From positions 5,146,001-5,210,000 of the forward strand of contig JBLDXI010000009.1 in NCBI GenBank assembly GCA_047495785.1: a stretch of DNA of 64,000 nt. The letters are read 5' to 3'. The notes below the pieces were generated by a model, which was not told where the DNA came from, did no database searches, and saw nothing but the letters and a program-made list of their open reading frames with translations. How positions within the stretch are numbered: position 1 is the first letter of the stretch; each line of letters starts with the position of its first letter. Made by a program: the position numbers and the translations under genes. The DNA is from Lepidodermella squamata. Lineage: Eukaryota > Animalia > Gastrotricha. Positions 1-64,000 of this stretch are shown in pieces.

Positions 1-3000
1 CTGCGACTTCCTGCTGCTTCGAGGCTGTTTCAACGGCGAAAAGCTGCAACTGCTGCTCGTAATGACACGCATCGACCTTCAACTGCTCTTTCATCGCAAT
101 CAGCTGGTTACATTCGTTCGAAACTCGCTGCAATTCGTCTTCCAAACCAGATTTTCGGTTTTCTAATTGACTGACTTGGTCACTTAGAATCGCTCGATTC
201 GATGATAGGGCGTGAAGAGTTTCCTCAGCGGCATGGACTATTCCGGATAACGAGGCTAGTTCAGCTTCGACGGTTGGTGCTGAAGTTTCGGCACCACGAG
301 ACCGGCTGTGACTTCGACTTGATCTTCGGCGATGAGATTCGGGCGATGATTCGCGTTTTTCTTCAATTTTCTGCTGTAGATTTTGCTGAAGTTGCGATAA
401 CTGAGCGGCGTTCTGAAGTTGCTGCTGCTGCACCGTGGTCAGAAACGAGTGTTTAATCTCTTGAATTTCGTTTTTGAACTGCGAAAATCTGGAAAATTAA
501 AAGAAAAATTAACGAAAAATCGGGATTTTAAGCACGAAATATAAAATAAATTTTGCCAAATTTCAGAAAGACTAATCACTTATCATGAAGGCTTTCACAG
601 TCGCAGCTTTTTATCATCATAGTAGTCGATATTTTTCGAATTATTTAGATAAAAACTCACATTAATTCGAAATTTTTGTTGTGATCGACTTGTTGAACAG
701 GCGGCTCTGGTCTCTTCTCCGGTTCAGTAGCCGCTTGCCTCAGCGATGACCGCCTTCTCGCCGCCCTGATTCGCCGTTCCTCCTCGGATTGCTCCTCGTC
801 AGAAACCGAAACTTGGATCGATCGAGCCTTCATGTACGTCGTCTTCACGTTCGCTTGAACAGCGACTGGTTTCGCTATTTGAGGCGGTTCAGTGGCTAAA
901 GCAACCGGTGGTTGGACCTGGTTTTGCGGTGGAATAGGCGGTTTCGACTCGACTACAGGTGGCGGAGCTACACAGCGATCGAGAAGTGAGCCGAATGCGT
1001 TCAACACGAAATTTTCGTGGGTGTCGAGGCGCCGATTCAGGCCGTTAAGGTGGGTTTTATAGGCGGTTGCTGCTGCGTCGAAGGAAACCGAGCACAGCTG
1101 GTGGCTGCAGTCGTTTTTATCTGGTGAGATGAAGCACATAGCGGTCAAACATCGGTCATCACAATAATTACTCATTTTAGTTTAAAAAAATTCTGATAAA
1201 TCAGGAAAAATTTTAAATTGAAAATGCAACAGAATTTCTCAAGTTAATGGCAATTTTACGCGATTTGACTGCTAAGAAATTTAGCAAAAAATAAACAATA
1301 AAATCTAAAAATAAATAATCTAATAATTTGAACCTCTTGTTGCGGAATGTCTCAGTCAAGTGTTTACAAAACGAATTATTAGAAAATTTCAGCGACCACT
1401 TCTTACCTTTTTTCGTAGCAGTAGCAGCCTTCGGCGTCGAAATGTATATAGCCGTGTGTGGGACTGATTTAGTCGAGTTATTGTTGCTATTGTTAACGGG
1501 CTGCGCGGGCTGCGGAAGTTTCTCGCCGACTTCCTTTTCCGGCTTCTTTTCGCCCGAGGTCACAACAACATCGCCGATTTGCTGGACAATGGCCGCTGGC
1601 TGGGGTGTTTCGACTTCAGCCGGCGGCTGCGGCTTGACACTAGGCGGTTTCGTAGAGTCAGCTAGGGCATCGAGTCGCGCCTTCAAAGTGTCGATTTCAG
1701 CCTTGTAATGCCCGGCTGTTTGTTCGGAATTGCTCAGGCGTGACAGCAACTGGCGCGTCAAGGCCTCGGAATCGTCGTGAAAATCGTCGCCAAGTTCCGA
1801 GGTCGAAGTCGCTGCGGCTAGCGACGAATGATTTTTGCTCGCCTAAACAAAAAATGAAAAGCAATTTAGCACTTAGTTAGAAAACACACACAGGAAGCAA
1901 CATTCTGATCTGATATGTTCTTATTTTTCGAAAAATCAAGGCTTTTTAAGCGTCGCAAGAAAAATACACCAATTTACCTTTGAAATTAAAAACATGTACC
2001 AAGCGCTTATTTACTACTGTGATGCTGGATGATTAATAATTTACATGCTAGAAATCCCACAGGACTGAGAAAGAGAGGAAGTGAACGCAAATTTACAAAA
2101 GAAATCTGGGTCAACGTTTCACGGACTGTCCCGACAATCATAGAATAGCTACATTTGCTCAGTGTTTTTCATAGAAATTGACGTTAAATCGTTAGAAATC
2201 GGATCAATCTTCTTAAGTGGGTAAAAATGGGTAAATCTTTAACCATGGATTTTATCATATCTAATATCTAATCATTTATAAATTCCACTGAAAAATCGCG
2301 GAAAAATTTATAAATATCACGACTCAAATTTTGTCACTACTGGTCAGAAATCATAAGACAACCTAAGAATTTCAAACTGATTTTAAATTTCAATATTAAC
2401 TTCAAATTTTGAAATGGAAAAAATATGAAAAAGAGCTTACCTCATTTTCACTTTGCGATTCTGACGTATGACGAACAGATGGCCGAGACTGGAAACGATG
2501 CGGCTCGTTCAAAAACCGATTTTGCCCAAATCGATTGAATTTATGCGGACTGGGCGATTGCGAATTCTCATCGCCGGTTACCGTCGTATTAATGTGCGGA
2601 GTCGACGTCCGCGGTTGCTGATGAAGATTTTTCACCTCAGAATTATTATTATTTTCAACCACCGAATCGCCTAACGCAGCCAGAAACAACGGACTCGGCT
2701 CGACATTCGCGAATTTCGCCGTCGATTTTCCACCCGGAAATGGCGAATGATTTGCTGTTGAAGCTAGAGCAGCGGTTAGATCACATCGAGCCGCATGAAG
2801 GGACGCGTACATCGTGTCGAAATGGCCATTTAGCGAGGTGGACCCAGATAACGAAACAGGGACATCCGCTCGTAATTTACCCAACCGCGACCTGCAAATT
2901 TCGATATCGTCATCCAGCCGATCGGCGGTTGATTCGAGGCGACGAAGGGCTTCCTCATTTTCAGGATCGATTTCAGCTGATTTTCTCACTTGTTGACACT

Positions 3001-6000
3001 CGGTTTGAACTCGGTTGATTTCGCCCTGTAATTGCCGCATAGCCGCTGAGAATTCTCGAGATAGACCGACAATCAGCGGCAAATCTTGCTGATCTTCCGG
3101 TTGATTTTCGTTCGCTTTGTTACTCGGCATCGAATTCAGCGAGGAAGATTCGCGGCGAAATGCGATAGGTTCCGTGTTTATCACCAATTTAAACGGCGAT
3201 TTGCCGATGTAAGGCGCGGGCGGTTGGGGCGAGGAGCGGGCGTTTAAATAGTCACTGGAAGCGTGAAGATTCTGAAAGGACGAGGAAGAAGGCCTTGGTT
3301 GTTGTTGTTGCATCGATTCGGGAAGATTGGACGATTGTTTCGAGTTGTTGCTGTTGAGCAGAATGTTGGCGACCGAGTCGAATTTGGCGTCAATTTTGAA
3401 AAAGGCCAACTGTTCCTCGAGGTCTGCTTGCCTGCGATGCGTCTCCACAAGTTCGAATGTCTGCGTTTTAAGCTAGAAGAAAATATAGAAATTGATTAAA
3501 CAAGGCTTAAATAAAGATTCGGCAATATCAAATCACTAGAATTTAGTAAAAAAACTTAGAGATTAGGCTCACAAATAAAATCGAATAAAAATCTCGAATT
3601 ATTAAAAATATTTCAAGTTATTGCAAAATTTTATTTTTTATTTTTCAAGAGCCACTACTACCATACTCGTAAAATTGAATTGGATTTGAAATGGCAGAAA
3701 TTCGATAAAGGGAAATGAATTGAGCTAAAATTTCCCCAATTTCTCAATTCAACAAGCAAACAATTAAAGAGATAGCATTTTCAAAGGTCTGAGTATTGCC
3801 TATACTGAATAAGAAAATTAATTTCCACAATAGAAAAAATTTAAAAGTGAAACTTGACGTAGTAAATTTTGAATAACATAATTACACAAGAGCGTTGTAA
3901 AAATCAAAGAAAATATTTCTGAAAAATATTAATTGAAAATTGACTCTCGGCTACGTAATATATTTACGTTTCGCACATGTTCTATTGACCGCTCGCAAAT
4001 ATTATAATGTAAAGGCACGCCGCGCATTCATAAAAATTAATTAACGTAAACAAAACGTGCTATGCTAGGCTAAAAACGAACCAATTCGTCCTTGATGCTG
4101 ATTTCAGTCTGTAATTGCTGAACATTTTGCTGCTGCTGTTGCTGCTGAGACTGACCAGGCGGAGGTTTCGACGGCGGGTTCTTTTCAGTACTAGACCCGC
4201 CACTGGACCGCCTTGTCGCCCCTAACGGAGCTGCGAGGGTTGACGACGGCGATTTGTGGAGCTGTGAATGGCCGATATTCGGGTGGTTATTCAAATCGAA
4301 CATCGACTTCGAAGTTTGCGGCGCCAGTGCAGGTAGCATTTCATCTGTAGTAATATATTATAATAGAATATAGCGATTTAAGTAATAATTTTCGTGAAAA
4401 AATCTCGGCTGTTGTTTACGCAGCCCACCGCCTCAAGGTGGCCTTAAATTTTTAATGAGCACGAGGGACCATCGCAAAAATACACACATATACTATATAT
4501 TTAGGGACGCGTAAACAACAAGTGCCGATGAAACGAGCAGCTTTCTTAGGCTGTGCGACAACGACGGGGAAGAAAACAAAGCTCTCACCTGTGTGCCGAT
4601 CAATCGCGGTTGCTGTCAACGATCCGCCGGTCTGCAAATTAGCGCCGCTTCCGGCACTGCGGCCGCTTTTCGCCGACTCGTTCGAGGAGAGGCGCGAGGA
4701 ACGCATCGCGGCTTGCTGTTCATTACTGCTCCGCCTTGACGACACCTGCGTTCGAATAATTAAGTTTAATCTCGTTAAAATAATAATTTATCCGTAACAC
4801 AAGCTATGATTTGCGCTCAATATCTAGGCCAAAATAATAATTTCTACAATAAGATAATAGGTAAGGTCAAACTACCTGGCCGCTTTGACCAAATATGAAA
4901 ATATGACGGAAAAACTGGTCGCTAATAAAAATTGCTTGAATTTTTAGATGAGAAGACCATTCGCAAATAGAAGCTCGTCCCGTTTAGTATCCCAATTTTA
5001 AGGGATTAATGGGGCCCGGAAACGTCGCAATTATGAAAACCTCAGTTTAAATTGAGTAAATTCAAGGAAACAATTTTTGAAAATTAGACTGAAAAATCAG
5101 CCATAAATGATCGGAAGAAGGCTTTTATCCATTACCTGAAAATACTTCATTTTCCGATATTTTTTAAGAGGAAATTAATCACCCTCAGCAATGTTTAATG
5201 CCTAAATTTCACCAAATTTTTTATCAGAAAACTCCTGAAATATATCGATTTCTTACAACCACTTCTTGGCGCTGGTGCACTGAAACCGAGAAGTACCTAT
5301 CATATTTATAGCTTGAGATTACAGATTATAGAGATTAAAATCTATATGTTAAGACATGGTAATCTCTTGTTTATAATAAACTGGCCACTCCGTAAATAAA
5401 TATTATCCCTCAGGTATCTTATGCACTCAATCATCCATCTATTCCACAAGTGCATTGAGTAAAAAGCGGAATATCAGCATAACTCGAAAAATTGATCAAT
5501 AAAATTTTTGGTAACAACAAGAAACAGGGAGGAATTCAATTTTCCTCGTTTTCCGAACTCTCGAGTAACAACAAAAAATACGATTGGCTCGGAAAATAAA
5601 TCAGACGCGATTTAATTATATTTTTGATGTGCATTTAATTGGCACGGAGTGAAACTGAGAAAAATGATTAACATAATTTCTTTTAATAAAAATAGAACAA
5701 ATTCATATACCGTACCATATCAGATCTTAGTAAAATATTTATTCTGATCAAGGTGGGCCTAATATTCGATCAGAAATCAGAAAATTACAAAAAATACCAT
5801 CATGAAAGGCCTAATCAACTTAGTAAAAATAGAGGGATTCACCTATCGAGCAAAAATCAGTAAAAAGTGCCTTAAATTTACTCCTAAAGGTGCAGAAAAA
5901 GAACAATTTTTCCAAAATCTCACCTGTTCAGCCATGAGAGCTTGCCGAAACGGTGACGTAAATTCGCCCGAACCACCAAAAGAAGTCGATGAAGAAGACG

Positions 6001-6097
6001 ACGGGATGAGTCGCGGGGGTTGTACTATCGAGTTGAAGTCAATAACCGGCATTTGCTGCTGCTGCTGAGGCTGCTGCTGTTGCCCGAGGTCGCCCAT
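1..6097 (-). CDS. Multi-exon coiled-coil / low-complexity protein of unknown family; 3' end lies beyond the window start
   Basis: Hand-spliced exons 6097-5924, 4745-4589, 4344-4082, 3472-2441, 1842-1407, 1120-661 and 488-<1. All introns are GT-AG, phases match and the frame is open to base 1. The protein is Q/S/P-rich with heptad segments (FSAAMRQLQGEINRVQTECQQV; LSDQVSQLENRKSGLEDELQRV). No family motif recognised. Confidence 0.8.
560..623 (-). ncRNA. Box C/D snoRNA, copy 1 (predicted 28S rRNA 2'-O-methylation guide), in intron 489-660 of the coiled-coil gene
   Basis: Minus strand reads ATGATGA (box C)-taaaaagctgcgact-GTGA (D'-like)-aagccttc-ATGATA (C')-agtGATTAGTCTTT-CTGA (box D). The guide is complementary to the conserved LSU rRNA sequence AAAGACUAAUC. 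Box D ends about 74 nt upstream of the 3' splice site. A paralog lies at 8125-8193. Confidence 0.85.
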
Positions 6098-8025
6098 GTG
6101 TGTGATTATTACGAATTAACAACAACAACAATACGAGAAGTCGGTGATAATTGCTAGCAGATTTCACTGCTCATCCGGCAGCAGTATAAGACATTATCGC
6201 GCTTGCTCGCAGCTTGTTGGCGCCAGTAACAGAAAAGCAGCGGGCGATCGATGCCAGGCAAATATTGCGGTGGATACGACTGTTTACTCGAACATTGCGC
6301 CCGGTCAAATGATTGGATCACTTTCACTTCCGCCTAACAGCAGCGCCTAATCCGCTTCATTTGCATAATAATAATCATTCGATTTCAAGGATTAGCGCCT
6401 ATAAACACCGAAAAAAGTCGAGTTACCCCCAACAAGAAAAAACAAAAACAACAACAATATTGCTAGAATTGCTCGATCGGCGAGAAAAGCGATTGTGTAC
6501 CAAACAAACAGCTACTACCTAATTAAATTTCGCTTTCTAGACTGATACCAGGGTAATACACGGCGCGAAAAATAGCGCTCGTATAGGTTCAAATCAATTA
6601 CACACCCGTGGCGCAAAACACAAAACAAACTAGTACAGCGGGCATCCACTTTAAGGCGAAAATCGATTTATACCCAATCCGAAAATATTTTTTCACATTA
6701 TATTTTGGAGAAAATAATAAACTAAGCTGAAAAAATTGTAATTAATTCGATTAACTAATTTTAAGATGGAGCGAAAACAATTTAGAAATATCCCGAAAAA
6801 TAAATATAAATTTTCGAAAAATACTCTGAAAATTGATTGAACGACATGAATAGCTTTAGCCACGTGAAAAGCAAGTTTTTCAATTCTTAGAATTCACCCA
6901 TGCGTTTTCTAGCAAAAATTCTAATGACAGCGAATGATGATTTATGCTCAAAGTTGAATGAGCACAAAAACGTTCAAGTACTACACAGGCACTTCGAAAT
7001 AAATTGTGCTTCAGATCAAATAAAAGGAGCGGATCCAATCGTTTTCATCAAAATACCATTTAAAAATCTATAAAAAAAACATTCAAATTTAAGCTTGGAA
7101 AATTCATTTTTTCTCATTTTTGCGACAAGTAAGAAGACAGTAATAACGCAGCGAGAGACAATTTGAGAGAAAAATAATCAAAAAATTACATCGAGCGACT
7201 TGTTTTCTTTGCTTTTGACTCGATCTCTATGATTTCTATAGACAATTTGCATCTCATGTGTTTATGTGAATCATGAAAGTTGTTCCGATCATTTCTACCA
7301 ATCAAATATATTCAAGTAGCAAAATAATAACGGCAACAATAAGATGACAGTACAACATACAAGAGGGTTGTTGTTGCTGTTTTTTTCGTGAAAAATAGTA
7401 GACCGGGCGAAAGAGGCGACGGCGCGAGCGAACCCAGGCACAACACGCGCGAAAATTGCAGAAGCAGCGGAGTGTTTACAGTAGGTGCGGCAGCAAGGAA
7501 CGTCGTCGATTTAGCAATTACACATCTACTCCCGGGTTATAAATTATGATGATTGTTAGATCAATGTTGTTAGTTAACTCGACGCGTTGTAGGCGCACAT
7601 TGATTCACGAATTCCGTTCGCTCGAAACAAATGACAATAAATGAAGCGTTATTGCTATTACTATCGTAAATATTAACGCGCGACGAGACAATAGGCGAAT
7701 AAAACGGGCGCGGCGGCTTATTCACGCCACAATCGCGTTAAATATGTCTTTTCACCACCAATAACGGCCTTCCATCCTTTCATTCACTCACTCACTCTCT
7801 CGTTTCAGGTGAATAGATGCCGGAGTTCTACACCAATTACTAAGGGCGAAATGTAGGCACAAAGTCGACGACAAAATAAAACACGCATAAGTACATCATC
7901 GTCATCGTTTTCACACATTTCAGCACAAACAACAACAACAATAATAAACAGTTAATGGCGACAAAAATTTGCAGAGGAGGTGATGAAAATATGTGTTATC
8001 AAAAGATGAAGCAAGGCAGCATTTT

Positions 8026-10641
8026 TCATTCGATTCCGAGATATCTCCGAACCTGGATTAAGGGGAAAAACAAAATTATTAGTAAAAAATCATAAATCTA
8101 CGAAAAATCGCTATTTTTTTAGAGAAATCAGAAAGACTAATCAATGTTATATCATAAAACGCGTTCACAGTCGCAGCTGTTTTTCATCATAAAATTTGAC
8201 TAGCAACGAGCGATCGAATTGCCTATAGCAGTGGCGAGTGCACAAAAGCACATCCGGTCAATAGTTTCTATCGTGAAAAACTAGCACTTCGCTAATCAGA
8301 GGCTGCAAAAATTCGATTTAATCATCTCACTCGAGTGTGATTTCAAGTGCTATTCGATGAATTTTACGGCTAAAAATTACTAAGTTACGTCGAAAATAAT
8401 AAAATTATTCTACGATAAATTAAAAAATTTCAATAAAATTACTTGACGCATTCTGTGATTTAAGGTCAATTTTTCAAATCAAATTAAAATTGAAAAATTA
8501 TATTCGATCGCTCATTGCTGAGTGCTTTAGGATTATAGCAGAATGAGCTAATTAAGGCAATGGCTTACTTTTTCGTAAACTACATAGGTGATCGAAATGG
8601 CAGGCGCGGTTTTCATGATACTAGGAATGAGACCACGGTAAAGGCCGCGAATGCCGTCCTCGCGCCAAATCGACACGAGCAAATGGCTCATAGTGTCGCG
8701 TCCAGCGCCCAGGTCCGCTTTAATCAAGACAACAAATATTAGTGGAAATTTGCGGCCAGAAATCGGCGATATTTACCCTTCGCTTGCATGTTCGTGCGCA
8801 GAACATTGAGTGGGAATGAGGCTAATTGCGCCGCGGTCGAACTGACCACGCCGCAGCACAGGGTGATGAAGATACTCGGCTCCTGGCCGTCAGTCGAGTA
8901 GAATGTCCTCATAGTCTGTCGAGTACGAAAGGTTAATAGCCTCAAATTTGACATTCCGCGCAAATACTTGCCTCATACACGGCCAAATCGATGCCAGCGT
9001 ACGGTACTATGCCTATTACAGAGGGCACGTAGCCGCGGTAGAACGAACGAAGGCCCTCGCGTTTCCATATTTGATATGTTAAATCGACTATGCCCCTGTA
9101 TTCACCGGTTCGGCCAAGAGCTAGCCTTGTTTTTATCACCTAGTAGAATAAGAAATAAATGTAAAGAATTTTCTAGAAAAATTGGAAAAAAATCAATTTT
9201 TATAAAAATTTTATAAGAGAGTTAGCCAACATTTATCGGAGATTTAAACGACGCACAACAAAAGGATTTTTTGCTGTACTCATGATTTTCCCACTATAGG
9301 GACCAGATCTCATTAAATTTGCATACGATGATGCCCCAGGTGATTTGCGATCAAAAAATTGAATGAACGGAGGAAATAACCATTAATGCACAAAAAGACA
9401 ATGAAACTAAATACCCAGCTCTCCTCAATTTCATCATGGTTCATCACAATGAATGTAAAATCTCAAATTTCATAGAATCATTAAAAGGCATTTGAGCAAT
9501 TTTCTCGTAAAATGGGAAGAACCATACTGATAAAAAATGGGATAAATTAATCTTACCTCCATAGGATATATTGTGCTTTGAGCCAGGGCACCGGCGGTTG
9601 AACCGGCAACGAATCGCTCAATGGGGCCAATTTGGCGGTCTGTGTTGTTAGTTATCGCTCGCTTAAGCTGAAAAACAAGAACGACATCAATAGATAAAAT
9701 TTCAGACGTTGTAATATACAGATGTAATAATTGAGAGAGTCACGCAAGAGATGTCCCTCGCCTTAATGTTTCTACATGTGTATTATTTACCCGTTCGAAA
9801 CACGCAAACTTCACAGCTGTCTCCGGCGCTATTTTTATCACGTTGACGAAATTGCCGCGGAACATGCCTATCACACCACCTTCCCGGACCAGTTTCTTGA
9901 AACCATCAACAATTCCGTATTGCCCGTGTCCGCCATACACCTGCAGGAAAATTTTCAACCGGTCGATTGGCGCGGTGGCGGTACGAGATACAGCGCCAGC
10001 AACACCGCCTGCGACTAGATTTCTATAGAACATCTGCATTCGCTGGCTAAAATCGGCATCCGGAATGAGACCAGCCTCGCCAACGTCCAACATGGCGTGG
10101 TTCCAATAGTGCACAATATCGGTGATTTGGCCCGAGTTAGGGTGAAGCAAGAAAAACTCGCGCCAATCATTCCAATTTATACTCAGAGATTTCTCTTTGT
10201 CCAACTTTTCTACCAAATCTGAAATTTCTTGGTTCGAAAGGTCGACCCCAAGATCGCGGAAGGTAGATTTGATTTCGTCTATTGAGATTTTGCCATCTCG
10301 GTCTTTGTCGAAATGCTCGAAAGTTATTTTCAAATCGCGCTCGCGCTCACGGACGAATGTGAGAAATTCTTTGTAATTTACATCACCAGATTTGTCGTTG
10401 TCAAATCTTCGCATAAAAATCTAGAATCCAAGAAAAATTAAGCATTTTCTTCAGTCTTTATGAGTATTCATACCTCTGCATGTTTTGGCAGCTGATGAAC
10501 ACGCTTCTTCTTCAGCGCAGCCGACAAATCCTTCAAGTCAATGGTGCCATCGTGATTAATGTCAAGCTCTTTGAACAGTTGATCGACTCGTTCTTCTGTC
10601 AAATCACTGAGATATGGCTTTGAGGTGTTTGATGCAGACAT
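8026..10641 (-). CDS. Calcium-binding mitochondrial ATP-Mg/Pi carrier (SCaMC, SLC25A23/24/25 family)
   Basis: Exons 10641-10474, 10420-9791, 9667-9557, 9139-8972, 8915-8777, 8717-8569 and 8052-8026. N-terminal EF-hands ([33 protein letters not shown]) precede three carrier repeats ([41 protein letters not shown]). C-terminus is [11 protein letters not shown]. Intron 8971-8916 is GC-AG. Confidence 0.95.
8125..8193 (-). ncRNA. Box C/D snoRNA, copy 2, in the last intron (8053-8568) of the SCaMC carrier gene
   Basis: Minus strand reads ATGATGA-aaaacagctgcgact-GTGA-acgcgtttt-ATGATA-taacaTTGATTAGTCTTT-CTGA. Boxes and both guide segments are conserved with copy 1 while the spacers differ. Box D ends about 75 nt upstream of the acceptor at 8053. 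Confidence 0.85.
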
Positions 10642-12279
10642 TTCGAGCGCTGCTATTAGTAATCATTCACATCAATCAAACCTATGTCATCCTACCGCAA
10701 TGTAAAATAAAAATTGTAAATTTTCTGAAAAAGATCTTCGCGGTAAATCCAAGCACAGTATAAGTAAGATCAGTGAACGAGATCGACATGCCCACATGAT
10801 CGCCACCAATTACAAGAAATTTCAAGCCGATAAAGTACACAAAACTTGACTAATACTTGCTATTCGTTATTTTTTTTCAGCATCAAATATTATCAATAAT
10901 TTTAACATGCGTTGTGATTTGCTCTTCGTTTTGTCCCTATATTAAATAACTTCCTTGAAACAGATACGAGGGATATCCCGAGCCTGGAATAAATACCCGG
11001 GAAAGTTAGACGGGCCAGCTTTGAGTTTGTACATTTGGCCGACATCACTCAATTTAAACGGATAGCACAACTTATCACCATCTGCTGTTCCCATATCCCG
11101 GTAAGAAGGGGCCTAAATGCATTGCTAAACCTTCAAAACAAGTAATCAGACATCAGACATCCGCCGGTTACAAACGAAAATAGAAGAGTATTGGAATTAC
11201 AACTCATCAGCTGATCTAGAATGAAAATATTCAATGCCGCCGATCAAGTAATCCAAATAAATTTTGGTCGGTTAATAAATAGCGTAAAAATAGCTCCACT
11301 GAGAACTAATAAGTAACAAAATTATTTGCTTTTAATGCTTTCCTCGATTCTCGTTTGATGCCAGGTACAAAAAGCAAGAGGAAGTAGAAAACGGCCAATT
11401 GAACAATTCTGACTTCTGAAATTAATTTGCAATCGACAGAAATTTCGAAACGTGCATTCGAGGGCAACGTTTGCGCGACACTACCTTCGACCAGAGGTAA
11501 ACAGATCACAGGCTAAAGGATCTTTAGGGTCTCTGGGTTCCCAGGGTTTCCCGTAGATTCCGCGGAGTTCGCGATTTCGGCGCGTCTTGAACAAAACGCA
11601 TTTTTTGATGCACCATGCATGAGACCATTCATTTCATGTCGACGTATAATTAAAATATGTGTGATATAAACAAAAAAATTAATAATTAACATGTAGCTGC
11701 ATATTGCGCAGTTTTATTTTAAACGAAATTTTCGTTGTCGCGAGAAAATGCCTGGGGATGGTATTTTCGCAGCCAAAAAAATCTCATCGAGGCGGCTAAT
11801 GGAGAGCGCCACCGGGTCACGAGACTTCTTTGTCCTGTTTACTATACACCTACCTGGCGTGATCTCAAGAAATGCACTTTTCTTGTACTCATGTAGATTT
11901 TGTACTGCTACACTCATGCAATCATAAAAACTTAGGCTGCACTTTTTCCTCTACCAGTTATTGACCATTCATAATTGCCCGTTAAGCAAATGCAAATATT
12001 CTCTTTGCCTACATATTTGAATAGGGAGTAATAAACCGAATTCCCAATATTGCTTAATTCTATTTAGTGACGAATTCTATCTATGGCTTCGTTGTAGGAA
12101 AATATTAATCAAGAAGCCTATAGTCTTGATTCTTGATTTTTACTTTCACGCAGAGCTATCTCTTGAGCTTTCATTTTTCAATTGGCTTTTCATAAGAACT
12201 CGTTGTTTGTGCAAATCACATGATTGTCTAGCAACATTCTCTTAATATGATTTTCGATTTTTTTGTTAGAACCTTATCA

Positions 12280-14400
12280 ATGGACGACTTTGCCAATTTG
12301 AGGATAGTGAAGGCAAAGTACAACTTTAAAGGCAAAAACAACGATGAGCTGTGCTTTAAAAAAGGCGATTACATTGTTTTAACGCAACCTATCGACTCAG
12401 ACTGGTGGGAAGGAACTCTAGATGGCAATACTGGCTGGTTTCCTGTCAGTTATGTTCAAGAGATGCGCTATGACCAGTTACCGGAGGAGTTGAAGCAGAA
12501 GTTTTTCGGCGGCAAAGTTAAACCATCAGGTGGTCAGAATCACGCTGCTCAAGCGAGAAGTTACCACACTGAAGTTCTTGCGAGTGTTATTGAAACCGAA
12601 TCGCTATTTGTTGCTGATTTGGAGCAAGCTTGGAACTCTCTCATTCTTCCGATTAATGGTGCTAATATTTTAACCAAAGAAGAATTTGCCTTGGTTACTT
12701 CTAATTACGAGGAAATCTTGTCACTTCATCGCCAATTCTTGTCTTCTCTTAAAGAGTGTGCTAAGCACGCATTAAATGTCCGTCGCGTCGGCCGGGTCTT
12801 CCTGGAACATGCCCCGGCATTCCGAATTGTTTACGAACGGTATGCCTCAAATCATCCGCGTGCTGTTCGAATTTTACATGCCCAAAAGGTGAAAAGTAAT
12901 GCGGCATCATCTAGCCTTGGCCGTTTTATTTCAGAACGGACTGGAGGGGCTAATTTGGGAAATAGCTCGGCGCAAACGCCACAAGATGTGCAAGCTTTGT
13001 TACCTCTAACTACTGCATTAGCTCTTCCACTGTGCCGATTGGAGAAAATACCGTTAACACTACGAGAACTTGAGCGGCATTTGGATGAGGGCCACTTTGA
13101 TAGGGGCGATACTCAACGTGCTCTAGCTCTATTCAAGCAAATGATTGCCGACTGCCAGGAGTTGCGCTTGTTACGCGAACTCGAATTGGATTTAGCCAAC
13201 GCCCATGTTGCTAATTTGCCACCTAGTCTTGAAGCTCCTGGCCCGGAAAATGCTCATCGACTAGCGAATGGCGTCGTTTTTTTGAGCCCGGTTAAACTCG
13301 CGACCGGGACAGACGTTGTTGATCGATTATTTGTTCTTTACCCCACTCGATTGATAATTCTCAGCGCTGAACCTGATCTGACTAAACTGGCTTTTGAAGC
13401 CGAATTTCCGCTGACAAATCTCTACGTCGATCGAACGCTGCCTAGTCCGGATATTTCGAAACGGTTTCTACACTCATTTTCGCTGTATTTCCGTCCAGTT
13501 GTACCACTGGCATCACCTGAAGAATCGAGTGCCTCGTTACGAAATTCTCAAAATGATTGTTTTGTCGTGGTTTGTTCATCGAGCTCGCTTTGCGCCCGTT
13601 GGATTGATCTACTCAGCTCAGTTTGCTCCTCTGAGTCATCAGCTAAGTCTTCCGGGCAAGTCTCTGCCGAGGAGAAGCCAGTTATTAACAAGCCAATAGT
13701 TAACGAAAATCGTCGATCTGCTTCGTTGAATCAATTCTCGCCGGCTAATCGTCCGAATTTTTCACTGAGTCCGCTGTCTTGCGTCGTTTCAAACTCTCCC
13801 GCGAGCCAACAGTCGGCTCTCCCGTCGAATTTAGCCCCGGCCAGTCCACACCCCACGCGGAAACCGACGGCTAATTCATCGACTGCATCGACACCATTAG
13901 CCAGGAAAAAATTCGCCTTAGCCGGTGGCACTTCATTCGTCGCGCCTCAGCTGATGATGGCAGCGGTAGGTGATGCGGGCGAAGACCAGCAGTTGATGCA
14001 AATTGTCGAAGCGTTCGTCTCAACCCCACAAATGGTGCCGATTGAACGGGCTCAATCTAGTCAGTTGAGCCCATCGAATTCCGAAAATAAGCTAAATGGT
14101 ATTCATCACATCGCTATTGAGCCTTTGTTACATAATCAATTAAGCTCCGGCCATTTGCGGCCAATTTCCGGGGCTAATGTCTCGCGGAGTTCCGCCTCAT
14201 TTGTTCGTCACGATTTATTAATTGCCGAGGAGGAAAAATTGTTACTGGAAGAGCTGAAGCCGCTGAATGACAGTAATGCCCAGTCTACAAGTGGCGGCGG
14301 TTTGCAGGAACGTACGCTGGTCGATGCAGTGTACGCGTTATGGGACTACGTTGCTGAATTACGCGCTGAGGTCGCCCGACTGAGACAGGCTCAGGCGTGA
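12280..14400 (+). CDS. ARHGEF7: PIX/Cool family Rho guanine nucleotide exchange factor (SH3-DH-PH, GIT-binding motif, C-terminal coiled coil), single coding exon
   Basis: SH3 domain (VKAKYNFKGKNNDELCFKKGD...DWWEGTLDGNTGWFPVSYV) is followed by DH and PH regions, a GIT-binding-like motif EDQQLMQIVEAF and a PIX-type tail (EEEKLLLEE...ERTLVDAVYALWDYVAELR). ATG 12280 lies 10 nt after an acceptor-like tttgttag. Confidence 0.92.
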   Translation: MDDFANLRIVKAKYNFKGKNNDELCFKKGDYIVLTQPIDSDWWEGTLDGNTGWFPVSYVQEMRYDQLPEELKQKFFGGKVKPSGGQNHAAQARSYHTEVLASVIETESLFVADLEQAWNSLILPINGANILTKEEFALVTSNYEEILSLHRQFLSSLKECAKHALNVRRVGRVFLEHAPAFRIVYERYASNHPRAVRILHAQKVKSNAASSSLGRFISERTGGANLGNSSAQTPQDVQALLPLTTALALPLCRLEKIPLTLRELERHLDEGHFDRGDTQRALALFKQMIADCQELRLLRELELDLANAHVANLPPSLEAPGPENAHRLANGVVFLSPVKLATGTDVVDRLFVLYPTRLIILSAEPDLTKLAFEAEFPLTNLYVDRTLPSPDISKRFLHSFSLYFRPVVPLASPEESSASLRNSQNDCFVVVCSSSSLCARWIDLLSSVCSSESSAKSSGQVSAEEKPVINKPIVNENRRSASLNQFSPANRPNFSLSPLSCVVSNSPASQQSALPSNLAPASPHPTRKPTANSSTASTPLARKKFALAGGTSFVAPQLMMAAVGDAGEDQQLMQIVEAFVSTPQMVPIERAQSSQLSPSNSENKLNGIHHIAIEPLLHNQLSSGHLRPISGANVSRSSASFVRHDLLIAEEEKLLLEELKPLNDSNAQSTSGGGLQERTLVDAVYALWDYVAELRAEVARLRQAQA

Positions 14401-15265
14401 AAAATACGAATTTTCGTGTATATTATCAATAACAATTGTGCTTGCTACCACGCCCCGTGTTTTCTTTTTTTATTGGAGAAAAATCAATCAAAAAAATTGC
14501 CCTGAGTTACTGCTTCATGCTCATGCTTTTTTAATTTGAAAAATTAAAGTTATTCGCGAATTCCTGCTAATTTAATTATTTTATTTTTTTTAGAATTTTT
14601 ATTAAAATTATTGAGAACAACTGGAGCGATCTATTCAACGTCCTGTGTTATTGAGTTGAAATTGTATAATATCCGCTCCTGCTTTTAGTGGCTTCTGTTT
14701 GAAGTGGGGGTCACCGCGCTGAGTGATTGAGCAATCAATATAGTGAGAGAGCAAACATCGCACTGCAGCTGTCGCGTGCATGTGTAAGTAAATCACGCCC
14801 TGACCGCCGCCTCAATAGCAGAATGAGAATTTGGCCTTTAAAATTTTACGAGCAATTATAGGGAATGAAAGGCGGGAGATAAACATCCTTAACTGCGACA
14901 ATTCGCGCCATATTCATTGCGCTCGATCACAAGTTCACTCACATAATTACATTTCATCAAAATTATTAAGAAAATTAAAGAAAAACTTCAAAATGAATGA
15001 AATTTTGAACTACATGGAGACATAACTTCGTAATTTTAAGGATTTTAAAGGTATAGGGAAGAGACATAATTTTGCTCAAATTTTTTATCCGCGGAGTTTT
15101 ATTTACAAACTATTTTCTAATGGAAAAAATATTTTAAGATGCAATTTTTATCCTTAATTGAATTTTGGAGTGAATATGTTTGGAATATTCTCGTCCTTTT
15201 TTATATTTTGCTATTAATTGAATAGGACGGCGGTCCGCTGGCTTAGTTATTAGTAGAGTGGATTT

Positions 15266-18200
15266 ATGTTAACGGAAAACGTCACAAATGCTGAATCTGA
15301 CAATCAAACTAATAACAGCAACGCCCAGCCTTCGCCCCTGAAAGAAAACGGCGATGGTACGAGGTCGACGCGAGCTGACTCTCGCAGCTCGAAAAAGTCG
15401 TCGAATTCGTCGAAAAAATCCGGTAAAAGCGCGCAAAACGGCCAATCACCAACGAGCGAAAATGGCTCGTTGAAATCGGGCGAGAATAGCCAATTGAACT
15501 CGCCATCCAGCCCGCCTGATGCCGGCATGGAAAATCGAACGAGGCGGCGCTTGGCTGCTCGTTGCATAACCGCCTCAATGTCGACTGGCCGTTTTTTGAG
15601 TAAACTTGGCGTTTTGAAAGCTGAACACGTGACAGTTCGAAAATTGAGCCGGCTCGGCGTTGGGCCCGGCAAGTCGGAGGACATCGATGGAATTCGGTAT
15701 TTGAAGACAACGCTAGGCGGTGTGAAAGTGCGGATTTATTTGCCGGAGACGGCGGAACCGCTGAAAAACGGCTCGGTTTGCATTTACCTGCACGGCGGCG
15801 GGTGGGTCATTTCGTCGGCTCGCTGCTACCACCGGTTTACGGCGCTGTTCGCGCGCGATACGCAGACGGTTGTGATTAGCGTAGATTACAGGTTTGTCTA
15901 AATAATATTTCCTAATATTAATTTTTTTTCAAAATTCCCTGAATTTTTGCTCATCTGTCAATTTTTTCAGAAAAATGAGATTTTCGCAGTTGTCATGTTA
16001 GATAGTGGATCATATCTTAAGATTTTTAATGAAAATTAATAAGGACTCGGAATATTTCAAGGAAATGATAAATTTGCCAATTTCCACCACTACCTTGGCA
16101 TAGTTATTTGTCTCGATATCTACTCCTATCTTGGCTAGTTAATAAATTCTGTGGTTTTTATTGAGCAAATGACCAATGATATGGCCCGTCATTTTTTGCC
16201 TGCAATTTGATATCATAAATGACCGGCTGAACAAACTGAGCGTGTAGCGTGGTTTTCCATGGCCACGAGCCAGAGCTAACTGATCTTATCAAAAGTCACG
16301 TTAAAACGTATCGTCTCAGTAAGTTCTTGATGGCGCAATAAACTGCTTTTAGACAGGTCAAGAATTGAAATTGACGTTATTTAAATATTAATATGAGAGA
16401 ATGTTGATCAAAATGAGTCTTTCTGAATCAAATCAATTAGAAAATTCTTGGGTTGACATTTTAAAACAATCTTTTCAGAATTTCCATAACTGAAAAATTA
16501 TTACAAATTATGATATTATTCAGCTTGGTTTAATTGTATTTTATGATTTAAAATATTAGACTCGCTCCAGAACATCCATTTCCAGCCGGTCTAGACGACT
16601 GTTTAGCGGTAACTCGGGCAGTTCTCGACGGTGACTTCGACCCGGCTCTATTCTTCCCTCACTCGCTCGATCTAAATCGGGTAATTCTAGCCGGCGACTC
16701 GGCTGGCGGCAATCTGTCATGCGCGACCGCCCTCGACCTTATCCGCGATCGCGACTACCGGCTATTCGCCCTCATGCTGGTCTGCCCGGCCCTGCAGGCG
16801 GTCACGCTCAGTTTTCCTAGCTACAAAGAGCACGGCCCTTATCAACCGAGTGCGTTCAATTTTATTTGTTTTTTTTTCTTTTAATGAATGTGAGAGTTCA
16901 CTCATTCATTCAAATTTATCATCATCATAATCAACTCGGCACTTGAAAAACAAACATACATAAGAGTGTATTAGTTGCGTGACGGTCAAATTTTGACAAT
17001 TGAAGTTTTTTGGTTCGCATTCACGTGTTGGATGCTATCCATTCATCGCATCATCGCGCTTGGTCGGTGTTTTTCGAGGTAAATATTAATGATTCAATGC
17101 AAAACAACTGATGGTTATTTGTATACACCTGATTAAATAACATCTAAGCCGGTTAACTAGATACGGATTAATAGAAAAATTCGAACTATTACTCATACGA
17201 CACTGATGATTGATGATGCTAAAATTGAGTGATAAACTTGCTGTTGAAATTCGAATATCAAAGTGACTTTGAAAAGTTCTTGATGGGGGAGGACAGTGAC
17301 AGAATGTGCCGAAAGCACCGCCAACAGATCTTAACCAAAAGCGCTAGAGACATCAAGTAAAACGGGTGCAACCGGGGTAGACTCGGCAGTCAAGTTTGAG
17401 GGAGAAGCGTGAGATGGCGAATGGCGGGAGAAACGAAAAAACTCATCGATAAGCGATTGTCCGAGGTTGCCGGACTGCTTCGATTGTTCTATCCAATTGA
17501 AATCTGTCGTTTTCGATTCATCGATAACATTTTTGACACCTTTGATTTGATTGTCGTTCTACAGTCGCTCGATTTTCAGGTTGTTGAAATGAAAGGATTG
17601 TTGTTTTTTGATGGATGGTTGATTCCACAAAATATGGCGGCCTTTTTGTGCTAACTAACCTTTTGTGCCTTATCACCGATTCAGTCTTGGCTTGGCGAGC
17701 AGAGTTTTTCGGATAAACTTGGTTCACTGTGTACTTCGTCTCAGGCGAATCTACATGTAAAATGTCTAGGGCATCGATCTTCCATCATTCAGAAATCCGA
17801 AAAAAGAATATTTCAGATTTCAGATATTATTGCAAGATGAGAAATAAGCTTCCGTAACTTCGTGATTTAAAATTAATTGTAAAAGATTTTCTTATGGGCT
17901 CGAAGATTCAGTTAGCAAGGCAAAATTGATCAAAAGGCTTGACTTTTTGCCCCATGCTAGAATCACATGAAAACGACGCAGTAAAATTCTAGTGAGGCTT
18001 TTATCAATCAGTGAGCTGATTGCATCTCTCGCCTGTTTATCCTTATCAAGCATAACCGTTCTAATTTTTGTTTTCACGGACGGATTCCACTCATAGAAAA
18101 CACAACATGTTTGCTCGAAAACCTCGTGATTTTCATTCATTACTAAGCATGAAACACGGCTTGACCAGTGCCGGGATTGTTAGTGACACAAAATGTGACT

Positions 18201-19802
18201 AATTTCATCTTTCGGTCGTTGACTTTGTAAGTCCCTTCGGAAACAGCATTCCTTATCCCACCGCTTCATTCTACGAACTTGAATTGTTTCTCAACGATTT
18301 GCTACCTGATTCAGGGGTTTCAGTTACTCTTACTAGTGGAATATACTGATCGCTGATGGCGCAAACTACGCGTGCTAGTGGGATCTTATCTATTAGCCAT
18401 GGTTATTTAGAAATGGTATTCAAATGATCACGTGAAACTTGATGAAACATGTTTTGGGAAAACCTAGCGAGGAAACTCTACATTTTGGGCGTTCACTGTC
18501 CCTATCCATTCCAAACAACTGGCGTTTAAATTACCAAAATCTCACGAATATTTAGAATATAAATTAATGATTTGCTGTTTTCCCAAAATTTAGTCGGTCT
18601 CGATTGGTTCGTCCCTCGATATGCCGGTGTAAAACATGTGAATAAGAAGCTGATGGAGGCGTTTTGGCGCGGCACCCACCTGCCACCCGAGGACCGATCG
18701 ACACTATCGAGAACCGTCACAGTAGGCTCATTCAGCACAGCGACTTCCCCAACTTCGATCATAGCCCCATCACTGTCATCCGGTTCGTACGGCAATTTCC
18801 ACAACGGCGGCAGTTCCGCCGATCCGAATATTAGCAACACTAACAATGAAGATAATTACGACCCGGATTTCGACGGCGAATTCGAGGACGCACACGGCAA
18901 GCCTTTCTATTTCGAGGACGATATCGAACCCGCGCTAGGATCGCCCGAGAGTGAGCTGGTCAATGTCACGTCGATAGACCGGTCGGCGAACAGCACGACG
19001 GGGTCGGGCGGCGATGCCGGCTCGAGTTGCGCCGTCTCGCCGACGATGGGCGACGGCGCAGACGAAGAACTGTCGCCGTTTGTCATCAAGGCTGTGACGG
19101 ACTTGGCGCGCAACAAGCGCGCGTGGCCTCTGTTGGCCGACGACGAAGAGCTCAAGCACCTGCCGCACACTTTCATTCAAGTCTGCGGTATGTTGATTTC
19201 TCAAAATAATAATTTGAATATTGAATAATTTTTAAAAAATTTCAAAAATTTCTTGGAAATTCGGAAAATTATGAATTAAATTTTTGCGATTTTCCGAGAA
19301 TCAATCAGCAATTTATTTTAGCATATTTAGCTTTTTTAGCATTTTTAGCATATTTTTAGCTTATTAATTTCGAACGCATTTTGTCATAATTTTGAATTCT
19401 GATAGCTAAATCCAAAAAAGCTTGAATTTTATTGAAATTTAATCAGAATGTATCGAATATTAGGTCCTAAGCGATTTGATGTACATACTATATCGAATTT
19501 ACGTCACTGATGTGTTTATTATTTTTCATTCTTATTTTTGCGCAGAATGCGATCCCCTGAGATCTGAGAACGAGATATTCGGCGAGCGGATGGTGCGCGC
19601 CGGTGCCGCTAGCGTTCAAGTTTCACTGCTCGAAAAAGCCGGCCACATTGAGTCGCTGCTAGCGGAGCGATTTGCTACCAAGGTAGCCGTCCAGGGCTAC
19701 CGCGAACTCGTCGATTTTATCACGGCGTGCCACGCAAAACCGCGCTCGCTCGACGACTACAAAGAACCAGAGCTGTTCAGCCAAGTTACGGAATATTTTT
19801 AG
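15266..19802 (+). CDS. AADAC/NCEH1-like HSL-family alpha/beta hydrolase, copy 1 (intact triad)
   Basis: Exons 15266-15891, 16560-16849, 18594-19187 and 19546-19802. Motifs: [47 protein letters not shown] (Asp) and KAGHIE (His). An acidic/Ser-rich insertion of about 110 aa precedes AWPLLA. Confidence 0.9.
17520..18250 (-). mobile_element. Degraded Mutator-like (MULE) transposase fragment in intron 2 of hydrolase copy 1
   Basis: Minus-strand translation gives [31 protein letters not shown], a frameshift, then MNENHEVF...[36 protein letters not shown]. This fits the MULE pattern D-x-T-Y-K...D-x-D...A-I...C-x-x-H, with the first D->E and C->R. A SWIM-like FTCRF occurs near 17755. Stops and frameshifts are present. 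Confidence 0.75.
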
Positions 19803-21102
19803 CGCGCTGCGAAAGAAATTATACTAGAATTTTTTATTTCGAATGATTATACTTGTGGATATATATTTTCTCTTCACTTCCTATTTGACAAAATGATACA
19901 TTGAGGGCTTCGAAATTTTTGAAATTATTATTGTTGTTGATGCTTAATTTAGACCCTTGACCTGTTCCAAAATTTATCAAATATATATTTCTTCCTTATA
20001 TAAATATATTTACCACTAATTTTTTATTACGAGTTTGTTATAAATGATGTATAAAAAGCTCGAATTTTCCCGGTTTTTCTTGGGTGATTTATAATGCGGA
20101 AATACCCCAATCTTTCTCGTAATTAAATTTTTCTACGCCTTGATTGAAATGCAATTGAACGTCATAGAGCAGCTTTAAATTTTTTGAGCTTCATTTTTCT
20201 CGGCTATAGGATTTCGCCTAATTTTTTCTCTTGTTATTATGACACCTCACGTTTTAAGGCAGTTTCTGGCTGTTATCTCTCATTCACTTTCCAATGACAG
20301 TTGTTGAAAAAGTAATTTTGATGCTTTATTTTTCACAGACCCAGACATTCGTCTTCTTTTAAATGAAATACCTCTTCGTTTTTGATAAGGAGTACTTATA
20401 ATAGCGTAATAACTAGAGTTGATATACCTAGATTTCGGCCATTTTTTCTTGATCTGCTGTTGAACTGCTGAAACTACTCGAAAAATGAGTTGTAACTATT
20501 ATTCGCGAATTTAGCCTTGATCACAATTTGACTTGATTTTACGTGATAATTGGATCAGACAATTCTGTTGATTTTCTTACACCTAGCTGAATTTTATGTG
20601 CCCGTAAAATCTACTATACTTCGTACGACCAAGTGCACTTTAATTTTGAGGAAGGAGAGCTCAATTCACGGTGTTTTCTTCTTTCTGAAGAAAAAATCAG
20701 CGAGTGTGTTATTTACGTTTTTCTTATGAAGTTTAGAGTTCAAATCTATTAAACTTGTCAATTTCTACTGGCATTATATTTATTTACTGTATCACCTTTG
20801 TTGAAGCTAGTTGAGAGAGAGTAATTATTGATTTTTAAATTTACTGCTGACTGATAAAAATGAGAAATTATTCATTGCTTGATTATCTTGAAATTTATTA
20901 TTATTACGGCGAATTATTGATAAAATAACGTTATTTACTAGAGAAAAATAATTTCTATTGAGCTCGCGCAAGCTGATGACAAAAATATGAATGCTAGCAC
21001 GGCCACTAAAGATAAAGAAAGATTCTTTCATGATAGCTAATTTTCTTGTTTTTTCCTTAATTTTAGGGATTTAAATAGCTTGAAAGTATTTAGTCCCGAA
21101 AA

Positions 21103-23398
21103 ATGGCGGCGATTAATTACGGTGCAGACTTGGATGAGGTTAGTTGAATAAAATATCTTTTTTAAATTTTTGCTGAAATTTATGATATTTTCATAGGTTC
21201 AGATTCGCATGGATGAAGTTGCACCGCCCTCGCCCCATGTGCCACAAATCGTCATTCGACAGGCCACAATCGATCAAGAAGACGCACGATCTCAAGAGCG
21301 AGCCGTTGATATCGGCCAGCCAATTGCAATACCGCAAGTTCGAACCACCCAGCCGGTTGATTTCCCGCCCGAACAACCCACAGCCGTAAATCCACCAAAA
21401 CAACGGCCTAGCTCAGCTGTGGGTGAGAGAAAGCCAGAAACGGATAGATCAGATACTCCGCCGACTATTTCAACCACGAGACCGGACCCAGACGTGGTTT
21501 TAGTCACCCCACGGCCGCAATTGGACCACCCAATGCGGCGGAAAGTGTTCACAGGGTTCATCAAAGCTGCGCACAAAATCGGCTCAGCGTTCGGTCCTGG
21601 CGCCGCTGTTTCAATGGTGAGAAAAGCGAATCGATTATCATCAGGCGGTCTGTGGGCTACACGAGTTTCGGGAGTGCGGTGTCACCAGACGCGTTTCGCG
21701 CAGTTCAAATTGCGGCTATATTACCCGAAATCGGACGATGCGGCTCAACCTCATCTGAAACACCCTGTCGTTGTGTATGTCCACGGCAATTTGCCGTATT
21801 CGAACGCGAGGACTTACCACTCGTTTACTGGCCAGTTGTGTCATGATTTGCTAGAAACTGGCTGTGTTGTGATCGCCCTAGACCTTCCGCCATGTCCTGA
21901 GGTGTGTTGAACTATTTTCACTTCCATCTTTCCATAAAATCCTTTTACACTTACACGGGAAAATGTTGAGAAATTCCTATTAAATTGAGATAATTGAGTG
22001 CTAGATAGGAAATTCTAATCAACTTTGGGCCGAATATTTTAAGCTAAATCAGCGTAAAGTCCTTAGTTTCTCGTTGAAAATATTTTTTCCATTTCGTTCA
22101 GATTTTGATTTAAAATTCATTTGAATTGACATTATTTTTCACGGATTTATGAAAATATTTCGAAATTTTGGATTAGTTGATGAGTTTTCAAATTTCTTTC
22201 GAAATCAGCAAGCTAGAATGTTCAATTTTTCTAAAATCCGTTCTATCTTTTTTAGAACACTCTCACGCAAATATTGGCTGACGTTCGCCAATTTACCGAA
22301 GCATTACTCCGCGGTGAATTCGATGAAGATCTCCTAACATTCGGCTTCAATATCTGCCACGAAAAGGTCGTTCTAGCCGGCGATGGCGCTGGGGCTGTCG
22401 CCTGTTTCGCGACCGCGATCGAGCTGGCTCTAGTCCACGATGGTGAACGAGTTGAACTGCACGGCCTGCTCCTCATCGGCCCGCCCCTCCAAGCCCTCAC
22501 GCTTCAAATGTTCGAAAGCCACCTGAAATTCGCGCAGCTGAACTCGTCGGCTCTATCGCATAAACTGAACAAATGCCTGCCGTTGTATGGCGGGCTGAAG
22601 CTGAAATCGCAAGTCGAACTCGTGCGACAGGCGGTGAAAGCTGAGCGGCACATAGCTAGCGATGTCAGGGCGCGGCTTCTGCGCCGTATTTTTCCAACTT
22701 ATGAAACACCGAACAGCGCCCCAGGGCCAGAATTGACCGGCTTTTTGAACGACATTAGCGATCTAGCGAGTGATCCGAAAATTTGGCCAATGTTGATGAA
22801 GAACAAGGAACTGCAATTGGTAATTAAAATTTCTTGAAAATTTTCCTCAATTTTTTGTCAAAATCAATGTTGAAAATTGATGTAAATCTTAGTAACTATG
22901 AAATTATGGCTTCAGCTCTAATTTTGTCTGATTTTTTGCATTTGCTTTCAAGAAAAATATTTTTCGAAATATTTTTGAATTTTTGAATTAAATTTGGATT
23001 TTCTTTGAATTTTACAACATAAATTCTGATTTATCCATAATCTGTTTCAGCTTCCAATGACGATGATGCAGGCCTATGAGAATGATACACTTTTCGACGA
23101 GCAGCGGCTGTTTGCGAAGCGCATGTCTCGCGTCTGCGGTTACCGGTTTCGCTTTTCGGCCGTCGAAAACGCGACTCACAACGAGGCCGTGTACTCGAAG
23201 CTGCTCAAGTCACGTTCCGGCTCGAGCGCCTACCGCGAACTGGTCGACTTCCTGAAAGAAACCATCGCGAAACCGCCGCAACAGAACCAAGCCTCGGGCG
23301 CTTTACGACCGGCGAAACGAGCGTCGATGGGCCTGCTTCACAACCAGCAACAAGTGTCAATAAGCGTTGGTTCTGTGCCTGAAAGTTACGAATGTTGA
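21103..23398 (+). CDS. AADAC-like hydrolase, copy 2; predicted catalytically inactive (nucleophile Ser->Gly, oxyanion motif lost)
   Basis: Exons 21103-21138, 21197-21901, 22256-22819 and 23051-23398, frame intact. HGNLPY replaces HGGGWV, DLPPCPE replaces DYRLAPE and GDGAGA (Gly codon 22385-22387) replaces GDSAGG. Asp (ENDTL) and His (ATHNE) are retained. Confidence 0.88.
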
Positions 23399-23740
23399 GA
23401 AAAAACCAACTTTAATGTCGCTTCAGAAGAACTTGAAACTGTGATTTGTTACCTCATTTTTCACTTTCTCAATGCAAAACGATTTTGTTAAATTTTCATT
23501 TTCTGGTGCTTTCACATGGCTGCAAAAATTGCAAATTGTTTAATTTTTGTCGAAAAAATCATCACTTTCTATTGTTGGAGAATATTTTCTCACGGCTTCT
23601 CTAATGTGATCTAGAGGTATTTTTGATCAAAAGAAAATTCACATATATTTTTATTGAATATATTTTTATTAACAAGAGACCTTATTAATTTATGGATTTT
23701 AATTTTTTAGGTTTTTATTATTTTGAAAAATGCATTGAAA

Positions 23741-25194
23741 ATGCTGAGAAGCTCGGCCGTTGATGAAATTTCACCGGTCGAAATGCCTGAAGTCGCCGAG
23801 CAATATATTCATTTCGAGCAGGTAATACATTTTATTTCATAACTCATTTTCTGATCCTTTTTCTTGAAATTCGACTTCATTTTTAGAATAATAGAGCAAA
23901 AAGTCTGCTTGAAAATGAAACTAGACGAAAAATTGCTCGTAGCCTGGTTCGATTCGCCTCGTGTGTCTCTTCCATCTGCGAACGGCGACTAAAAATCCGA
24001 AATGCCGAGGTTCGAACTCTTCGCACAATCAGCCGGTTGCCTGGTTTATTTCTGCCCAAAATCGCCGGAGTCACATGCTCAACTACGAAAATTCGCGACA
24101 TTCCTGTTCGAATCTATCGGCCAGATGGTCAAAATTCGAGAAAAAACGCGAAAAACAAGTCGAATTCCGGCAAATATTCCATGCCAGACGGCGTGCCAAA
24201 ATCCTACGGTTGTGTCATTTATTTCCACGGAGGCGGGTTTTGCCTTTCATCAGCTCGTTCAATTCATAATTTCACCGCTAATTTATGCGCTCAAAGTCAG
24301 GTTATCGTCATTTCAGTCGACTATCGACTAGCCCCGGAAAATCCATTTCCAGCCGGTTTTGAGGATTGCTTGAAAGTTACTCGGGCCATTTTAGACCAAG
24401 TCCCAATTGATGTGTTGCCCGAGTACTACATCGATAGAAATCGAGTGATTCTAGCCGGTGATTGTTGCGGTGGGACTTATGCTATTAGTGTAGCGCTAGA
24501 ATTAGGCCGGAACCCTGCCTCGAAAAAACTCCACGGTCTAGTCGCAATCTGCCCAATTTTACAAGCAATTACCTTCAAGTACATGCCTTCGTACCAAAAA
24601 GTTGATCGAAAATCAATTTCTCGCCTCGATTTTCGGCCTGATTACGATTTGCCACGATTAGCCGGGTCGATACGGTTGGCTAAATTCATTCGAAATGATT
24701 TAATTTTGAAAAATGAGGATTATTCACGATTTTTGAGAATTATTTTCGGCGACGATTTTTCGGTTGAAGTCGATAAAATTATCAAGTCTTTCGACGAAAA
24801 ACTTGCGAATCTAGTGTCAAACTGTCGTTTTTGGCCTCTATTAGCTGATTACGACGAACTAGCCACATTGCCGAGTAGTTTCATGCTACAGGCCTGTGAC
24901 CACGACGCACTGCTGTCTGAGCAACACATTTTTGTCCAGAAGTTGCGTGAAAAAGTCAATAAACCTGTTGAATTTTGTTTACTCGAGTGCGCGGCACATT
25001 GTGAACCTGTTCGCTATTACAACGAGACGCAATCTGCTCGGCTTGGTTTCACTAAACTTGTGCAATTCCTGCGAGATGCAATGGCCCGACCGCCTAACAG
25101 CGACCCTGTGATATCTTCAATTGAAATTCATGTTTCGAGCGTCGAAGAAGTTCAAGCTGAGCTCGATGAAATTGCGCCGCGAGTTTTGGCTTGA
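23741..25194 (+). CDS. AADAC-like hydrolase, copy 3; Cys at the nucleophile position (GDCCG)
   Basis: Exons 23741-23821 and 23887-25194. Motifs: YFHGGGFC, VDYRLAPENPFPAGFEDC, GDCCGG (TGT at 24463-24465), RFWPLLAD, CDHDAL (Asp) and AAHCE (His). The catalytic domain has no introns. Confidence 0.9.
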
Positions 25195-26853
25195 ACAAAA
25201 TTCTTTTGATTTTTCCAACATTCTCATCTTTTAATCTGTGATACAAACATGGAAAAATTCTAATCTTTTTACTAATTTTTTTAATTTATTAATTTCTTGA
25301 AAATATTTTTTCCAATATTGAAAATCGGCTGGAAAATTATTTTATTAATTTTTTCCATAATGCCATAATTTTTTATTTTTTATTTTTGAAATTAATGAAT
25401 TTGCATAATTGAGGACTCAACTTTATTTTCAATTTTAATTTTAATTACTGAATTATTTTTTCTCTGATTCAATGAAACTCAGAAAACTCTTTTTGAGATC
25501 GCCCAATTTTTCCAGATTTTTCTGTCTAATTTCTGGCCGTATCCTTTCAATTAAAACGAAAGCGATGAAATGTTGATGATTTTGGTCATTTTTTTAGATG
25601 AAGATATTACGCGTAGATACTGCAGAGTATACGTGGAATGTTGCTAGTAATGAGACGTAATCGAAGCGTGATACCTTGCCGGCTGGCCGGGCGCATTGAC
25701 CCCAACCTGCTAGCCTGCATCTCATTAGCCTTTGACAGCCATGCAATCTACGTATGCATGAAACACATCACGCAGGTGCTTGATGCGCGTGCACCTGTTT
25801 GCTTCAAATTGCCGGCTAATGACGGTAATCATTGTTGCATGAAACACCGCCTACACAATGGCTTAATACTGTTTTTTCTCATTAACCCCCATCTTCAAAA
25901 GCCACCGCTATTTTTTACAAATGACAATAAGGCAAGTACGAGCTAACATCCATTATGGCATGTTTATTCCTCGTTTTCGTGGCTATTTTTGCTATTTATT
26001 ATTTCTACCACGTTTTCCTTATTTGTTGTTGCTGTTTTCGTGTCGAACATCGTAATCTGCTTTGCACCCAAGTGCGTGTAGAGTACTGACATTGCCCGGA
26101 CAGATTTTGGATATCTTAGTTGGACAAGATTTTGCTTTTTACGCGCGGACAATTTTGACTTATTTAATGGGACATGTTTCTATTCCGCTTCTTTTCTTAA
26201 TTTTGCAGGATAAAATTGACTTCGTAATTTGAGTCTCTCGCGGAACCAAATTATAAATGAAATCGAACGTACTTTTAATTTGATCTGATTTTTCGAAAAT
26301 TTGTGGGGTATTATTATCATTTGATTAAAATTACGACAAAAGCCTGCTCAACTTAGCTAATTGCTAAATCATCTTAATTTCAAGCTGAATCTCGAGTTGA
26401 TTTGGATTTTTTGAAATATTCGAACATTTTTGTTTGCGCCAAGCTTTGAATTTGATGAATTTGGCTCTGCAACAGGCTATTAGGATCTTTTAAAAGATGC
26501 TCACTTTTTAAATCCTGAAATAGCATTTCACATCGATTGAAGGATTGAAGGATTCCATAATGCATAATGAGAACTAAAAATTATTGAAAAAACCGATAAT
26601 TCCGTGATTATCGTTATAGGCCTCTTGTCTTTATTTCGTTTCATAAAATTGAGGAGAAACTTGCAATGTGTATAATTCCTTGCTAACCTGTAGAACTTGA
26701 TAGATATTCTGACCTTCTCCTTTCTGACCTTCTCCTTTTTCATTTGCGTTACCTATGAGACCCTGGATTTTTTCTTATTTTTCTATTTTGTTTCATAGGC
26801 TTGCGAGGCAATTTAATTAAATTGAATTTTTCTCCTTTCGAACACCGAAAATC

Positions 26854-29486
26854 ATGACGAACGAATCGACTGGAGACGATAAGCAGCCGCTGGAACCGAG
26901 CGCATCGCCCGAACCCGCGCTGACAACCGCCACCGTCCAGCACCACGAATCGACCACGGACGAAACCGCACCGATTGTCGTGACGATCAGCAGCAACCAG
27001 AACCTAACGGCGCCGGGCCACGAGAAAACGTGCCTGAAATCGCCGACGAAATCCGAACGCTCGCTCGTCCCAGTGCCGACGAACACGACCCAAAAAGCGG
27101 CGATTGTCCCGCCGGCGTCGAAGAAACAGCACCTGGAGCAGCGACTGAGGCGCCACGTGATGTGGGGCGCCATGAATCTAGCCGTGGTCTGCGGGCGCGT
27201 TCTGGCGAAACTCGGCGCGAAAAACGCGGCTCATCTCGCGCTGAGGAAGACGGCCCGGCTAGGCGGGGGCGTTAAGCGCGCCGTTCTACCCGGAATCGCG
27301 CATTCAAAGGTCAGGATTGCCGGCGTGAAGTGCCGCGTCTACTCGCCGGTTGAGGAGAATTCGACCCCGAAGCCCGTGCTGATCTACCTGCACGGCGGCG
27401 GCTGGGTGATTTGCTCGGCGCGGTCTTACCACCCGTTTGCGCTGGGCCTGGCCAGGGACACGGGGGCTATCGTCGTCACGGTCGACTACCGCCTCGCGCC
27501 GGAGAACCCGTACCCGGCCGGCCTGGAGGATTGCCTGGCTGTGACCAAGTCGCTGCTAGAAAACGAAAACGAAGCCCTGCCCGAGGAGTTGAAGGGCAAA
27601 ATCGACCCGGCTCGCGTGGTGCTCGGCGGCGATTCTGCCGGGGGTAACCTGGCCGCCTGCGTCGCGCTCGACCTCATCCGGGCCGGGGATGAGCGCCTGC
27701 ATGCGATAATGCTGGTCTGCCCGGTCCTGCAGGCCATTACTCAGGAGTTCGAGTCATTTCGCAAATTTGGCAAGCACTCAAATGTTGGCATCAGTTGGTT
27801 CCTATCGCAGTACGCGGGTGTTGTGGCGCCGCGGCGGAAGCTGTTACGCTTGATTGACCAGGGCCGGCATATTTCGGATGAAACGAGCCAGAAATTGCGG
27901 GTCAAGTACCTGGCGGTTGCTGACGCGGCGGCGAATCCTGGGCAGAGTCTGGCGCCGGATTCCGGGTGCCAAACCGCCAGTTCTTCGCTGCCGAGCCCGA
28001 ATTCGAACAACCCGGTTGTAGTCGCCGAGGTTGTAAAATCGGCCGCCAGCCCACTGCCAGGTACTGACAACCCGGCGCTGGAGGACGAGAAGGCGGCTAA
28101 GGTGAATGAGGGCGGGCCGTTGGTCGTTACGGCCACGCCAGGTGTTACGGAGGAGACTGGGCACGGCAGTAACGTGGAGACGGAGCAGTTGATTGAAAAG
28201 GGCAGCGATGTGCCGGAGGCGTTGACTGAACTCGCGACAACGGTCCGCGCCTGGCCTCTACTTGCCGAGGATTCGGAACTTGCCAAGGTAAGAAAATATA
28301 TTCATTCAAATGAATTAATTTGACTAAACCAGACCGAGTTTTGGGGTCAAAGTCCGGTTTAAGCAGAGAAAGAAGCCGAGCTTACAGAGGATTTGGCAAT
28401 AGATACCTCAACAATTTTCACATTTTAAATAGGCCAATCATCCTGGATACAGCGTGTCCCAAAAAGCAAGCAAAGAAAATTCACGAAAAGGGATCAAACA
28501 TTTTAAAATGAGATATCTCATTCAATGTGCCAATGTTCAATAAGTCAATGTGCCATTAAGAATATTAATTTACAATGTCACTCACAATGGGATTCAAAAA
28601 AATCCGGAGAAATTTGGCCCAACCAGGTATAATACCGAACCTGTTACCATCGGGGTTTTCCGGGTTTTCTTCGGTAAATTCGTGGATGAAGGATGGAATA
28701 TTCTCACGGTAGGCTTTAATTAAAAAATTCGTACACAAATTTGCAAAATTGAGAAGTAGTACTGCGCAACTTTAGGGACACGCTGTATATATTTATATAA
28801 TTTATGTGGAAATGTATGAATTAATTTTACACGAAAATGACTTTCGCTCAAAATTGTCATGAATGGTTTGAGGTAAAATTGATTGAATTTTGAAATGAAA
28901 TTTTTGCTATTGTCTTTCATTTTAGATTCCACAATTACCTCTTTCATTAACCAAATCAATAAAAATGTTTAGGAGAATATGCAACTTGAATTAACATTTT
29001 GGAAATTTAATTTTCTCATCTTAGTAAGAATATTAGAATTTTGATAAAGTTTTTTGGTTTTTAACCCATTTTCCAAATTATATTGAGGACTTATACGCTC
29101 AACTAATTCTTTCTGTGTGATTAATAAACTAACAGATGCCGATAACTATGGTGCAAGTATGCGCTGAAGATCCCCTACTCGAGGAGGGCCGCATTTTCGC
29201 CGAGCGGCTGAAATCAGCCGGCGCCCGCGATGTCCGCTACTTCTTCCTGCCCCGCGCGCAACACGCCGAGGCAGTTCTACGAAACATGCTGCACTCGAAG
29301 GCGGCGAAGCGCGGCTATGCCGAAATCGTGTCGTTTTTCAAGGACGTGACCGGCCTGGACGCCGAGCACAAGGAACCGACCGGGCACCTGGACGTCGAAC
29401 CAACCACGCCGGCGCCTCTCCAGCCGATCATCGAAGCCATCGATTCGACTAGTCTGGCCAATCAAGCGGAACCGATTACAGCCTAG
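26854..29486 (+). CDS. AADAC-like hydrolase, copy 4 (intact triad)
   Basis: Exons 26854-28287 and 29136-29486. Motifs: HGGGWV, DYRLAPENPYP, GDSAGG, RAWPLLAED, CAEDPL and AQHAE. A low-complexity insertion of about 100 aa precedes AWPLLA. Confidence 0.92.
28450..28785. mobile_element. Tc1/mariner-type MITE in the intron of hydrolase copy 4
   Basis: TA|CAGCGTGTCCC ... GGGACACGCTG|TA: an 11-bp perfect TIR with a TA duplication and a non-coding interior. Confidence 0.7.
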
Positions 29487-30968
29487 GAAACTAGATAAAA
29501 ATTCGGACAAAATCGCACTTTTTTGTCATTTTTTGTTAGTCTATATATTGTGTTTTTTAGTCAATCAAATTTTATGAAAATTCAGCTCAAAAAATTGAGT
29601 CATTCCGTGGTACAAAAAACAAAGCAATAACCAGTCACGATTTTGCAACACAATTTTCGCTTCAATTGATGTTTTTTTGATACTCTTCGCCTGTTTTCGA
29701 TTTTACTTCTATTTATTATTAATGCCTTAAGTTGGGTTGTTAACTATCCTGATATTGACGTGTCACTTTGAAATCTCATTCTCGTGGTGTTTTTTTCGAA
29801 TTTTGTGTGTAGTCTATGCAAAACAATTGCCGTCTCTCTATCTTCAATTCTTATTGTTGCTAATACATGTGTATACAATTTAAGTTGGATTCTTCTGTCT
29901 CGGGGACTGCCCTCACGATTCTTCCCCGTCTTGTTGTTGCTGTTTTTTTCATTTTCGCAAAAAAACCAAAATCGAGTCAAGTTTTTACGTAATAAAACAA
30001 ATACACCCAAAAAATTGGTCTGTTTTATTTGATAATATATTTTATTATTTTTTGAAGTTGGCCGGTGGAAGCTGAAATCAGGTAAAAAAAAATGGCACGG
30101 TTAAAAGGCTTGAAATGAGTGGAATAATGTAGCTTTAATTGGCGTGATATTGGAATTTTTAATTAACCTGCTGAATGATAGAGCTAGTAGTACAAACAAT
30201 TAGCAGTAGACTTTCCTGCTCTGTGGTGGCTGACAATTTTTTGCCCTGCTATGTAGCATGCTTTTTCCATAGTCCATGGCAGGAGCCAATTCGCATTCCT
30301 GAGCTTTTCGGCAGAATTTTTCAATATTTTTCACGCTATATTTTTCGTTTTTATTAGGATCGAGGTGTCTTCAAAACTGGAGCTGCTCGAAGCTAGTTCT
30401 CCTAACAAAATGAGTTTTCGGGTTTGTCCGAGCTCAAAACCAAATTTTTCAGAAAATCATATTTTAGTCCTTCGTTTCTGAATCTGGATTTTTTACATGC
30501 GGTCACAAATTTTTTTCAATTGTTGAGAAACACATTTTTTATCTCAGAATTGTCGATTTTTTGCGCCACGTGGCGATTATTCAAAGTGAACACCAACTCG
30601 CTATAATGGGGAAAATTTTCATCCCCGGAATGTTTCTCGAAATATCTCGCGGTTTCGATTTTTTTCAATTTCGACCGGTTTTAAACAGCAATTTTTCGCG
30701 TGTGTGCGTTTGCTCAAGCGTGGCGATCACGCCACTTAGGCGCATGTCAGCTTATACATAGCCACACTCGTAGTATTTAGTTGTCTTGTTGCCGCGCGGT
30801 CCTTATCAGTCTGTGCTGAGGCTGGACTTTGCTCACGATAACAACAGCTGTTCAAACATTACTTCACGCTTCATTGAGCAAAAAATCATATTTTCACGTT
30901 GTTCCTCCCACCGCATCTAGGACATTTGTTTTATTACCTCAAAGTCTGTGATAGTACAAATTAAAAGA

Positions 30969-33458
30969 ATGGCAACTACTGCGAACGATGATGACGGCGA
31001 AATTAAGCCGGTTTGCAATGGCAATGGCCATCACCATCATTACCCAGCCGAGCAATCAGCCGACGGTGATTCCGGCGATGAAGACGACCGAATTCGAGCC
31101 GATGCCGAGATAGGCGCTATGTTTGTTATGGACCTGAAAGAAACAGCCGGTGCTGGGTCAGATTCCGAATCAGAACCCGATGACCACGAGGATGAATTGA
31201 CGAAATTAGCCGCTGGGGGAGATGTTCACATCACGCATAAACACCACAAAAAGCATGTCGAGAGGCGAGTACATCGCAGCATAATTTGGGGCTCGATCGC
31301 GTGGTTTCTTGCCGGTGGCCGGTTTTTGTCCAAAATCGGAGTAAAAGGTGCGAAAAACATATTTCAAATTTTGTTATAACTAAAAAAATTGACCAAAAAT
31401 TCTCAAAATTTTCTAAAATAATATGTCGAAATTTCCCTCAAAAAATTCAAAATTTTGTTTCAATTCGAAATTTTTTAAATTTAAATGTTTAATTTTAGGT
31501 GCTCAAATTGGTGCTCTTCGACGCGTTTGCGCAATCAGTGGCGGTTTGCGGCGACCCGAACTTCCCGAGGTGAAATTTTTCAAGGCCCGAATCGCCGGCG
31601 TGAAGTGTCGAATTTTCCGCCCAGCTGACCAGCAACCGGGCACAAAACTACCCGTTGTCATTTATATCCACGGCGGCGGTTGGATAATGTGTACAGCGCG
31701 GACTTACCACGCATTCACGCTTGAATTTTGCCGCGATTTAAAATGCGTCGTTGTTTCGATTGATTACCGATTGGCACCCGAACACCCGTTTCCGAACGGG
31801 TTGGACGACTGTTTAGGCGTGACTCGAGCGATTTTAAGTGCGGATGATAATCCTCATGAGGTCGGACCCGAACTGGCAGGATGGATCGATGTTAAAAAAG
31901 TCATAATCGGAGGCGATTCAGGTAAAAAAAACCCGCAATTTTTCTGCAAATTTTCGAAAAATTAATTTCAATTCAATATTTTCACTTCGAAAATGTCTTC
32001 AAATTTCAAAAATTCGAATTTCAACATTTCTAAATTTAAATTTTTCGTTTTTTTTTCATTTTTCTAAATTTTTTAATTTGTTATAGCCGGTGGAAATTTG
32101 TCTTGCGCAACGGCGCTTGACCTGATTCGCTCGAATGACCTGAGCAATAAGCTCTACGCACTAGTCATGATTTGCCCATCAGTTCAAGCCGTTTCAACGC
32201 GTTTCCAGTCATTTCAAACGTACGGCCGGCATTCAACCGCCAGATCCGGCTGGTTCTTGTCGCTGTACGCCGGGCACAACGACCCAAAAGCTAGGATTGT
32301 CAGCGCGTGTAAACACGGCAAACACGTGCCGGACGATTTTTTGCGGCGATTTAACGAAAAATATGTCGATAATTGGCTGACGAGCGAGGTCGAAAATCCG
32401 TCCGAGCCGCTGGTACCACCGAATGATTTTTCGAACTTGGTGATACCGGCCCATTTTGTTCCTGAGGCAATCACAAAACTGGCGCTATCAGCTCGAGCGT
32501 GGCCAATGTTAGCCAGCGACGAAGACCTGGTCAAGGTAAATAAGCTATAAATTTGGATTTCAATACTCAAAGTCGAAAAAAACTCCCCCTTAGAGCGTAA
32601 TAATTATCGATTACTTTAATCGATACACTTGATTTTCAAAAATCGAAAATAATATCACGATAAAATGCATTCATTAATCGGGTCCTAACAGAAATCTATC
32701 AAGAATTATATTTCACGCCTGAAATGGCCAGAATTATCGAATCGATAGATATTTTTTTTTTCATTATTTTAAGATTTTTTCATTTTACACAGCGCAAATC
32801 GCTCTTTTTTAGATTGCCTCAATCCGAAGGGCTGATTCAGGTTTGAGGGCTCATTTTTGTCTGATAAGGGTCTGTGTCATCGTTAGGCAATATCCGACCC
32901 CCTGCCATAGCACATAGCAATATGCGCAATATGCGCTCATTATCATACTATGAATCATTCTGATGATGAACTCCTTCCTATTATAAGTAGTAGAAGGGCG
33001 TTATCAAGAATAAATTTGAAAATTGAAAATTGAAATAGAGCAAAAATTAGAAAAATTTGATTAAAAATTCTAAATATCGAATAATTTTAAATTTCAAAAA
33101 TAGTAAAAATTTTCCCAATTTTTTCAAATTTTTGTAATTTCTGTCATAATTTTTTCAATAGCTACCACCGACCTTTGTTCAAGCGTGCTCTGACGATACG
33201 CTGAAAGATGAAGATGCAGTTTTTGCCGAGCGATTACGGCGCATCGGCGCCAATGTGCGCTACGCCTACGTGCCGCGGTCGCAGCACTGCGAGCCCGTCT
33301 TCCACAATACGATCCCGACGAAAGCAGCCCGGCTCGGCTACAGTCAAATATGTGCATTCATCCGTGACGTGTTGACACGGCCGATGAGCAAAAAACCGAG
33401 TAAAGCCGATTTATTGGCTAGGCAAACGCCTATTGTAACTACACCGTCTTCGAATTAG
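30969..33458 (+). CDS. AADAC-like hydrolase, copy 5 (intact triad)
   Basis: Exons 30969-31347, 31499-31921, 32087-32535 and 33162-33458. Motifs: [20 protein letters not shown]|AGG split by a phase-1 intron, RAWPMLASD, CSDDTL and SQHCE. The N-terminus is acidic and His-rich. Confidence 0.92.
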
Positions 33459-35043
33459 ATTGAAAATTTGAGAAAAAACAAGTATATTATACCCGGTTTT
33501 AATGAAATCGTTCATATGAAGACAAGCTTATTGATTGAATAAAAAGCGTCTTTGAACTGTTATATCAGAGCAAATTGTTGAATTTCATCGTGACGATTAG
33601 AAATTTCAAAGCTTCAGAGAGTATTTTACCGCCGTATATTAGAACGTCAAAGTAAATTGGCCTGTGTTTACCTGTAATAATGTTTAGTCTCTACCAATTG
33701 TGTTGATCTCGTCTTTCTCTCGCCGCGTGAACAATTTTCGACCATAATAAAACCAGTGTCATGAATCATAATTGAACATTTCTTTTCAATGCTCTATATT
33801 CTGTGAGATTTCGTCAAATTCTACACATTTATAGGATTGATACCTAACGGTATTCTCAACGGGTAGAAATATCAGTAATGATTCAAAGTACTAGCCGATA
33901 TTGTCATAAACTCATTCCATGTGCATGCGTAACACGCGCCTATGAAGCAAAGGTTCAGCATTGAATCCTCCAGCAGCGAGTCGGTGGGTTTGCATTGTTT
34001 TATAGGCGGAATTTTTTAAAATTCCAGAAATTCGGGACAAGTATCGAAGGTTAGCTGCTCTTGCTGTGAAGAATCTAATTTCCTGAAAAAGTCGTTCAAG
34101 TCAACTTTTTCGAAGCAGTTGTCATGGTTTATATCCGAATGGGAAATGTTTTTTGCAAGTTTTCGATCAGTTCCTTCCTTGTTAAAATAAAAAAAAATAT
34201 TGCCATGTTCCTCTGGAGGAGATCTACCGAATGATAATTGGTTCTTCGTAATCTGATCATTTATTAGAATTCGATGGGTGAAATCTTGAAATATCGGCGG
34301 TATAAGTAATCGCAGGCCTAATAGTCTTTAACATAGGCGATTATACGCCTGCTCGTCTGCGATTATACGACCTGCAGGTCCTGTCCAGCAGTGTTGGCAG
34401 CCAATCGAGCTAGAACTATACGGCATCAAAGACAAGCATAGTATAAAAGGGCGTGGGCGGATAATTCAGTAGAGATCGCCCACTCGCGTGAAAAAGAGTG
34501 TACGCCATGGGCGCCAGATGGTCAGATGATTCATCAACGGCTTGGAGGCAAAGTAAACAAATAATATTCGATTCTTTTATTGTTGGTTCCGATCACAGTT
34601 TAACAACTTTCCAATATCTGTTGATGGCTCCCGATAGGTGACATCCCAACAAGGATTTTCAGTTCTCAAAAAATGTCATCGGTGAAAAAATGTCGAAATC
34701 TTTAGGTCTCATGAAATCAAAAGCATGATGGAGGTTTGGAGTTGCAAGACACTTATCGAGAAAAAAATTAATTTTTCAGCAGAGACAACATGGCATATAA
34801 GGTCAAGGTTGGGCATTGATTATAACATAATTGGCCCCAACACCAAAATAGTATCAGAGTCAACATTGCCTATTAGGTGAGCTCACGCAGCCGCGATGCC
34901 ATTGATGCCGTTGACAGATGAACAAAATAAGCAGAAGAATAATAAGCATTTATATAAAATTTCATCCTAATGTTCAGCTTTTCGCCTTACTCAATGCAAT
35001 CATCTTCTTCCCTTTATTGTAATAATCAACTTCCGTCATCGCA

Positions 35044-35399
35044 ATGGCGGTCAAAATGCTGCTGGTTTTCGCCCTGGCCGTTGGTCGCACCAGTGCTACG
35101 GCGGCTACTAAGTTATTCGAGATTATAATCTGTAAAACTAAGGTTACATTTCGGCATTTCAACTAGCTCTATCCTTGTTCACGCAGCAAAAGCTGAACTG
35201 CAAAGGTCAGCAAGAGCCGACGAATATTGTCCGCAATCTGCGTCTGGCGGGCTGCGCAGATGAATGCTACAAATGGCCCAGTTGTAACGCTTTCATCTTC
35301 GATAGTGCTACGCGGCAATGTCAATTTCTGCCTGACTGCGAGAAAAGTGGATTGATCACAGTGAGCCAGGTTCACTACACCAGAAATATCAGCCAGTAA
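35044..35399 (+). CDS. Small secreted single PAN/apple-domain protein, copy 1 (homologous donor reads CT; possible pseudogene)
   Basis: Signal peptide MAVKMLLVFALAVG. Exon 2 (35167-35399) encodes a 6-Cys PAN pattern: C-x14-CADEC-x4-CNAFIF-x6-C-x4-C-x9-VHYT. The expected donor at 35108 is CTAAGT; using it gives a 59-nt intron, the same length as in the paralog. Confidence 0.7.
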
Positions 35400-36001
35400 A
35401 CGGCCAAATAACAGCCACTATGCTCTGCATAATATGAGCAACTATTTTTCAAGGAATCCTCATGACTAGAATGCACTCTCTTAGGTAAAAGTTGTTCTTG
35501 AAAGTTGGGAAGATTTGCCATTTCGAATCATTATTCTTCCTTCGAATGATCATTATTTTTTTCTGAAAACGCTCTAACTGGCTTCTCCGCACGTCGATCG
35601 TCGATCACAGCACATGTCCCCAATATATCACCTACATTAAGTGCTCTAGTTAGGTCTAATAAAACACGTGCCAGTCATTATTAAGTACGGATGGTCATCC
35701 GTACTTAGCTTTTCACATTTCCATAAATTATAACAGTAAAACAAATTTAGCAAGGAAAGGGGACATTGTTTTTTGTCCTCAGTTCAAAGTTCGGTGGTGA
35801 TTAACAAAATGGGACAGCCATCTCAAAATAGCACCTAGGCATATCATTGAGCCGACACGCCACTGACAGATGAACAAACCAAGGCGGAGAAGGGAAGCAT
35901 TCAATAGCGATGAATAACATTTCTCACACATTTACAGTTTTTCGCGCCCTGAACACAACAGTCTTATTCTCTTTTTTTTACCGAAACCAAATTATTGCTT
36001 C

Positions 36002-36336
36002 ATGGCCGTCAAAATGCTGTTGGTTCTCGCCCTGATCGTCGGGCTCGCCCAGGCTCAGAGTATGTTTCGCAATTGGTTGCTATCAAATTGGGTAATTATA
36101 CGGTTGATTTATCAACAGATATCCTCAAGTTCACCCAGCAAACGCTGAGCTGCGGAACACCCTTAACGGTTAATACGGTAAGCACGCTGGAGGGATGTGC
36201 CACTAGTTGCACTAACAACCGCTTCAAGTGCAAGGCATTCAGCTTCGACGCCAAGGCTTCCGGTTGCGGGTTCTTGATGACCTGCGCCAAGAACGGCGCC
36301 ATACCTGCAGGCCAGGTCCATTACACCCTGAACTAG
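36002..36336 (+). CDS. Small secreted single PAN/apple-domain protein, copy 2 (91 aa)
   Basis: Exons 36002-36059 and 36119-36336 with a 59-nt GT-AG intron. Protein: MAVKMLLVLALIVGLAQAQNILKFTQQTLSCGTPLTVNTVSTLEGCATSCTNNRFKCKAFSFDAKASGCGFLMTCAKNGAIPAGQVHYTLN. It has the PAN consensus CxxxC...CxxFxF...C. Confidence 0.85.
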
Positions 36337-39300
36337 AATTGGCGAGACCGCCGTCGCAGCAGCCGCGCCCGTTCAGTACGATCAGTACCTAATAATGGTG
36401 TAGTAGATCGTTCGCCTAATTCAAAATCTAATTAGTATTACTTATTATCGCCGCATATACAGTTATTGGCTTCCGCTTGAAGCTATTTCTCGTTGCACAT
36501 ATCTTACCTTAAAACTGCTACAGCTTATCTTATTTAATAACACGTACTGATCGCCTATAGTTTGTTTAAAGGCCATAGCTGCAGGAAATTGTCAAAAATG
36601 CTGAAACGACTTTGATGATCGGAGGCTACTTGACTTTTGCAATGTAAATATGCGCGTATAATAACAGGTTTTGGGTTATGGTTAACGTAAAACTGCATAA
36701 ATAAACGCTCGTCCCGAGGAAAATAGCCGCAACGGTGCCATATTCCGAAAAATGATCTTGAATCTCAAAGTTGAAACCGGTACAAGTATGACTAGTATGT
36801 TCTATCTCATCGCCTTATATACACCAAATGCCATCAGACCAGAATGGCATTCAGCCGTGAAAAATGTCTCACGCAAATGAAACAAATCCGGAGCAATCCG
36901 GCCGAGTCAGGTGAAATAACGGAAATTACTGAACCAGCAGTTATCATCGGTTTTTCCGAATCGGTGTCGGTAAATTTTACTTCATTTTCTACGGTAAAAT
37001 GCCAGTTATTAGACGGGAAATGTTATTCGTGGGATTCAGTTTGGGAAATTAGATTGATCGTAAAAAGGGCAGACAACCACAATACAGCAAACGCGACAAA
37101 ACAGCGAGAAATTATATGTAACAGATGCAATATGTTGTTGCTGTTTTGTCGCTTTTGAGCTTCTCTATACGTTCTTGCTGTTTCAGCGCCGTGCCGTCAA
37201 AAGTGGCAGATTCCAAAATGGGACCAAACTGTATGCGTAAAAATCCTTCTTTCAGGCTACAGTCACCTAGGCCCGGCGACTTCAATGTTGAAAATTTGGA
37301 AACCAATCGAATTTTCGATTGTTTCCCTATATTTTGTCCGCTACTTTTTCGTTTATTTTTATATTTTTTTGTGGACAGGTTTTTTTCGAATTGCTCTAGC
37401 GACCCTGCTGCACTAAGTATAATTATTTCGTTCTCGTTTACACCTTTTCGTGTGATTTTTTATCAGAATATCTTATAGCGGAACAAAATCGGCATTTTGC
37501 GGAACCTAATTTTAGGTATAAGCGAAAGGTCGCTTTTTGAATATTTCTATTAAATTGAGGCAATGCATGAATTCTATATAGTGAAGAATGCGTCTTTAAC
37601 AGAATTTTACGCTGAATTTACTGATGATTTAGGTATTTCAAGTTACGCTAATAAAGCATGACGATCTTGAAAGCTTCAAAAAGTGGCTTTAGGCTCATAA
37701 AAATTCCAAAATTTGGTTCCGCAAAAAGTAAGACCCATTTTTATTACATTTTTTATCATGACTGAAGGCTGTTCAGCTATATCCATTACACATCAGTCTT
37801 TGCTAAAATGTCACACGTTCCTGACGAATTTCCGCCCACCTGCCCCACGCTGGTTCCAGTTACGAATACCGTGTTCTACTGATATCACTTTGTTAGCGGT
37901 GAGTCGCCACGACCAGGCCCCGCGCAGTGACCTTTCATCTCCACCTGTCACGCCCGTCTTTTTCTATTACCCCCATGAATATTTAACGGTGCGATACAGC
38001 GCTGGATCCCAAAATAATGTAAACATATTTTTATGACATTTGTGACGCATGCTTTTTCTTCCTTATACATCTTATGAAATATCGCCTAAAAATGCACGGA
38101 TTTTATCTTAACCACGCCTATCTTTCCGCTCTACTGATTAGCAATCCGGCTATATAATAAAAAACGAGGATGAAGAATAAAAAAACAGTAATCAGAAACC
38201 GGTTTATGGACTTAACGTTTTTTTCCCCTATTATATATGTCTCGAGCCTTATCGTGCAAATTTTAAAGTGGTTTTTTCGACAGAAAAATCTAGAAAATTT
38301 CGCTAAAAAAATAAACCCGTCATTCAATATCGGCGGAAGTAATTGCCTCGTAGCGCGCGCGCAAAAAAAGCGGCGGTGGTTTTTTCCGCATTTGCCTATA
38401 TGCCGTAATATTGTGTTGTTATGTACAGAGTGAGTAAGGCGCCGGCAACGTGAACTGGCTCTATTGGACATATTGCCGGCGCGCGTAAAAAATAACATAC
38501 CATACATATATAGGCATTAATAATAATAATATTAGTGCATGAGTGCGCCTGGTTTTTTCTACGCCGTTCGCACTCTATATAGCGAGTACGAAGCGTGATG
38601 AACACGTGAGTCGAGATTATAATAATAATAATGCTGCTGCTGCTTCAGCGTGCATACAAAATGTATATAGTCTAATACAGAGAACGTTTTCTAGATTCTT
38701 CCATGCAACCTGTTGCATAACAAATTTTTTCTATATATGCGCGCGCGCAGAATTTGACAGTTTTTTCTTGTTCATTGTATCGCGATTTTTTTTATGAGGA
38801 GACATTTTTTGCAATTACACCGTTAACAAAATTTTGGCAGCCATTTATCTGATATACAAGATAACAGTATCAAAGTAAAGTCAATTTCACTCATATTATC
38901 ATCAGGGTGGTCACCAGGGTTTCAAAAAATGAATTCGATCAATATTTTGGACGTAAGCCAAAGCGCAGTAAATTTGATAGTTTTATCCAGGTTCCGCACT
39001 AGTTAAATGGCAATTTTTATTAAAAAATGGTCTCATTACTTGATCGTCTAATATTTTTAGAATTTTTGGTATATTTAGTACCTGACTTACCTGTTCATTA
39101 GCGTGAAATTTGATTTAATATCACGATGCAAAAATCATTCATTAAAAAATCAAAAATAGTAATAAAAAAATACGCTAAACAATTAAGCGCACTAATTTTT
39201 TTATCGAGGGAGCAAAAATTAGCGAGACCGTCACGATTTCTCAGGGCGTTACGTCATAACGTCGCTCAATAATCGCCGGTCAAGTTACATCATATCATAA

Positions 39301-39468
39301 CAAGATTATTATCAGTTTCATTCACAAAAACGTGCCTTAAATACGATCCTTCTTTCTCCCCATTTCGAGTCGAATTTTGTAGCTTGATATTTTTCAATTT
39401 TTCTGTTACATTTCCCTGCCCTATTTTTATATAGCTTCTTTTTACTGTGATAACATAATTAATAATCA

Positions 39469-42321
39469 ATGAACCGAGACCGGAACATGAAAGTCAGTCA
39501 ATCGATGCGCAATTTCTCCATGGAGAAATTCGATAAATTCGAGAATAAGCAGACATCGAATGAATCATCGCCGACGCCATCAGCCCGCGGCTACCTGCGC
39601 CGGTCGATGAGCCAGGGCGGCTACAAGGACGACTCGGATGACAAGCGATCCGCGTCCTCGCTCAGTGGCGACTCAGGCTTCGACGACGCGTCGCAAAAAT
39701 CGTCACCGCAGAAAGAAGCAGTCACCGATGTGGAAAATCAGCCGGTGAAAAACGCGCACAAGCCGGGTGTTGAACGTCGGTACTACCGAAGCTTGGTGTG
39801 GGGCAGCATCTACGGGTTCATAAAATGCGGCCAGGCTTTGGCGAGGCTGGGCGTTAAGAACGCGCACCTCGCTGCTATGCGAAGCGTGACGAAGATAAGC
39901 GCGGCGGTTTCGCGCGCCGAGCAGCAAGCCGCTGAGGAGACGCATTTTTTCAAAACCCAAATCGCCGGCGTGAAGTGCCGATTTTATCGGCCCAAGTCGC
40001 AGAAGCCCGGCTCGCGGCTGCCCGTTGTTATCTACATCCACGGCGGCGGCTGGGTGATGTGTTCGACGCGAACCTATCACGCTTTCACGCTTGAGTTGTG
40101 CCGTGACCTAGGCGCTATTGTTGTGTCGATTGATTACAGACTCGCGCCGGAATGTCCATATCCTGGGCCACTCGATGACTGCTTAGCCGTGACAAAGGCG
40201 ATTCTTAACGGTGATACTAATCCCAAGGCGCTTGGGTCAAAAATCGCTGATTACATTGACTGCAGCCGCATTCTAATTGCTGGAGATTCAGGTAAAATAA
40301 ATTCAACAATTCATGAAAAAATTCGGAAAATACCCGAAAATTATCTGAATACATCCGACAAATCGTTAAAAAATTTTAGAAAATTTAAAATCGTTTAAAA
40401 AAATTTTAAAATTTGAATTTGAAATTTTAAAATTTTAAAATGTCTCAAATTTCAGAGAACATTCCTAAAATTTTCGAAATAATTTGTTGTTAAAATGAAA
40501 AAACCAAATGTTGAATTTTCATAATTTTTCTAAATTTTTTAAATTCTTCTAAATTTCAAAATTTTCAGTTTTCCTCTTAAAACTCTATTTTTCTTTGTTA
40601 CCTATGATTTTTCTTCTAATTATAGCTGGTGGAAATATGGCGTGTAGCGTAGCGTTGGAACTGACACGCATGGCTGCACAAGATCGACCTTCAAACAGCC
40701 TCGCCGGGGTCGCGCTAATTTGCCCCGTCCTTCAAGCGATCTCAACCCGCTTCGAATCCCACCAGAAGTACGGCGCCAACGCAAGCGCGTCGTGCGGCTG
40801 GTTTCTATCCATGTACAGCGGCATCGCCGACCCGCCGGCCGAGTTGACACGCGCCGTGAAAACGGGTCGCCACGTGTCACCGCGCGTACTGCACGCCTTC
40901 AATCAGCACTACATCGACAAATGGGACACGCTCGGCGATAAGGCCGATCTGTCGCTGCACATTCCGCAAGACGAGGCCGACGTCGAGGTGCCGGGCATTC
41001 CGCAACAAGTCACACGCCTGTCCGTCGACCGTCGCGCTTGGCCGCTTCTCGCCACTGATGAAGAACTCGCTCAGGTAAATAGCAAAATAATTACTTGAAA
41101 GTTGAAACCGCTCATCAGCGTAGAAATGGTGAAAAGGGAAATGGGACATAGTTCTGAAAAAATCCGAAAATGAACTCTACAGAGGTTTCAGCATTTAAGG
41201 AATCGGAGGTTCCATTTAAGATTCAAATTAGGGTTCCAGCGCTTAATTTGCAAAAACCTGGTAATATTTCTGAAAAATTCGAAATGGAACCTTTAACCAA
41301 CTTTACAAAGGTTTCAGATTTAGGGAATATTATTCAAAAAATCCGAATATGATCTTTTAACCAACTTTTTTAAAAGGTTCCAGCATTCAGAGAAGTGATG
41401 CTTCCAGTTAGAGTTTAAATGTAGGGATCCAGCGCTCAGTTCTCCTCAAATTCGAAATAATTATGAAAAATCCGGGATTGAACTTTCAACCAACTTTGCT
41501 AAGGTTCCGGCATTTAGGGAATTGATGGTTCCGTTTAGGGTTCCAGCGCTCAGTTCCCCAAAATTTAATATTAATAAAAAACTCGAAAATGAACTTTTAG
41601 GTAACTTTGAAAAGGTTCCAGCTTTCAGATAAGTTAAGGTTCCATTAAGGTTACAAATTTGAAAATCCGAACTCAGTCCCCGAAAATTCTAAATAATTCT
41701 GTAAATATCCAAAATTAAGGTTCCAAACAACTTCAATGAAGCCTCAATTTTATGGATGAATATGTACCGAATTGTAAATTTGAATTAAATTAGAATTTTT
41801 GGTTTTTCAGAAAATTAAATTTCTTGGATTTTTGGCTTTCTTCTAAAGATTCTTTCAACTAGTTTAGAATGACCTTTTGATGCAAATAAAGGGCAAAAAG
41901 CGTATTTTCATGCGGCGAGAAAAATTTCTATAATTTTGCAAACAAAGAAATGATTTCTCTGAAGAAAAGTGCAACAAGGTGGTTTTAAACTGGAATTACC
42001 GCGTTTCCTTTTTCCAATCAGTTGATTTTTTATTTAATATTTTTCTAGCTTCCATCGTTGATGATTCAAACGTGCTCGCACGATGCGTTGAACGACGAAG
42101 GCGGCGTGTTTGCGGAACGGCTGCGGCGGCTGGGCCACCGCGTGGCGCGGCAGCACCTGGTGCGCGCCGAGCACTGCGAGTCCATTTTCCACCGCACGTT
42201 CCCGACGCGGGCGGCTCGCAGTGGCTACCTGCGCTTCTGCGACTACATCCGCGGCATTCTGTTCGAAAGCAGTGACATCCGATCGGAGCAGCGGCAAGAA
42301 CAACCGAGCCGTTATATATAA
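39469..42321 (+). CDS. AADAC-like hydrolase, copy 6 (intact triad; closest to copy 5)
   Basis: Exons 39469-40291, 40626-41074 and 42049-42321. Motifs: HGGGWV, DYRLAPECPYP, GDS|AGG (same intron as copy 5), RAWPLLATD, CSHDAL and AEHCE. Confidence 0.92.
41155..41735. repeat. Degenerate tandem repeat (unit roughly 115-130 bp, about 4-5 copies) in the last intron of hydrolase copy 6
   Basis: A block of the form aaaatccgaa..tgaac...aaccaacttt...aaggttccagcatttag...ggttccagcgctcagtt recurs at regular spacing. Confidence 0.65.
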
Positions 42322-42657
42322 AAAATAATTATACGATTTATATCACACATATCATCTCGATATAAAAAATGATAACGAAATAATCATCTTTGTTGTTATT
42401 TTAAACTCACATCTTATTCGTTCGACTGATTCTACTCTCTTAAAAAAGAGAAATTCACAATTCATAAAATGCTTGGAAAAAAACGTGTAATATAACTTGC
42501 CTATTTTTTTCGTCAGGTCGAGACATTATTGGCAATAAAAATTCAAATTTAAGAATCAAGTGTTTTTTATATTTTAAGCTTGTAATAGATCATCTAACCA
42601 GTTTTCTCAGGTGAGAGAGGATTAAAAATAAAATGAAAAATAAAAAAAAATTTGAAA

Positions 42658-42743
42658 TCCCGCGAGGCGGACTTGAACCACCGACCTAAGGATAACTGCG
42701 TTACATCTACAGTCCTCCGCTCTACCAGCTGAGCTATCGCGGG
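42658..42743 (-). tRNA. tRNA-Tyr (GUA) with a 13-nt canonical intron (42694-42706)
   Basis: Minus strand reads CCCGCGATAGCTCAGCTGGTAGAGCGGAGGACTGTAG[atgtaacgcagtt]ATCCTTAGGTCGGTGGTTCAAGTCCGCCTCGCGGGA. The 7-bp acceptor stem is perfect, A and B boxes are present and a T-run Pol III terminator follows. Confidence 0.97.
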
Positions 42744-43106
42744 ATAACATTTCGAAGGCAGGCAATGCCTTTCTCATCAGACAACCACCAGAAATGTGGC
42801 TTGAATGAACATGAAAATATAGTTTGTTTGAATCGATCCGCAGTTCTAATTGATTCCAAATTCAGGGAGTTTAACCGGTGAATCTACTAGCTTGCAGATT
42901 TCAAAATGACATTAAAACCGAATCCATTATGTGACTTTGAACGATTATTTACTCTAGCTCTAGGAACACTTTCCAACCAAATAGCCATCTGCCGATTCAA
43001 CATCGACTCCGGAATCGCATAATATCCACGGTCAGCAAGCCCTTCTTGAAATTCCCGAATTTTCTAAAATTTCGTCGAACTTTGTTTGAAGTAGAATCTA
43101 TCGTTA

Positions 43107-43286
43107 CAGGGTGGCCAAAAAATTCCGCAGAGCGGAAATTCGCTGCGCATCAATTTAATGAGGATTTTCAAGAAATTGAGGAGTTCCATTGGCAAAAGAA
43201 TGCTTGAAATTCTTCAACTTCCTAAAACTCCTCATTAAATTGATGCGCAGCGAATTCCCGCTCTGCGGAATTTTTTGGCCAACCGG
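43107..43286. mobile_element. Palindromic ~180-bp Tc1/mariner-type MITE, family copy 1
   Basis: TA|CAGGGTGGCCAAAAAATTCCGCAGAGCG... and ...CGCTCTGCGGAATTTTTTGGCCAACCGG|TA form inverted arms of about 60 bp. A near-identical copy lies at 56308-56487. Confidence 0.85.
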
Positions 43287-43794
43287 TAGATTTGCCAAGT
43301 CCCATTTTAGGTTTCTGGAAAGAATGAATGAGCCAAGTCAATGAATAGTAATTTATTGTTAAAACAATGATCCGACTGATACTAAGTAACAGTTTGCCTA
43401 TAGACACAGGTATTTACTAATTCTTTCTGTACAAATGGTTATTTATGATTTTGCGTGAGTCTTTTATCGCTGAAATGACGATGTCGCACATCAGTGACTG
43501 CGGTAGTTCGAAACGTTTTGCGAAGTCGCGGAAGAACTTGGTGATGGTACCACAAATTGTAAAATAGTTTATTTTTGAATTATCTTCAAATCTGAAGTCA
43601 AAAATTTGAAAATATCTGAAAATCAAAATTAAAGTAGTTTACCAGACAATATTTTTTTCAAACGCTTTTAGACGAGAAAATGAAATATCATAACTCCATT
43701 GAAAAATGCGGAATTTTAACCTGAATCTCAAATTTTATTTAGAAATTTAGACAAACATTCGAGAGAGCAAACCGCCGAGTCCGTGCCCGTGAAA

Positions 43795-43892
43795 TAACGC
43801 GCGCATTTTTACGTGATAAAAACAATTGTTGACAATAATCGGTTTAATCACACGCGATCCTGTTCATCACGTGCGTTGCGCCGGACTGTTTT
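43795..43892 (+). promoter_or_regulatory. Conserved upstream block shared by both pseudo-astacin genes (copy A)
   Basis: The motif order cgcgc...tttacgtgat...ttgacaat...aatcacacgcg...tgcgccg.actgtt recurs at about 52500-52610, upstream of copy B. Confidence 0.6.
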
Positions 43893-43955
43893 TTCGATAT
43901 TATGACAAACTTTATTTAATGCGGTTTTACTTATTTTATTTTATTTTCAATTTTC

Positions 43956-44074
43956 CCAGTTATTCGGAAATAGTTTTTTGCTTAAAAGCAAATTAATATT
44001 TGAAAATTTTCATAATTTTTCAAATATTTTTAAATTCTTCAAAGCAAAGCAAATAAATATTTCCGAATAACTGG
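43956..44074. mobile_element. Short foldback element/MITE just upstream of the pseudo-astacin A start codon
   Basis: A 17-bp perfect inverted repeat, CCAGTTATTCGGAAATA / TATTTCCGAATAACTGG, encloses an AT-rich, partly palindromic core. Confidence 0.55.
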
Positions 44075-44149
44075 TCCTATAAATATTGAATGAAAAACGC
44101 CCGATGCAATAATATGTTACTTGTTTTGTTAGTGTGTTACTTTAAATAA

Positions 44150-47100
44150 ATGATACGATTGATTGGCTTCGCTGCCGTAGCGTTCGTAGCATCCTTTGCG
44201 CTCGCTCAAGAGGTTCGAACTGCTGATGAAATTATTCAATGCTATTCAATAAATAAAAACTACAGGTACCGGCTCTTGGTGGCCCAGGATTAAGGCGAAT
44301 TCTCAGCAAGATGGATTCAAAAGTCAAGGCAGATGCGGGTAAAACAATGGTAAGCTTGACAGTATTATCATTCGCCTCATGCTCGCCTAGCCGTGTGACG
44401 AAAAGCAGCAAATCTAATAGCGCATCATTTTATTTCTCGACGCTCAAATTATTTTAATAACGGAAAACGGTGTTTTCATGGGTCGAAGAGTTCTACGCCT
44501 ATGACTACTTATGATTATTTTTTGAAATCATTTTTTTCTGATAAATTTTTCGGCACTCTTGTTGAACTCTTTTGAACCATAAAATTTCGAAAGAGTTCGC
44601 TCGTTTTGTTCGTAGATTTTCTAATTTTTAAGTATTCCTACATGCGCATGGCAAAATTCAGCCATTGGGAAATTGCATAGAGAACAGACTTACCAGAGAT
44701 GAAACTCCTATTGGGAACTTGAAGTTTTAATTTCTTTGCCAATTTTCGTAAATTTTCATAATGGCGGATATTTTTGAAACTCGCGCATACATGTTTACAT
44801 GTAATACAGGGTGGTTCTCCTCGCGCTATACCCACTATCCCTCAACATGGAGTTTCGATTTTTTTTTTATTTTAATCGATGGGGATCGGTTTCAACTTCA
44901 AGAAATCAGCTGGGAAATGAACGGTTTTGAGGCCATAGCGTTTTTCCCGAAGGTCACTTTTTGGGGGTTTAAAAATGGGTATTTTCCGCTTGACCCCACG
45001 GCAATATCTTTGATCGGACTATCGCTTTCTTTCGTGGAAATGATAGGACTGAGTCCATATTACCACCGTGTGAAACGATTTGCCTATACAAAAGCCACCG
45101 TTCAAAAACTATTCATGGGTTTCGGATGCATTTTTTTGGTTTACATGCTTTATTCCTAAACCACCCTGCCGTCATTCCGGATAAACCGTGCTCACGATTT
45201 GTATTAAAAAAATGTGAGGAAATTTCTTAGGCTGCTTTGAAATAATTTAAAAAAAACTTAAAAAAAACAATTTCAGCCTCTGCACTTAGCGATATTCGAT
45301 ATTCAATAACAGAATCCCGAAAAAATACTTCCGAAACTCATGAATAGTTTTTGAACGGTGGCCGAAATTACCCTGTCCAAAAAGGGACTTCGTTACAGTA
45401 CCTAACGCGATGTGTGATAGTTGGCACATGAGTTGAATCAGTGTTCTATTGCGCCAATCTGAAAACAAAAATTCTACTGTTGGCAACCGAAATTGCTAAG
45501 GGGAAAACGGATAAATGACCAGCGTCTCATAGGCTTGGTGATGAGCTAGGAGCCGTTTTTGGGACTGTCACCAAACTGCACTAAAGTGTCATCAAAATCG
45601 ATTTTGCTCGAAGTATCAACTACTATGACCCAACTGAATGCATTTCTGGATAGATCTCATCACGCTGATTAACTTTTTCTATGAGAGCGGCTTCCTAGCT
45701 ATCACCGTTCTTGAGATAATCGTCCAGGTGTGACAAAAGGTAAAGTCACGTGACAACTTGACACTGGAATATCTCAATAACGGTAGATGATAAAAATATG
45801 CGGTTTTCAGATTCTTACTCCCCGAATTTTTCTCGGTTGTAGAGCCCACTCGGAGACTCGTAGTTAGGGGTGTCCGCGGTGTCCGCATTTTAAAGAGCCT
45901 AAAATATCCATATGGACAGTGCATAGAGAACGTAGTGATAGCTAGAATAGCTAGAAAACTGGCCGTATTAGTGCGCGTCCGCATTAAGGGGCTGTCCGCC
46001 TTAACGAGCGCGATGTCCGCATAAACTTTGTCCGTCGCCCTAAAATTGTCCGGACTAGCCCGCTGTTTGCTGGGATTCGGATTATACATTACATTACATC
46101 TTCTTCATTTCGTTTAGAGCAAAAAGACAGAAAAGAAACCTGTACACATAACGAAATAAAATTCACTCCGGTGTACCCAGTATGGCTGAAGGATGATGGT
46201 GTTCCTCCAACCATACTGAGTGTCGGAGGAGGGATTATACAGCTTCTACTTTACTTGTCGCCTATCACCTTGAAATGGAAGTAAACAGGCCTAAATCCGA
46301 GTTATTCAACGTCGCTATCGATATATTAGTGGGAATTTCCTAGAAATTGCTCGTTTCGCTTAAATCCGTAAAAATTAAATGTAACTTAGAATGAATTTTA
46401 AATTATACTAAACCAGTAGTCTGGTTTGGTTCAGCTCTCAGGGGGCAAATCGACCCATCCACTTGTACGATCCCTAAACAATTTTAGGGCCCCCTTGAAT
46501 AATTTGGAGACTGCTCAGGGCTGTGAAAATCGGACACTGGTCCCCGGTAGTACATGAGTTTATTCTGTGATGAAAGTTTAGTGATCTGTTTTAATTTCAG
46601 ATGTCTGAGAATGGCGGAGATGCTGAGATGGAACCAATAGTTTCAGCTGCCGCTACCAACGCGTGGCCTCTTCCATTGGTTTTCTATATCGTCAACGGCA
46701 GTTAGTTGAATGATCGGCTTTATTTTATCGTATCTTATTGCCGTCAATCTTTTCCAGGTAAAACCTTTATCGAGGATTACAATGCAGCACTAGAGTTTTA
46801 CAAGCAAGAGACGTGTTTCGACTACGAGATTTCCGATGTCGTCACTGCCACGTCAATAGATGTTATTCAGGACAGCACGTATGTTTTTTATGTGTTTTAT
46901 TCCTAAATGATGCTTCGAAAGGGTTCAAATATTTGCACCACTAAAAATGAGGTTCCATCACTAAATTAGCGCCCTGGTGCTAGTACTGGTACTTCTCTCA
47001 TTATTCTTTTCTGTGCTTTTGACTGAAACTGACGCCCTTCCTGAATCGAGAATAAAATAATTACCGCGCAAATTTTATATCTTTATTTTTTATTTTATTT

Positions 47101-50100
47101 TTATTTACGAAAAAGTTCAGGCGCACACTGTTATCATTAGTAGGCTTATAGCCGACGCCCTATGACGTTCATCTTTTGTTTGAATATTGTGATGTTGACG
47201 GTATCGGGGAAGGTATCGCGTGGCAGGTCGTTCCATTGATTGACGATCTCTTGCATTCTTCGAAAATCTCATTTTTTATATCTCATTTTATATCTCAACA
47301 TGGATAAACTAGTTTTCTTCGTCGATTTTTCAAAAATTTCCCGAAAGAGCCAACCGCGGCAGAAGAATGGCAGATTTGCCGAAAATCTGCAAAAACGGCT
47401 GTTTTCACCAAATTCTAGAAAATTAACTTTGTGAGCCTGCACGATGTACCTGGGCTCATTCGATAGAATGCGAATTCTATTATTCATCTACTGAAAATGC
47501 TGGAAAAACGCTAAGCTGAAATCGACTGAAGTCATTTGCCGGCTTATTTTAGCCTGATTATTTCAGCTTATTTCGTGCTGTTCTGGGTTGTACGCAAAAA
47601 GATACAGCTTCCGCCACGGAATTTATCGCATTTCTTTATTGTTGTGTTATTTATTTTTCAGCTCGACTTGTTTCATATATCCTGGCAAGAGCGACTTGTA
47701 TCTGGAGTATTTTGACAGCGTACACCCACAGGTCAGCTATCCTATATAATTGAACATGTCACCTTTTATCAACATCGTTCTTCTTTCATGTTGGAAATTT
47801 CCATGATTTTCTGTCTGTGAATGCTACAACAGGGCATTTATCGCGAGTTGGCGAATGTTATCGGCGTGGTAATTATTCCTATCAGCATCTTGATTTAGAT
47901 AATAAATGATAAATGATTCTCTGATTCTCTGAAGCCGTTTGAGCACTCTCGCCCGGATCGGGACCAGTACATTAACGTCTTGAGCAGTAATGGGTAATAT
48001 TATGCTAACGAAAAATGGTGCGCGCAGGTCAATTGTGATTTAAACATAGGTGGCCGACTGATAAACAGCCAGACTTCAACGATCACGGTGTGCCATTCGA
48101 CTATGCCTCGGTCACCATGTCTCATCCTACTATGTTTGGCGGCGTTTTCCAGCCGAAAGACTGGCTATATGTCGGGGCGATGAACGGAGCCCTACCGACT
48201 TTCAATAACATCAAATTTTTAAACATGATGTACGATTGCTTGGGTGAGTTTATTCATCACTAGCACTACTCAAATTAAGAAACACGCCTTATTGAATGTT
48301 TAGCAAAGTGCAATGGCACGGCTCCTGAATGCAAACATGGTGGCTATCGCGATCCGAAAGCTTGCGATCGGTGCAGATGCCCGCCCGGGTTCGGCGGTAA
48401 AACTTGCGAATCGTTGCCGCCATTTGAGGGTGAAACCTGTGGCGGCGTGATCAATCTGCCGTCGTGCATTTCAGTGGCTATAGAATCGCCAAACTATCCG
48501 AACTCTTATCCTATGGGCAGCAGTTGTTCATGGCGCATATACAGCTCTACGGTGATTTATAGTCGGTGGCTATAATATAACGACTTTCACGTATATATTT
48601 TTATTTCAGCCTGGTAGTATGGTATTCGCCTTCGACGGAAAACCAGATTTAACTTCGGGAATAAGTACGTGTAACTACTCCTAAGGTTCTAATTTTGTGA
48701 ACAAACCTCTTCGTTATTATGTCATGTTTTTGAGTGATTGATGCTGAATCTTGTATTTTATGCTGAATTTTAGTGACTGAAGGTGTTTCTACTTACACCG
48801 ACACGTGTTTGGATTACGTTGAATTTCGTAATCCGGAAGATGGAACATTGCCTTATCCCCGATTTTGCTCGTATGGCGTTACTTCTGGTAAAATCTACGA
48901 GACGAACAACAACACAGCGGTTGTTTACTTCAAAGCCAACTCGAAGAGCCCAGGCAAGGGTTTCAGGCTCATAGCAAGATCCAGCTGCCCGACGGACAAC
49001 AAGCAAGAACTTCGGCTGACGGCGAGTGGTTACGACTACGAAGGCAAGGTTGCGGTGACGGCAAACGGCACGAATTGTCTGCCATGGCCGCCCATCACCG
49101 ACTGGGTTGCGCAATTCTATGAGATGCTGAAATATCCAAAGGGGCTTGTAAACGATTCGGCGAACTACCTTCGCAATCCAGAGTCCAAGTCGACTGGTCT
49201 CTACTGCAACACAGCTGATGGGCCGCAGAACGGCACAGATGTACCTGTTACTCCCTATGGTATTTCTTTGGCTTTTACTCTTACAAGAAGTTTTATTCTC
49301 AAGCTGAAATGACCTGATCGTTGAGTCGGTCGAATCCATAACTCATAAATTTTGTGTAGTCCCTGAAGTTGACTTTCGTTAACATTGTCACCGTCGCTGG
49401 TTAGAGAAGTAGAAAAGCAACCCCAATTCGCACTTGGTGTTCAAGAAATAATAAGCTGTTATGAATTGCGTTGCTAGTAATTATCGCGATTAAGCTTTTT
49501 CGAGCTAAAAGCTGAATAATATTAAACGAACACCGTGAAATGTAACGAGGCGAAATCCAGATGGGTATGGCTAACAAATTAGCGTTCGCCTCATTCACGA
49601 AACCAATTTTTTCCGGAGTCGAAACTGCAAGGAAAAAGGAATGACAAGGGAAACATTATTCATCTAATTCTTTATATTTTTCAGTAAACATCGCGAATTT
49701 AACATCGAGCAACTCAACGTCAGGCACGAATTCAACATCACCTTCACCGTCAGAAAATGTCCGCGTCCGATGCGGTTCGATAGCCACTAAGGAATTTGTC
49801 GCCTGCCGTCGCCAGTGCAACAACGCAACTGAATTCACATTCCTAAGCCATGGCACTGTTTTTGAAAGCAGATGCACCACTGCGGTAAATTTTTACATGT
49901 TGTATCATACTGAGTGCTATAAAAATGTTCGCTCTCATGGATTTTATTTAATTTAATAAATTTGTCATATTTATTTGTCATAATTTGTCATAATTATTTT
50001 CAGACCGCCCGAAAGTGTTATTCGCGAAGCACAGGCCTCAGGTGTGATGGCAAATGCGTTCCTAATGTTGAGCTGGAAGTAAGCTTATACACTTATTTTT

Positions 50101-50202
50101 AAATGAAGTCTTCTATGGCCTCTGATCAACCAGGTCACTGTGTACAACAAGTACATCCCGTTCAAGAAAAACATTGAGCTGTGCTTGGGATTGATCAAGT
50201 GA
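44150..50202 (+). CDS. Secreted astacin-like pseudo-metalloprotease A: signal peptide, astacin fold without zinc ligands, EGF, CUB, degenerate kringle, Cys-rich tail
   Basis: Exons 44150-44212, 44266-44349, 46601-46700, 46758-46878, 47662-47731, 47833-47868, 47935-47993, 48050-48243, 48304-48551, 48610-48664, 48774-49259, 49685-49884, 50004-50078 and 50134-50202, all GT-AG and in frame. An extra prodomain exon in 44350-46600 cannot be excluded. Motifs: RELANVIGVPFEHSRPDRD, FDYASVTM, CKHGGYRDPKACDRCRCPPGFGGKTCE, CGG...SPNYPNSYP...CSWRI and GYDYEG...TANGTNCLPW...NYLRNP. Confidence 0.88.
44807..45168. mobile_element. Probable Tc1/mariner-type MITE in intron 2 of pseudo-astacin A
   Basis: TA|CAGGGTGGTT ... 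AACCACCCTG forms a 10-bp TIR. The right-hand TA is not preserved. Confidence 0.5.
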
Positions 50203-52688
50203 GTCGGAAAATGCGCCACTACAAGCTTGAGAAATATACATACTTTCAATGAGCCATAAAATAACAACTATTTTCTGATTAATTATTTTTTTTGGTTTTC
50301 CAAGCCTCAAAAAACAGCCTGTGTGCTCTATGTTGTTCCTGATCAATAGAGTTGACCGCAATCTTCTTTCCTATCTTTATGTTGCTCCTAATGAAATCGT
50401 CTGCTCAATAAATATTCTCTTTTCGCGGTTCGTGAGCATTTTCCCCAGAAGGCTGTTAATTAATTAATTTTATTTATTTATATTTGACTTGCAATTATCG
50501 CACTTGCGATTGTAGCAAACAGTAAAACAGAAAAAGAAAGATAATTTTTCACGTATTACGGCGCCTCACTGACGACACAAGATGTTTATCAATATCAATA
50601 TTCATAAGAAATTTTTTAAATGAATTGAGGCTAGAATTAACATTTTCGATGTAGAAAGTATTCCAAACATTAACAATTCGTCTGTCAATTGAGGTGCTCG
50701 AGTATTATGCCGAGCTCATTGAGTTCAAATCTACAAAGGAATAGTTTGTCCTTTTGCTTCTGCGTCCAATTTAGATTTTTGTCGGCAATAAAATATTCGC
50801 AATATACGCACGGCCAAACAGGCCTTCATGCATTAATTTTTGGTGAATTTCTGATGAATTTTAACTTCAAATTTACCTTTTTCAACATCAATTTACTTTT
50901 TCTTTTTTCTATCATCAAACTCTTTTTTTCGACAGCAAACTTCAGAAATTATTATTTGAAAGAAAAATATACTTTCCTGGTTGTGGGTTTTAAGTGTTAT
51001 GTAAGACCCCGGGTGATACTAGCGGGGTACAGACTCGTACCAAAGCAACAAACGAAGGTGATCATATTAACAATTGATTTTTGACGTGCGATTTTTTGCG
51101 CGTGCAGAAGACACGTGCTGCGCAGGAAAAGTCGCCTTAATGCTCGAAATAGGCAATACTTACTTTTTTCTAGGGTAAAACTACGGATTTTAAAAATTAT
51201 CCAAGCTTGACGAATTACTTTGTCCCACGGCGACCATGACGGCGACAGGACCTGATAGCTGTGACTTGAAATTCCTGGAAATTTTCTTGCTGAGAATGTT
51301 AAAATGCTGAAATTATCGATTCCTGTTGAAGTTTTCCAGCCGCGTTTTAAATAGTTTTGAATCACGAATCACGGCCAGCTTGAAAATGTCGCAAAATTAA
51401 TTACCGTATTTTATCGAACAGTATCCAACCTCAAATTATTGCCCCCTGGAATAATGAATAATAGCCACAAAAATTCATCCAAATATTGGGTCCAACGGTT
51501 AATAATAGCCCACCTCGAATAATAGCCACATTCCAATAACAAGAGGTCTAATATGATCAGCTCATGTAGTAAGAATGGGGGAGATGGCTAGCGTGCCAGA
51601 AGAAAATTGAGACGTATAGAGAAGAGAAAGTGCGACAACGAGGAAGATAACTACAGAGCATTTAAGCTTAATTACAGCGACAAAGAGGAATATATTCAAG
51701 CTAAAACATTTTAATGGGTGATCCTGGCGGGCCAATTTTTCTACCACAGGTAGCTGTTAGGTATGGCTAACGCTAGTTTAAATTTTGTTCTTATCGGATC
51801 GTTCATTGCTGCGTAACAAAAATTGCAAATTTACAATTTTCCTTCGATCACAACGCTCTAGATATAAGACACATTTTATATCCACATTGATCGCAAAATT
51901 CTAAAAAGTTCATTTTATGGTCATACTGAAGAAACCTAAATTATGCTCCATTTTTCACTCGTATGAACTCGCAGACGCGTTGTTATTACGAATCGCCTGT
52001 TGTTAGTTGACAAATGTTTAACGCCGAACTTTTTTCCTCATTCATTATTTATTTTCTTCATGATTTCACCGGACGCTGTAATCGGTCTGTTTTCACGGCC
52101 ATGATAGAGAATCCGTTTCAGACAATTATTACTGCGTATTGGGCCTGAATTTCAGTGAAAAATACGAGAGAACAAAAACAACCCGTACCATGAGACGTAT
52201 TTGTGGACGGATGCTGGACTTGGTTGATTTTTGGCTGAGCCTAGAAAACGCGTGTATGCAAAAATTCAGCCCGCCCTGCCCTGTTGACTTGGACGATAAA
52301 AATGCGCAAATTTTTAATTGAAAAAAAATTAAACATTTTGAAAAAGCACGCCGCGTTCATTAAAGATTTTGAATTTAGCGCCAAAATCAACAAGTTTATT
52401 CGAATTCGACAATAAACAGACGTAGATCTTTTCGCGATGCTTTTCAGGCAACAAATAGGCCTAGTCCAGCGTCCGTCCACATTTAGGTCACTTGGTCGTG
52501 CGCGCGTGTTTGCTGCTTAACAAAAAACAGATGTTTACGTGATTCGCTTGACAATCGCTTACAATCACACGCGCTATTTTTCACCATGCGCCCACTGCGC
52601 CGTACTGTTCGTCCGGTTTTATCGGGTAGAAGCTTGAATGAATTTTACTATAACGCGCTTTCAAGTCATCTATTTAGTTTTTATTTTA

Positions 52689-54399
52689 GGAAGTGGCTAT
52701 CTACACCCCCCAGTGGGTGTCAATAACTGACTATTTACACCCACTGGGTGTCAATAACTTGCTATTTGCACCCACCTGCTGGGTCGCATTAACTTGCTAT
52801 TTACACCCACCAGTTTATAGCTAATCTTCAGCTATTTTCACAGGGTGGCTATGATTTTAAGCTGTCTTTCCAGAGAGACTGTTATCGTTTTTGGTTTTGT
52901 TTGTTATTGCGATAAATTTCGTCCATCTACAAAGAGTCCATGTGATACATGCCTGTAGCAAGAAGTGGTACCTGTTTCATATCAAACATTAGTTCAAAAC
53001 TCCTCAATCATCGTCCGTCTTAACTTAGGTTACGATTTCTTCTCATTGATAATTCTTCATAAATTTACGAACAGCTCTATAGGCACCTGGTTTCCAATTA
53101 TGCGAAATTATTTGTCGCATTACCATATCGTTAGCGTCGTTGAATGATGACTCGGATTTAGGCTTTTTTAGTTTACTTCAGTTTTAAGGTGACAGTTAAA
53201 AGGTGGCGTTTTTCGCTTCGATTTGACGCAGTTTTTACGTCATCTTCAAACTAAAAAATAAACAACCCAAATCCGAGTTATTCAACGACAATAACAATGC
53301 GCAAGCTCGCTAGCGCGTCGGTATTTGTCGCTTCGGTATCGCGACATTTTTCACTCGCGAGTTTTTTCAGCTTCAGGAGGGCGTCAAGGCTTGGCCGTTG
53401 CATATATCGGCCCAACGTTTTGCAATTTTGAAGTTCAAAATCAGGTCTATTCACCATAAAAAGGGGAGTCCGATATGAAGTAGTACAGCCGGAGAAAAGC
53501 TTTGGGTTTGCGCGAGCAGAGTGCGCATTTTGTGAGCTTTTTTTGAAAAGGTCCTGCTTAAACGCTAGCTTAATGAAAACCGCTTCGAATTCATGTTTCA
53601 AGTTTCTAGCGTGAGTTTCCCATCTTTTACTTATGTTCTCTATGACTTCAAGTCTCACGTGATGCGCATCATGTGTAATTTTTCAACGAAAATTCTTATA
53701 ATTCATCTATTTTTCTCTGATAAGGTTTCCGAAACTGCCCTAACCCTGGAATATAGATTTTGATTTACCGATTTCTTATCGAGAAGACGGCTGATCATCC
53801 CTAACGTCTGATCAATGACCCCGCCAATACGTTTTGATCCCTTGCGAATTTTCGGCGGATAAAAGCTGGGTTAGCCGCGCAATATTGATAGTCTCGAAAC
53901 CGCCTCATTTAAAATGTCTTTTCTGCTCCAACAAACTTGTTCGCTTTGCCCACGAGCAATGTTATTTTCTTTGATTCACTGTCGTTAATGCAATGTAGGT
54001 TTTTGTTGACTAATTTCACCGTGGCAGCAATTATAACATCGCGATAATTGGTGTAATAATGTCAAGAACTTAAATCGGAAATTCATGCAAATCTATGATA
54101 CTTGATCTATGATAAATAATGGTCCAAATACTAAGGCTATTTCCATTTCAACATCGCAACACAATTTCTCATGAACATTAATGCCTTATTACCTTCAAAA
54201 CTTAAATTTTTACTGTTTTCTGAGCTAAAACTAAGGTAAAACCAGTGGGTGTAAATAGCAAGTTAACGCGACCCAGCAGGTGGGTGCAAATAGCAAGGAT
54301 TAGACACCCAGTGGGTGTAAATAGCAAGTTATTGACACCCAGTGGGTGTAAATAGTCACTTATTGACACCCACTACGGGGGGTGTTGTTAGCCACGACC
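52689..54399. mobile_element. Non-autonomous Mutator/foldback-like element (1.7 kb) with a 9-bp TSD, 100 bp upstream of the pseudo-astacin B ATG
   Basis: TSD TTTATTTTA lies at 52680-52688 and 54400-54408. Termini are GGAAGTGGCTA / TAGCCACGACC. The ~125-160-bp TIRs are built from ~30-bp units (TGGGTGTCAATAACTTGCTATTTACACCCAC), with one extra unit on the right. No intact transposase inside. Confidence 0.85.
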
Positions 54400-54499
54400 T
54401 TTATTTTAATAACAAATTGATAATTTTGCCTACCCGGGACTAATATTCTCAAAAACCTTGCTTACGTTTTAAGTAAATTTCAGTTTGTTTATTATTATT

Positions 54500-57400
54500 A
54501 TGCGATCAGTTGCCTACTTCGCCGTGGTGCTTGCAGCTCTTGCGATCGCTGAAGAGGTGGGAGACTCGCATTTCATCAATATTGGGCACTTGCTGATTAA
54601 ATTGTGTTACCTATTCAATTATAATAACAGTTGCCGGTTTTTGATCGCGAGAAAATCCATCGAGTTTTAGATTCACGAATAAACTCCAATGAAACAAGGG
54701 TGAGTTCAACAATCTCTCCTATTTTGCTCTATATTCTTTTTAGATATTCTCTACTTCTCTGTTTGCCTTTGATTGCAAACACCCCCTATTTTATGTTATC
54801 CCATTTAGCCCCATCATTGCGTTTTGTCTGCCAGTTATCTATGCGAAATTGTTTGCCGATTTTCATAATTTTAACTGAATTTTCGGGCAATATTAGTTCC
54901 GTTTGCCGGTTGCGCAATCGGGCGATAAATTATTTTCTCTTTTCTAATTAGATTTATAATAGCAATAGCAGGGACCGGCCCTTCGGTCCGGCCATCCAAA
55001 ATAAAAATAGAAAATCCGCAAAGAAAGCAGATAACTTTCTCCTTTCTTTTTTTTTTCTTACGCATTCGAGGAAAAACATATTACTCTAGGCGAAGCTCTC
55101 ATAATATCATAATAAGAAGTTGATTTCTTAAGGTCACATTTTACACCCCGAAAATCACCTGTCACATTTTTCCATTAAAATTGCCGTATAACTCTGAAAC
55201 TTCGCAAAATTACAGCTAATCAATTTTCTATAATTTTTTGAACGGGTTTGACAACAATAAACGTTAATTTGCGATTTCGTTCTCAAAATCCGGAAGGATT
55301 TTAATAGATTTTAATTGCAGTGTCGAGTCCATACAGCATTAGTCCCAAGAAAAAATGTGTTTCTTCATATTGATTATTGTTCGAGGTTAGAACATGGGAC
55401 AGGCTGTAGTATGTCGATCTCTACTCTATTTTTTTTTAAGTCGTTGCCCCTTTATTCTGCCTCGTTTTTCATTTTGTGATCAAATCGTGTATTTCAGAGG
55501 CCTGACGATGGTTATGTGTTCGATGATACTACGCCTCTAAACGCTACGTCTTTCAGCGCAATTCAACTGCTCAACGATCACAACATGTTGGCCGAAAGTC
55601 GCAAGGCCGGAGATTCTGATTCCGCCCCGATAGTCGCAGCTGCCGCACCGAACACTTGGAACTTACCACTGAGTATCTTTTTCTCGACTTTTGGTTAGCT
55701 GGATGAGGCTTTCTTAGATTTTATCTTATTGATTTGAGTACCTTTCAGATCAAACCTTTATCGATGAGTACACAGCGGGTCTAGAATTTTACAAGCGGGA
55801 GACGTGTTTCGACTACATAATTTCGGATCGCACTAACGTTAGCTCGATAGTAGCAGTAAAGCCGTATTCGCAGTATGCTTTTTAGTTGAATTAATTTGAA
55901 TTCATTTTAGTCAAATTAGAATCTTTTCTATCCACCATTTTGATTGTTCTATATTTTCTAAAATTAGTTTCAGCTCTTTGTCCCCTTGGGCAGATTTTAC
56001 CTGTCAACCGGCCCTCCTCCTTAGCGTCAGGTGAAGGGGTTTCTAAGCACATTTACGGATCCGCGGTGGTTTCCTCCGGCCACTAAAATGCCGTGATTTG
56101 CTAGTTTTCCATAACAATTATTTGCTCGCACACTTTTGGCCGGTTCAAAAATTAACGCGAGAATCGCACTAATGCCGCTGCGAAACAAAATAACCGTCGA
56201 CTTGGCAAATTCAAAATTATTGACGCATTTGACCCTAGCGGAAAATTAGAAAAAATTGGAAAAATAACAAAAATTATCAATTGGAAGCGCTGACCAATGG
56301 ATGCAGTCAGGGTGGCCAAAAAATCCTGCAGAGCGAGAATTCGATGGGCATCATTTTAATGAGGAGTTTCAAGAAATTGAGGACTTCCATTGGAAAAAGA
56401 ATGCTTGAAATTCTTCAACTTCTTGAAGCTCCTCATTAAATTGATGCGCATCGAATTCCCGCTCTGCAAAATGTTTTGGCCACCGTGTAATTCAGCTGCA
56501 CTCGATGATGAAATCAAAAATATGCTTGTTATCACCATTTTCAATCCTGAACGCAGCTTTAGGAAGACTTTGAATATCAATAAATGTTTGATAAAATCGA
56601 CATTTTGTTCGCTATTCAAGGAGGAGGTTGTCATATTACTGTCATTACAGTATGGCAGTTTACGTTCATTCACGCTGCCTTCGTGGCTTTATTCGTTTCT
56701 TTTCTACAGTAATATCACATTGCAATAAACTTAGTTTTTTTGCAACACGCAAACACTCCGCCATCCACAAAATGATTAATAAGGTCACTCCATCAAAATG
56801 ATTAATGGAAATAGACAACAAATAGGATAGTATACTTTCCACCTGTAAATTGAAAATTAAAAGTAAATTTGTGACCATCATCGATGTGAAAGCAGAAAAT
56901 TGATAATGGATAATTTTTTTATATTATGAATAATGCCGAGGCATGACATTTTTGAATTTAAATAGATCAAATTGCTTGCAAATCGATTTCTTCACAAATT
57001 TTTCAAGAATATTAACAATTGAAGTAAAACGCGGGATTTAGCTGAGCAAAAAGATAGAGCTGGAATTAAGGTTTTTTTTAAAGAGCCAACAGTTATTTTT
57101 CAAAACTGCGATCATTTTGCTGTAAAAGCCACCCAAACACAGCGTGGAGAGGGTGTTCATGCGCTCTGGATGAAAATTATCCTCTAAGCCGGAAGTTGAT
57201 CACTAAAATCAGTCCGTTATGATAGTCATAATGCATAGATGCAAGTCCGGCTTATGATAGCCCGGCTTATTGCAACCATTTGCATGTAAAACGCCATTCT
57301 GCGGCACAAGCCAAGCAAAATGGTCCGGCTAATGATCGTCCGGCTTAACGCAAAACTACTGTAATTTCACGCGGATTAAATATAAAAAATATCGGAAAAA

Positions 57401-60400
57401 CTGACCATTCTACATCGCTACAAGAACACGACGTGATCATGATTATACATCTGTTACGAAAAATGACAGAAAACAATAGGGTAAACCGCCCTAATTCTGC
57501 ATAAAAAATGTCGTCCGACTTTGACGCGATCGTTCTCGGCCGCCTTGAGGTATTTTGAAATTTCCTTTTAGGGGTAGGTGGGTCCGACCCTCAATTGCGT
57601 AACCCCAAAAGGAGAAATTCGGGCGACGCACCGTTTGCGCGCAGCAGCTGTCGCACGCGAGTGAGCGCCGGTTATGCAGCATTAGGATCATTGTCGCAAT
57701 TTTGCATAAAATTTTGATTTTCTGGCCAAAATTGCATACTCGTTCAATTTTAATATTTTTTTCTCGGCCTTCTCATGAATTGGGTAAAATTTCATGCTGA
57801 ATACGCTGGTCACATCAGATTTCATTTTGTTCTAATTTTTATTGTGGATTTTGAAGTCGCAAGAATAGCTTGCGAGCTTCGCCATAAAAATGGCGAATCC
57901 TCTGCTGTTTGCTGGTTGAGCCTCCATCTAATTTTTCCTTATTCAAAAAATCTTAACGTCCAAAACGTCGATGTGAAAAATATATCTAAACCAAACAGCA
58001 TTGCTTGACTAACCAGTTGAAGAGCTCTTGGAGATGGCGTTTACTGGAGTTGGTATATTGGCTGACTCAGTTAGAAGGAGTAAGCATTTCCGGGGAAAAA
58101 CAATCCACCAAATCCGGTCGAATGACTGGCGCCGTTCCAATACCTCGTGGTCGAAAGGCTGTGTTCATATTTCAGTAATGTTCTGACCAGCTGATGTTCA
58201 TGGCTAAATGTGAAAATGTCAAACGGCGCCCCTGACCAGGCGCCGTTTGAGGCAAGTCGCGTTCGAAGTTGCGAGACAGGAGAAGGTGAAACACCAGTTC
58301 AAGGATGGCACAGTGGACCAATAAATGGCTCCGGGGCTTTAGGTACTTGCCTGATGATGCTGTTGGGGCCCAAGCCCGGTTTAGGCCTGTACCCGTTTGG
58401 GTAACGGGTAACGGCGCTTTGCCACGCCGCGCTCGAGTGTCCGTATAACGTGCCCGTTACGACTTCGGCTATACTAATGTGGACCTCCTGAACCTGGCCC
58501 TAGTTTGGACCGCACCTGTTTTCATCGGTTTCATACCGGTGCCCGAGCACGGCGGAGTTAAGCGCGCGCACAATACGCGGGCCCGCCTAAAGTTCTCTCC
58601 GCCGCTCTCGGGTTGTCACCTGCGCTTGTCCACTGATGCGATATTTGTTCAAATTCATTTGATTTAGCATGAACGTTGCATGCGGGTAGTATTTGAAGCG
58701 ACCCGAGCGCGGACAAACTAAAAACAGTTTCCCGCATGCCAGAGCGCGAACGTGCACAACTCGGACTTCAAAATCCACAATAAAAATTAGAACAACATGA
58801 AATCTGATGTGACCAGCGTATTCAGCGTGAGAAGGCCGAGAAAAAAATATTAAAATTGAACGAGTATGCAATTTTGGCCAGAAAATCAAAATTTTATGCA
58901 AAATTGCGACAATGATCCTAATGCTGCATAACCGGCGCTCACTCGCGTGCGACAGCTGCTGCGCGCAAACGGTGCGTCGCCCGAATTTCTCCTTTTGGGG
59001 TTACGCAATTGAGGGTCGGACCCACCTACCCCTAAAAGGAAATTTCAAAATACCTCAAGGCGGCCGAGAACGATCGCGTCAAAGTCGGACGACATTTTTA
59101 TGCAGAATTAGGGCGGTTTACCCTAATTCGCTTTCGTTACCAACTACTGAAATTGATTTCCGATTGTTTAGATCGTCCAGCTCGGAAATTCCTGGTCCAA
59201 GATACGAATATTGGTTCCTCGCGGACGGCGTAAACCCACAGGTCAGTTTGTCAAAATATTCATTTTTTCCCGCATCTTATTGGGCACAGCAGCAGGATAG
59301 TAGTGACAGGGTACCTCTGGCACTGGGCTGCCGAGAAGGATAATGTTAGATCTATCTATGATCTACTGGGAAGGGCCGAACCGAGTCTGCAATTTTCGCC
59401 GTCCGTGCCTAGAAAAGTATCGTCCAATGTCCAAAATACGAGATGAATCGGGAAAACGTATTTTTACATCTTTGCAAATCTCGCAACTAATAGAGAATAC
59501 GCGGTTAAAGTTTCAAGCCGCCGGTTCGGTTAATCGAAAATTGCTGACCAACAAACTGGGTAAATCAAAGACTTTATTTTTAGATTGTTCAAATTGAACG
59601 TTTTTGCATAACAATAGCTCCTAAACCGTAGCCATAGCTAGAGGGTTTTTTTTATTCGTAACACTTTGAACAGTATTCTGTATTCTGTATCTGTATTCTG
59701 TATTCTGTAACGTTGTCTTATTTCGACCAAAAACCTGTTTTTCAGGGTTAATTTTGTGAGATGAGCGAATTCTTTCACGTACTTTGCGCCAAAAGATGCC
59801 CCTTGAAAAACTGCATATGCTAGTGTTAATCACGGTAAAAGTATACTTTCTGCGAAATATACCTGCACAAGTATTCACGGGAAACTGACTCGGCTAATTT
59901 CGGACACAACTAGGGTAATGTCGGACAGCTCAGTGTGAAATTAAGATTAGGGCCAAAGTTCACATTAAAGCGAGATAAATTTGTGAGCAGATTTAAAAAG
60001 AAAAAATAAATTGCATGTTGAGGGATTTGAACCCCCGATAGCGAATTGGTGCTCTCAAAGAGGTTCAGTGCTCTTCTCACTAAAATATTAAAGTTAAAAA
60101 CTGTCAGGGTCGATTGAATTCGCTGTAGTTAGAGCAGGCTGTCCGAAATAAGCCGGGGTATATCGGTTTTTCTGGCGGAATTTCAGGCAAAATGCCTGGT
60201 ATAAATGTGTTCCAAACATGCCAACCTTACTGAATTCGATGCGCCCTTTCTTTTGCGCTTCTATCCGGCAAAATTTACTGCAATTTTTTACCTCAGCGCT
60301 CACCTGCGAAGAAGTGCAATCATTATTCGTGAACAAAGCCGTTTCTCATATTTCAGGTGTCATTTGAAAGACAAGTCTCTGGGCTATCTCCTGAATTTTG

Positions 60401-63400
60401 AACGGTATTTCTATCTACCAGGGTTTTGGAGAAACTCACGCTAGCCAAAAATGTCCGAAATTACCCGATGTCCGAAGAATGACTGCGTTACAGTATGCTG
60501 TATTTTGTGTATTGTCGTTCGGAAACAGCACTTTCTACAGAAAATGCAATAATTTTCTACGCGTTCGTAAATTCGCTGTTTTTATGCAGTATAAAGTGTA
60601 TTTTCCCAGAGGGGTTTTTGTATTCGCAACAGAAAATACACTTACAGCTACAGTTTTTTGCATTCGAAAATTCGCTACAGAAATACTGAGGGTTATTTTG
60701 GAAGTATCTTTATGGTAAAGTCGACTCTATCGATAAGGCCAACTTCATCCGATAAAGTCGTCATTAGCTCAAGTCGACTTTATCGGATGAAGTTGGCTTT
60801 ATCTGGCAAAAAAGCTAAAAGCTTGGCGCCAGTTTCAAATTGCTCAGCATTTGTCGTGACCTACTTTTAACCAGCTTCTGTTATTGATATGATTCGTTAT
60901 CCAATTAGGCCAGCAAGTGTTTTGAGGTCAAAATGCTCGATTTCGGACAAAAATCGGTCGTTAAATTTGACTTGAGTCGACTTCGTAAACTAAGTCACAT
61001 TTGTGAATGATTTACTATTTCTGCATTTTGCACAGATGCAACAATTTTATGTAATGGGTGCAATAAGGTAAATTATCGCACATTACATAAAGCAGTTAGG
61101 GGGAGGATTTTTCGCGGTTTGTCGGTTTCGCTGTTCTGCGCAATCTCTCCTTGACGTCCTACCTAATTATCTCCGAAGGTATGATGGCAATGAAAATTCT
61201 GTGAACGGATTATGATCCGTGAAAGGCTTCCAAAGGGGGGTTTCACAAAGAACCGACTTACCCGATTTATTAGGTATTGAAATCTTAAGAGGATTAAAAC
61301 CGCCTAAGTAAAAAGCTGAATATGGTTAACCGGAAGCGTAATTGATTTTGGGATATATTTTTTATTATCATGAATTACGACGTCTAGATTTTGGATCTAG
61401 GGTAAAATTCATTGTTGATAAAAGCTTCCTTTCGACGCCGTCACACTGCACTTTTTGCGGTAGTTTCACTCCGCGTTCAATTCGCTAAATATTTGGCTTT
61501 CTTGCTGAAATGTCCAGTCAGCCGGCCGGAATTTAGTCGACCCATACCCAACCAGAAACCGGTCAACTTACAACAGGGTAAACCCGACCTTTTTCCACCG
61601 CTGACCATTGGCGATATTTCTCGGCGGGACCGGGCGTCAAGATCCAAAGACAAGATCCATGTCATAAGATGATCGCTCGTGAGACGGTTACTAACAAAAC
61701 TTGGCGGCGTTGCGTGCGGGTGAAGGGGTGAAGGGGGTCGGTGACGACAAAACCGTGAAACAAAGCAGCGTGGTAGGCGAAAAACCAGTGTTTCCCCCCA
61801 GTATATGGACTGAGATTGCAGCTGAAACTGTATATAGAGAACAGTCGGACATCATAAAAGTGCTAGACGTGACACACTGGCGGCACTCCACACGCTGGGC
61901 GACAAACAAGCAAACATGTTCACGATAATATAAACGGCTCACATTCGAATGTTTTGTTTTTAAAACAGGGCATTTATCGCGAGCTGTCGATTGTTGTCGG
62001 AGTGGTAATTGTTCCTATAACAGTATTTTTATTTAATTTACGGTAAAAAATATTTTCCAAAGCCGCTGGAACACACACGCCCAGATCGTGACCAGTACAT
62101 AAACGTCTTGAGGAATTCCCGGTAACGTACTAACAAAAAGTCAATGTAGTCACTTGTGATTTCAACGTAGGTGGTCGACTTACAAACAGCCGAACTTCAA
62201 CGATTACGGTGTGCCATTCGACTATGCCTCGGTCACCATGTCTCATCCTACTATTGGTGGCGGCTTATTCCAGCCGAAAGACTGGCGATATGTCGGGGCG
62301 ATGAACGCAGCCCTACCAACTTTCAATAACATCAAGTTTGTTAACATGATTTACGATTGCTTATGTGAGGATGTGCATCACGACTCGAATGTTGAAATAA
62401 GCCATATTGAACTTTCAGCGAAATGCAATGGCACCGGTCCTGATTGCAAATATGGTGGCTATCGCGATCCGAAAGCTTGCGATCGGTGCAAATGCCCGCC
62501 CGGGTTCGGCGGTAAAACCTGCGAATCGTTGCCGCCATTTGAGGGTGAAACTTGTGGGGGCGTGATCAATCTGCCGTCGTGCATTTCAGTGGCTATAGAA
62601 TCGCCCAACTATCCGAACTCTTATCCAATGGGCAGCAGCTGTTCATGGCGCATAAAAAGCTCAACGGTGATTTATAGTCGGTGGCTAATACAACGATTTT
62701 TACATGTATATTTTCATTTCAGCCTGGTATGGTATTCGCCTTCGACGGAAAACCAGATTTAACTTCGGGAATAAGTACGTGTAACGTGCAATTCAAGGTT
62801 TATATTTTTCGGACGGTATTTTGAACCTCTTTGTTATTATGTCATGTTCTTAAGTGATTGGTACTGAATCGTTTATTTTATGCTGAATTTTAGTGAATGA
62901 AGGTCTTTCTACTTACACCGACACGTGTTTGGATTACGTTGAATTTCGTAATCCGGAAGATGGAACGTTGCCGTATCCTCGATTTTGCTCGTACGGCGTC
63001 ACTTCTGGTAAAATCTATGAAACTAACGGCACCACCGCTGTTGTCCACTTCAAAGCGAACTCCAAGAAACCGGGCAAGGGTTTTAGGCTAATAGCAAGAT
63101 CTATCTGCCCGACGGACAACAAGCAAGAACTTCGACTGACGGCGAGTGGTTACGACTACGAAGGCATTGCTGCAAATACAGCCAACGGCACGAATTGTCT
63201 GCCATGGCCGCCCATCACCGACTGGGTTGCGCAATTCTATGAGATGCTCAAATATCCAAGGGGGCTTGTTAACGATTCGGCAAACTACCTTCGCAATCCA
63301 GAGTCCAAGTCGACTGGTCTCTACTGCATCACTGGTGAAGGACCGAAGGATGGAGCGAACGTACCGATGACTACCATAAGTATATTTAATGTTTTTTAGA

Positions 63401-64000
63401 AATGTTAATGCTATCTTCGTAACTTTGCTTCACAACAGATTTGCCACTCAAGCGCTGTGCAGCTAAAAGTAATCTAGAGTTCATGGGATGCCGCGTGAAC
63501 TGCTCAGCTGGAGAGTCAGAAATAGCGAGCCCTGAACCTTTTTACGGTGATTATTGCAACAAAGGGGTAATTAGTCAATATTGAATTTCACGTTCTTAAA
63601 AGACGCTTGATTGCTATTTTTATTTCCAGTCAGCCAAAAAGTGTTCCATTGGAAACACCGGAACATTTCGATGCACCAATGGTGGTTCAGGATGCAATCA
63701 AGCTGGCGAAAGCACGGTGTGATGGAAATGTGGTTTACATGTAATTTCGGACAACTTTTGCTGTTTCAGGTGCGCCCTTTGTATTCAGGATACAAATATT
63801 TCGGCCGTAACTGGCTCGACTGCAATCACGTGGACGGAATGGTTTGTCACTACACTATCCTTATCGCCAATGCTAATTGAGCTGAACCCTTTTAGAAATA
63901 TTATCAGTGCTACAAAGTCAAAACGAACGGTTTTGTTGATTGCCGCCGTTCTAGCTGTCGTGAAGGCGAGGCAAGTTTACCCAATACATTTCTGCGAACG
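54500..64000 (+). CDS. Secreted astacin-like pseudo-metalloprotease B (paralog of A); continues past the window end
   Basis: Exons 54500-54556, 54631-54699, 55498-55693, 55749-55872, 59172-59241, 61969-62004, 62063-62121, 62171-62364, 62419-62666, 62723-62774, 62894-63379, 63439-63566, 63630-63716, 63770-63841 and 63896-~63970. Intron positions and phases match A through the core. The zinc-site equivalent reads RELSIVVGVPLEHTRPDRD. Confidence 0.88.
56308..56487. mobile_element. Palindromic ~180-bp MITE, family copy 2 (intronic)
   Basis: CAGGGTGGCCAAAAAATCCTGCAGAGCG...CGCTCTGCAAAATGTTTTGGCCACCGTG|TA, colinear with 43107-43286. Confidence 0.85.
57478..59124. mobile_element. Young non-autonomous DNA transposon with ~360-380-bp near-perfect TIRs, inside intron 4 of pseudo-astacin B
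   Basis: 57478-57858 is the reverse complement of 58764-59124, differing by a ~19-bp insertion, a 1-bp indel and a few substitutions. Ends read AAT|AGGGTAAACC...GGTTTACCCT|AAT (3-bp AAT TSD, PIF/Harbinger-like), or alternatively TA|GGG...CCC|TA. This explains the mirror ORFs 57491-57691 and 58912-59343. Confidence 0.88.
59673..59709. repeat. Short (GTATTCT)n-type microsatellite, about 5 units
   Basis: Sequence gtattctgtattctgtatctgtattctgtattctgta. Confidence 0.7.
59888..60158. mobile_element. Probable MITE carrying a degenerate tRNA-like segment
   Basis: Imperfect TIRs (ctCGGCTAATTTCGGACA / TGTCCGAAATAAGCCGgg) flank an internal minus-strand B-box GGTTCAAATCCC near 60022-60033. Confidence 0.45.
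60732..60803. repeat. 72-nt hairpin (29-bp stem, 14-nt loop) in an intron of pseudo-astacin B
   Basis: GATAAGGCCAACTTCATCCGATAAAGTCG-tcattagctcaagt-CGACTTTATCGGATGAAGTTGGCTTTATC, with one G-U pair. Confidence 0.75.

Follow-up and report, generated by a model that had tools for sequence, protein, structure and literature searches.

Between positions 15266 and 42321 of the 64,000-nucleotide window (the whole stretch of DNA analysed here), the + strand carries six AADAC/NCEH1-like paralogs (PF07859), c1 to c6, all co-oriented and with intact frames. All six gene models have canonical GT-AG introns, no internal stops and a terminal stop.

The first copy, c1 (588 aa, + strand), has four exons (15266-15891, 16560-16849, 18594-19187 and 19546-19802), the first of which matches PF07859, and combines HGGG, GDSAG, Asp506 and HIE. 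It carries a Ser/Thr-rich N-terminal extension of about 90 aa and a long low-complexity insert ahead of RAWPLLA. The c2 gene (534 aa, + strand; exons 21209-21901, 22256-22819 and 23051-23398) encodes GDGAG (22379-22393), Asp431 and HNE (23177-23185). Its oxyanion motif is degenerate: HGGG is replaced by HGN-LP (21782-21793), one residue being deleted after HGN. The DYRLAPE.PFP block is missing as well, and the original prediction had overlooked both losses. Only 342 bp separate its stop from the start of c3 (462 aa, + strand; exons 23741-23821 and 23887-25194), in which HGGG, Asp367 and HCE (24997-25005; His398) accompany a GDCCG elbow (24457-24471) with Cys218.

Further downstream, c4 (594 aa, + strand; exons 26854-28287 and 29136-29486) has HGGG, GDSAG, Asp490 and HAE, and a disordered insert of about 100 aa. 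This insert contains the island PDSGCQTASSSLPSP, which the c4 ortholog P0121 has in identical form. This invariant island resembles a DSGxxS/T phosphodegron. The last two copies are c5 (515 aa, + strand; four exons, 30969-31347, 31499-31921, 32087-32535 and 33162-33458), with HGGG, GDSAG, Asp429 and HCE, and c6 (514 aa, + strand; three exons, 39469-40291, 40626-41074 and 42049-42321), with HGGG, GDSAG, Asp436 and HCE. In both, a phase-1 intron cuts the elbow at the same position, between GDS and AG. An unrelated gene on the + strand separates c5 from c6 and so splits the array; its PAN/apple-domain ORFs (35175-36336; PF00024 matches) lie outside the esterase family. The proposed six-gene cluster thus holds as a set of six co-oriented, intact paralogs, but the array is interrupted. 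A tblastn search found no seventh copy within the window.

The gene models bear out the six elbows of the original prediction, as well as H-x-E around the catalytic His in 6/6 copies. The catalytic Asp is likewise found in all six. Four of the six copies (c1, c4, c5 and c6) have a complete set of HGGG, GxSxG, Asp and His, c3 lacks the Ser, and c2 lacks both the Ser and HGGG. Because every catalytic element is kept in these four (HGGG, GDSAG, Asp, His), they are predicted to be active carboxyl or lipid ester hydrolases; c1, on its motifs, is a predicted active serine hydrolase. H-x-E in place of HG is not peculiar to the cluster but marks a whole lineage-specific family. It occurs in at least 17 paralogs genome-wide, including anchor-bearing ones elsewhere in the genome, and in related proteins of another species; about 230 other family members lack it.

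Family, fold and age of the array

PF07859 matches and the RAWPLLA cap motif support the assignment to an AADAC/NCEH1-like family. Exon ORFs of c1, c3, c4, c5 and c6 match PF07859 in Pfam with E values of 1.5e-9 to 6e-40. Taken one by one, the c2 exons are not recognised; the full-length c2 ortholog P0248 passes the cut-off of 25 with 59 bits. The AlphaFold2 model of c3 has a pLDDT of 85 and a pTM of 0.88. For the c2 type, the fold evidence is a model of the ortholog P0248 rather than of c2; this model shows an HSL-type hydrolase fold with a pLDDT of 82 overall and above 90 over the domain. Foldseek matched both models to EST2, AFEST, EstE1, Aes and other HSL-family esterases with a probability of 1.0.

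The named sequences closest to the cluster copies are AADAC/NCEH1-like. Within the HSL family (PF07859), AADAC, NCEH1 (KIAA1363) and AADACL2-4 make up the branch found in animals. The cluster has in common with AADAC/NCEH1 the domain, HGGG, GDSAG, the placing of Asp and His, an enlarged cap with R-A-x-P-L-L-A...L-P and the helix just past the anchor. Unlike AADAC, none of the six copies has the anchor, and each bears a hydrophilic extension of 37-107 aa; H-x-E replaces H-G, two copies have no Ser, and some contain disordered inserts of about 100 aa. In our tree, all paralogs from the same genome and the relatives' proteins form one clade (SH-aLRT 100), separate from other animal members and joined to them in an unresolved polytomy; the cluster copies have the cap motif RAxPLLA...LP. 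This clade contains an anchor-bearing subclade (C21, C28 and C13g8) and an anchor-less subclade with c1-c6.

The cluster is old, since c2, c3, c4 and c5/6 each have an ortholog in a relative, at 39-50% identity. The pairs c2-P0248 (support 100/100), c3-P0001 (95/93) and c4-P0121 (100/99) are recovered in the tree, and c5 and c6 group with P0122 (100/99). Identity is 50% overall for c4-P0121 and 39-43% for the c2 and c3 pairs. Moreover, relatives of the c2, c3, c4 and c5 types are recorded on contigs with matching lengths (68,691 and 21,199 bp); these genes probably lie on one contig in the relative, which would mean conserved linkage. The array probably represents an old tandem expansion in a lineage-specific branch of AADAC/NCEH1-like esterases (HSL family, PF07859).

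The serine-less copies c2 and c3

The c2 and c3 lineages are sister groups and form a single serine-less clade (support 97/98). At the nucleophile position c2 has Gly, P0248 Ala, c3 Cys and P0001 Gly, with Ser in 0/4, and this distribution across one clade makes a single old loss of Ser the simplest account. P0248 shares with c2 the degenerate HGNLP, the Asp and THNE, and its elbow reads GDAAG. The c3 ortholog P0001/P0241 has a GDGCG elbow and HGGA; the P0001 model is truncated, and the comparison covers its elbow and oxyanion motif.

Identity between c2 and P0248 is 63% from WPLL to the His and 43% from the oxyanion motif to the elbow, against 69% and 68% over the same two stretches in the active pair c4-P0121. 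Tree distances are 1.25-1.38 for the dead pairs versus 0.64-1.16 for the active pairs. The c2 frame has 0 internal stops where 21 are expected, and its GC content is 0.54 in the coding sequence versus 0.26 in introns. The non-canonical members noted in the original prediction are kept rather than decaying: c2 and c3 both have orthologs, and P0248 folds confidently. The nucleophilic Ser is absent from c2, P0248, c3 and P0001, the ORFs are intact, and the sequence and the c2-type fold are kept across species. We conclude that c2 is a conserved pseudoenzyme and c3 a probable one, a thiol hydrolase being less likely.

We hypothesise that the common ancestor of c2 and c3 lost its nucleophilic Ser before the split from the distant relative, and that the position has since changed from one small residue to another (Gly, Ala, Cys, Gly), with constraint persisting on the fold, the cap and the Asp-His half. 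The role of c2 and c3 would then be non-catalytic, namely the binding of a ligand (lipid or ester-like) or of a partner protein. Our preferred reading, to which we give a probability of about 65%, is that the array encodes four cytosolic serine esterases and two maintained pseudoenzymes with the binding role just described.

Could c3 instead be a working hydrolase with Cys218 as nucleophile of a Cys-Asp-His triad, leaving the cluster with only one dead copy? The Cys falls precisely on the nucleophile position of a confidently modelled protein that retains HGGG, Asp367 and His398, and its TGT codon is a one-base change from the TCT Ser codons of the active copies. However, the ortholog P0001/P0241 combines Gly at the nucleophile position with HGGA, c3 joins the clearly dead c2 lineage, the rate of evolution in the c3-P0001 pair is about double that of the c4 pair, and the GC3 of c3 is the lowest of the six (0.41, with the highest, 0.75, in c4). 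A catalytic role of Cys218 is unlikely on this evidence; the residue, the single Cys of the original prediction, is not conserved in the ortholog and is probably not catalytic.

It is also doubtful that the six genes work together as one module, along the lines of the original prediction, with the dead copies as GID1-like small-molecule receptors or as obligate partners of the active enzymes. Such a module would fit the probable linkage of dead and active types in the distant relative, the short c2-c3 gap, and the kept fold of c2 with its strongly constrained cap and Asp-His half. Yet tandem duplicates remain linked without functional coupling, the array is divided by the PAN-domain gene, and the close active paralogs C25A, C25B and C45 are located on other contigs. 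The comparison with GID1, the plant gibberellin receptor, in which the HSL-family fold serves as a non-catalytic binder and an N-terminal lid closes over the ligand, fails residue by residue. GID1 has kept Ser and Asp and lost the His, whereas c2 and c3 show the opposite pattern, with Ser lost and Asp and His kept, and the origins are independent. GID1 structures are absent among the listed structural matches of the c3 and P0248 models.

That c2 and c3 are unexpressed, decaying pseudogenes is very improbable: Ser is gone from both, their branches are longer, and c2 additionally lacks HGGG and the DYRLAPE block and fails Pfam exon by exon, but ORFs and splice sites are intact in both copies, c2 is free of the expected stops and shows a strong exon/intron GC contrast, the orthologs conserve lineage-specific motifs at 39-43% identity, and a c2-type protein folds with a pLDDT above 90 over the domain.

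N-terminal extensions and topology

AADAC sits in the ER membrane with type II topology, its active site facing the lumen (PMC12078129). The N-terminal parts of c1-c6 have a top 19-residue Kyte-Doolittle mean of 0.64-1.38 and contain no transmembrane-grade segment, whereas the anchor-bearing paralogs C21, C28 and C13g8 reach 1.9-2.65. In line with the original prediction, an AADAC/NCEH1 signal anchor is found in 0/6 copies, and the alignment sets the AADAC anchor against hydrophilic extensions. These extensions run for 90-107 aa ahead of the basic helix in five of the six copies and for 37 aa in c3. They had been described as unrelated, disordered N-termini; they are unrelated among paralogs but have conserved islands common to orthologs.

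The basic amphipathic helix itself aligns with the AADAC segment just past the anchor. In the c3 and P0248 models it is confident (pLDDT 86-94) and lies where HSL-type esterases have their first N-terminal cap helix, which makes it an inherited component of the fold. We propose that this branch exchanged the type II signal anchor at the N-terminus of its ancestor for a hydrophilic, largely disordered extension. Judging solely by the missing hydrophobic anchor, the proteins are most likely cytosolic or peripherally associated with membranes or lipid droplets, rather than ER-lumenal.

The helix could conversely be read as an internal signal anchor, basic and then hydrophobic, behind a long cytosolic N-tail, so that the proteins would still be ER-membrane or lumenal like AADAC. 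Arg/Lys clusters precede it in a positive-inside pattern, and in c4 and c5 it is moderately hydrophobic (1.38 and 1.15), with 13-14 mostly apolar residues. Against this, none of the six copies attains the hydropathy of the truly anchored paralogs, Arg and Lys also lie inside the helix, and both its alignment with the post-anchor segment and its modelled place in the cap identify it as part of the domain. We consider an ER-lumenal location improbable and retain the cytosolic or peripheral assignment.

Relation to LIPE and ABHD5

LIPE belongs to the same superfamily branch, has no signal anchor and bears an N-terminal extension. Its regulatory module with phosphorylation sites (aa 521-669) lies between Ser424 and Asp693 (PMC3031774), and c1 and c4 have Ser/Thr-rich inserts in the same Ser-Asp interval. 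A Pfam scan found no HSL_N (PF06350) in the N-terminal exon ORFs of c1, c2, c4 and c6, and two canonical HSL genes with HSL_N are present elsewhere in the genome (C1:3.94 Mb). The resemblance to LIPE is thus convergent architecture, not orthology. The cluster as an HSL (LIPE) ortholog was ruled out, the HSL_N-bearing canonical genes being at another locus.

For c2 and c3, the best functional analogy is ABHD5/CGI-58, a pseudoenzyme that arose by duplication of the active ABHD4 and lost the catalytic Ser, with the fold and a pseudosubstrate pocket kept; its contact with membranes is made by an insertion segment and by an N-terminal region that is disordered and carries a Trp (bioRxiv 10.1101/2025.05.06.652485). 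By this analogy alone, c2 and c3 probably have a binding or regulatory role. ABHD5 sits in a different alpha/beta-hydrolase subfamily.

In a more far-reaching scenario, which we put forward as speculative and rather unlikely, the anchor-less branch (c1-c6 with C25A, C25B and C45) would have evolved from an AADAC-type ancestor of the ER lumen into a cytosolic lipolysis system, HSL-like but of independent origin. Conserved motifs in the disordered N-tails and cap inserts (e.g. PDSGCQTASSSLPSP) would control its active members, and the linked c2 and c3 would be ABHD5-like co-factors or ligand sensors for their active neighbours.

Esterases of the AADAC/NCEH1 type are known as anchor-bearing hydrolases of drugs and lipids in the ER lumen. 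This lineage appears to have been stripped of its anchor, to have gained disordered tails and inserts, and to have kept a serine-less pair beside active paralogs over long evolutionary time. A full-text literature search that combined "arylacetamide deacetylase" with "pseudoenzyme" gave no paper. If followed up, the array could provide a natural topology switch, from lumenal to probably cytosolic, within one enzyme family and an added pseudoenzyme lineage for the animal HSL family. The Gly, Ala, Cys and Gly at the elbows of the serine-less proteins illustrate the need of the turn for a small residue even after catalysis is lost.

Catalytic motifs and layout of the cluster

The two longest open frames served as tblastn queries against the window, G000:C9:5146001–5210000, and matched six homologous loci (c1–c6). 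Every one of these lies on the + strand, within 15.4–42.3 kb; the remainder of the window gave no match. The cluster runs from the start codon of c1 at position 15266 to the stop codon of c6 at position 42321. Exon–intron models rest on open reading frames and splice signals, together with gap-free alignments to paralogs that do not have the intron concerned; splice junctions were set by hand from sequence, frames and these alignments. Database searches used individual exons, and the spliced models entered local alignments and trees. The six translations (588, 534, 462, 594, 515 and 514 aa for c1–c6, respectively) contain no internal stops. Pfam searches assigned exon ORFs of c1, c3, c4, c5 and c6 to PF07859 (Abhydrolase_3), with E-values down to 6e-40; searched exon by exon, c2 gave no PF07859 match. 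No protein of the window was itself present in the large protein collection searched; the best relatives were ENA or Logan proteins, and named matches from rotifers, Lingula and vertebrates reached at most 43% identity over part of the query.

Motif states were read from an alignment with bird AADAC, fish NCEH1, rat AADACL2 and about 250 further family members. The oxyanion motif is HGGG in all copies except c2, where a one-residue deletion leaves HGN-LP. The nucleophile elbow reads GDSAG in c1, c4, c5 and c6, GDGAG in c2 and GDCCG in c3. The catalytic Asp is present in 6/6 copies, and the catalytic His lies in HIE (c1), HNE (c2), HAE (c4) and HCE (c3, c5 and c6). Complete catalytic sets are thus found in c1, c4, c5 and c6, and the nucleophile is missing from c2 and c3. 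These alignments confirm the elbows and H-x-E motifs described in the original prediction, the interpretation of which is partly supported by the results below.

The sequence has a GC content of about 40%, and the genes carry short GT-AG introns, the positions of which are shared only in part among the six copies. A phase-0 intron ahead of ‘LP..F.Q.C’ occurs in c2, c4, c5 and c6, a phase-1 intron separating GDS from AG is found in c5 and c6 only, and the only intron of c3 is short and follows codon 27. Introns of the six genes have a GC content of 0.25–0.35. GC3 differs between the paralogs (c4 0.75, c6 0.68, c1 0.63, c2 0.56, c5 0.53, c3 0.41), a spread that may reflect expression level. In all six copies, a pyrimidine-rich, acceptor-like site ending in AG is located 12–57 nt upstream of the ATG, at 31 nt in c3, hinting at 5′UTR introns or trans-splicing. 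A genome search for nematode SL1 RNA detected none among the 50 of 31,633 candidates that were scored. The c2 stop and c3 start are separated by 342 bp (window 23399–23740), a spacer in which AATAAA was not found; co-transcription of c2 and c3 is possible.

Between c5 and c6 lies an unrelated gene on the + strand with two PAN/apple-domain ORFs (PF00024; window 35175–36336). Directly upstream of c1, an intronless + strand ORF of 717 aa (window 12247–14400) encodes a beta-PIX/ARHGEF7-type protein with SH3, RhoGEF, PH and betaPIX coiled-coil domains. Further upstream, an exon on the – strand (window 9740–10414) encodes EF-hands joined to a mitochondrial carrier repeat, as in calcium-binding mitochondrial carriers.

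Age and maintenance of the serine-less copies

Orthologs in a relative were retrieved by word-based searches with c3 and c4. As Pfam and a word search with c2 exon 2, which returned no matches, had left c2 open, this exon was used in an exhaustive HMMER search; two of its matches, P0249 and P0250, were discarded as repetitive, unrelated proteins. In the IQ-TREE ortholog tree (ultrafast bootstrap and SH-aLRT support in brackets), c2 pairs with P0248 (100/100), c3 with the truncated protein model P0001 (95/93), c4 with P0121 (100/99), and c5 and c6 together with P0122 (100/99). Two paralogs on other contigs of the same genome, C45 and C25B, pair with P0002 (100/99) and P0124 (100/100), respectively. 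The c2 and c3 pairs group together (97/98). This topology rules out a recent duplication as the origin of c2 and c3, and the cluster is a set of old, conserved paralogs. For each of the relative’s proteins of c2-, c3-, c4- and c5-type, the listed contig is 68,691 bp long; for 99%-identical variants of the c2-, c3- and c4-types, it is 21,199 bp. Judged solely from these equal contig sizes, linkage is likely conserved in the relative.

The nucleophile position is occupied by Gly in c2, Ala in P0248, Cys in c3 and Gly in its ortholog P0001/P0241. Active copies use TCN codons for the catalytic Ser, c3 has TGT and c2 has GGC, so that a change from Ser takes one step to reach Cys and two to reach Gly, with the order of events lying beyond parsimony. 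In the simplest history suggested by these residues, the Ser was lost once, before c2 and c3 arose by duplication, and the position then drifted between small residues. Such a history argues that c3 carries its Cys incidentally and not as a conserved alternative nucleophile, and the weight originally placed on the Cys elbow is not upheld, the orthologous position being Gly in P0001/P0241.

Several lines of evidence indicate that the serine-less copies are maintained. The c2 frame contains 0 internal stops in 534 codons, against a mean of 21 in shuffled sequences and 22 and 26 in the other two frames, and GC content is 54% in its exons versus 26% in its introns. Its ortholog P0248 belongs to the same length class (523 aa) and matches PF07859 over the whole protein with 59 bits. 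Both share the degenerate oxyanion motif ‘HGNLP’ and the motifs ‘VKAERHI’, ‘RLLRRIFP.YE’, ‘KIWPML.KNK.L.LLP’, ‘DTLFDEQRLF’, ‘RFRFS’ and ‘ATHNE’. From WPLL to the His, c2 and P0248 are 63% identical, and between the oxyanion motif and the elbow 43%, compared with 69% and 68% over the same two intervals in the active pair c4/P0121. Constraint on c2 has thus moved off the nucleophile half, with the cap and the Asp–His half still conserved. Distances between orthologs are 1.25 for the c2 pair and 1.38 for the c3 pair, versus 0.64–1.16 in five active pairs; by this measure, the serine-less pairs appear to evolve faster, and clearly not neutrally. The long stem of the c2 lineage (0.70) suggests that it changed rapidly early on.

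For folding, c2 was represented by P0248, the AlphaFold model of which has pLDDT >90 over most of residues 85–510 and HSL-family esterases as its best structural matches. The same matches were obtained with a confident model of c3 (exon 2, 435 aa; pLDDT 85, pTM 0.88).

The lineage and its N-termini

We built a tree of own-genome copies and further AADAC/NCEH1-like proteins from animals, rooted against bacterial sequences as outgroups, in which paralogs outside the window were entered as chained tblastn segments, not curated models. Own-genome copies and the relative’s proteins form one clade (SH-aLRT 100) that divides in two. Subclade A comprises C13, C21 and C28 (named by contig) and has a classical N-terminal signal anchor wherever the first exon is readable, for example MIKHIAVFVTSVLVALISIQW in C21, MAKLLMALALVAVLVSFILSSF in C28 and MGIAIKLSIVAALLAIGTW in C13g8; the 19-residue hydropathy of these anchors is 1.9–2.65. 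Subclade B comprises c1–c6, C25A, C25B and C45 and has no anchor. The original interpretation is supported in part, in that the lineage is a real AADAC-like family of its own, lacking the anchor and including maintained non-catalytic members; a functional module of active and inactive copies would be a speculative extension.

A six-frame profile search of the genome (121 Mb, 151 contigs) detected 62 PF07859-matching exons, and the strongest loci beyond the window were read for motifs. About eight AADAC-like genes of the anchor-bearing subclade form another tandem array, on the – strand at G000:C13:~210000–228000 (loci L031, L032, L039 and L040); GESAG occurs in one of them, and three arose by very recent duplication. 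Other paralogs are two genes on C25, one each on C45 and C21, and an identical pair on C28 and C33. The latter (PGGL, GDDTG, HDD; G000:C28:1446231–1447384, – strand, and G000:C33:594788–595942, + strand; loci L037 and L038) has a real N-terminal signal anchor and is a second, independent non-canonical copy. Over the matched 338 aa, C28 and C33 are identical, reflecting either haplotigs or recent duplication.

All paralogs readable at the His have H-x-E (HVE, HIE, HSE, HGE or HCE), except the C28/C33 gene. In 233 further family members, H-G is found in 153 and Phe at His+2 in 173; H-x-E is confined to P0002 and its near-identical variants, proteins related to this lineage. H-x-E is thus not a mark of the window cluster and bears less weight than it was assigned; the paralogs on C13, C21, C25 and C45 and the family alignment rule out such specificity and identify a family-wide signature.

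The predicted absence of an AADAC-type signal anchor from all six window copies is corroborated by hydropathy and alignment: the maximum 19-residue hydropathy ahead of the oxyanion motif is 0.64–1.38, and the AADAC anchor sits opposite hydrophilic sequence. The amphipathic, basic helix of the six copies has a net charge of +5 to +8 and a hydrophobic moment of 0.37–0.70. It aligns to the AADAC segment immediately after the anchor (‘EEPWK...LG’), and both models (c3 and P0248) place a helix of 23–25 residues (pLDDT 86–94) at the position of the first cap helix. The helix is therefore an inherited structural element of the fold; on alignment, hydropathy and the c3 model, the idea of a new membrane anchor was rejected.

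Extensions preceding the helix measure 90–107 aa, with only 37 aa in c3, and consist of 59–87% polar or disorder-promoting residues; in the P0248 model, residues 1–65 have pLDDT <50. Described as unrelated, these N-termini are indeed unalignable between paralogs, but orthologs share conserved islands: ‘KKQHLEQR.RRH’ and ‘SPTKS’ in c4/P0121, and ‘DLKETAG’ in c5/P0122. In addition, c4 carries a low-complexity insert of ~100 aa between the nucleophile and the Asp. Overall identity between c4 and P0121 is only 50%, yet a 15-residue island in this insert, PDSGCQTASSSLPSP (window 27870–27914), is identical in both, the surrounding disordered insert being unconserved. The island resembles a DSGxxS/T phosphodegron, and a DSGxxT-like motif, DSGIET, is found at the same place in paralog C25A.

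Putative roles and known parallels

By analogy with AADAC/NCEH1, c1, c4, c5 and c6 would act as carboxyl or neutral-lipid ester hydrolases, probably on the cytosolic side, where the Trp-bearing basic helix and the cap might bring them to membranes or lipid droplets. For c2 and c3, a role in binding is suggested. Their closest precedent, ABHD5/CGI-58, likewise kept its fold: this pseudoenzyme derives from a duplicate of ABHD4 that lost the catalytic Ser, still has a pseudosubstrate pocket and acts as a regulator of PNPLA lipases (bioRxiv 10.1101/2025.05.06.652485). The suggested analogy with the plant receptor GID1 fits less well, since the pattern of loss is reversed: c2 and c3 have lost the Ser and kept the His.

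The Ser/Thr-rich tails and inserts with their conserved islands could be regulatory. In hormone-sensitive lipase, all phosphorylation sites lie in a regulatory module that interrupts the stretch from the catalytic Ser to the Asp (PMC3031774), a parallel in insert architecture with the window copies. This parallel is convergent, since the genome holds two tandem canonical hormone-sensitive-lipase genes elsewhere, each with HSL_N followed by PF07859 (G000:C1:3939594–3948557, + strand; loci L044 and L045).

What the first reader, a model, noticed from the sequence alone, without database searches (positions are those of the whole stretch)
44150..64000. Two secreted zinc-less pseudo-astacins with EGF-CUB-kringle-Cys-rich architecture
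Seen only after splicing across a 36-nt mini-exon. The astacin signature HExxHxxGxxHExxRxDRD reads RELANVIGVPFEHSRPDRD in A (47833-47993) and RELSIVVGVPLEHTRPDRD in B (61969-62121). All three zinc-ligand His are replaced (R/N/F and R/I/L), and the Met-turn SxMHY becomes SVTMS. The structural Glu, Gly, RxDRD and outer Cys pair remain, and 14 or more exons stay in frame in both copies. Established: these His are essential for metzincin catalysis, and astacin-EGF-CUB occurs in nematode NAS and sea-urchin BP10/SpAN proteins. Inference: a duplicated family of non-proteolytic secreted binders (decoy/substrate trap, ligand, or adhesive/toxin component). I do not recognise this kringle-bearing architecture.
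Basis: partly seen in the sequence, partly recalled or inferred. Interest (0 to 1): 0.85.

Follow-up and report, generated by a model that had tools for sequence, protein, structure and literature searches.

The report
Secreted dead-astacin gene family
Two neighbouring genes in this poorly sampled invertebrate encode secreted proteins built on a zinc-protease (astacin) scaffold that has lost every zinc-binding residue. They belong to an expressed, conserved family of about 24 such "dead proteases", so they probably act by binding rather than cutting.

Summary

cDNA contigs identical to the window give GT..AG junctions.
- **The 36-nt mini-exon** is supported indirectly, by contig-length arithmetic and read depth.
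- **Gene B** (54500 to past the window end) stays in frame through 10 modelled exons; an 11th begins at 63439. One exon (59172-59241) is tentative.
- **Homology:** the domain matches active astacins over its whole length (hhalign 97.5%).
- **Active site:** the zinc ligands read R/N/F in A and R/I/L in B. SxMHY reads SVTMSHP. No HExxH occurs in any frame of either gene.
- **Origin:** A and B belong to one clade of about 24 genes in this genome. It derives from active astacin-EGF-CUB-kringle genes that have the same mini-exon.
- **Selection:** dN/dS is below 1 in every domain (astacin-like 0.47, CUB 0.10, kringle 0.27).
- **Kringle:** it is degenerate, with one of three disulfides left.

Loss of catalysis, secretion and selective maintenance are supported. 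A binding or decoy role is inference only.

I found no astacin pseudoenzyme family described in the library searched. First readers of this scan noted similar dead-astacin families elsewhere in this genome. This is a new variant of a known kind, of moderate interest.

The parts
44150..44212 (+). Gene A exon 1: start codon and signal peptide (MIRLIGFAAVAFVASFALA|QE)
   Evidence: cDNA joint 44212/44266 with GT..AG. The hydrophobic N-terminus with an AXA site was judged by inspection.
44266..44349 (+). Gene A exon 2: pro-segment
   Evidence: cDNA joints on both sides. The pro-region evolves near neutrally between A and B (omega about 1).
46601..46700 (+). Gene A exon 3: end of the pro-segment and start of the astacin-like domain (AAATNAWPLPL)
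   Evidence: cDNA contig piece 46600-46700 with no mismatches, and joints.
46758..46878 (+). Gene A exon 4: astacin N-subdomain with the outer Cys (ETCFDY)
   Evidence: cDNA contig piece and joints. Aligns to the active L033 sequence.
47662..47731 (+). Gene A exon 5: segment aligning to the GCWSYVG segment of the active relative L033 (STCFIYPGK...). This is the fastest-evolving part of the domain.
   Evidence: Joint 46878/47662. Depth fits 70 nt. Paralogs share only a PG motif here. Omega is 0.72 between A and B.
47833..47868 (+). Gene A exon 6: 36-nt mini-exon for the former active-site helix, GIYRELANVIGV (H1 to R, Glu kept, H2 to N)
   Evidence: AG/GT borders. Contig-length arithmetic and depth. 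A homologous mini-exon occurs in 10 of the fetched paralogs besides A and B. A 42-nt version reading ..AAHE.GHALG. occurs in active paralogs.
47935..47993 (+). Gene A exon 7: PFEHSRPDRDQYINV (H3 to F; family-specific Glu and RxDRD kept)
   Evidence: AG/GT borders and frame. Aligns to HEHMRPDRD of L033.
48050..48243 (+). Gene A exon 8: astacin C-subdomain with the altered Met-turn (DYASVTMSHP) and the outer Cys (YDC)
   Evidence: cDNA pieces 48104-48242 and joint 48243/48304. Strongly conserved across the 21 paralogous copies found in the fetched loci; 14 columns are invariant in the 15-sequence alignment A2.
48304..48551 (+). Gene A exon 9: EGF-like module and N-terminal part of CUB
   Evidence: cDNA piece 48303-48550. 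Pfam CUB E 4.5e-4 and weak EGF matches. Collinear with the EGF-CUB of L033.
48610..48664 (+). Gene A exon 10: middle of CUB
   Evidence: cDNA joints 48551/48610 and 48664/48774.
48774..49259 (+). Gene A exon 11: C-terminal part of CUB plus a kringle-like domain that keeps only the C2-C4 disulfide
   Evidence: cDNA pieces. Pfam Kringle E 7.8e-8, 33.0 bits against a cut-off of 34.3. Alignments. The family profile hits solved kringles at 1e-16 to 1e-21.
49685..49884 (+). Gene A exon 12: linker rich in Asn, Ser and Thr, holding three of the protein's ten N-glycosylation sequons (N510, N515, N521), and the first part of the Cys-rich tail
   Evidence: cDNA joint 49259/49685. Sequons listed. The module occurs at 12 loci of the genome. 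No Pfam or Atlas match.
50004..50078 (+). Gene A exon 13: Cys-rich tail
   Evidence: cDNA joint 49884/50004 and a loose end at 50080 that continues into exon 14.
50134..50202 (+). Gene A exon 14: C-terminus (..NIELCLGLIK) and stop codon
   Evidence: The cDNA loose-end sequence matches 50136 onward. Conserved up to the stop codon in paralogs.
54500..54556 (+). Gene B exon 1: signal peptide
   Evidence: ATG, hydrophobic N-terminus and GT donor. No RNA evidence was obtained for B.
55498..55693 (+). Gene B exon 2 (equivalent to A exons 2 and 3)
   Evidence: AG/GT borders, in frame; tblastn match to A.
55749..55872 (+). Gene B exon 3 (equivalent to A exon 4)
   Evidence: The donor aligns with A's donor and has the same phase.
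57504..59099 (.). Insertion with perfect 272-nt terminal inverted repeats inside the intron of gene B that precedes its 59172-59241 exon (likely a young DNA transposon)
   Evidence: the repeat finder: arms 57504-57775 and 58828-59099, 100% complementary.
59172..59241 (+). Gene B tentative exon (equivalent to A exon 5)
   Evidence: Only 3 stop-free AG|70 nt|GT candidates of the right phase exist in 6.1 kb. This one matches A at 8 of 23 residues; the others match at 0-1. It restores the reading frame.
61969..62004 (+). Gene B mini-exon GIYRELSIVVGV
   Evidence: AG/GT borders, 36 nt.
62063..62121 (+). Gene B exon PLEHTRPDRDQYINV
   Evidence: AG/GT borders, 59 nt.
62171..62364 (+). Gene B astacin C-subdomain exon
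   Evidence: In frame, 90% nucleotide identity to A.
62419..62666 (+). Gene B EGF and N-terminal CUB exon
62723..62774 (+). Gene B middle CUB exon (3 nt shorter than in A)
62894..63379 (+). Gene B C-terminal CUB and kringle-like exon
   Evidence: Pfam Kringle E 5.9e-7. In frame.
63439..64000 (+). Gene B Cys-rich tail, with at least two RC..F..CR modules. It runs past the window end and its 3' end is not resolved.
   Evidence: tblastn and frame inspection on the extended sequence L036.

Best explanation
A and B are members of a lineage-specific clade of about 24 genes for secreted, probably glycosylated pseudo-astacins.

The A protein runs as follows:
- signal peptide
- a short, fast-evolving pro-segment
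- an astacin-fold domain without a metal site
- an EGF-like module
- CUB
- a degenerate kringle
- a linker bearing N-glycosylation sites
- a Cys-rich tail

The clade arose from active astacin-EGF-CUB-kringle protease genes with the same exon structure.

**Shown here.** All three zinc-ligand histidines and the tyrosine ligand are replaced. The general-base Glu is not conserved across the clade. The metzincin mechanism is therefore not available. Scaffold elements persist: the Glu that normally pairs with the mature N-terminus, RxDRD, the Met-turn Met and the outer disulfide.

**Inferred.** The proteins act by binding. CUB and kringle, the most constrained parts, would serve as targeting modules. 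The remodelled cleft would serve as an accessory surface. The proteins would most likely act as competitors, decoys or adaptors in the extracellular pathways served by the many active astacins of this genome.
For: **Gene models.** Splicing and expression of A come from identical cDNA contigs and from the arithmetic. B is in frame.

**Homology to astacin catalytic domains over the whole domain.**
- blastp of the domain alone against an active relative: 8e-13.
- Profile of 10 active astacins: 36 bits, E 5e-9.
- hhalign: 97.5%, E 5e-12.
- Collinear alignment through EGF and CUB: 6e-35.

**Dead site.** The ligands read R/N/F in A and R/I/L in B, and the Met-turn reads SVTMSHP. No HExxH or HDxxH occurs in any + frame of either gene.

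**Family.**
- 26 matches to the dead C-subdomain, and about 26 CUB-kringle exons at 51% identity or more.
- One clade with 100/100 support, apart from the active genes.
- None of the paralogous mini-exons found (in 10 fetched paralogs besides A and B) encodes HExxH.

**Ancestry.** Active paralogs use a 42-nt mini-exon reading AAHE.GHALG. with the same 3' border. An active relative has the same astacin-EGF-CUB/kringle layout.

**Selection.**
- Omega A-B: astacin-like 0.47, CUB 0.10, kringle 0.27, pro-region about 1.
- Omega A-L013: CUB 0.01, kringle 0.11.
- Exons are 87-94% identical where most introns are 63-76% (intron 9: 86%).
Against: - No biochemical test was possible, so loss of activity is inferred from sequence.
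- The astacin-like domain could not be folded. A spliced sequence has no reference in these tools.
- Single exons give no Pfam astacin hit, and the C-subdomain profile finds no solved astacin. Homology therefore rests on full-domain comparisons.
- RNA evidence covers A only. The joints flanking the mini-exon were not listed and are inferred indirectly.
- B's exon 5 is tentative.
- Omega for the astacin-like domain (0.47; exon 5 0.72; exon 8 0.64 at low divergence) shows weaker constraint than for CUB and kringle. The dead domain may matter less than the modules behind it.
- No binding partner is known.
Confidence: 0.75

Rival explanations
1. A and B are decaying duplicates (pseudogenes or transcribed relics) of active astacin genes and have no function.
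For: - The catalytic residues are lost.
- The kringle has lost two of three disulfides.
- B carries a transposon-like insertion and two long introns.
- The pro-region and exon 5 evolve almost neutrally.
- Two paralogs (L018, L028) may be disrupted after PKD.
Against: - A has a 14-exon open frame with canonical splice sites and is expressed.
- B is in frame.
- Omega is below 1 in all folded domains.
- The C-subdomain has 14 invariant columns across 15 paralogs that are otherwise 40-80% identical.
- The dead state is shared by a clade of about 24 genes, so it is old.
Confidence: 0.06
2. The domain still catalyses hydrolysis, or binds a metal, through a rebuilt site. Candidates are the invariant His of EH.R.DRD, the invariant His of the HP that replaces the Tyr ligand, and, in A and B, the retained Glu.
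For: His in ..EH.. and His in ..M.HP are nearly invariant in the clade. A, B and L013 keep Glu at the general-base position.
Against: - Three of four protein zinc ligands are replaced by R/K/L, N/I/Q and others, and F/L/Y/M.
- The Glu is S, V, R or N in most paralogs.
- I know of no metzincin that works without the His triad (established knowledge; see PMC9848320 on the motif).
Confidence: 0.07
3. The dead motif is an annotation artefact, and the real transcript uses another exon carrying HExxH.
For: The two junctions around the 36-nt exon were not printed among the listed joints.
Against: - No HExxH or HDxxH exists in any + frame from 44150 to 50205 or from 54500 to 64000.
- The contig length fits the model to the base, and depth agrees.
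- The same mini-exon is found in 10 fetched paralogs besides A and B.
Confidence: 0.01

Closest known systems
Active astacin metalloproteases (MEROPS M12A, Pfam PF01400) with EGF-CUB tails.
   Same: - Signal peptide, pro-segment and catalytic-domain scaffold.
- Family-specific Glu, RxDRD, Met-turn Met and outer disulfide.
- The EGF motif C.GGY.DP..C..C.CP.GFGG..C.
- CUB, then kringle.
- The same mini-exon for the active-site helix.
   Different: - No HExxHxxGxxH, and no Tyr ligand.
- The inner disulfide is lost.
- The mini-exon is 6 nt shorter.
- The kringle has lost C1-C6 in the whole clade, and also C3-C5 in the A/B subgroup.
Astacin-CLEC-kringle proteins of Dimorphilus gyrociliatus (A0A7I8VBN4) and Mytilus coruscus (A0A6J8CIB2), listed in the supplement of PMC9848320
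   Same: An astacin domain combined with a kringle in protostome animals.
   Different: Those were selected for an intact zinc motif and carry a C-type lectin instead of EGF-CUB. I did not compare the sequences.
ADAM pseudoproteases (ADAM2, 7, 11, 18, 22, 23, 29, 32; C. elegans unc-71), reviewed in PMC11266112
   Same: Metzincin-clan domains with substituted zinc ligands and general base but a retained Met-turn. They act through protein-protein binding.
   Different: - A different family (M12B): membrane proteins with disintegrin domains.
- That review lists no astacin pseudoenzyme.
- Here the proteins are secreted and expanded to about 24 copies in one genome.
Plasminogen-related growth factors HGF and MSP (from my own knowledge, not tested here)
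   Same: Kringle modules joined to a catalytically dead protease domain. The protein works as a secreted ligand.
   Different: The dead domain there is a serine protease and the kringles are intact and N-terminal. There is no homology of the protease part. This is an analogy only.

Membership tests
Astacin (M12A / PF01400) | Catalytic-domain homology over the whole roughly 190-residue domain | tested here: met
   hhalign of A+B against 10 active astacins: 97.5%, E 5e-12, 149 columns running to the terminal YDC. Profile search: 36 bits, E 5e-9. blastp of the domain alone: 8e-13. Collinear alignment: 6e-35.
Astacin (M12A / PF01400) | Zinc-binding motif HExxHxxGxxH | tested here: not met
   A reads RELANVIGVPF and B reads RELSIVVGVPL. 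No HExxH in any frame.
Astacin (M12A / PF01400) | Met-turn SxMHY with the tyrosine zinc ligand | tested here: not met
   The sequence is SVTMSHP. Met is kept. His stands where Tyr aligns, and this His is invariant in the clade.
Astacin (M12A / PF01400) | Family-specific Glu after the third ligand, and RxDRD | tested here: met
   A has FEHSRPDRD and B has LEHTRPDRD. The EH.R.DR pattern is present in 13 of the 14 copies in which this exon was found.
Astacin (M12A / PF01400) | Pfam gathering score on the protein | tested here: inconclusive
   Single exons give no PF01400 hit at E up to 1. The spliced protein could not be submitted because it has no reference.
Astacin (M12A / PF01400) | Zinc-dependent proteolysis | not testable with these tools
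   Needs recombinant protein.
Kringle (PF00051) | Sequence-profile match over the domain | tested here: met
   Pfam E 7.8e-8, 33.0 bits (cut-off 34.3), profile positions 4-67 of 79. phmmer finds multi-kringle proteins at up to 7.5e-39. The clade profile A3 hits solved single kringles at 1e-16 to 2.5e-21 over positions 15-96 of 97. A3 includes four true kringles.
Kringle (PF00051) | Three conserved disulfides (C1-C6, C2-C4, C3-C5) | tested here: not met
   A and B keep only C2 and C4. C1 and C6 are lost in the whole clade. C3 and C5 are lost in two subgroups.
Kringle (PF00051) | Kringle fold | tested here: inconclusive
   The AlphaFold2 model has mean pLDDT 58.8. The top Foldseek rows are kringles, but E is 0.4 or worse and TM is 0.2-0.3.
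CUB (PF00431) | Profile match and the four-Cys pattern | tested here: inconclusive
   The domain is split over three exons. The N-terminal piece scores 21.0 bits against a cut-off of 21.4, E 4.5e-4. Exon 11 aligns to the CUB-kringle proteins P0114 and P0133. Cysteines 288/317 and 355/375 are present.
Pseudoenzyme (maintained inactive homologue) | Catalytic residues lost, but the gene is intact, expressed and under purifying selection | tested here: met

The most novel reading that the evidence does not exclude
The former substrate cleft has become a variable recognition surface. The exon 5 segment, which aligns to the GCWSYVG segment of the active relative, differs almost completely between paralogs. 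The C-subdomain and the CUB-kringle stalk stay fixed. On this reading, the roughly 24 genes form a secreted recognition or decoy repertoire that tunes, or competes with, the more than 100 active astacins of this animal.
Probability: 0.15. Interest if true: 0.7.

Novelty: new variant of a known kind. Interest (0 to 1): 0.45.

Why it matters
Pseudoproteases are well studied among ADAMs, carboxypeptidases and serine proteases. The 2024 review of metallopeptidase pseudoenzymes lists none from the astacin family. The 2023 astacin review excluded sequences without an intact zinc motif.

Here a whole clade of about 24 expressed, selectively maintained dead astacins sits beside its active progenitors, which have the same gene structure. 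That offers a natural system for asking:
- what an astacin scaffold does once catalysis is gone
- how protease families spawn non-catalytic binders

The practical value is limited. The organism is obscure, and no function or partner is known.

Tried and rejected
- **Pfam on single exons:** no astacin hit.
- **Exhaustive phmmer with the CUB-kringle exon:** only kringle proteins at about 30% identity, plus three exon-like ORFs of a relative. No close homologue.
- **Profile of the dead C-subdomain (A2):**
  - nothing in 5.8 billion proteins, though the search is limited by word matching and length
  - nothing in JGI metagenomes
  - no solved astacin found
- **Kringle-like region:** the AlphaFold2 model has low confidence, and Foldseek found no significant match.
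- **C-terminal Cys-rich module:** no Pfam or Atlas lead.
- **Alternative HExxH exon:** none.
- **Species identification:** failed.
  - An intron-less astacin found only remote hits.
  - A conserved PIX-like gene found named homologues at only 29-38% identity, in molluscs and insects.
  - The animal is a poorly sampled protostome.
- **Positive selection on exon 5:** not shown. Omega is 0.72 on 24 codons, which fits relaxed constraint.
- **Folding the spliced astacin-like domain:** left out.
- **RNA evidence for gene B:** not obtained.
Full report
**What is in the sequence**

The window has eukaryotic structure, with short GT..AG introns of about 55 nt and about 40% GC. It is G000:C9:5146001-5210000 of a 121-Mb, 151-contig genome.

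- In A, a 36-nt exon (47833-47868, GIYRELANVIGV) is followed by a 59-nt exon (47935-47993, PFEHSRPDRDQYINV...).
- In B, the equivalents are 61969-62004 (GIYRELSIVVGV) and 62063-62121 (PLEHTRPDRD...).
- All four have AG/GT borders.

**Transcript evidence for gene A**

One public run (X1) holds 21% of the words of 44150-50149. Its contigs match the window without a mismatch.
- One contig starts with the reverse complement of a SMART-type cDNA adapter.
- The contigs skip ten GT..AG intervals that the DNA run X2 does not skip. X1 therefore behaves as cDNA of the same organism.

The listed joints fix these exons: 44150-44212, 44266-44349, 46601-46700, 46758-46878, 47662-..., ...-48243, 48304-48551, 48610-48664, 48774-49259, 49685-49884 and 50004-....

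The junctions around the mini-exon, and the one into exon 8, were not among the joints printed. They are still supported.
- A 617-nt contig equals the 22-nt adapter, plus exons 1-7 as modelled, plus 84 nt of exon 8.
- That contig ends at 48133. This is 30 nt (k-1) past the start of the next unitig at 48104.
- Depth in bin 47750-47949 corresponds to about 51-55 covered bases, which fits the mini-exon plus the start of the next exon.

The last two exons (50004-50078 and 50134-50202, including the stop codon) follow from a loose end that continues into 50136. They are conserved up to the stop codon in paralogs.

Gene A therefore has 14 exons and encodes 619 aa.

**Gene B**

B was modelled by homology. 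It has one exon fewer at the 5' end.

Its intron after 55872 holds a 1.6-kb insertion with perfect 272-nt inverted repeats.

The counterpart of A's exon 5 was not found by tblastn.
- Only three stop-free AG|70 nt|GT intervals of the right phase exist in the 6.1 kb between 55875 and 61968.
- One of them (59172-59241) matches A at 8 of 23 residues, including the PG and the terminal PQ. The other two match at 0 and 1.
- With this exon, B reads open for 507 aa through the kringle exon.

B's Cys-rich tail differs from A's and runs past the window end. I obtained no RNA evidence for B.

**Is it an astacin, and is it dead?**

Single exons give no Pfam astacin hit. Whole-domain comparisons do establish homology.

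A metagenomic relative (L033) encodes, in one ORF, an active astacin (AAHEVGHALGLFHEHMRPDRD, SVMHY) followed by the same EGF and N-terminal CUB. A kringle ORF comes next.
- A aligns to it collinearly over 316 columns (6e-35).
- The domain alone gives blastp 8e-13.
- A profile of 10 active astacins gives 36 bits (E 5e-9 for 20,000 sequences).
- hhalign gives 97.5% (E 5e-12) up to the terminal YDC.

In these alignments:
- the three zinc histidines are R/N/F in A and R/I/L in B
- the Gly, the Glu after the third ligand, RPDRD and the outer cysteines (C102, C241) are kept
- SVMHY reads SVTMSHP, so Met is kept and His stands at the Tyr position
- of the inner cysteine pair, A keeps one Cys and B keeps none

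No HExxH or HDxxH exists in any + frame of either gene, so no alternative exon can restore the motif.

**A family, not a pair**

The CUB-kringle exon has 145 matches in the genome. About 26 of them are at 51-89% identity and the rest are at 46% or less. The dead C-subdomain exon has 26 matches at about 24 loci, on contigs C9, C16, C43, C4, C10, C48, C32 and C31.

In 20 fetched loci:
- the same exon structure recurs
- ten of these paralogs, besides A and B, have the 36-nt mini-exon (G-I-[YFH]-[RKL]-x-L-...-G-[VIL]), never with HExxH
- the next exon reads [FLYM]-E-H-x-R-x-D-R-D
- the C-subdomain is strongly conserved (G[VI]PFDY[AG]S.TM.HP...PKDWRY.GAMN...FNN.K.LN..YDC), with 14 invariant columns in 15 sequences
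- the Glu at the general-base position is kept only in A, B and L013

A maximum-likelihood tree of the CUB-kringle exon puts all 24 family rows on one side of a branch with 100/100 support. Every sampled active gene lies on the other side. The tree is rooted at the midpoint, for drawing only.

Active paralogs (L037, L039) encode the active-site helix on a 42-nt mini-exon, (P/D)G.AAHE.GHALG(M/L), with the same 3' border. The dead clade therefore descends from active astacin-EGF-CUB-kringle genes. The mini-exon is ancestral, not an oddity of A and B.

**A and B are not independent witnesses**

Region 47825-49228 of A is 85% identical to 61961-63348 of B, introns included. Exons 3-4 are only about 60-70% identical, and the C-terminal tails differ. 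This pattern fits gene conversion over the stretch from the mini-exon to the kringle.

**Selection**

| Segment | Comparison | Omega |
|---|---|---|
| Pro-region | A vs B | about 1.0 |
| Exons 3-4 | A vs B | 0.35 |
| Exon 5 (24 codons) | A vs B | 0.72 |
| Exons 6-7 | A vs B | 0.27 |
| Exon 8 (low divergence) | A vs B | 0.64 |
| Whole astacin-like domain | A vs B | 0.47 |
| EGF + N-terminal CUB | A vs B | 0.16 |
| C-terminal CUB | A vs B | 0.10 |
| Kringle | A vs B | 0.27 |
| CUB | A vs L013 / L014 | 0.01 / 0.06 |
| Kringle | A vs L013 / L014 | 0.11 / 0.15 |
| Tail | A vs L013 / L014 | 0.28 / 0.21 |

Exons in the A/B tract are 87-94% identical where most introns are 63-76% and intron 9 is 86%.

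The genes are maintained. The stalk modules are the most constrained part. The dead domain is constrained, but less so.

**The other modules**

*Kringle.*
- The assignment is sound at sequence level: Pfam E 7.8e-8 (just under the cut-off), and the clade profile hits solved kringles at 1e-16 to 1e-21.
- The domain is degenerate. The whole clade has lost C1 and C6. The A/B/L013/L014 and L015-L019 subgroups have also lost C3 and C5.
- A model of it was of low confidence, and the fold search was not significant.

*Tail.*
- A has ten N-glycosylation sequons. Three of them sit in a linker rich in Ser, Thr and Asn.
- The Cys-rich tail matches nothing in Pfam or the Atlas, and occurs at 12 loci of the genome.

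**How it most likely works**

*Shown.* A is an expressed, spliced gene for a secretion-type protein. Its astacin-homologous domain lacks all protein zinc ligands. The dead state is shared by a conserved clade.

*From established knowledge.* The metzincin mechanism needs the His triad and the Glu (see PMC9848320 on the motif). These proteins should therefore not cut peptide bonds that way.

*Inferred.* The proteins act by binding. CUB and kringle would act as the conserved targeting part. The altered cleft would act as an accessory surface, possibly a variable one. The retained Glu after the third ligand suggests the N-terminus is still buried after removal of the pro-segment, but I could not test this.

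The specific role (competitor, decoy or adaptor for the active astacins) is a hypothesis.

**Comparison with what is known**

- Astacin plus kringle is recorded for Dimorphilus and Mytilus, as CD-CLEC-KRING with an intact motif (PMC9848320 supplement).
- That review selected only sequences with an intact zinc motif.
- The 2024 pseudopeptidase review covers ADAMs within M12 and lists no astacin pseudoenzyme.
- Four further full-text searches found no described dead-astacin family. The library is not complete.
- From my own memory, not checked here, MEROPS lists non-peptidase homologues in M12A.

First readers of this scan noted several other dead-astacin families in the same genome, including one that overlaps the end of this window. 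I confirmed the expansion independently.

**Verdict**

This is a new variant of a known kind, namely a pseudoprotease clade within the astacin family. Interest is moderate.

Noticed in passing
window 15266-41098: A tandem array of at least five genes for alpha/beta-hydrolases of the arylacetamide-deacetylase / hormone-sensitive-lipase type (HGGGW motif), each with a long low-complexity N-terminal region. Another note of the scan covers one copy.
   Followed up: no
window 12247-14400: A 717-aa single-exon ORF for a PIX / ARHGEF7-like RhoGEF (SH3, DH, PH). The best named homologues are only 29-38% identical (molluscs, insects). An unnamed ENA metagenome protein is 59% identical. The animal therefore belongs to a poorly sampled protostome lineage.
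   Followed up: partly
window 57504-59099: An element with perfect 272-nt terminal inverted repeats, 1052 nt apart, sits inside an intron of gene B and looks like a very young DNA transposon. Identical ORF fragments are seen on both strands.
   Followed up: partly
L036 about 5100-7800 (G000:C9:5213100-5215800, just past the window): A third, more distant astacin-EGF-CUB-kringle gene that is also dead (..LGMTSEARRPDRDLY.., and LPYDYASIFSPY in place of the Met-turn). On the tree it falls outside the 24-gene clade, so catalysis was probably lost more than once.
   Followed up: partly
L002 1429-2577 and L003 964-2466 (G000:C32 and C17): Single ORFs holding two astacin domains in tandem. The first is active (HEILHSLGLHHEH / HEVLHILGLFHEH). 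The second is dead (NFWLLAAVGLVPEVRRPDRD / FLMLTAGVPYEHR).
   Followed up: no
L037 (G000:C7:89001-99000): Three tandem active astacin genes, each followed by a canonical kringle. Two keep the 42-nt active-site mini-exon. The middle copy has lost the intron after it.
   Followed up: partly
window 44350-46600 (intron 2 of gene A): This 2.25-kb intron contains very high-copy repeats. Summed contig depth in the DNA run reaches about 35,000 at 46150-46349, against about 50 for unique sequence.
   Followed up: no
P0001, P0003 (ENA metagenome proteins): Proteins with 7-8 kringles fused to a rhodopsin-type 7TM receptor domain appeared among the best kringle hits. The architecture is unusual.
   Followed up: no
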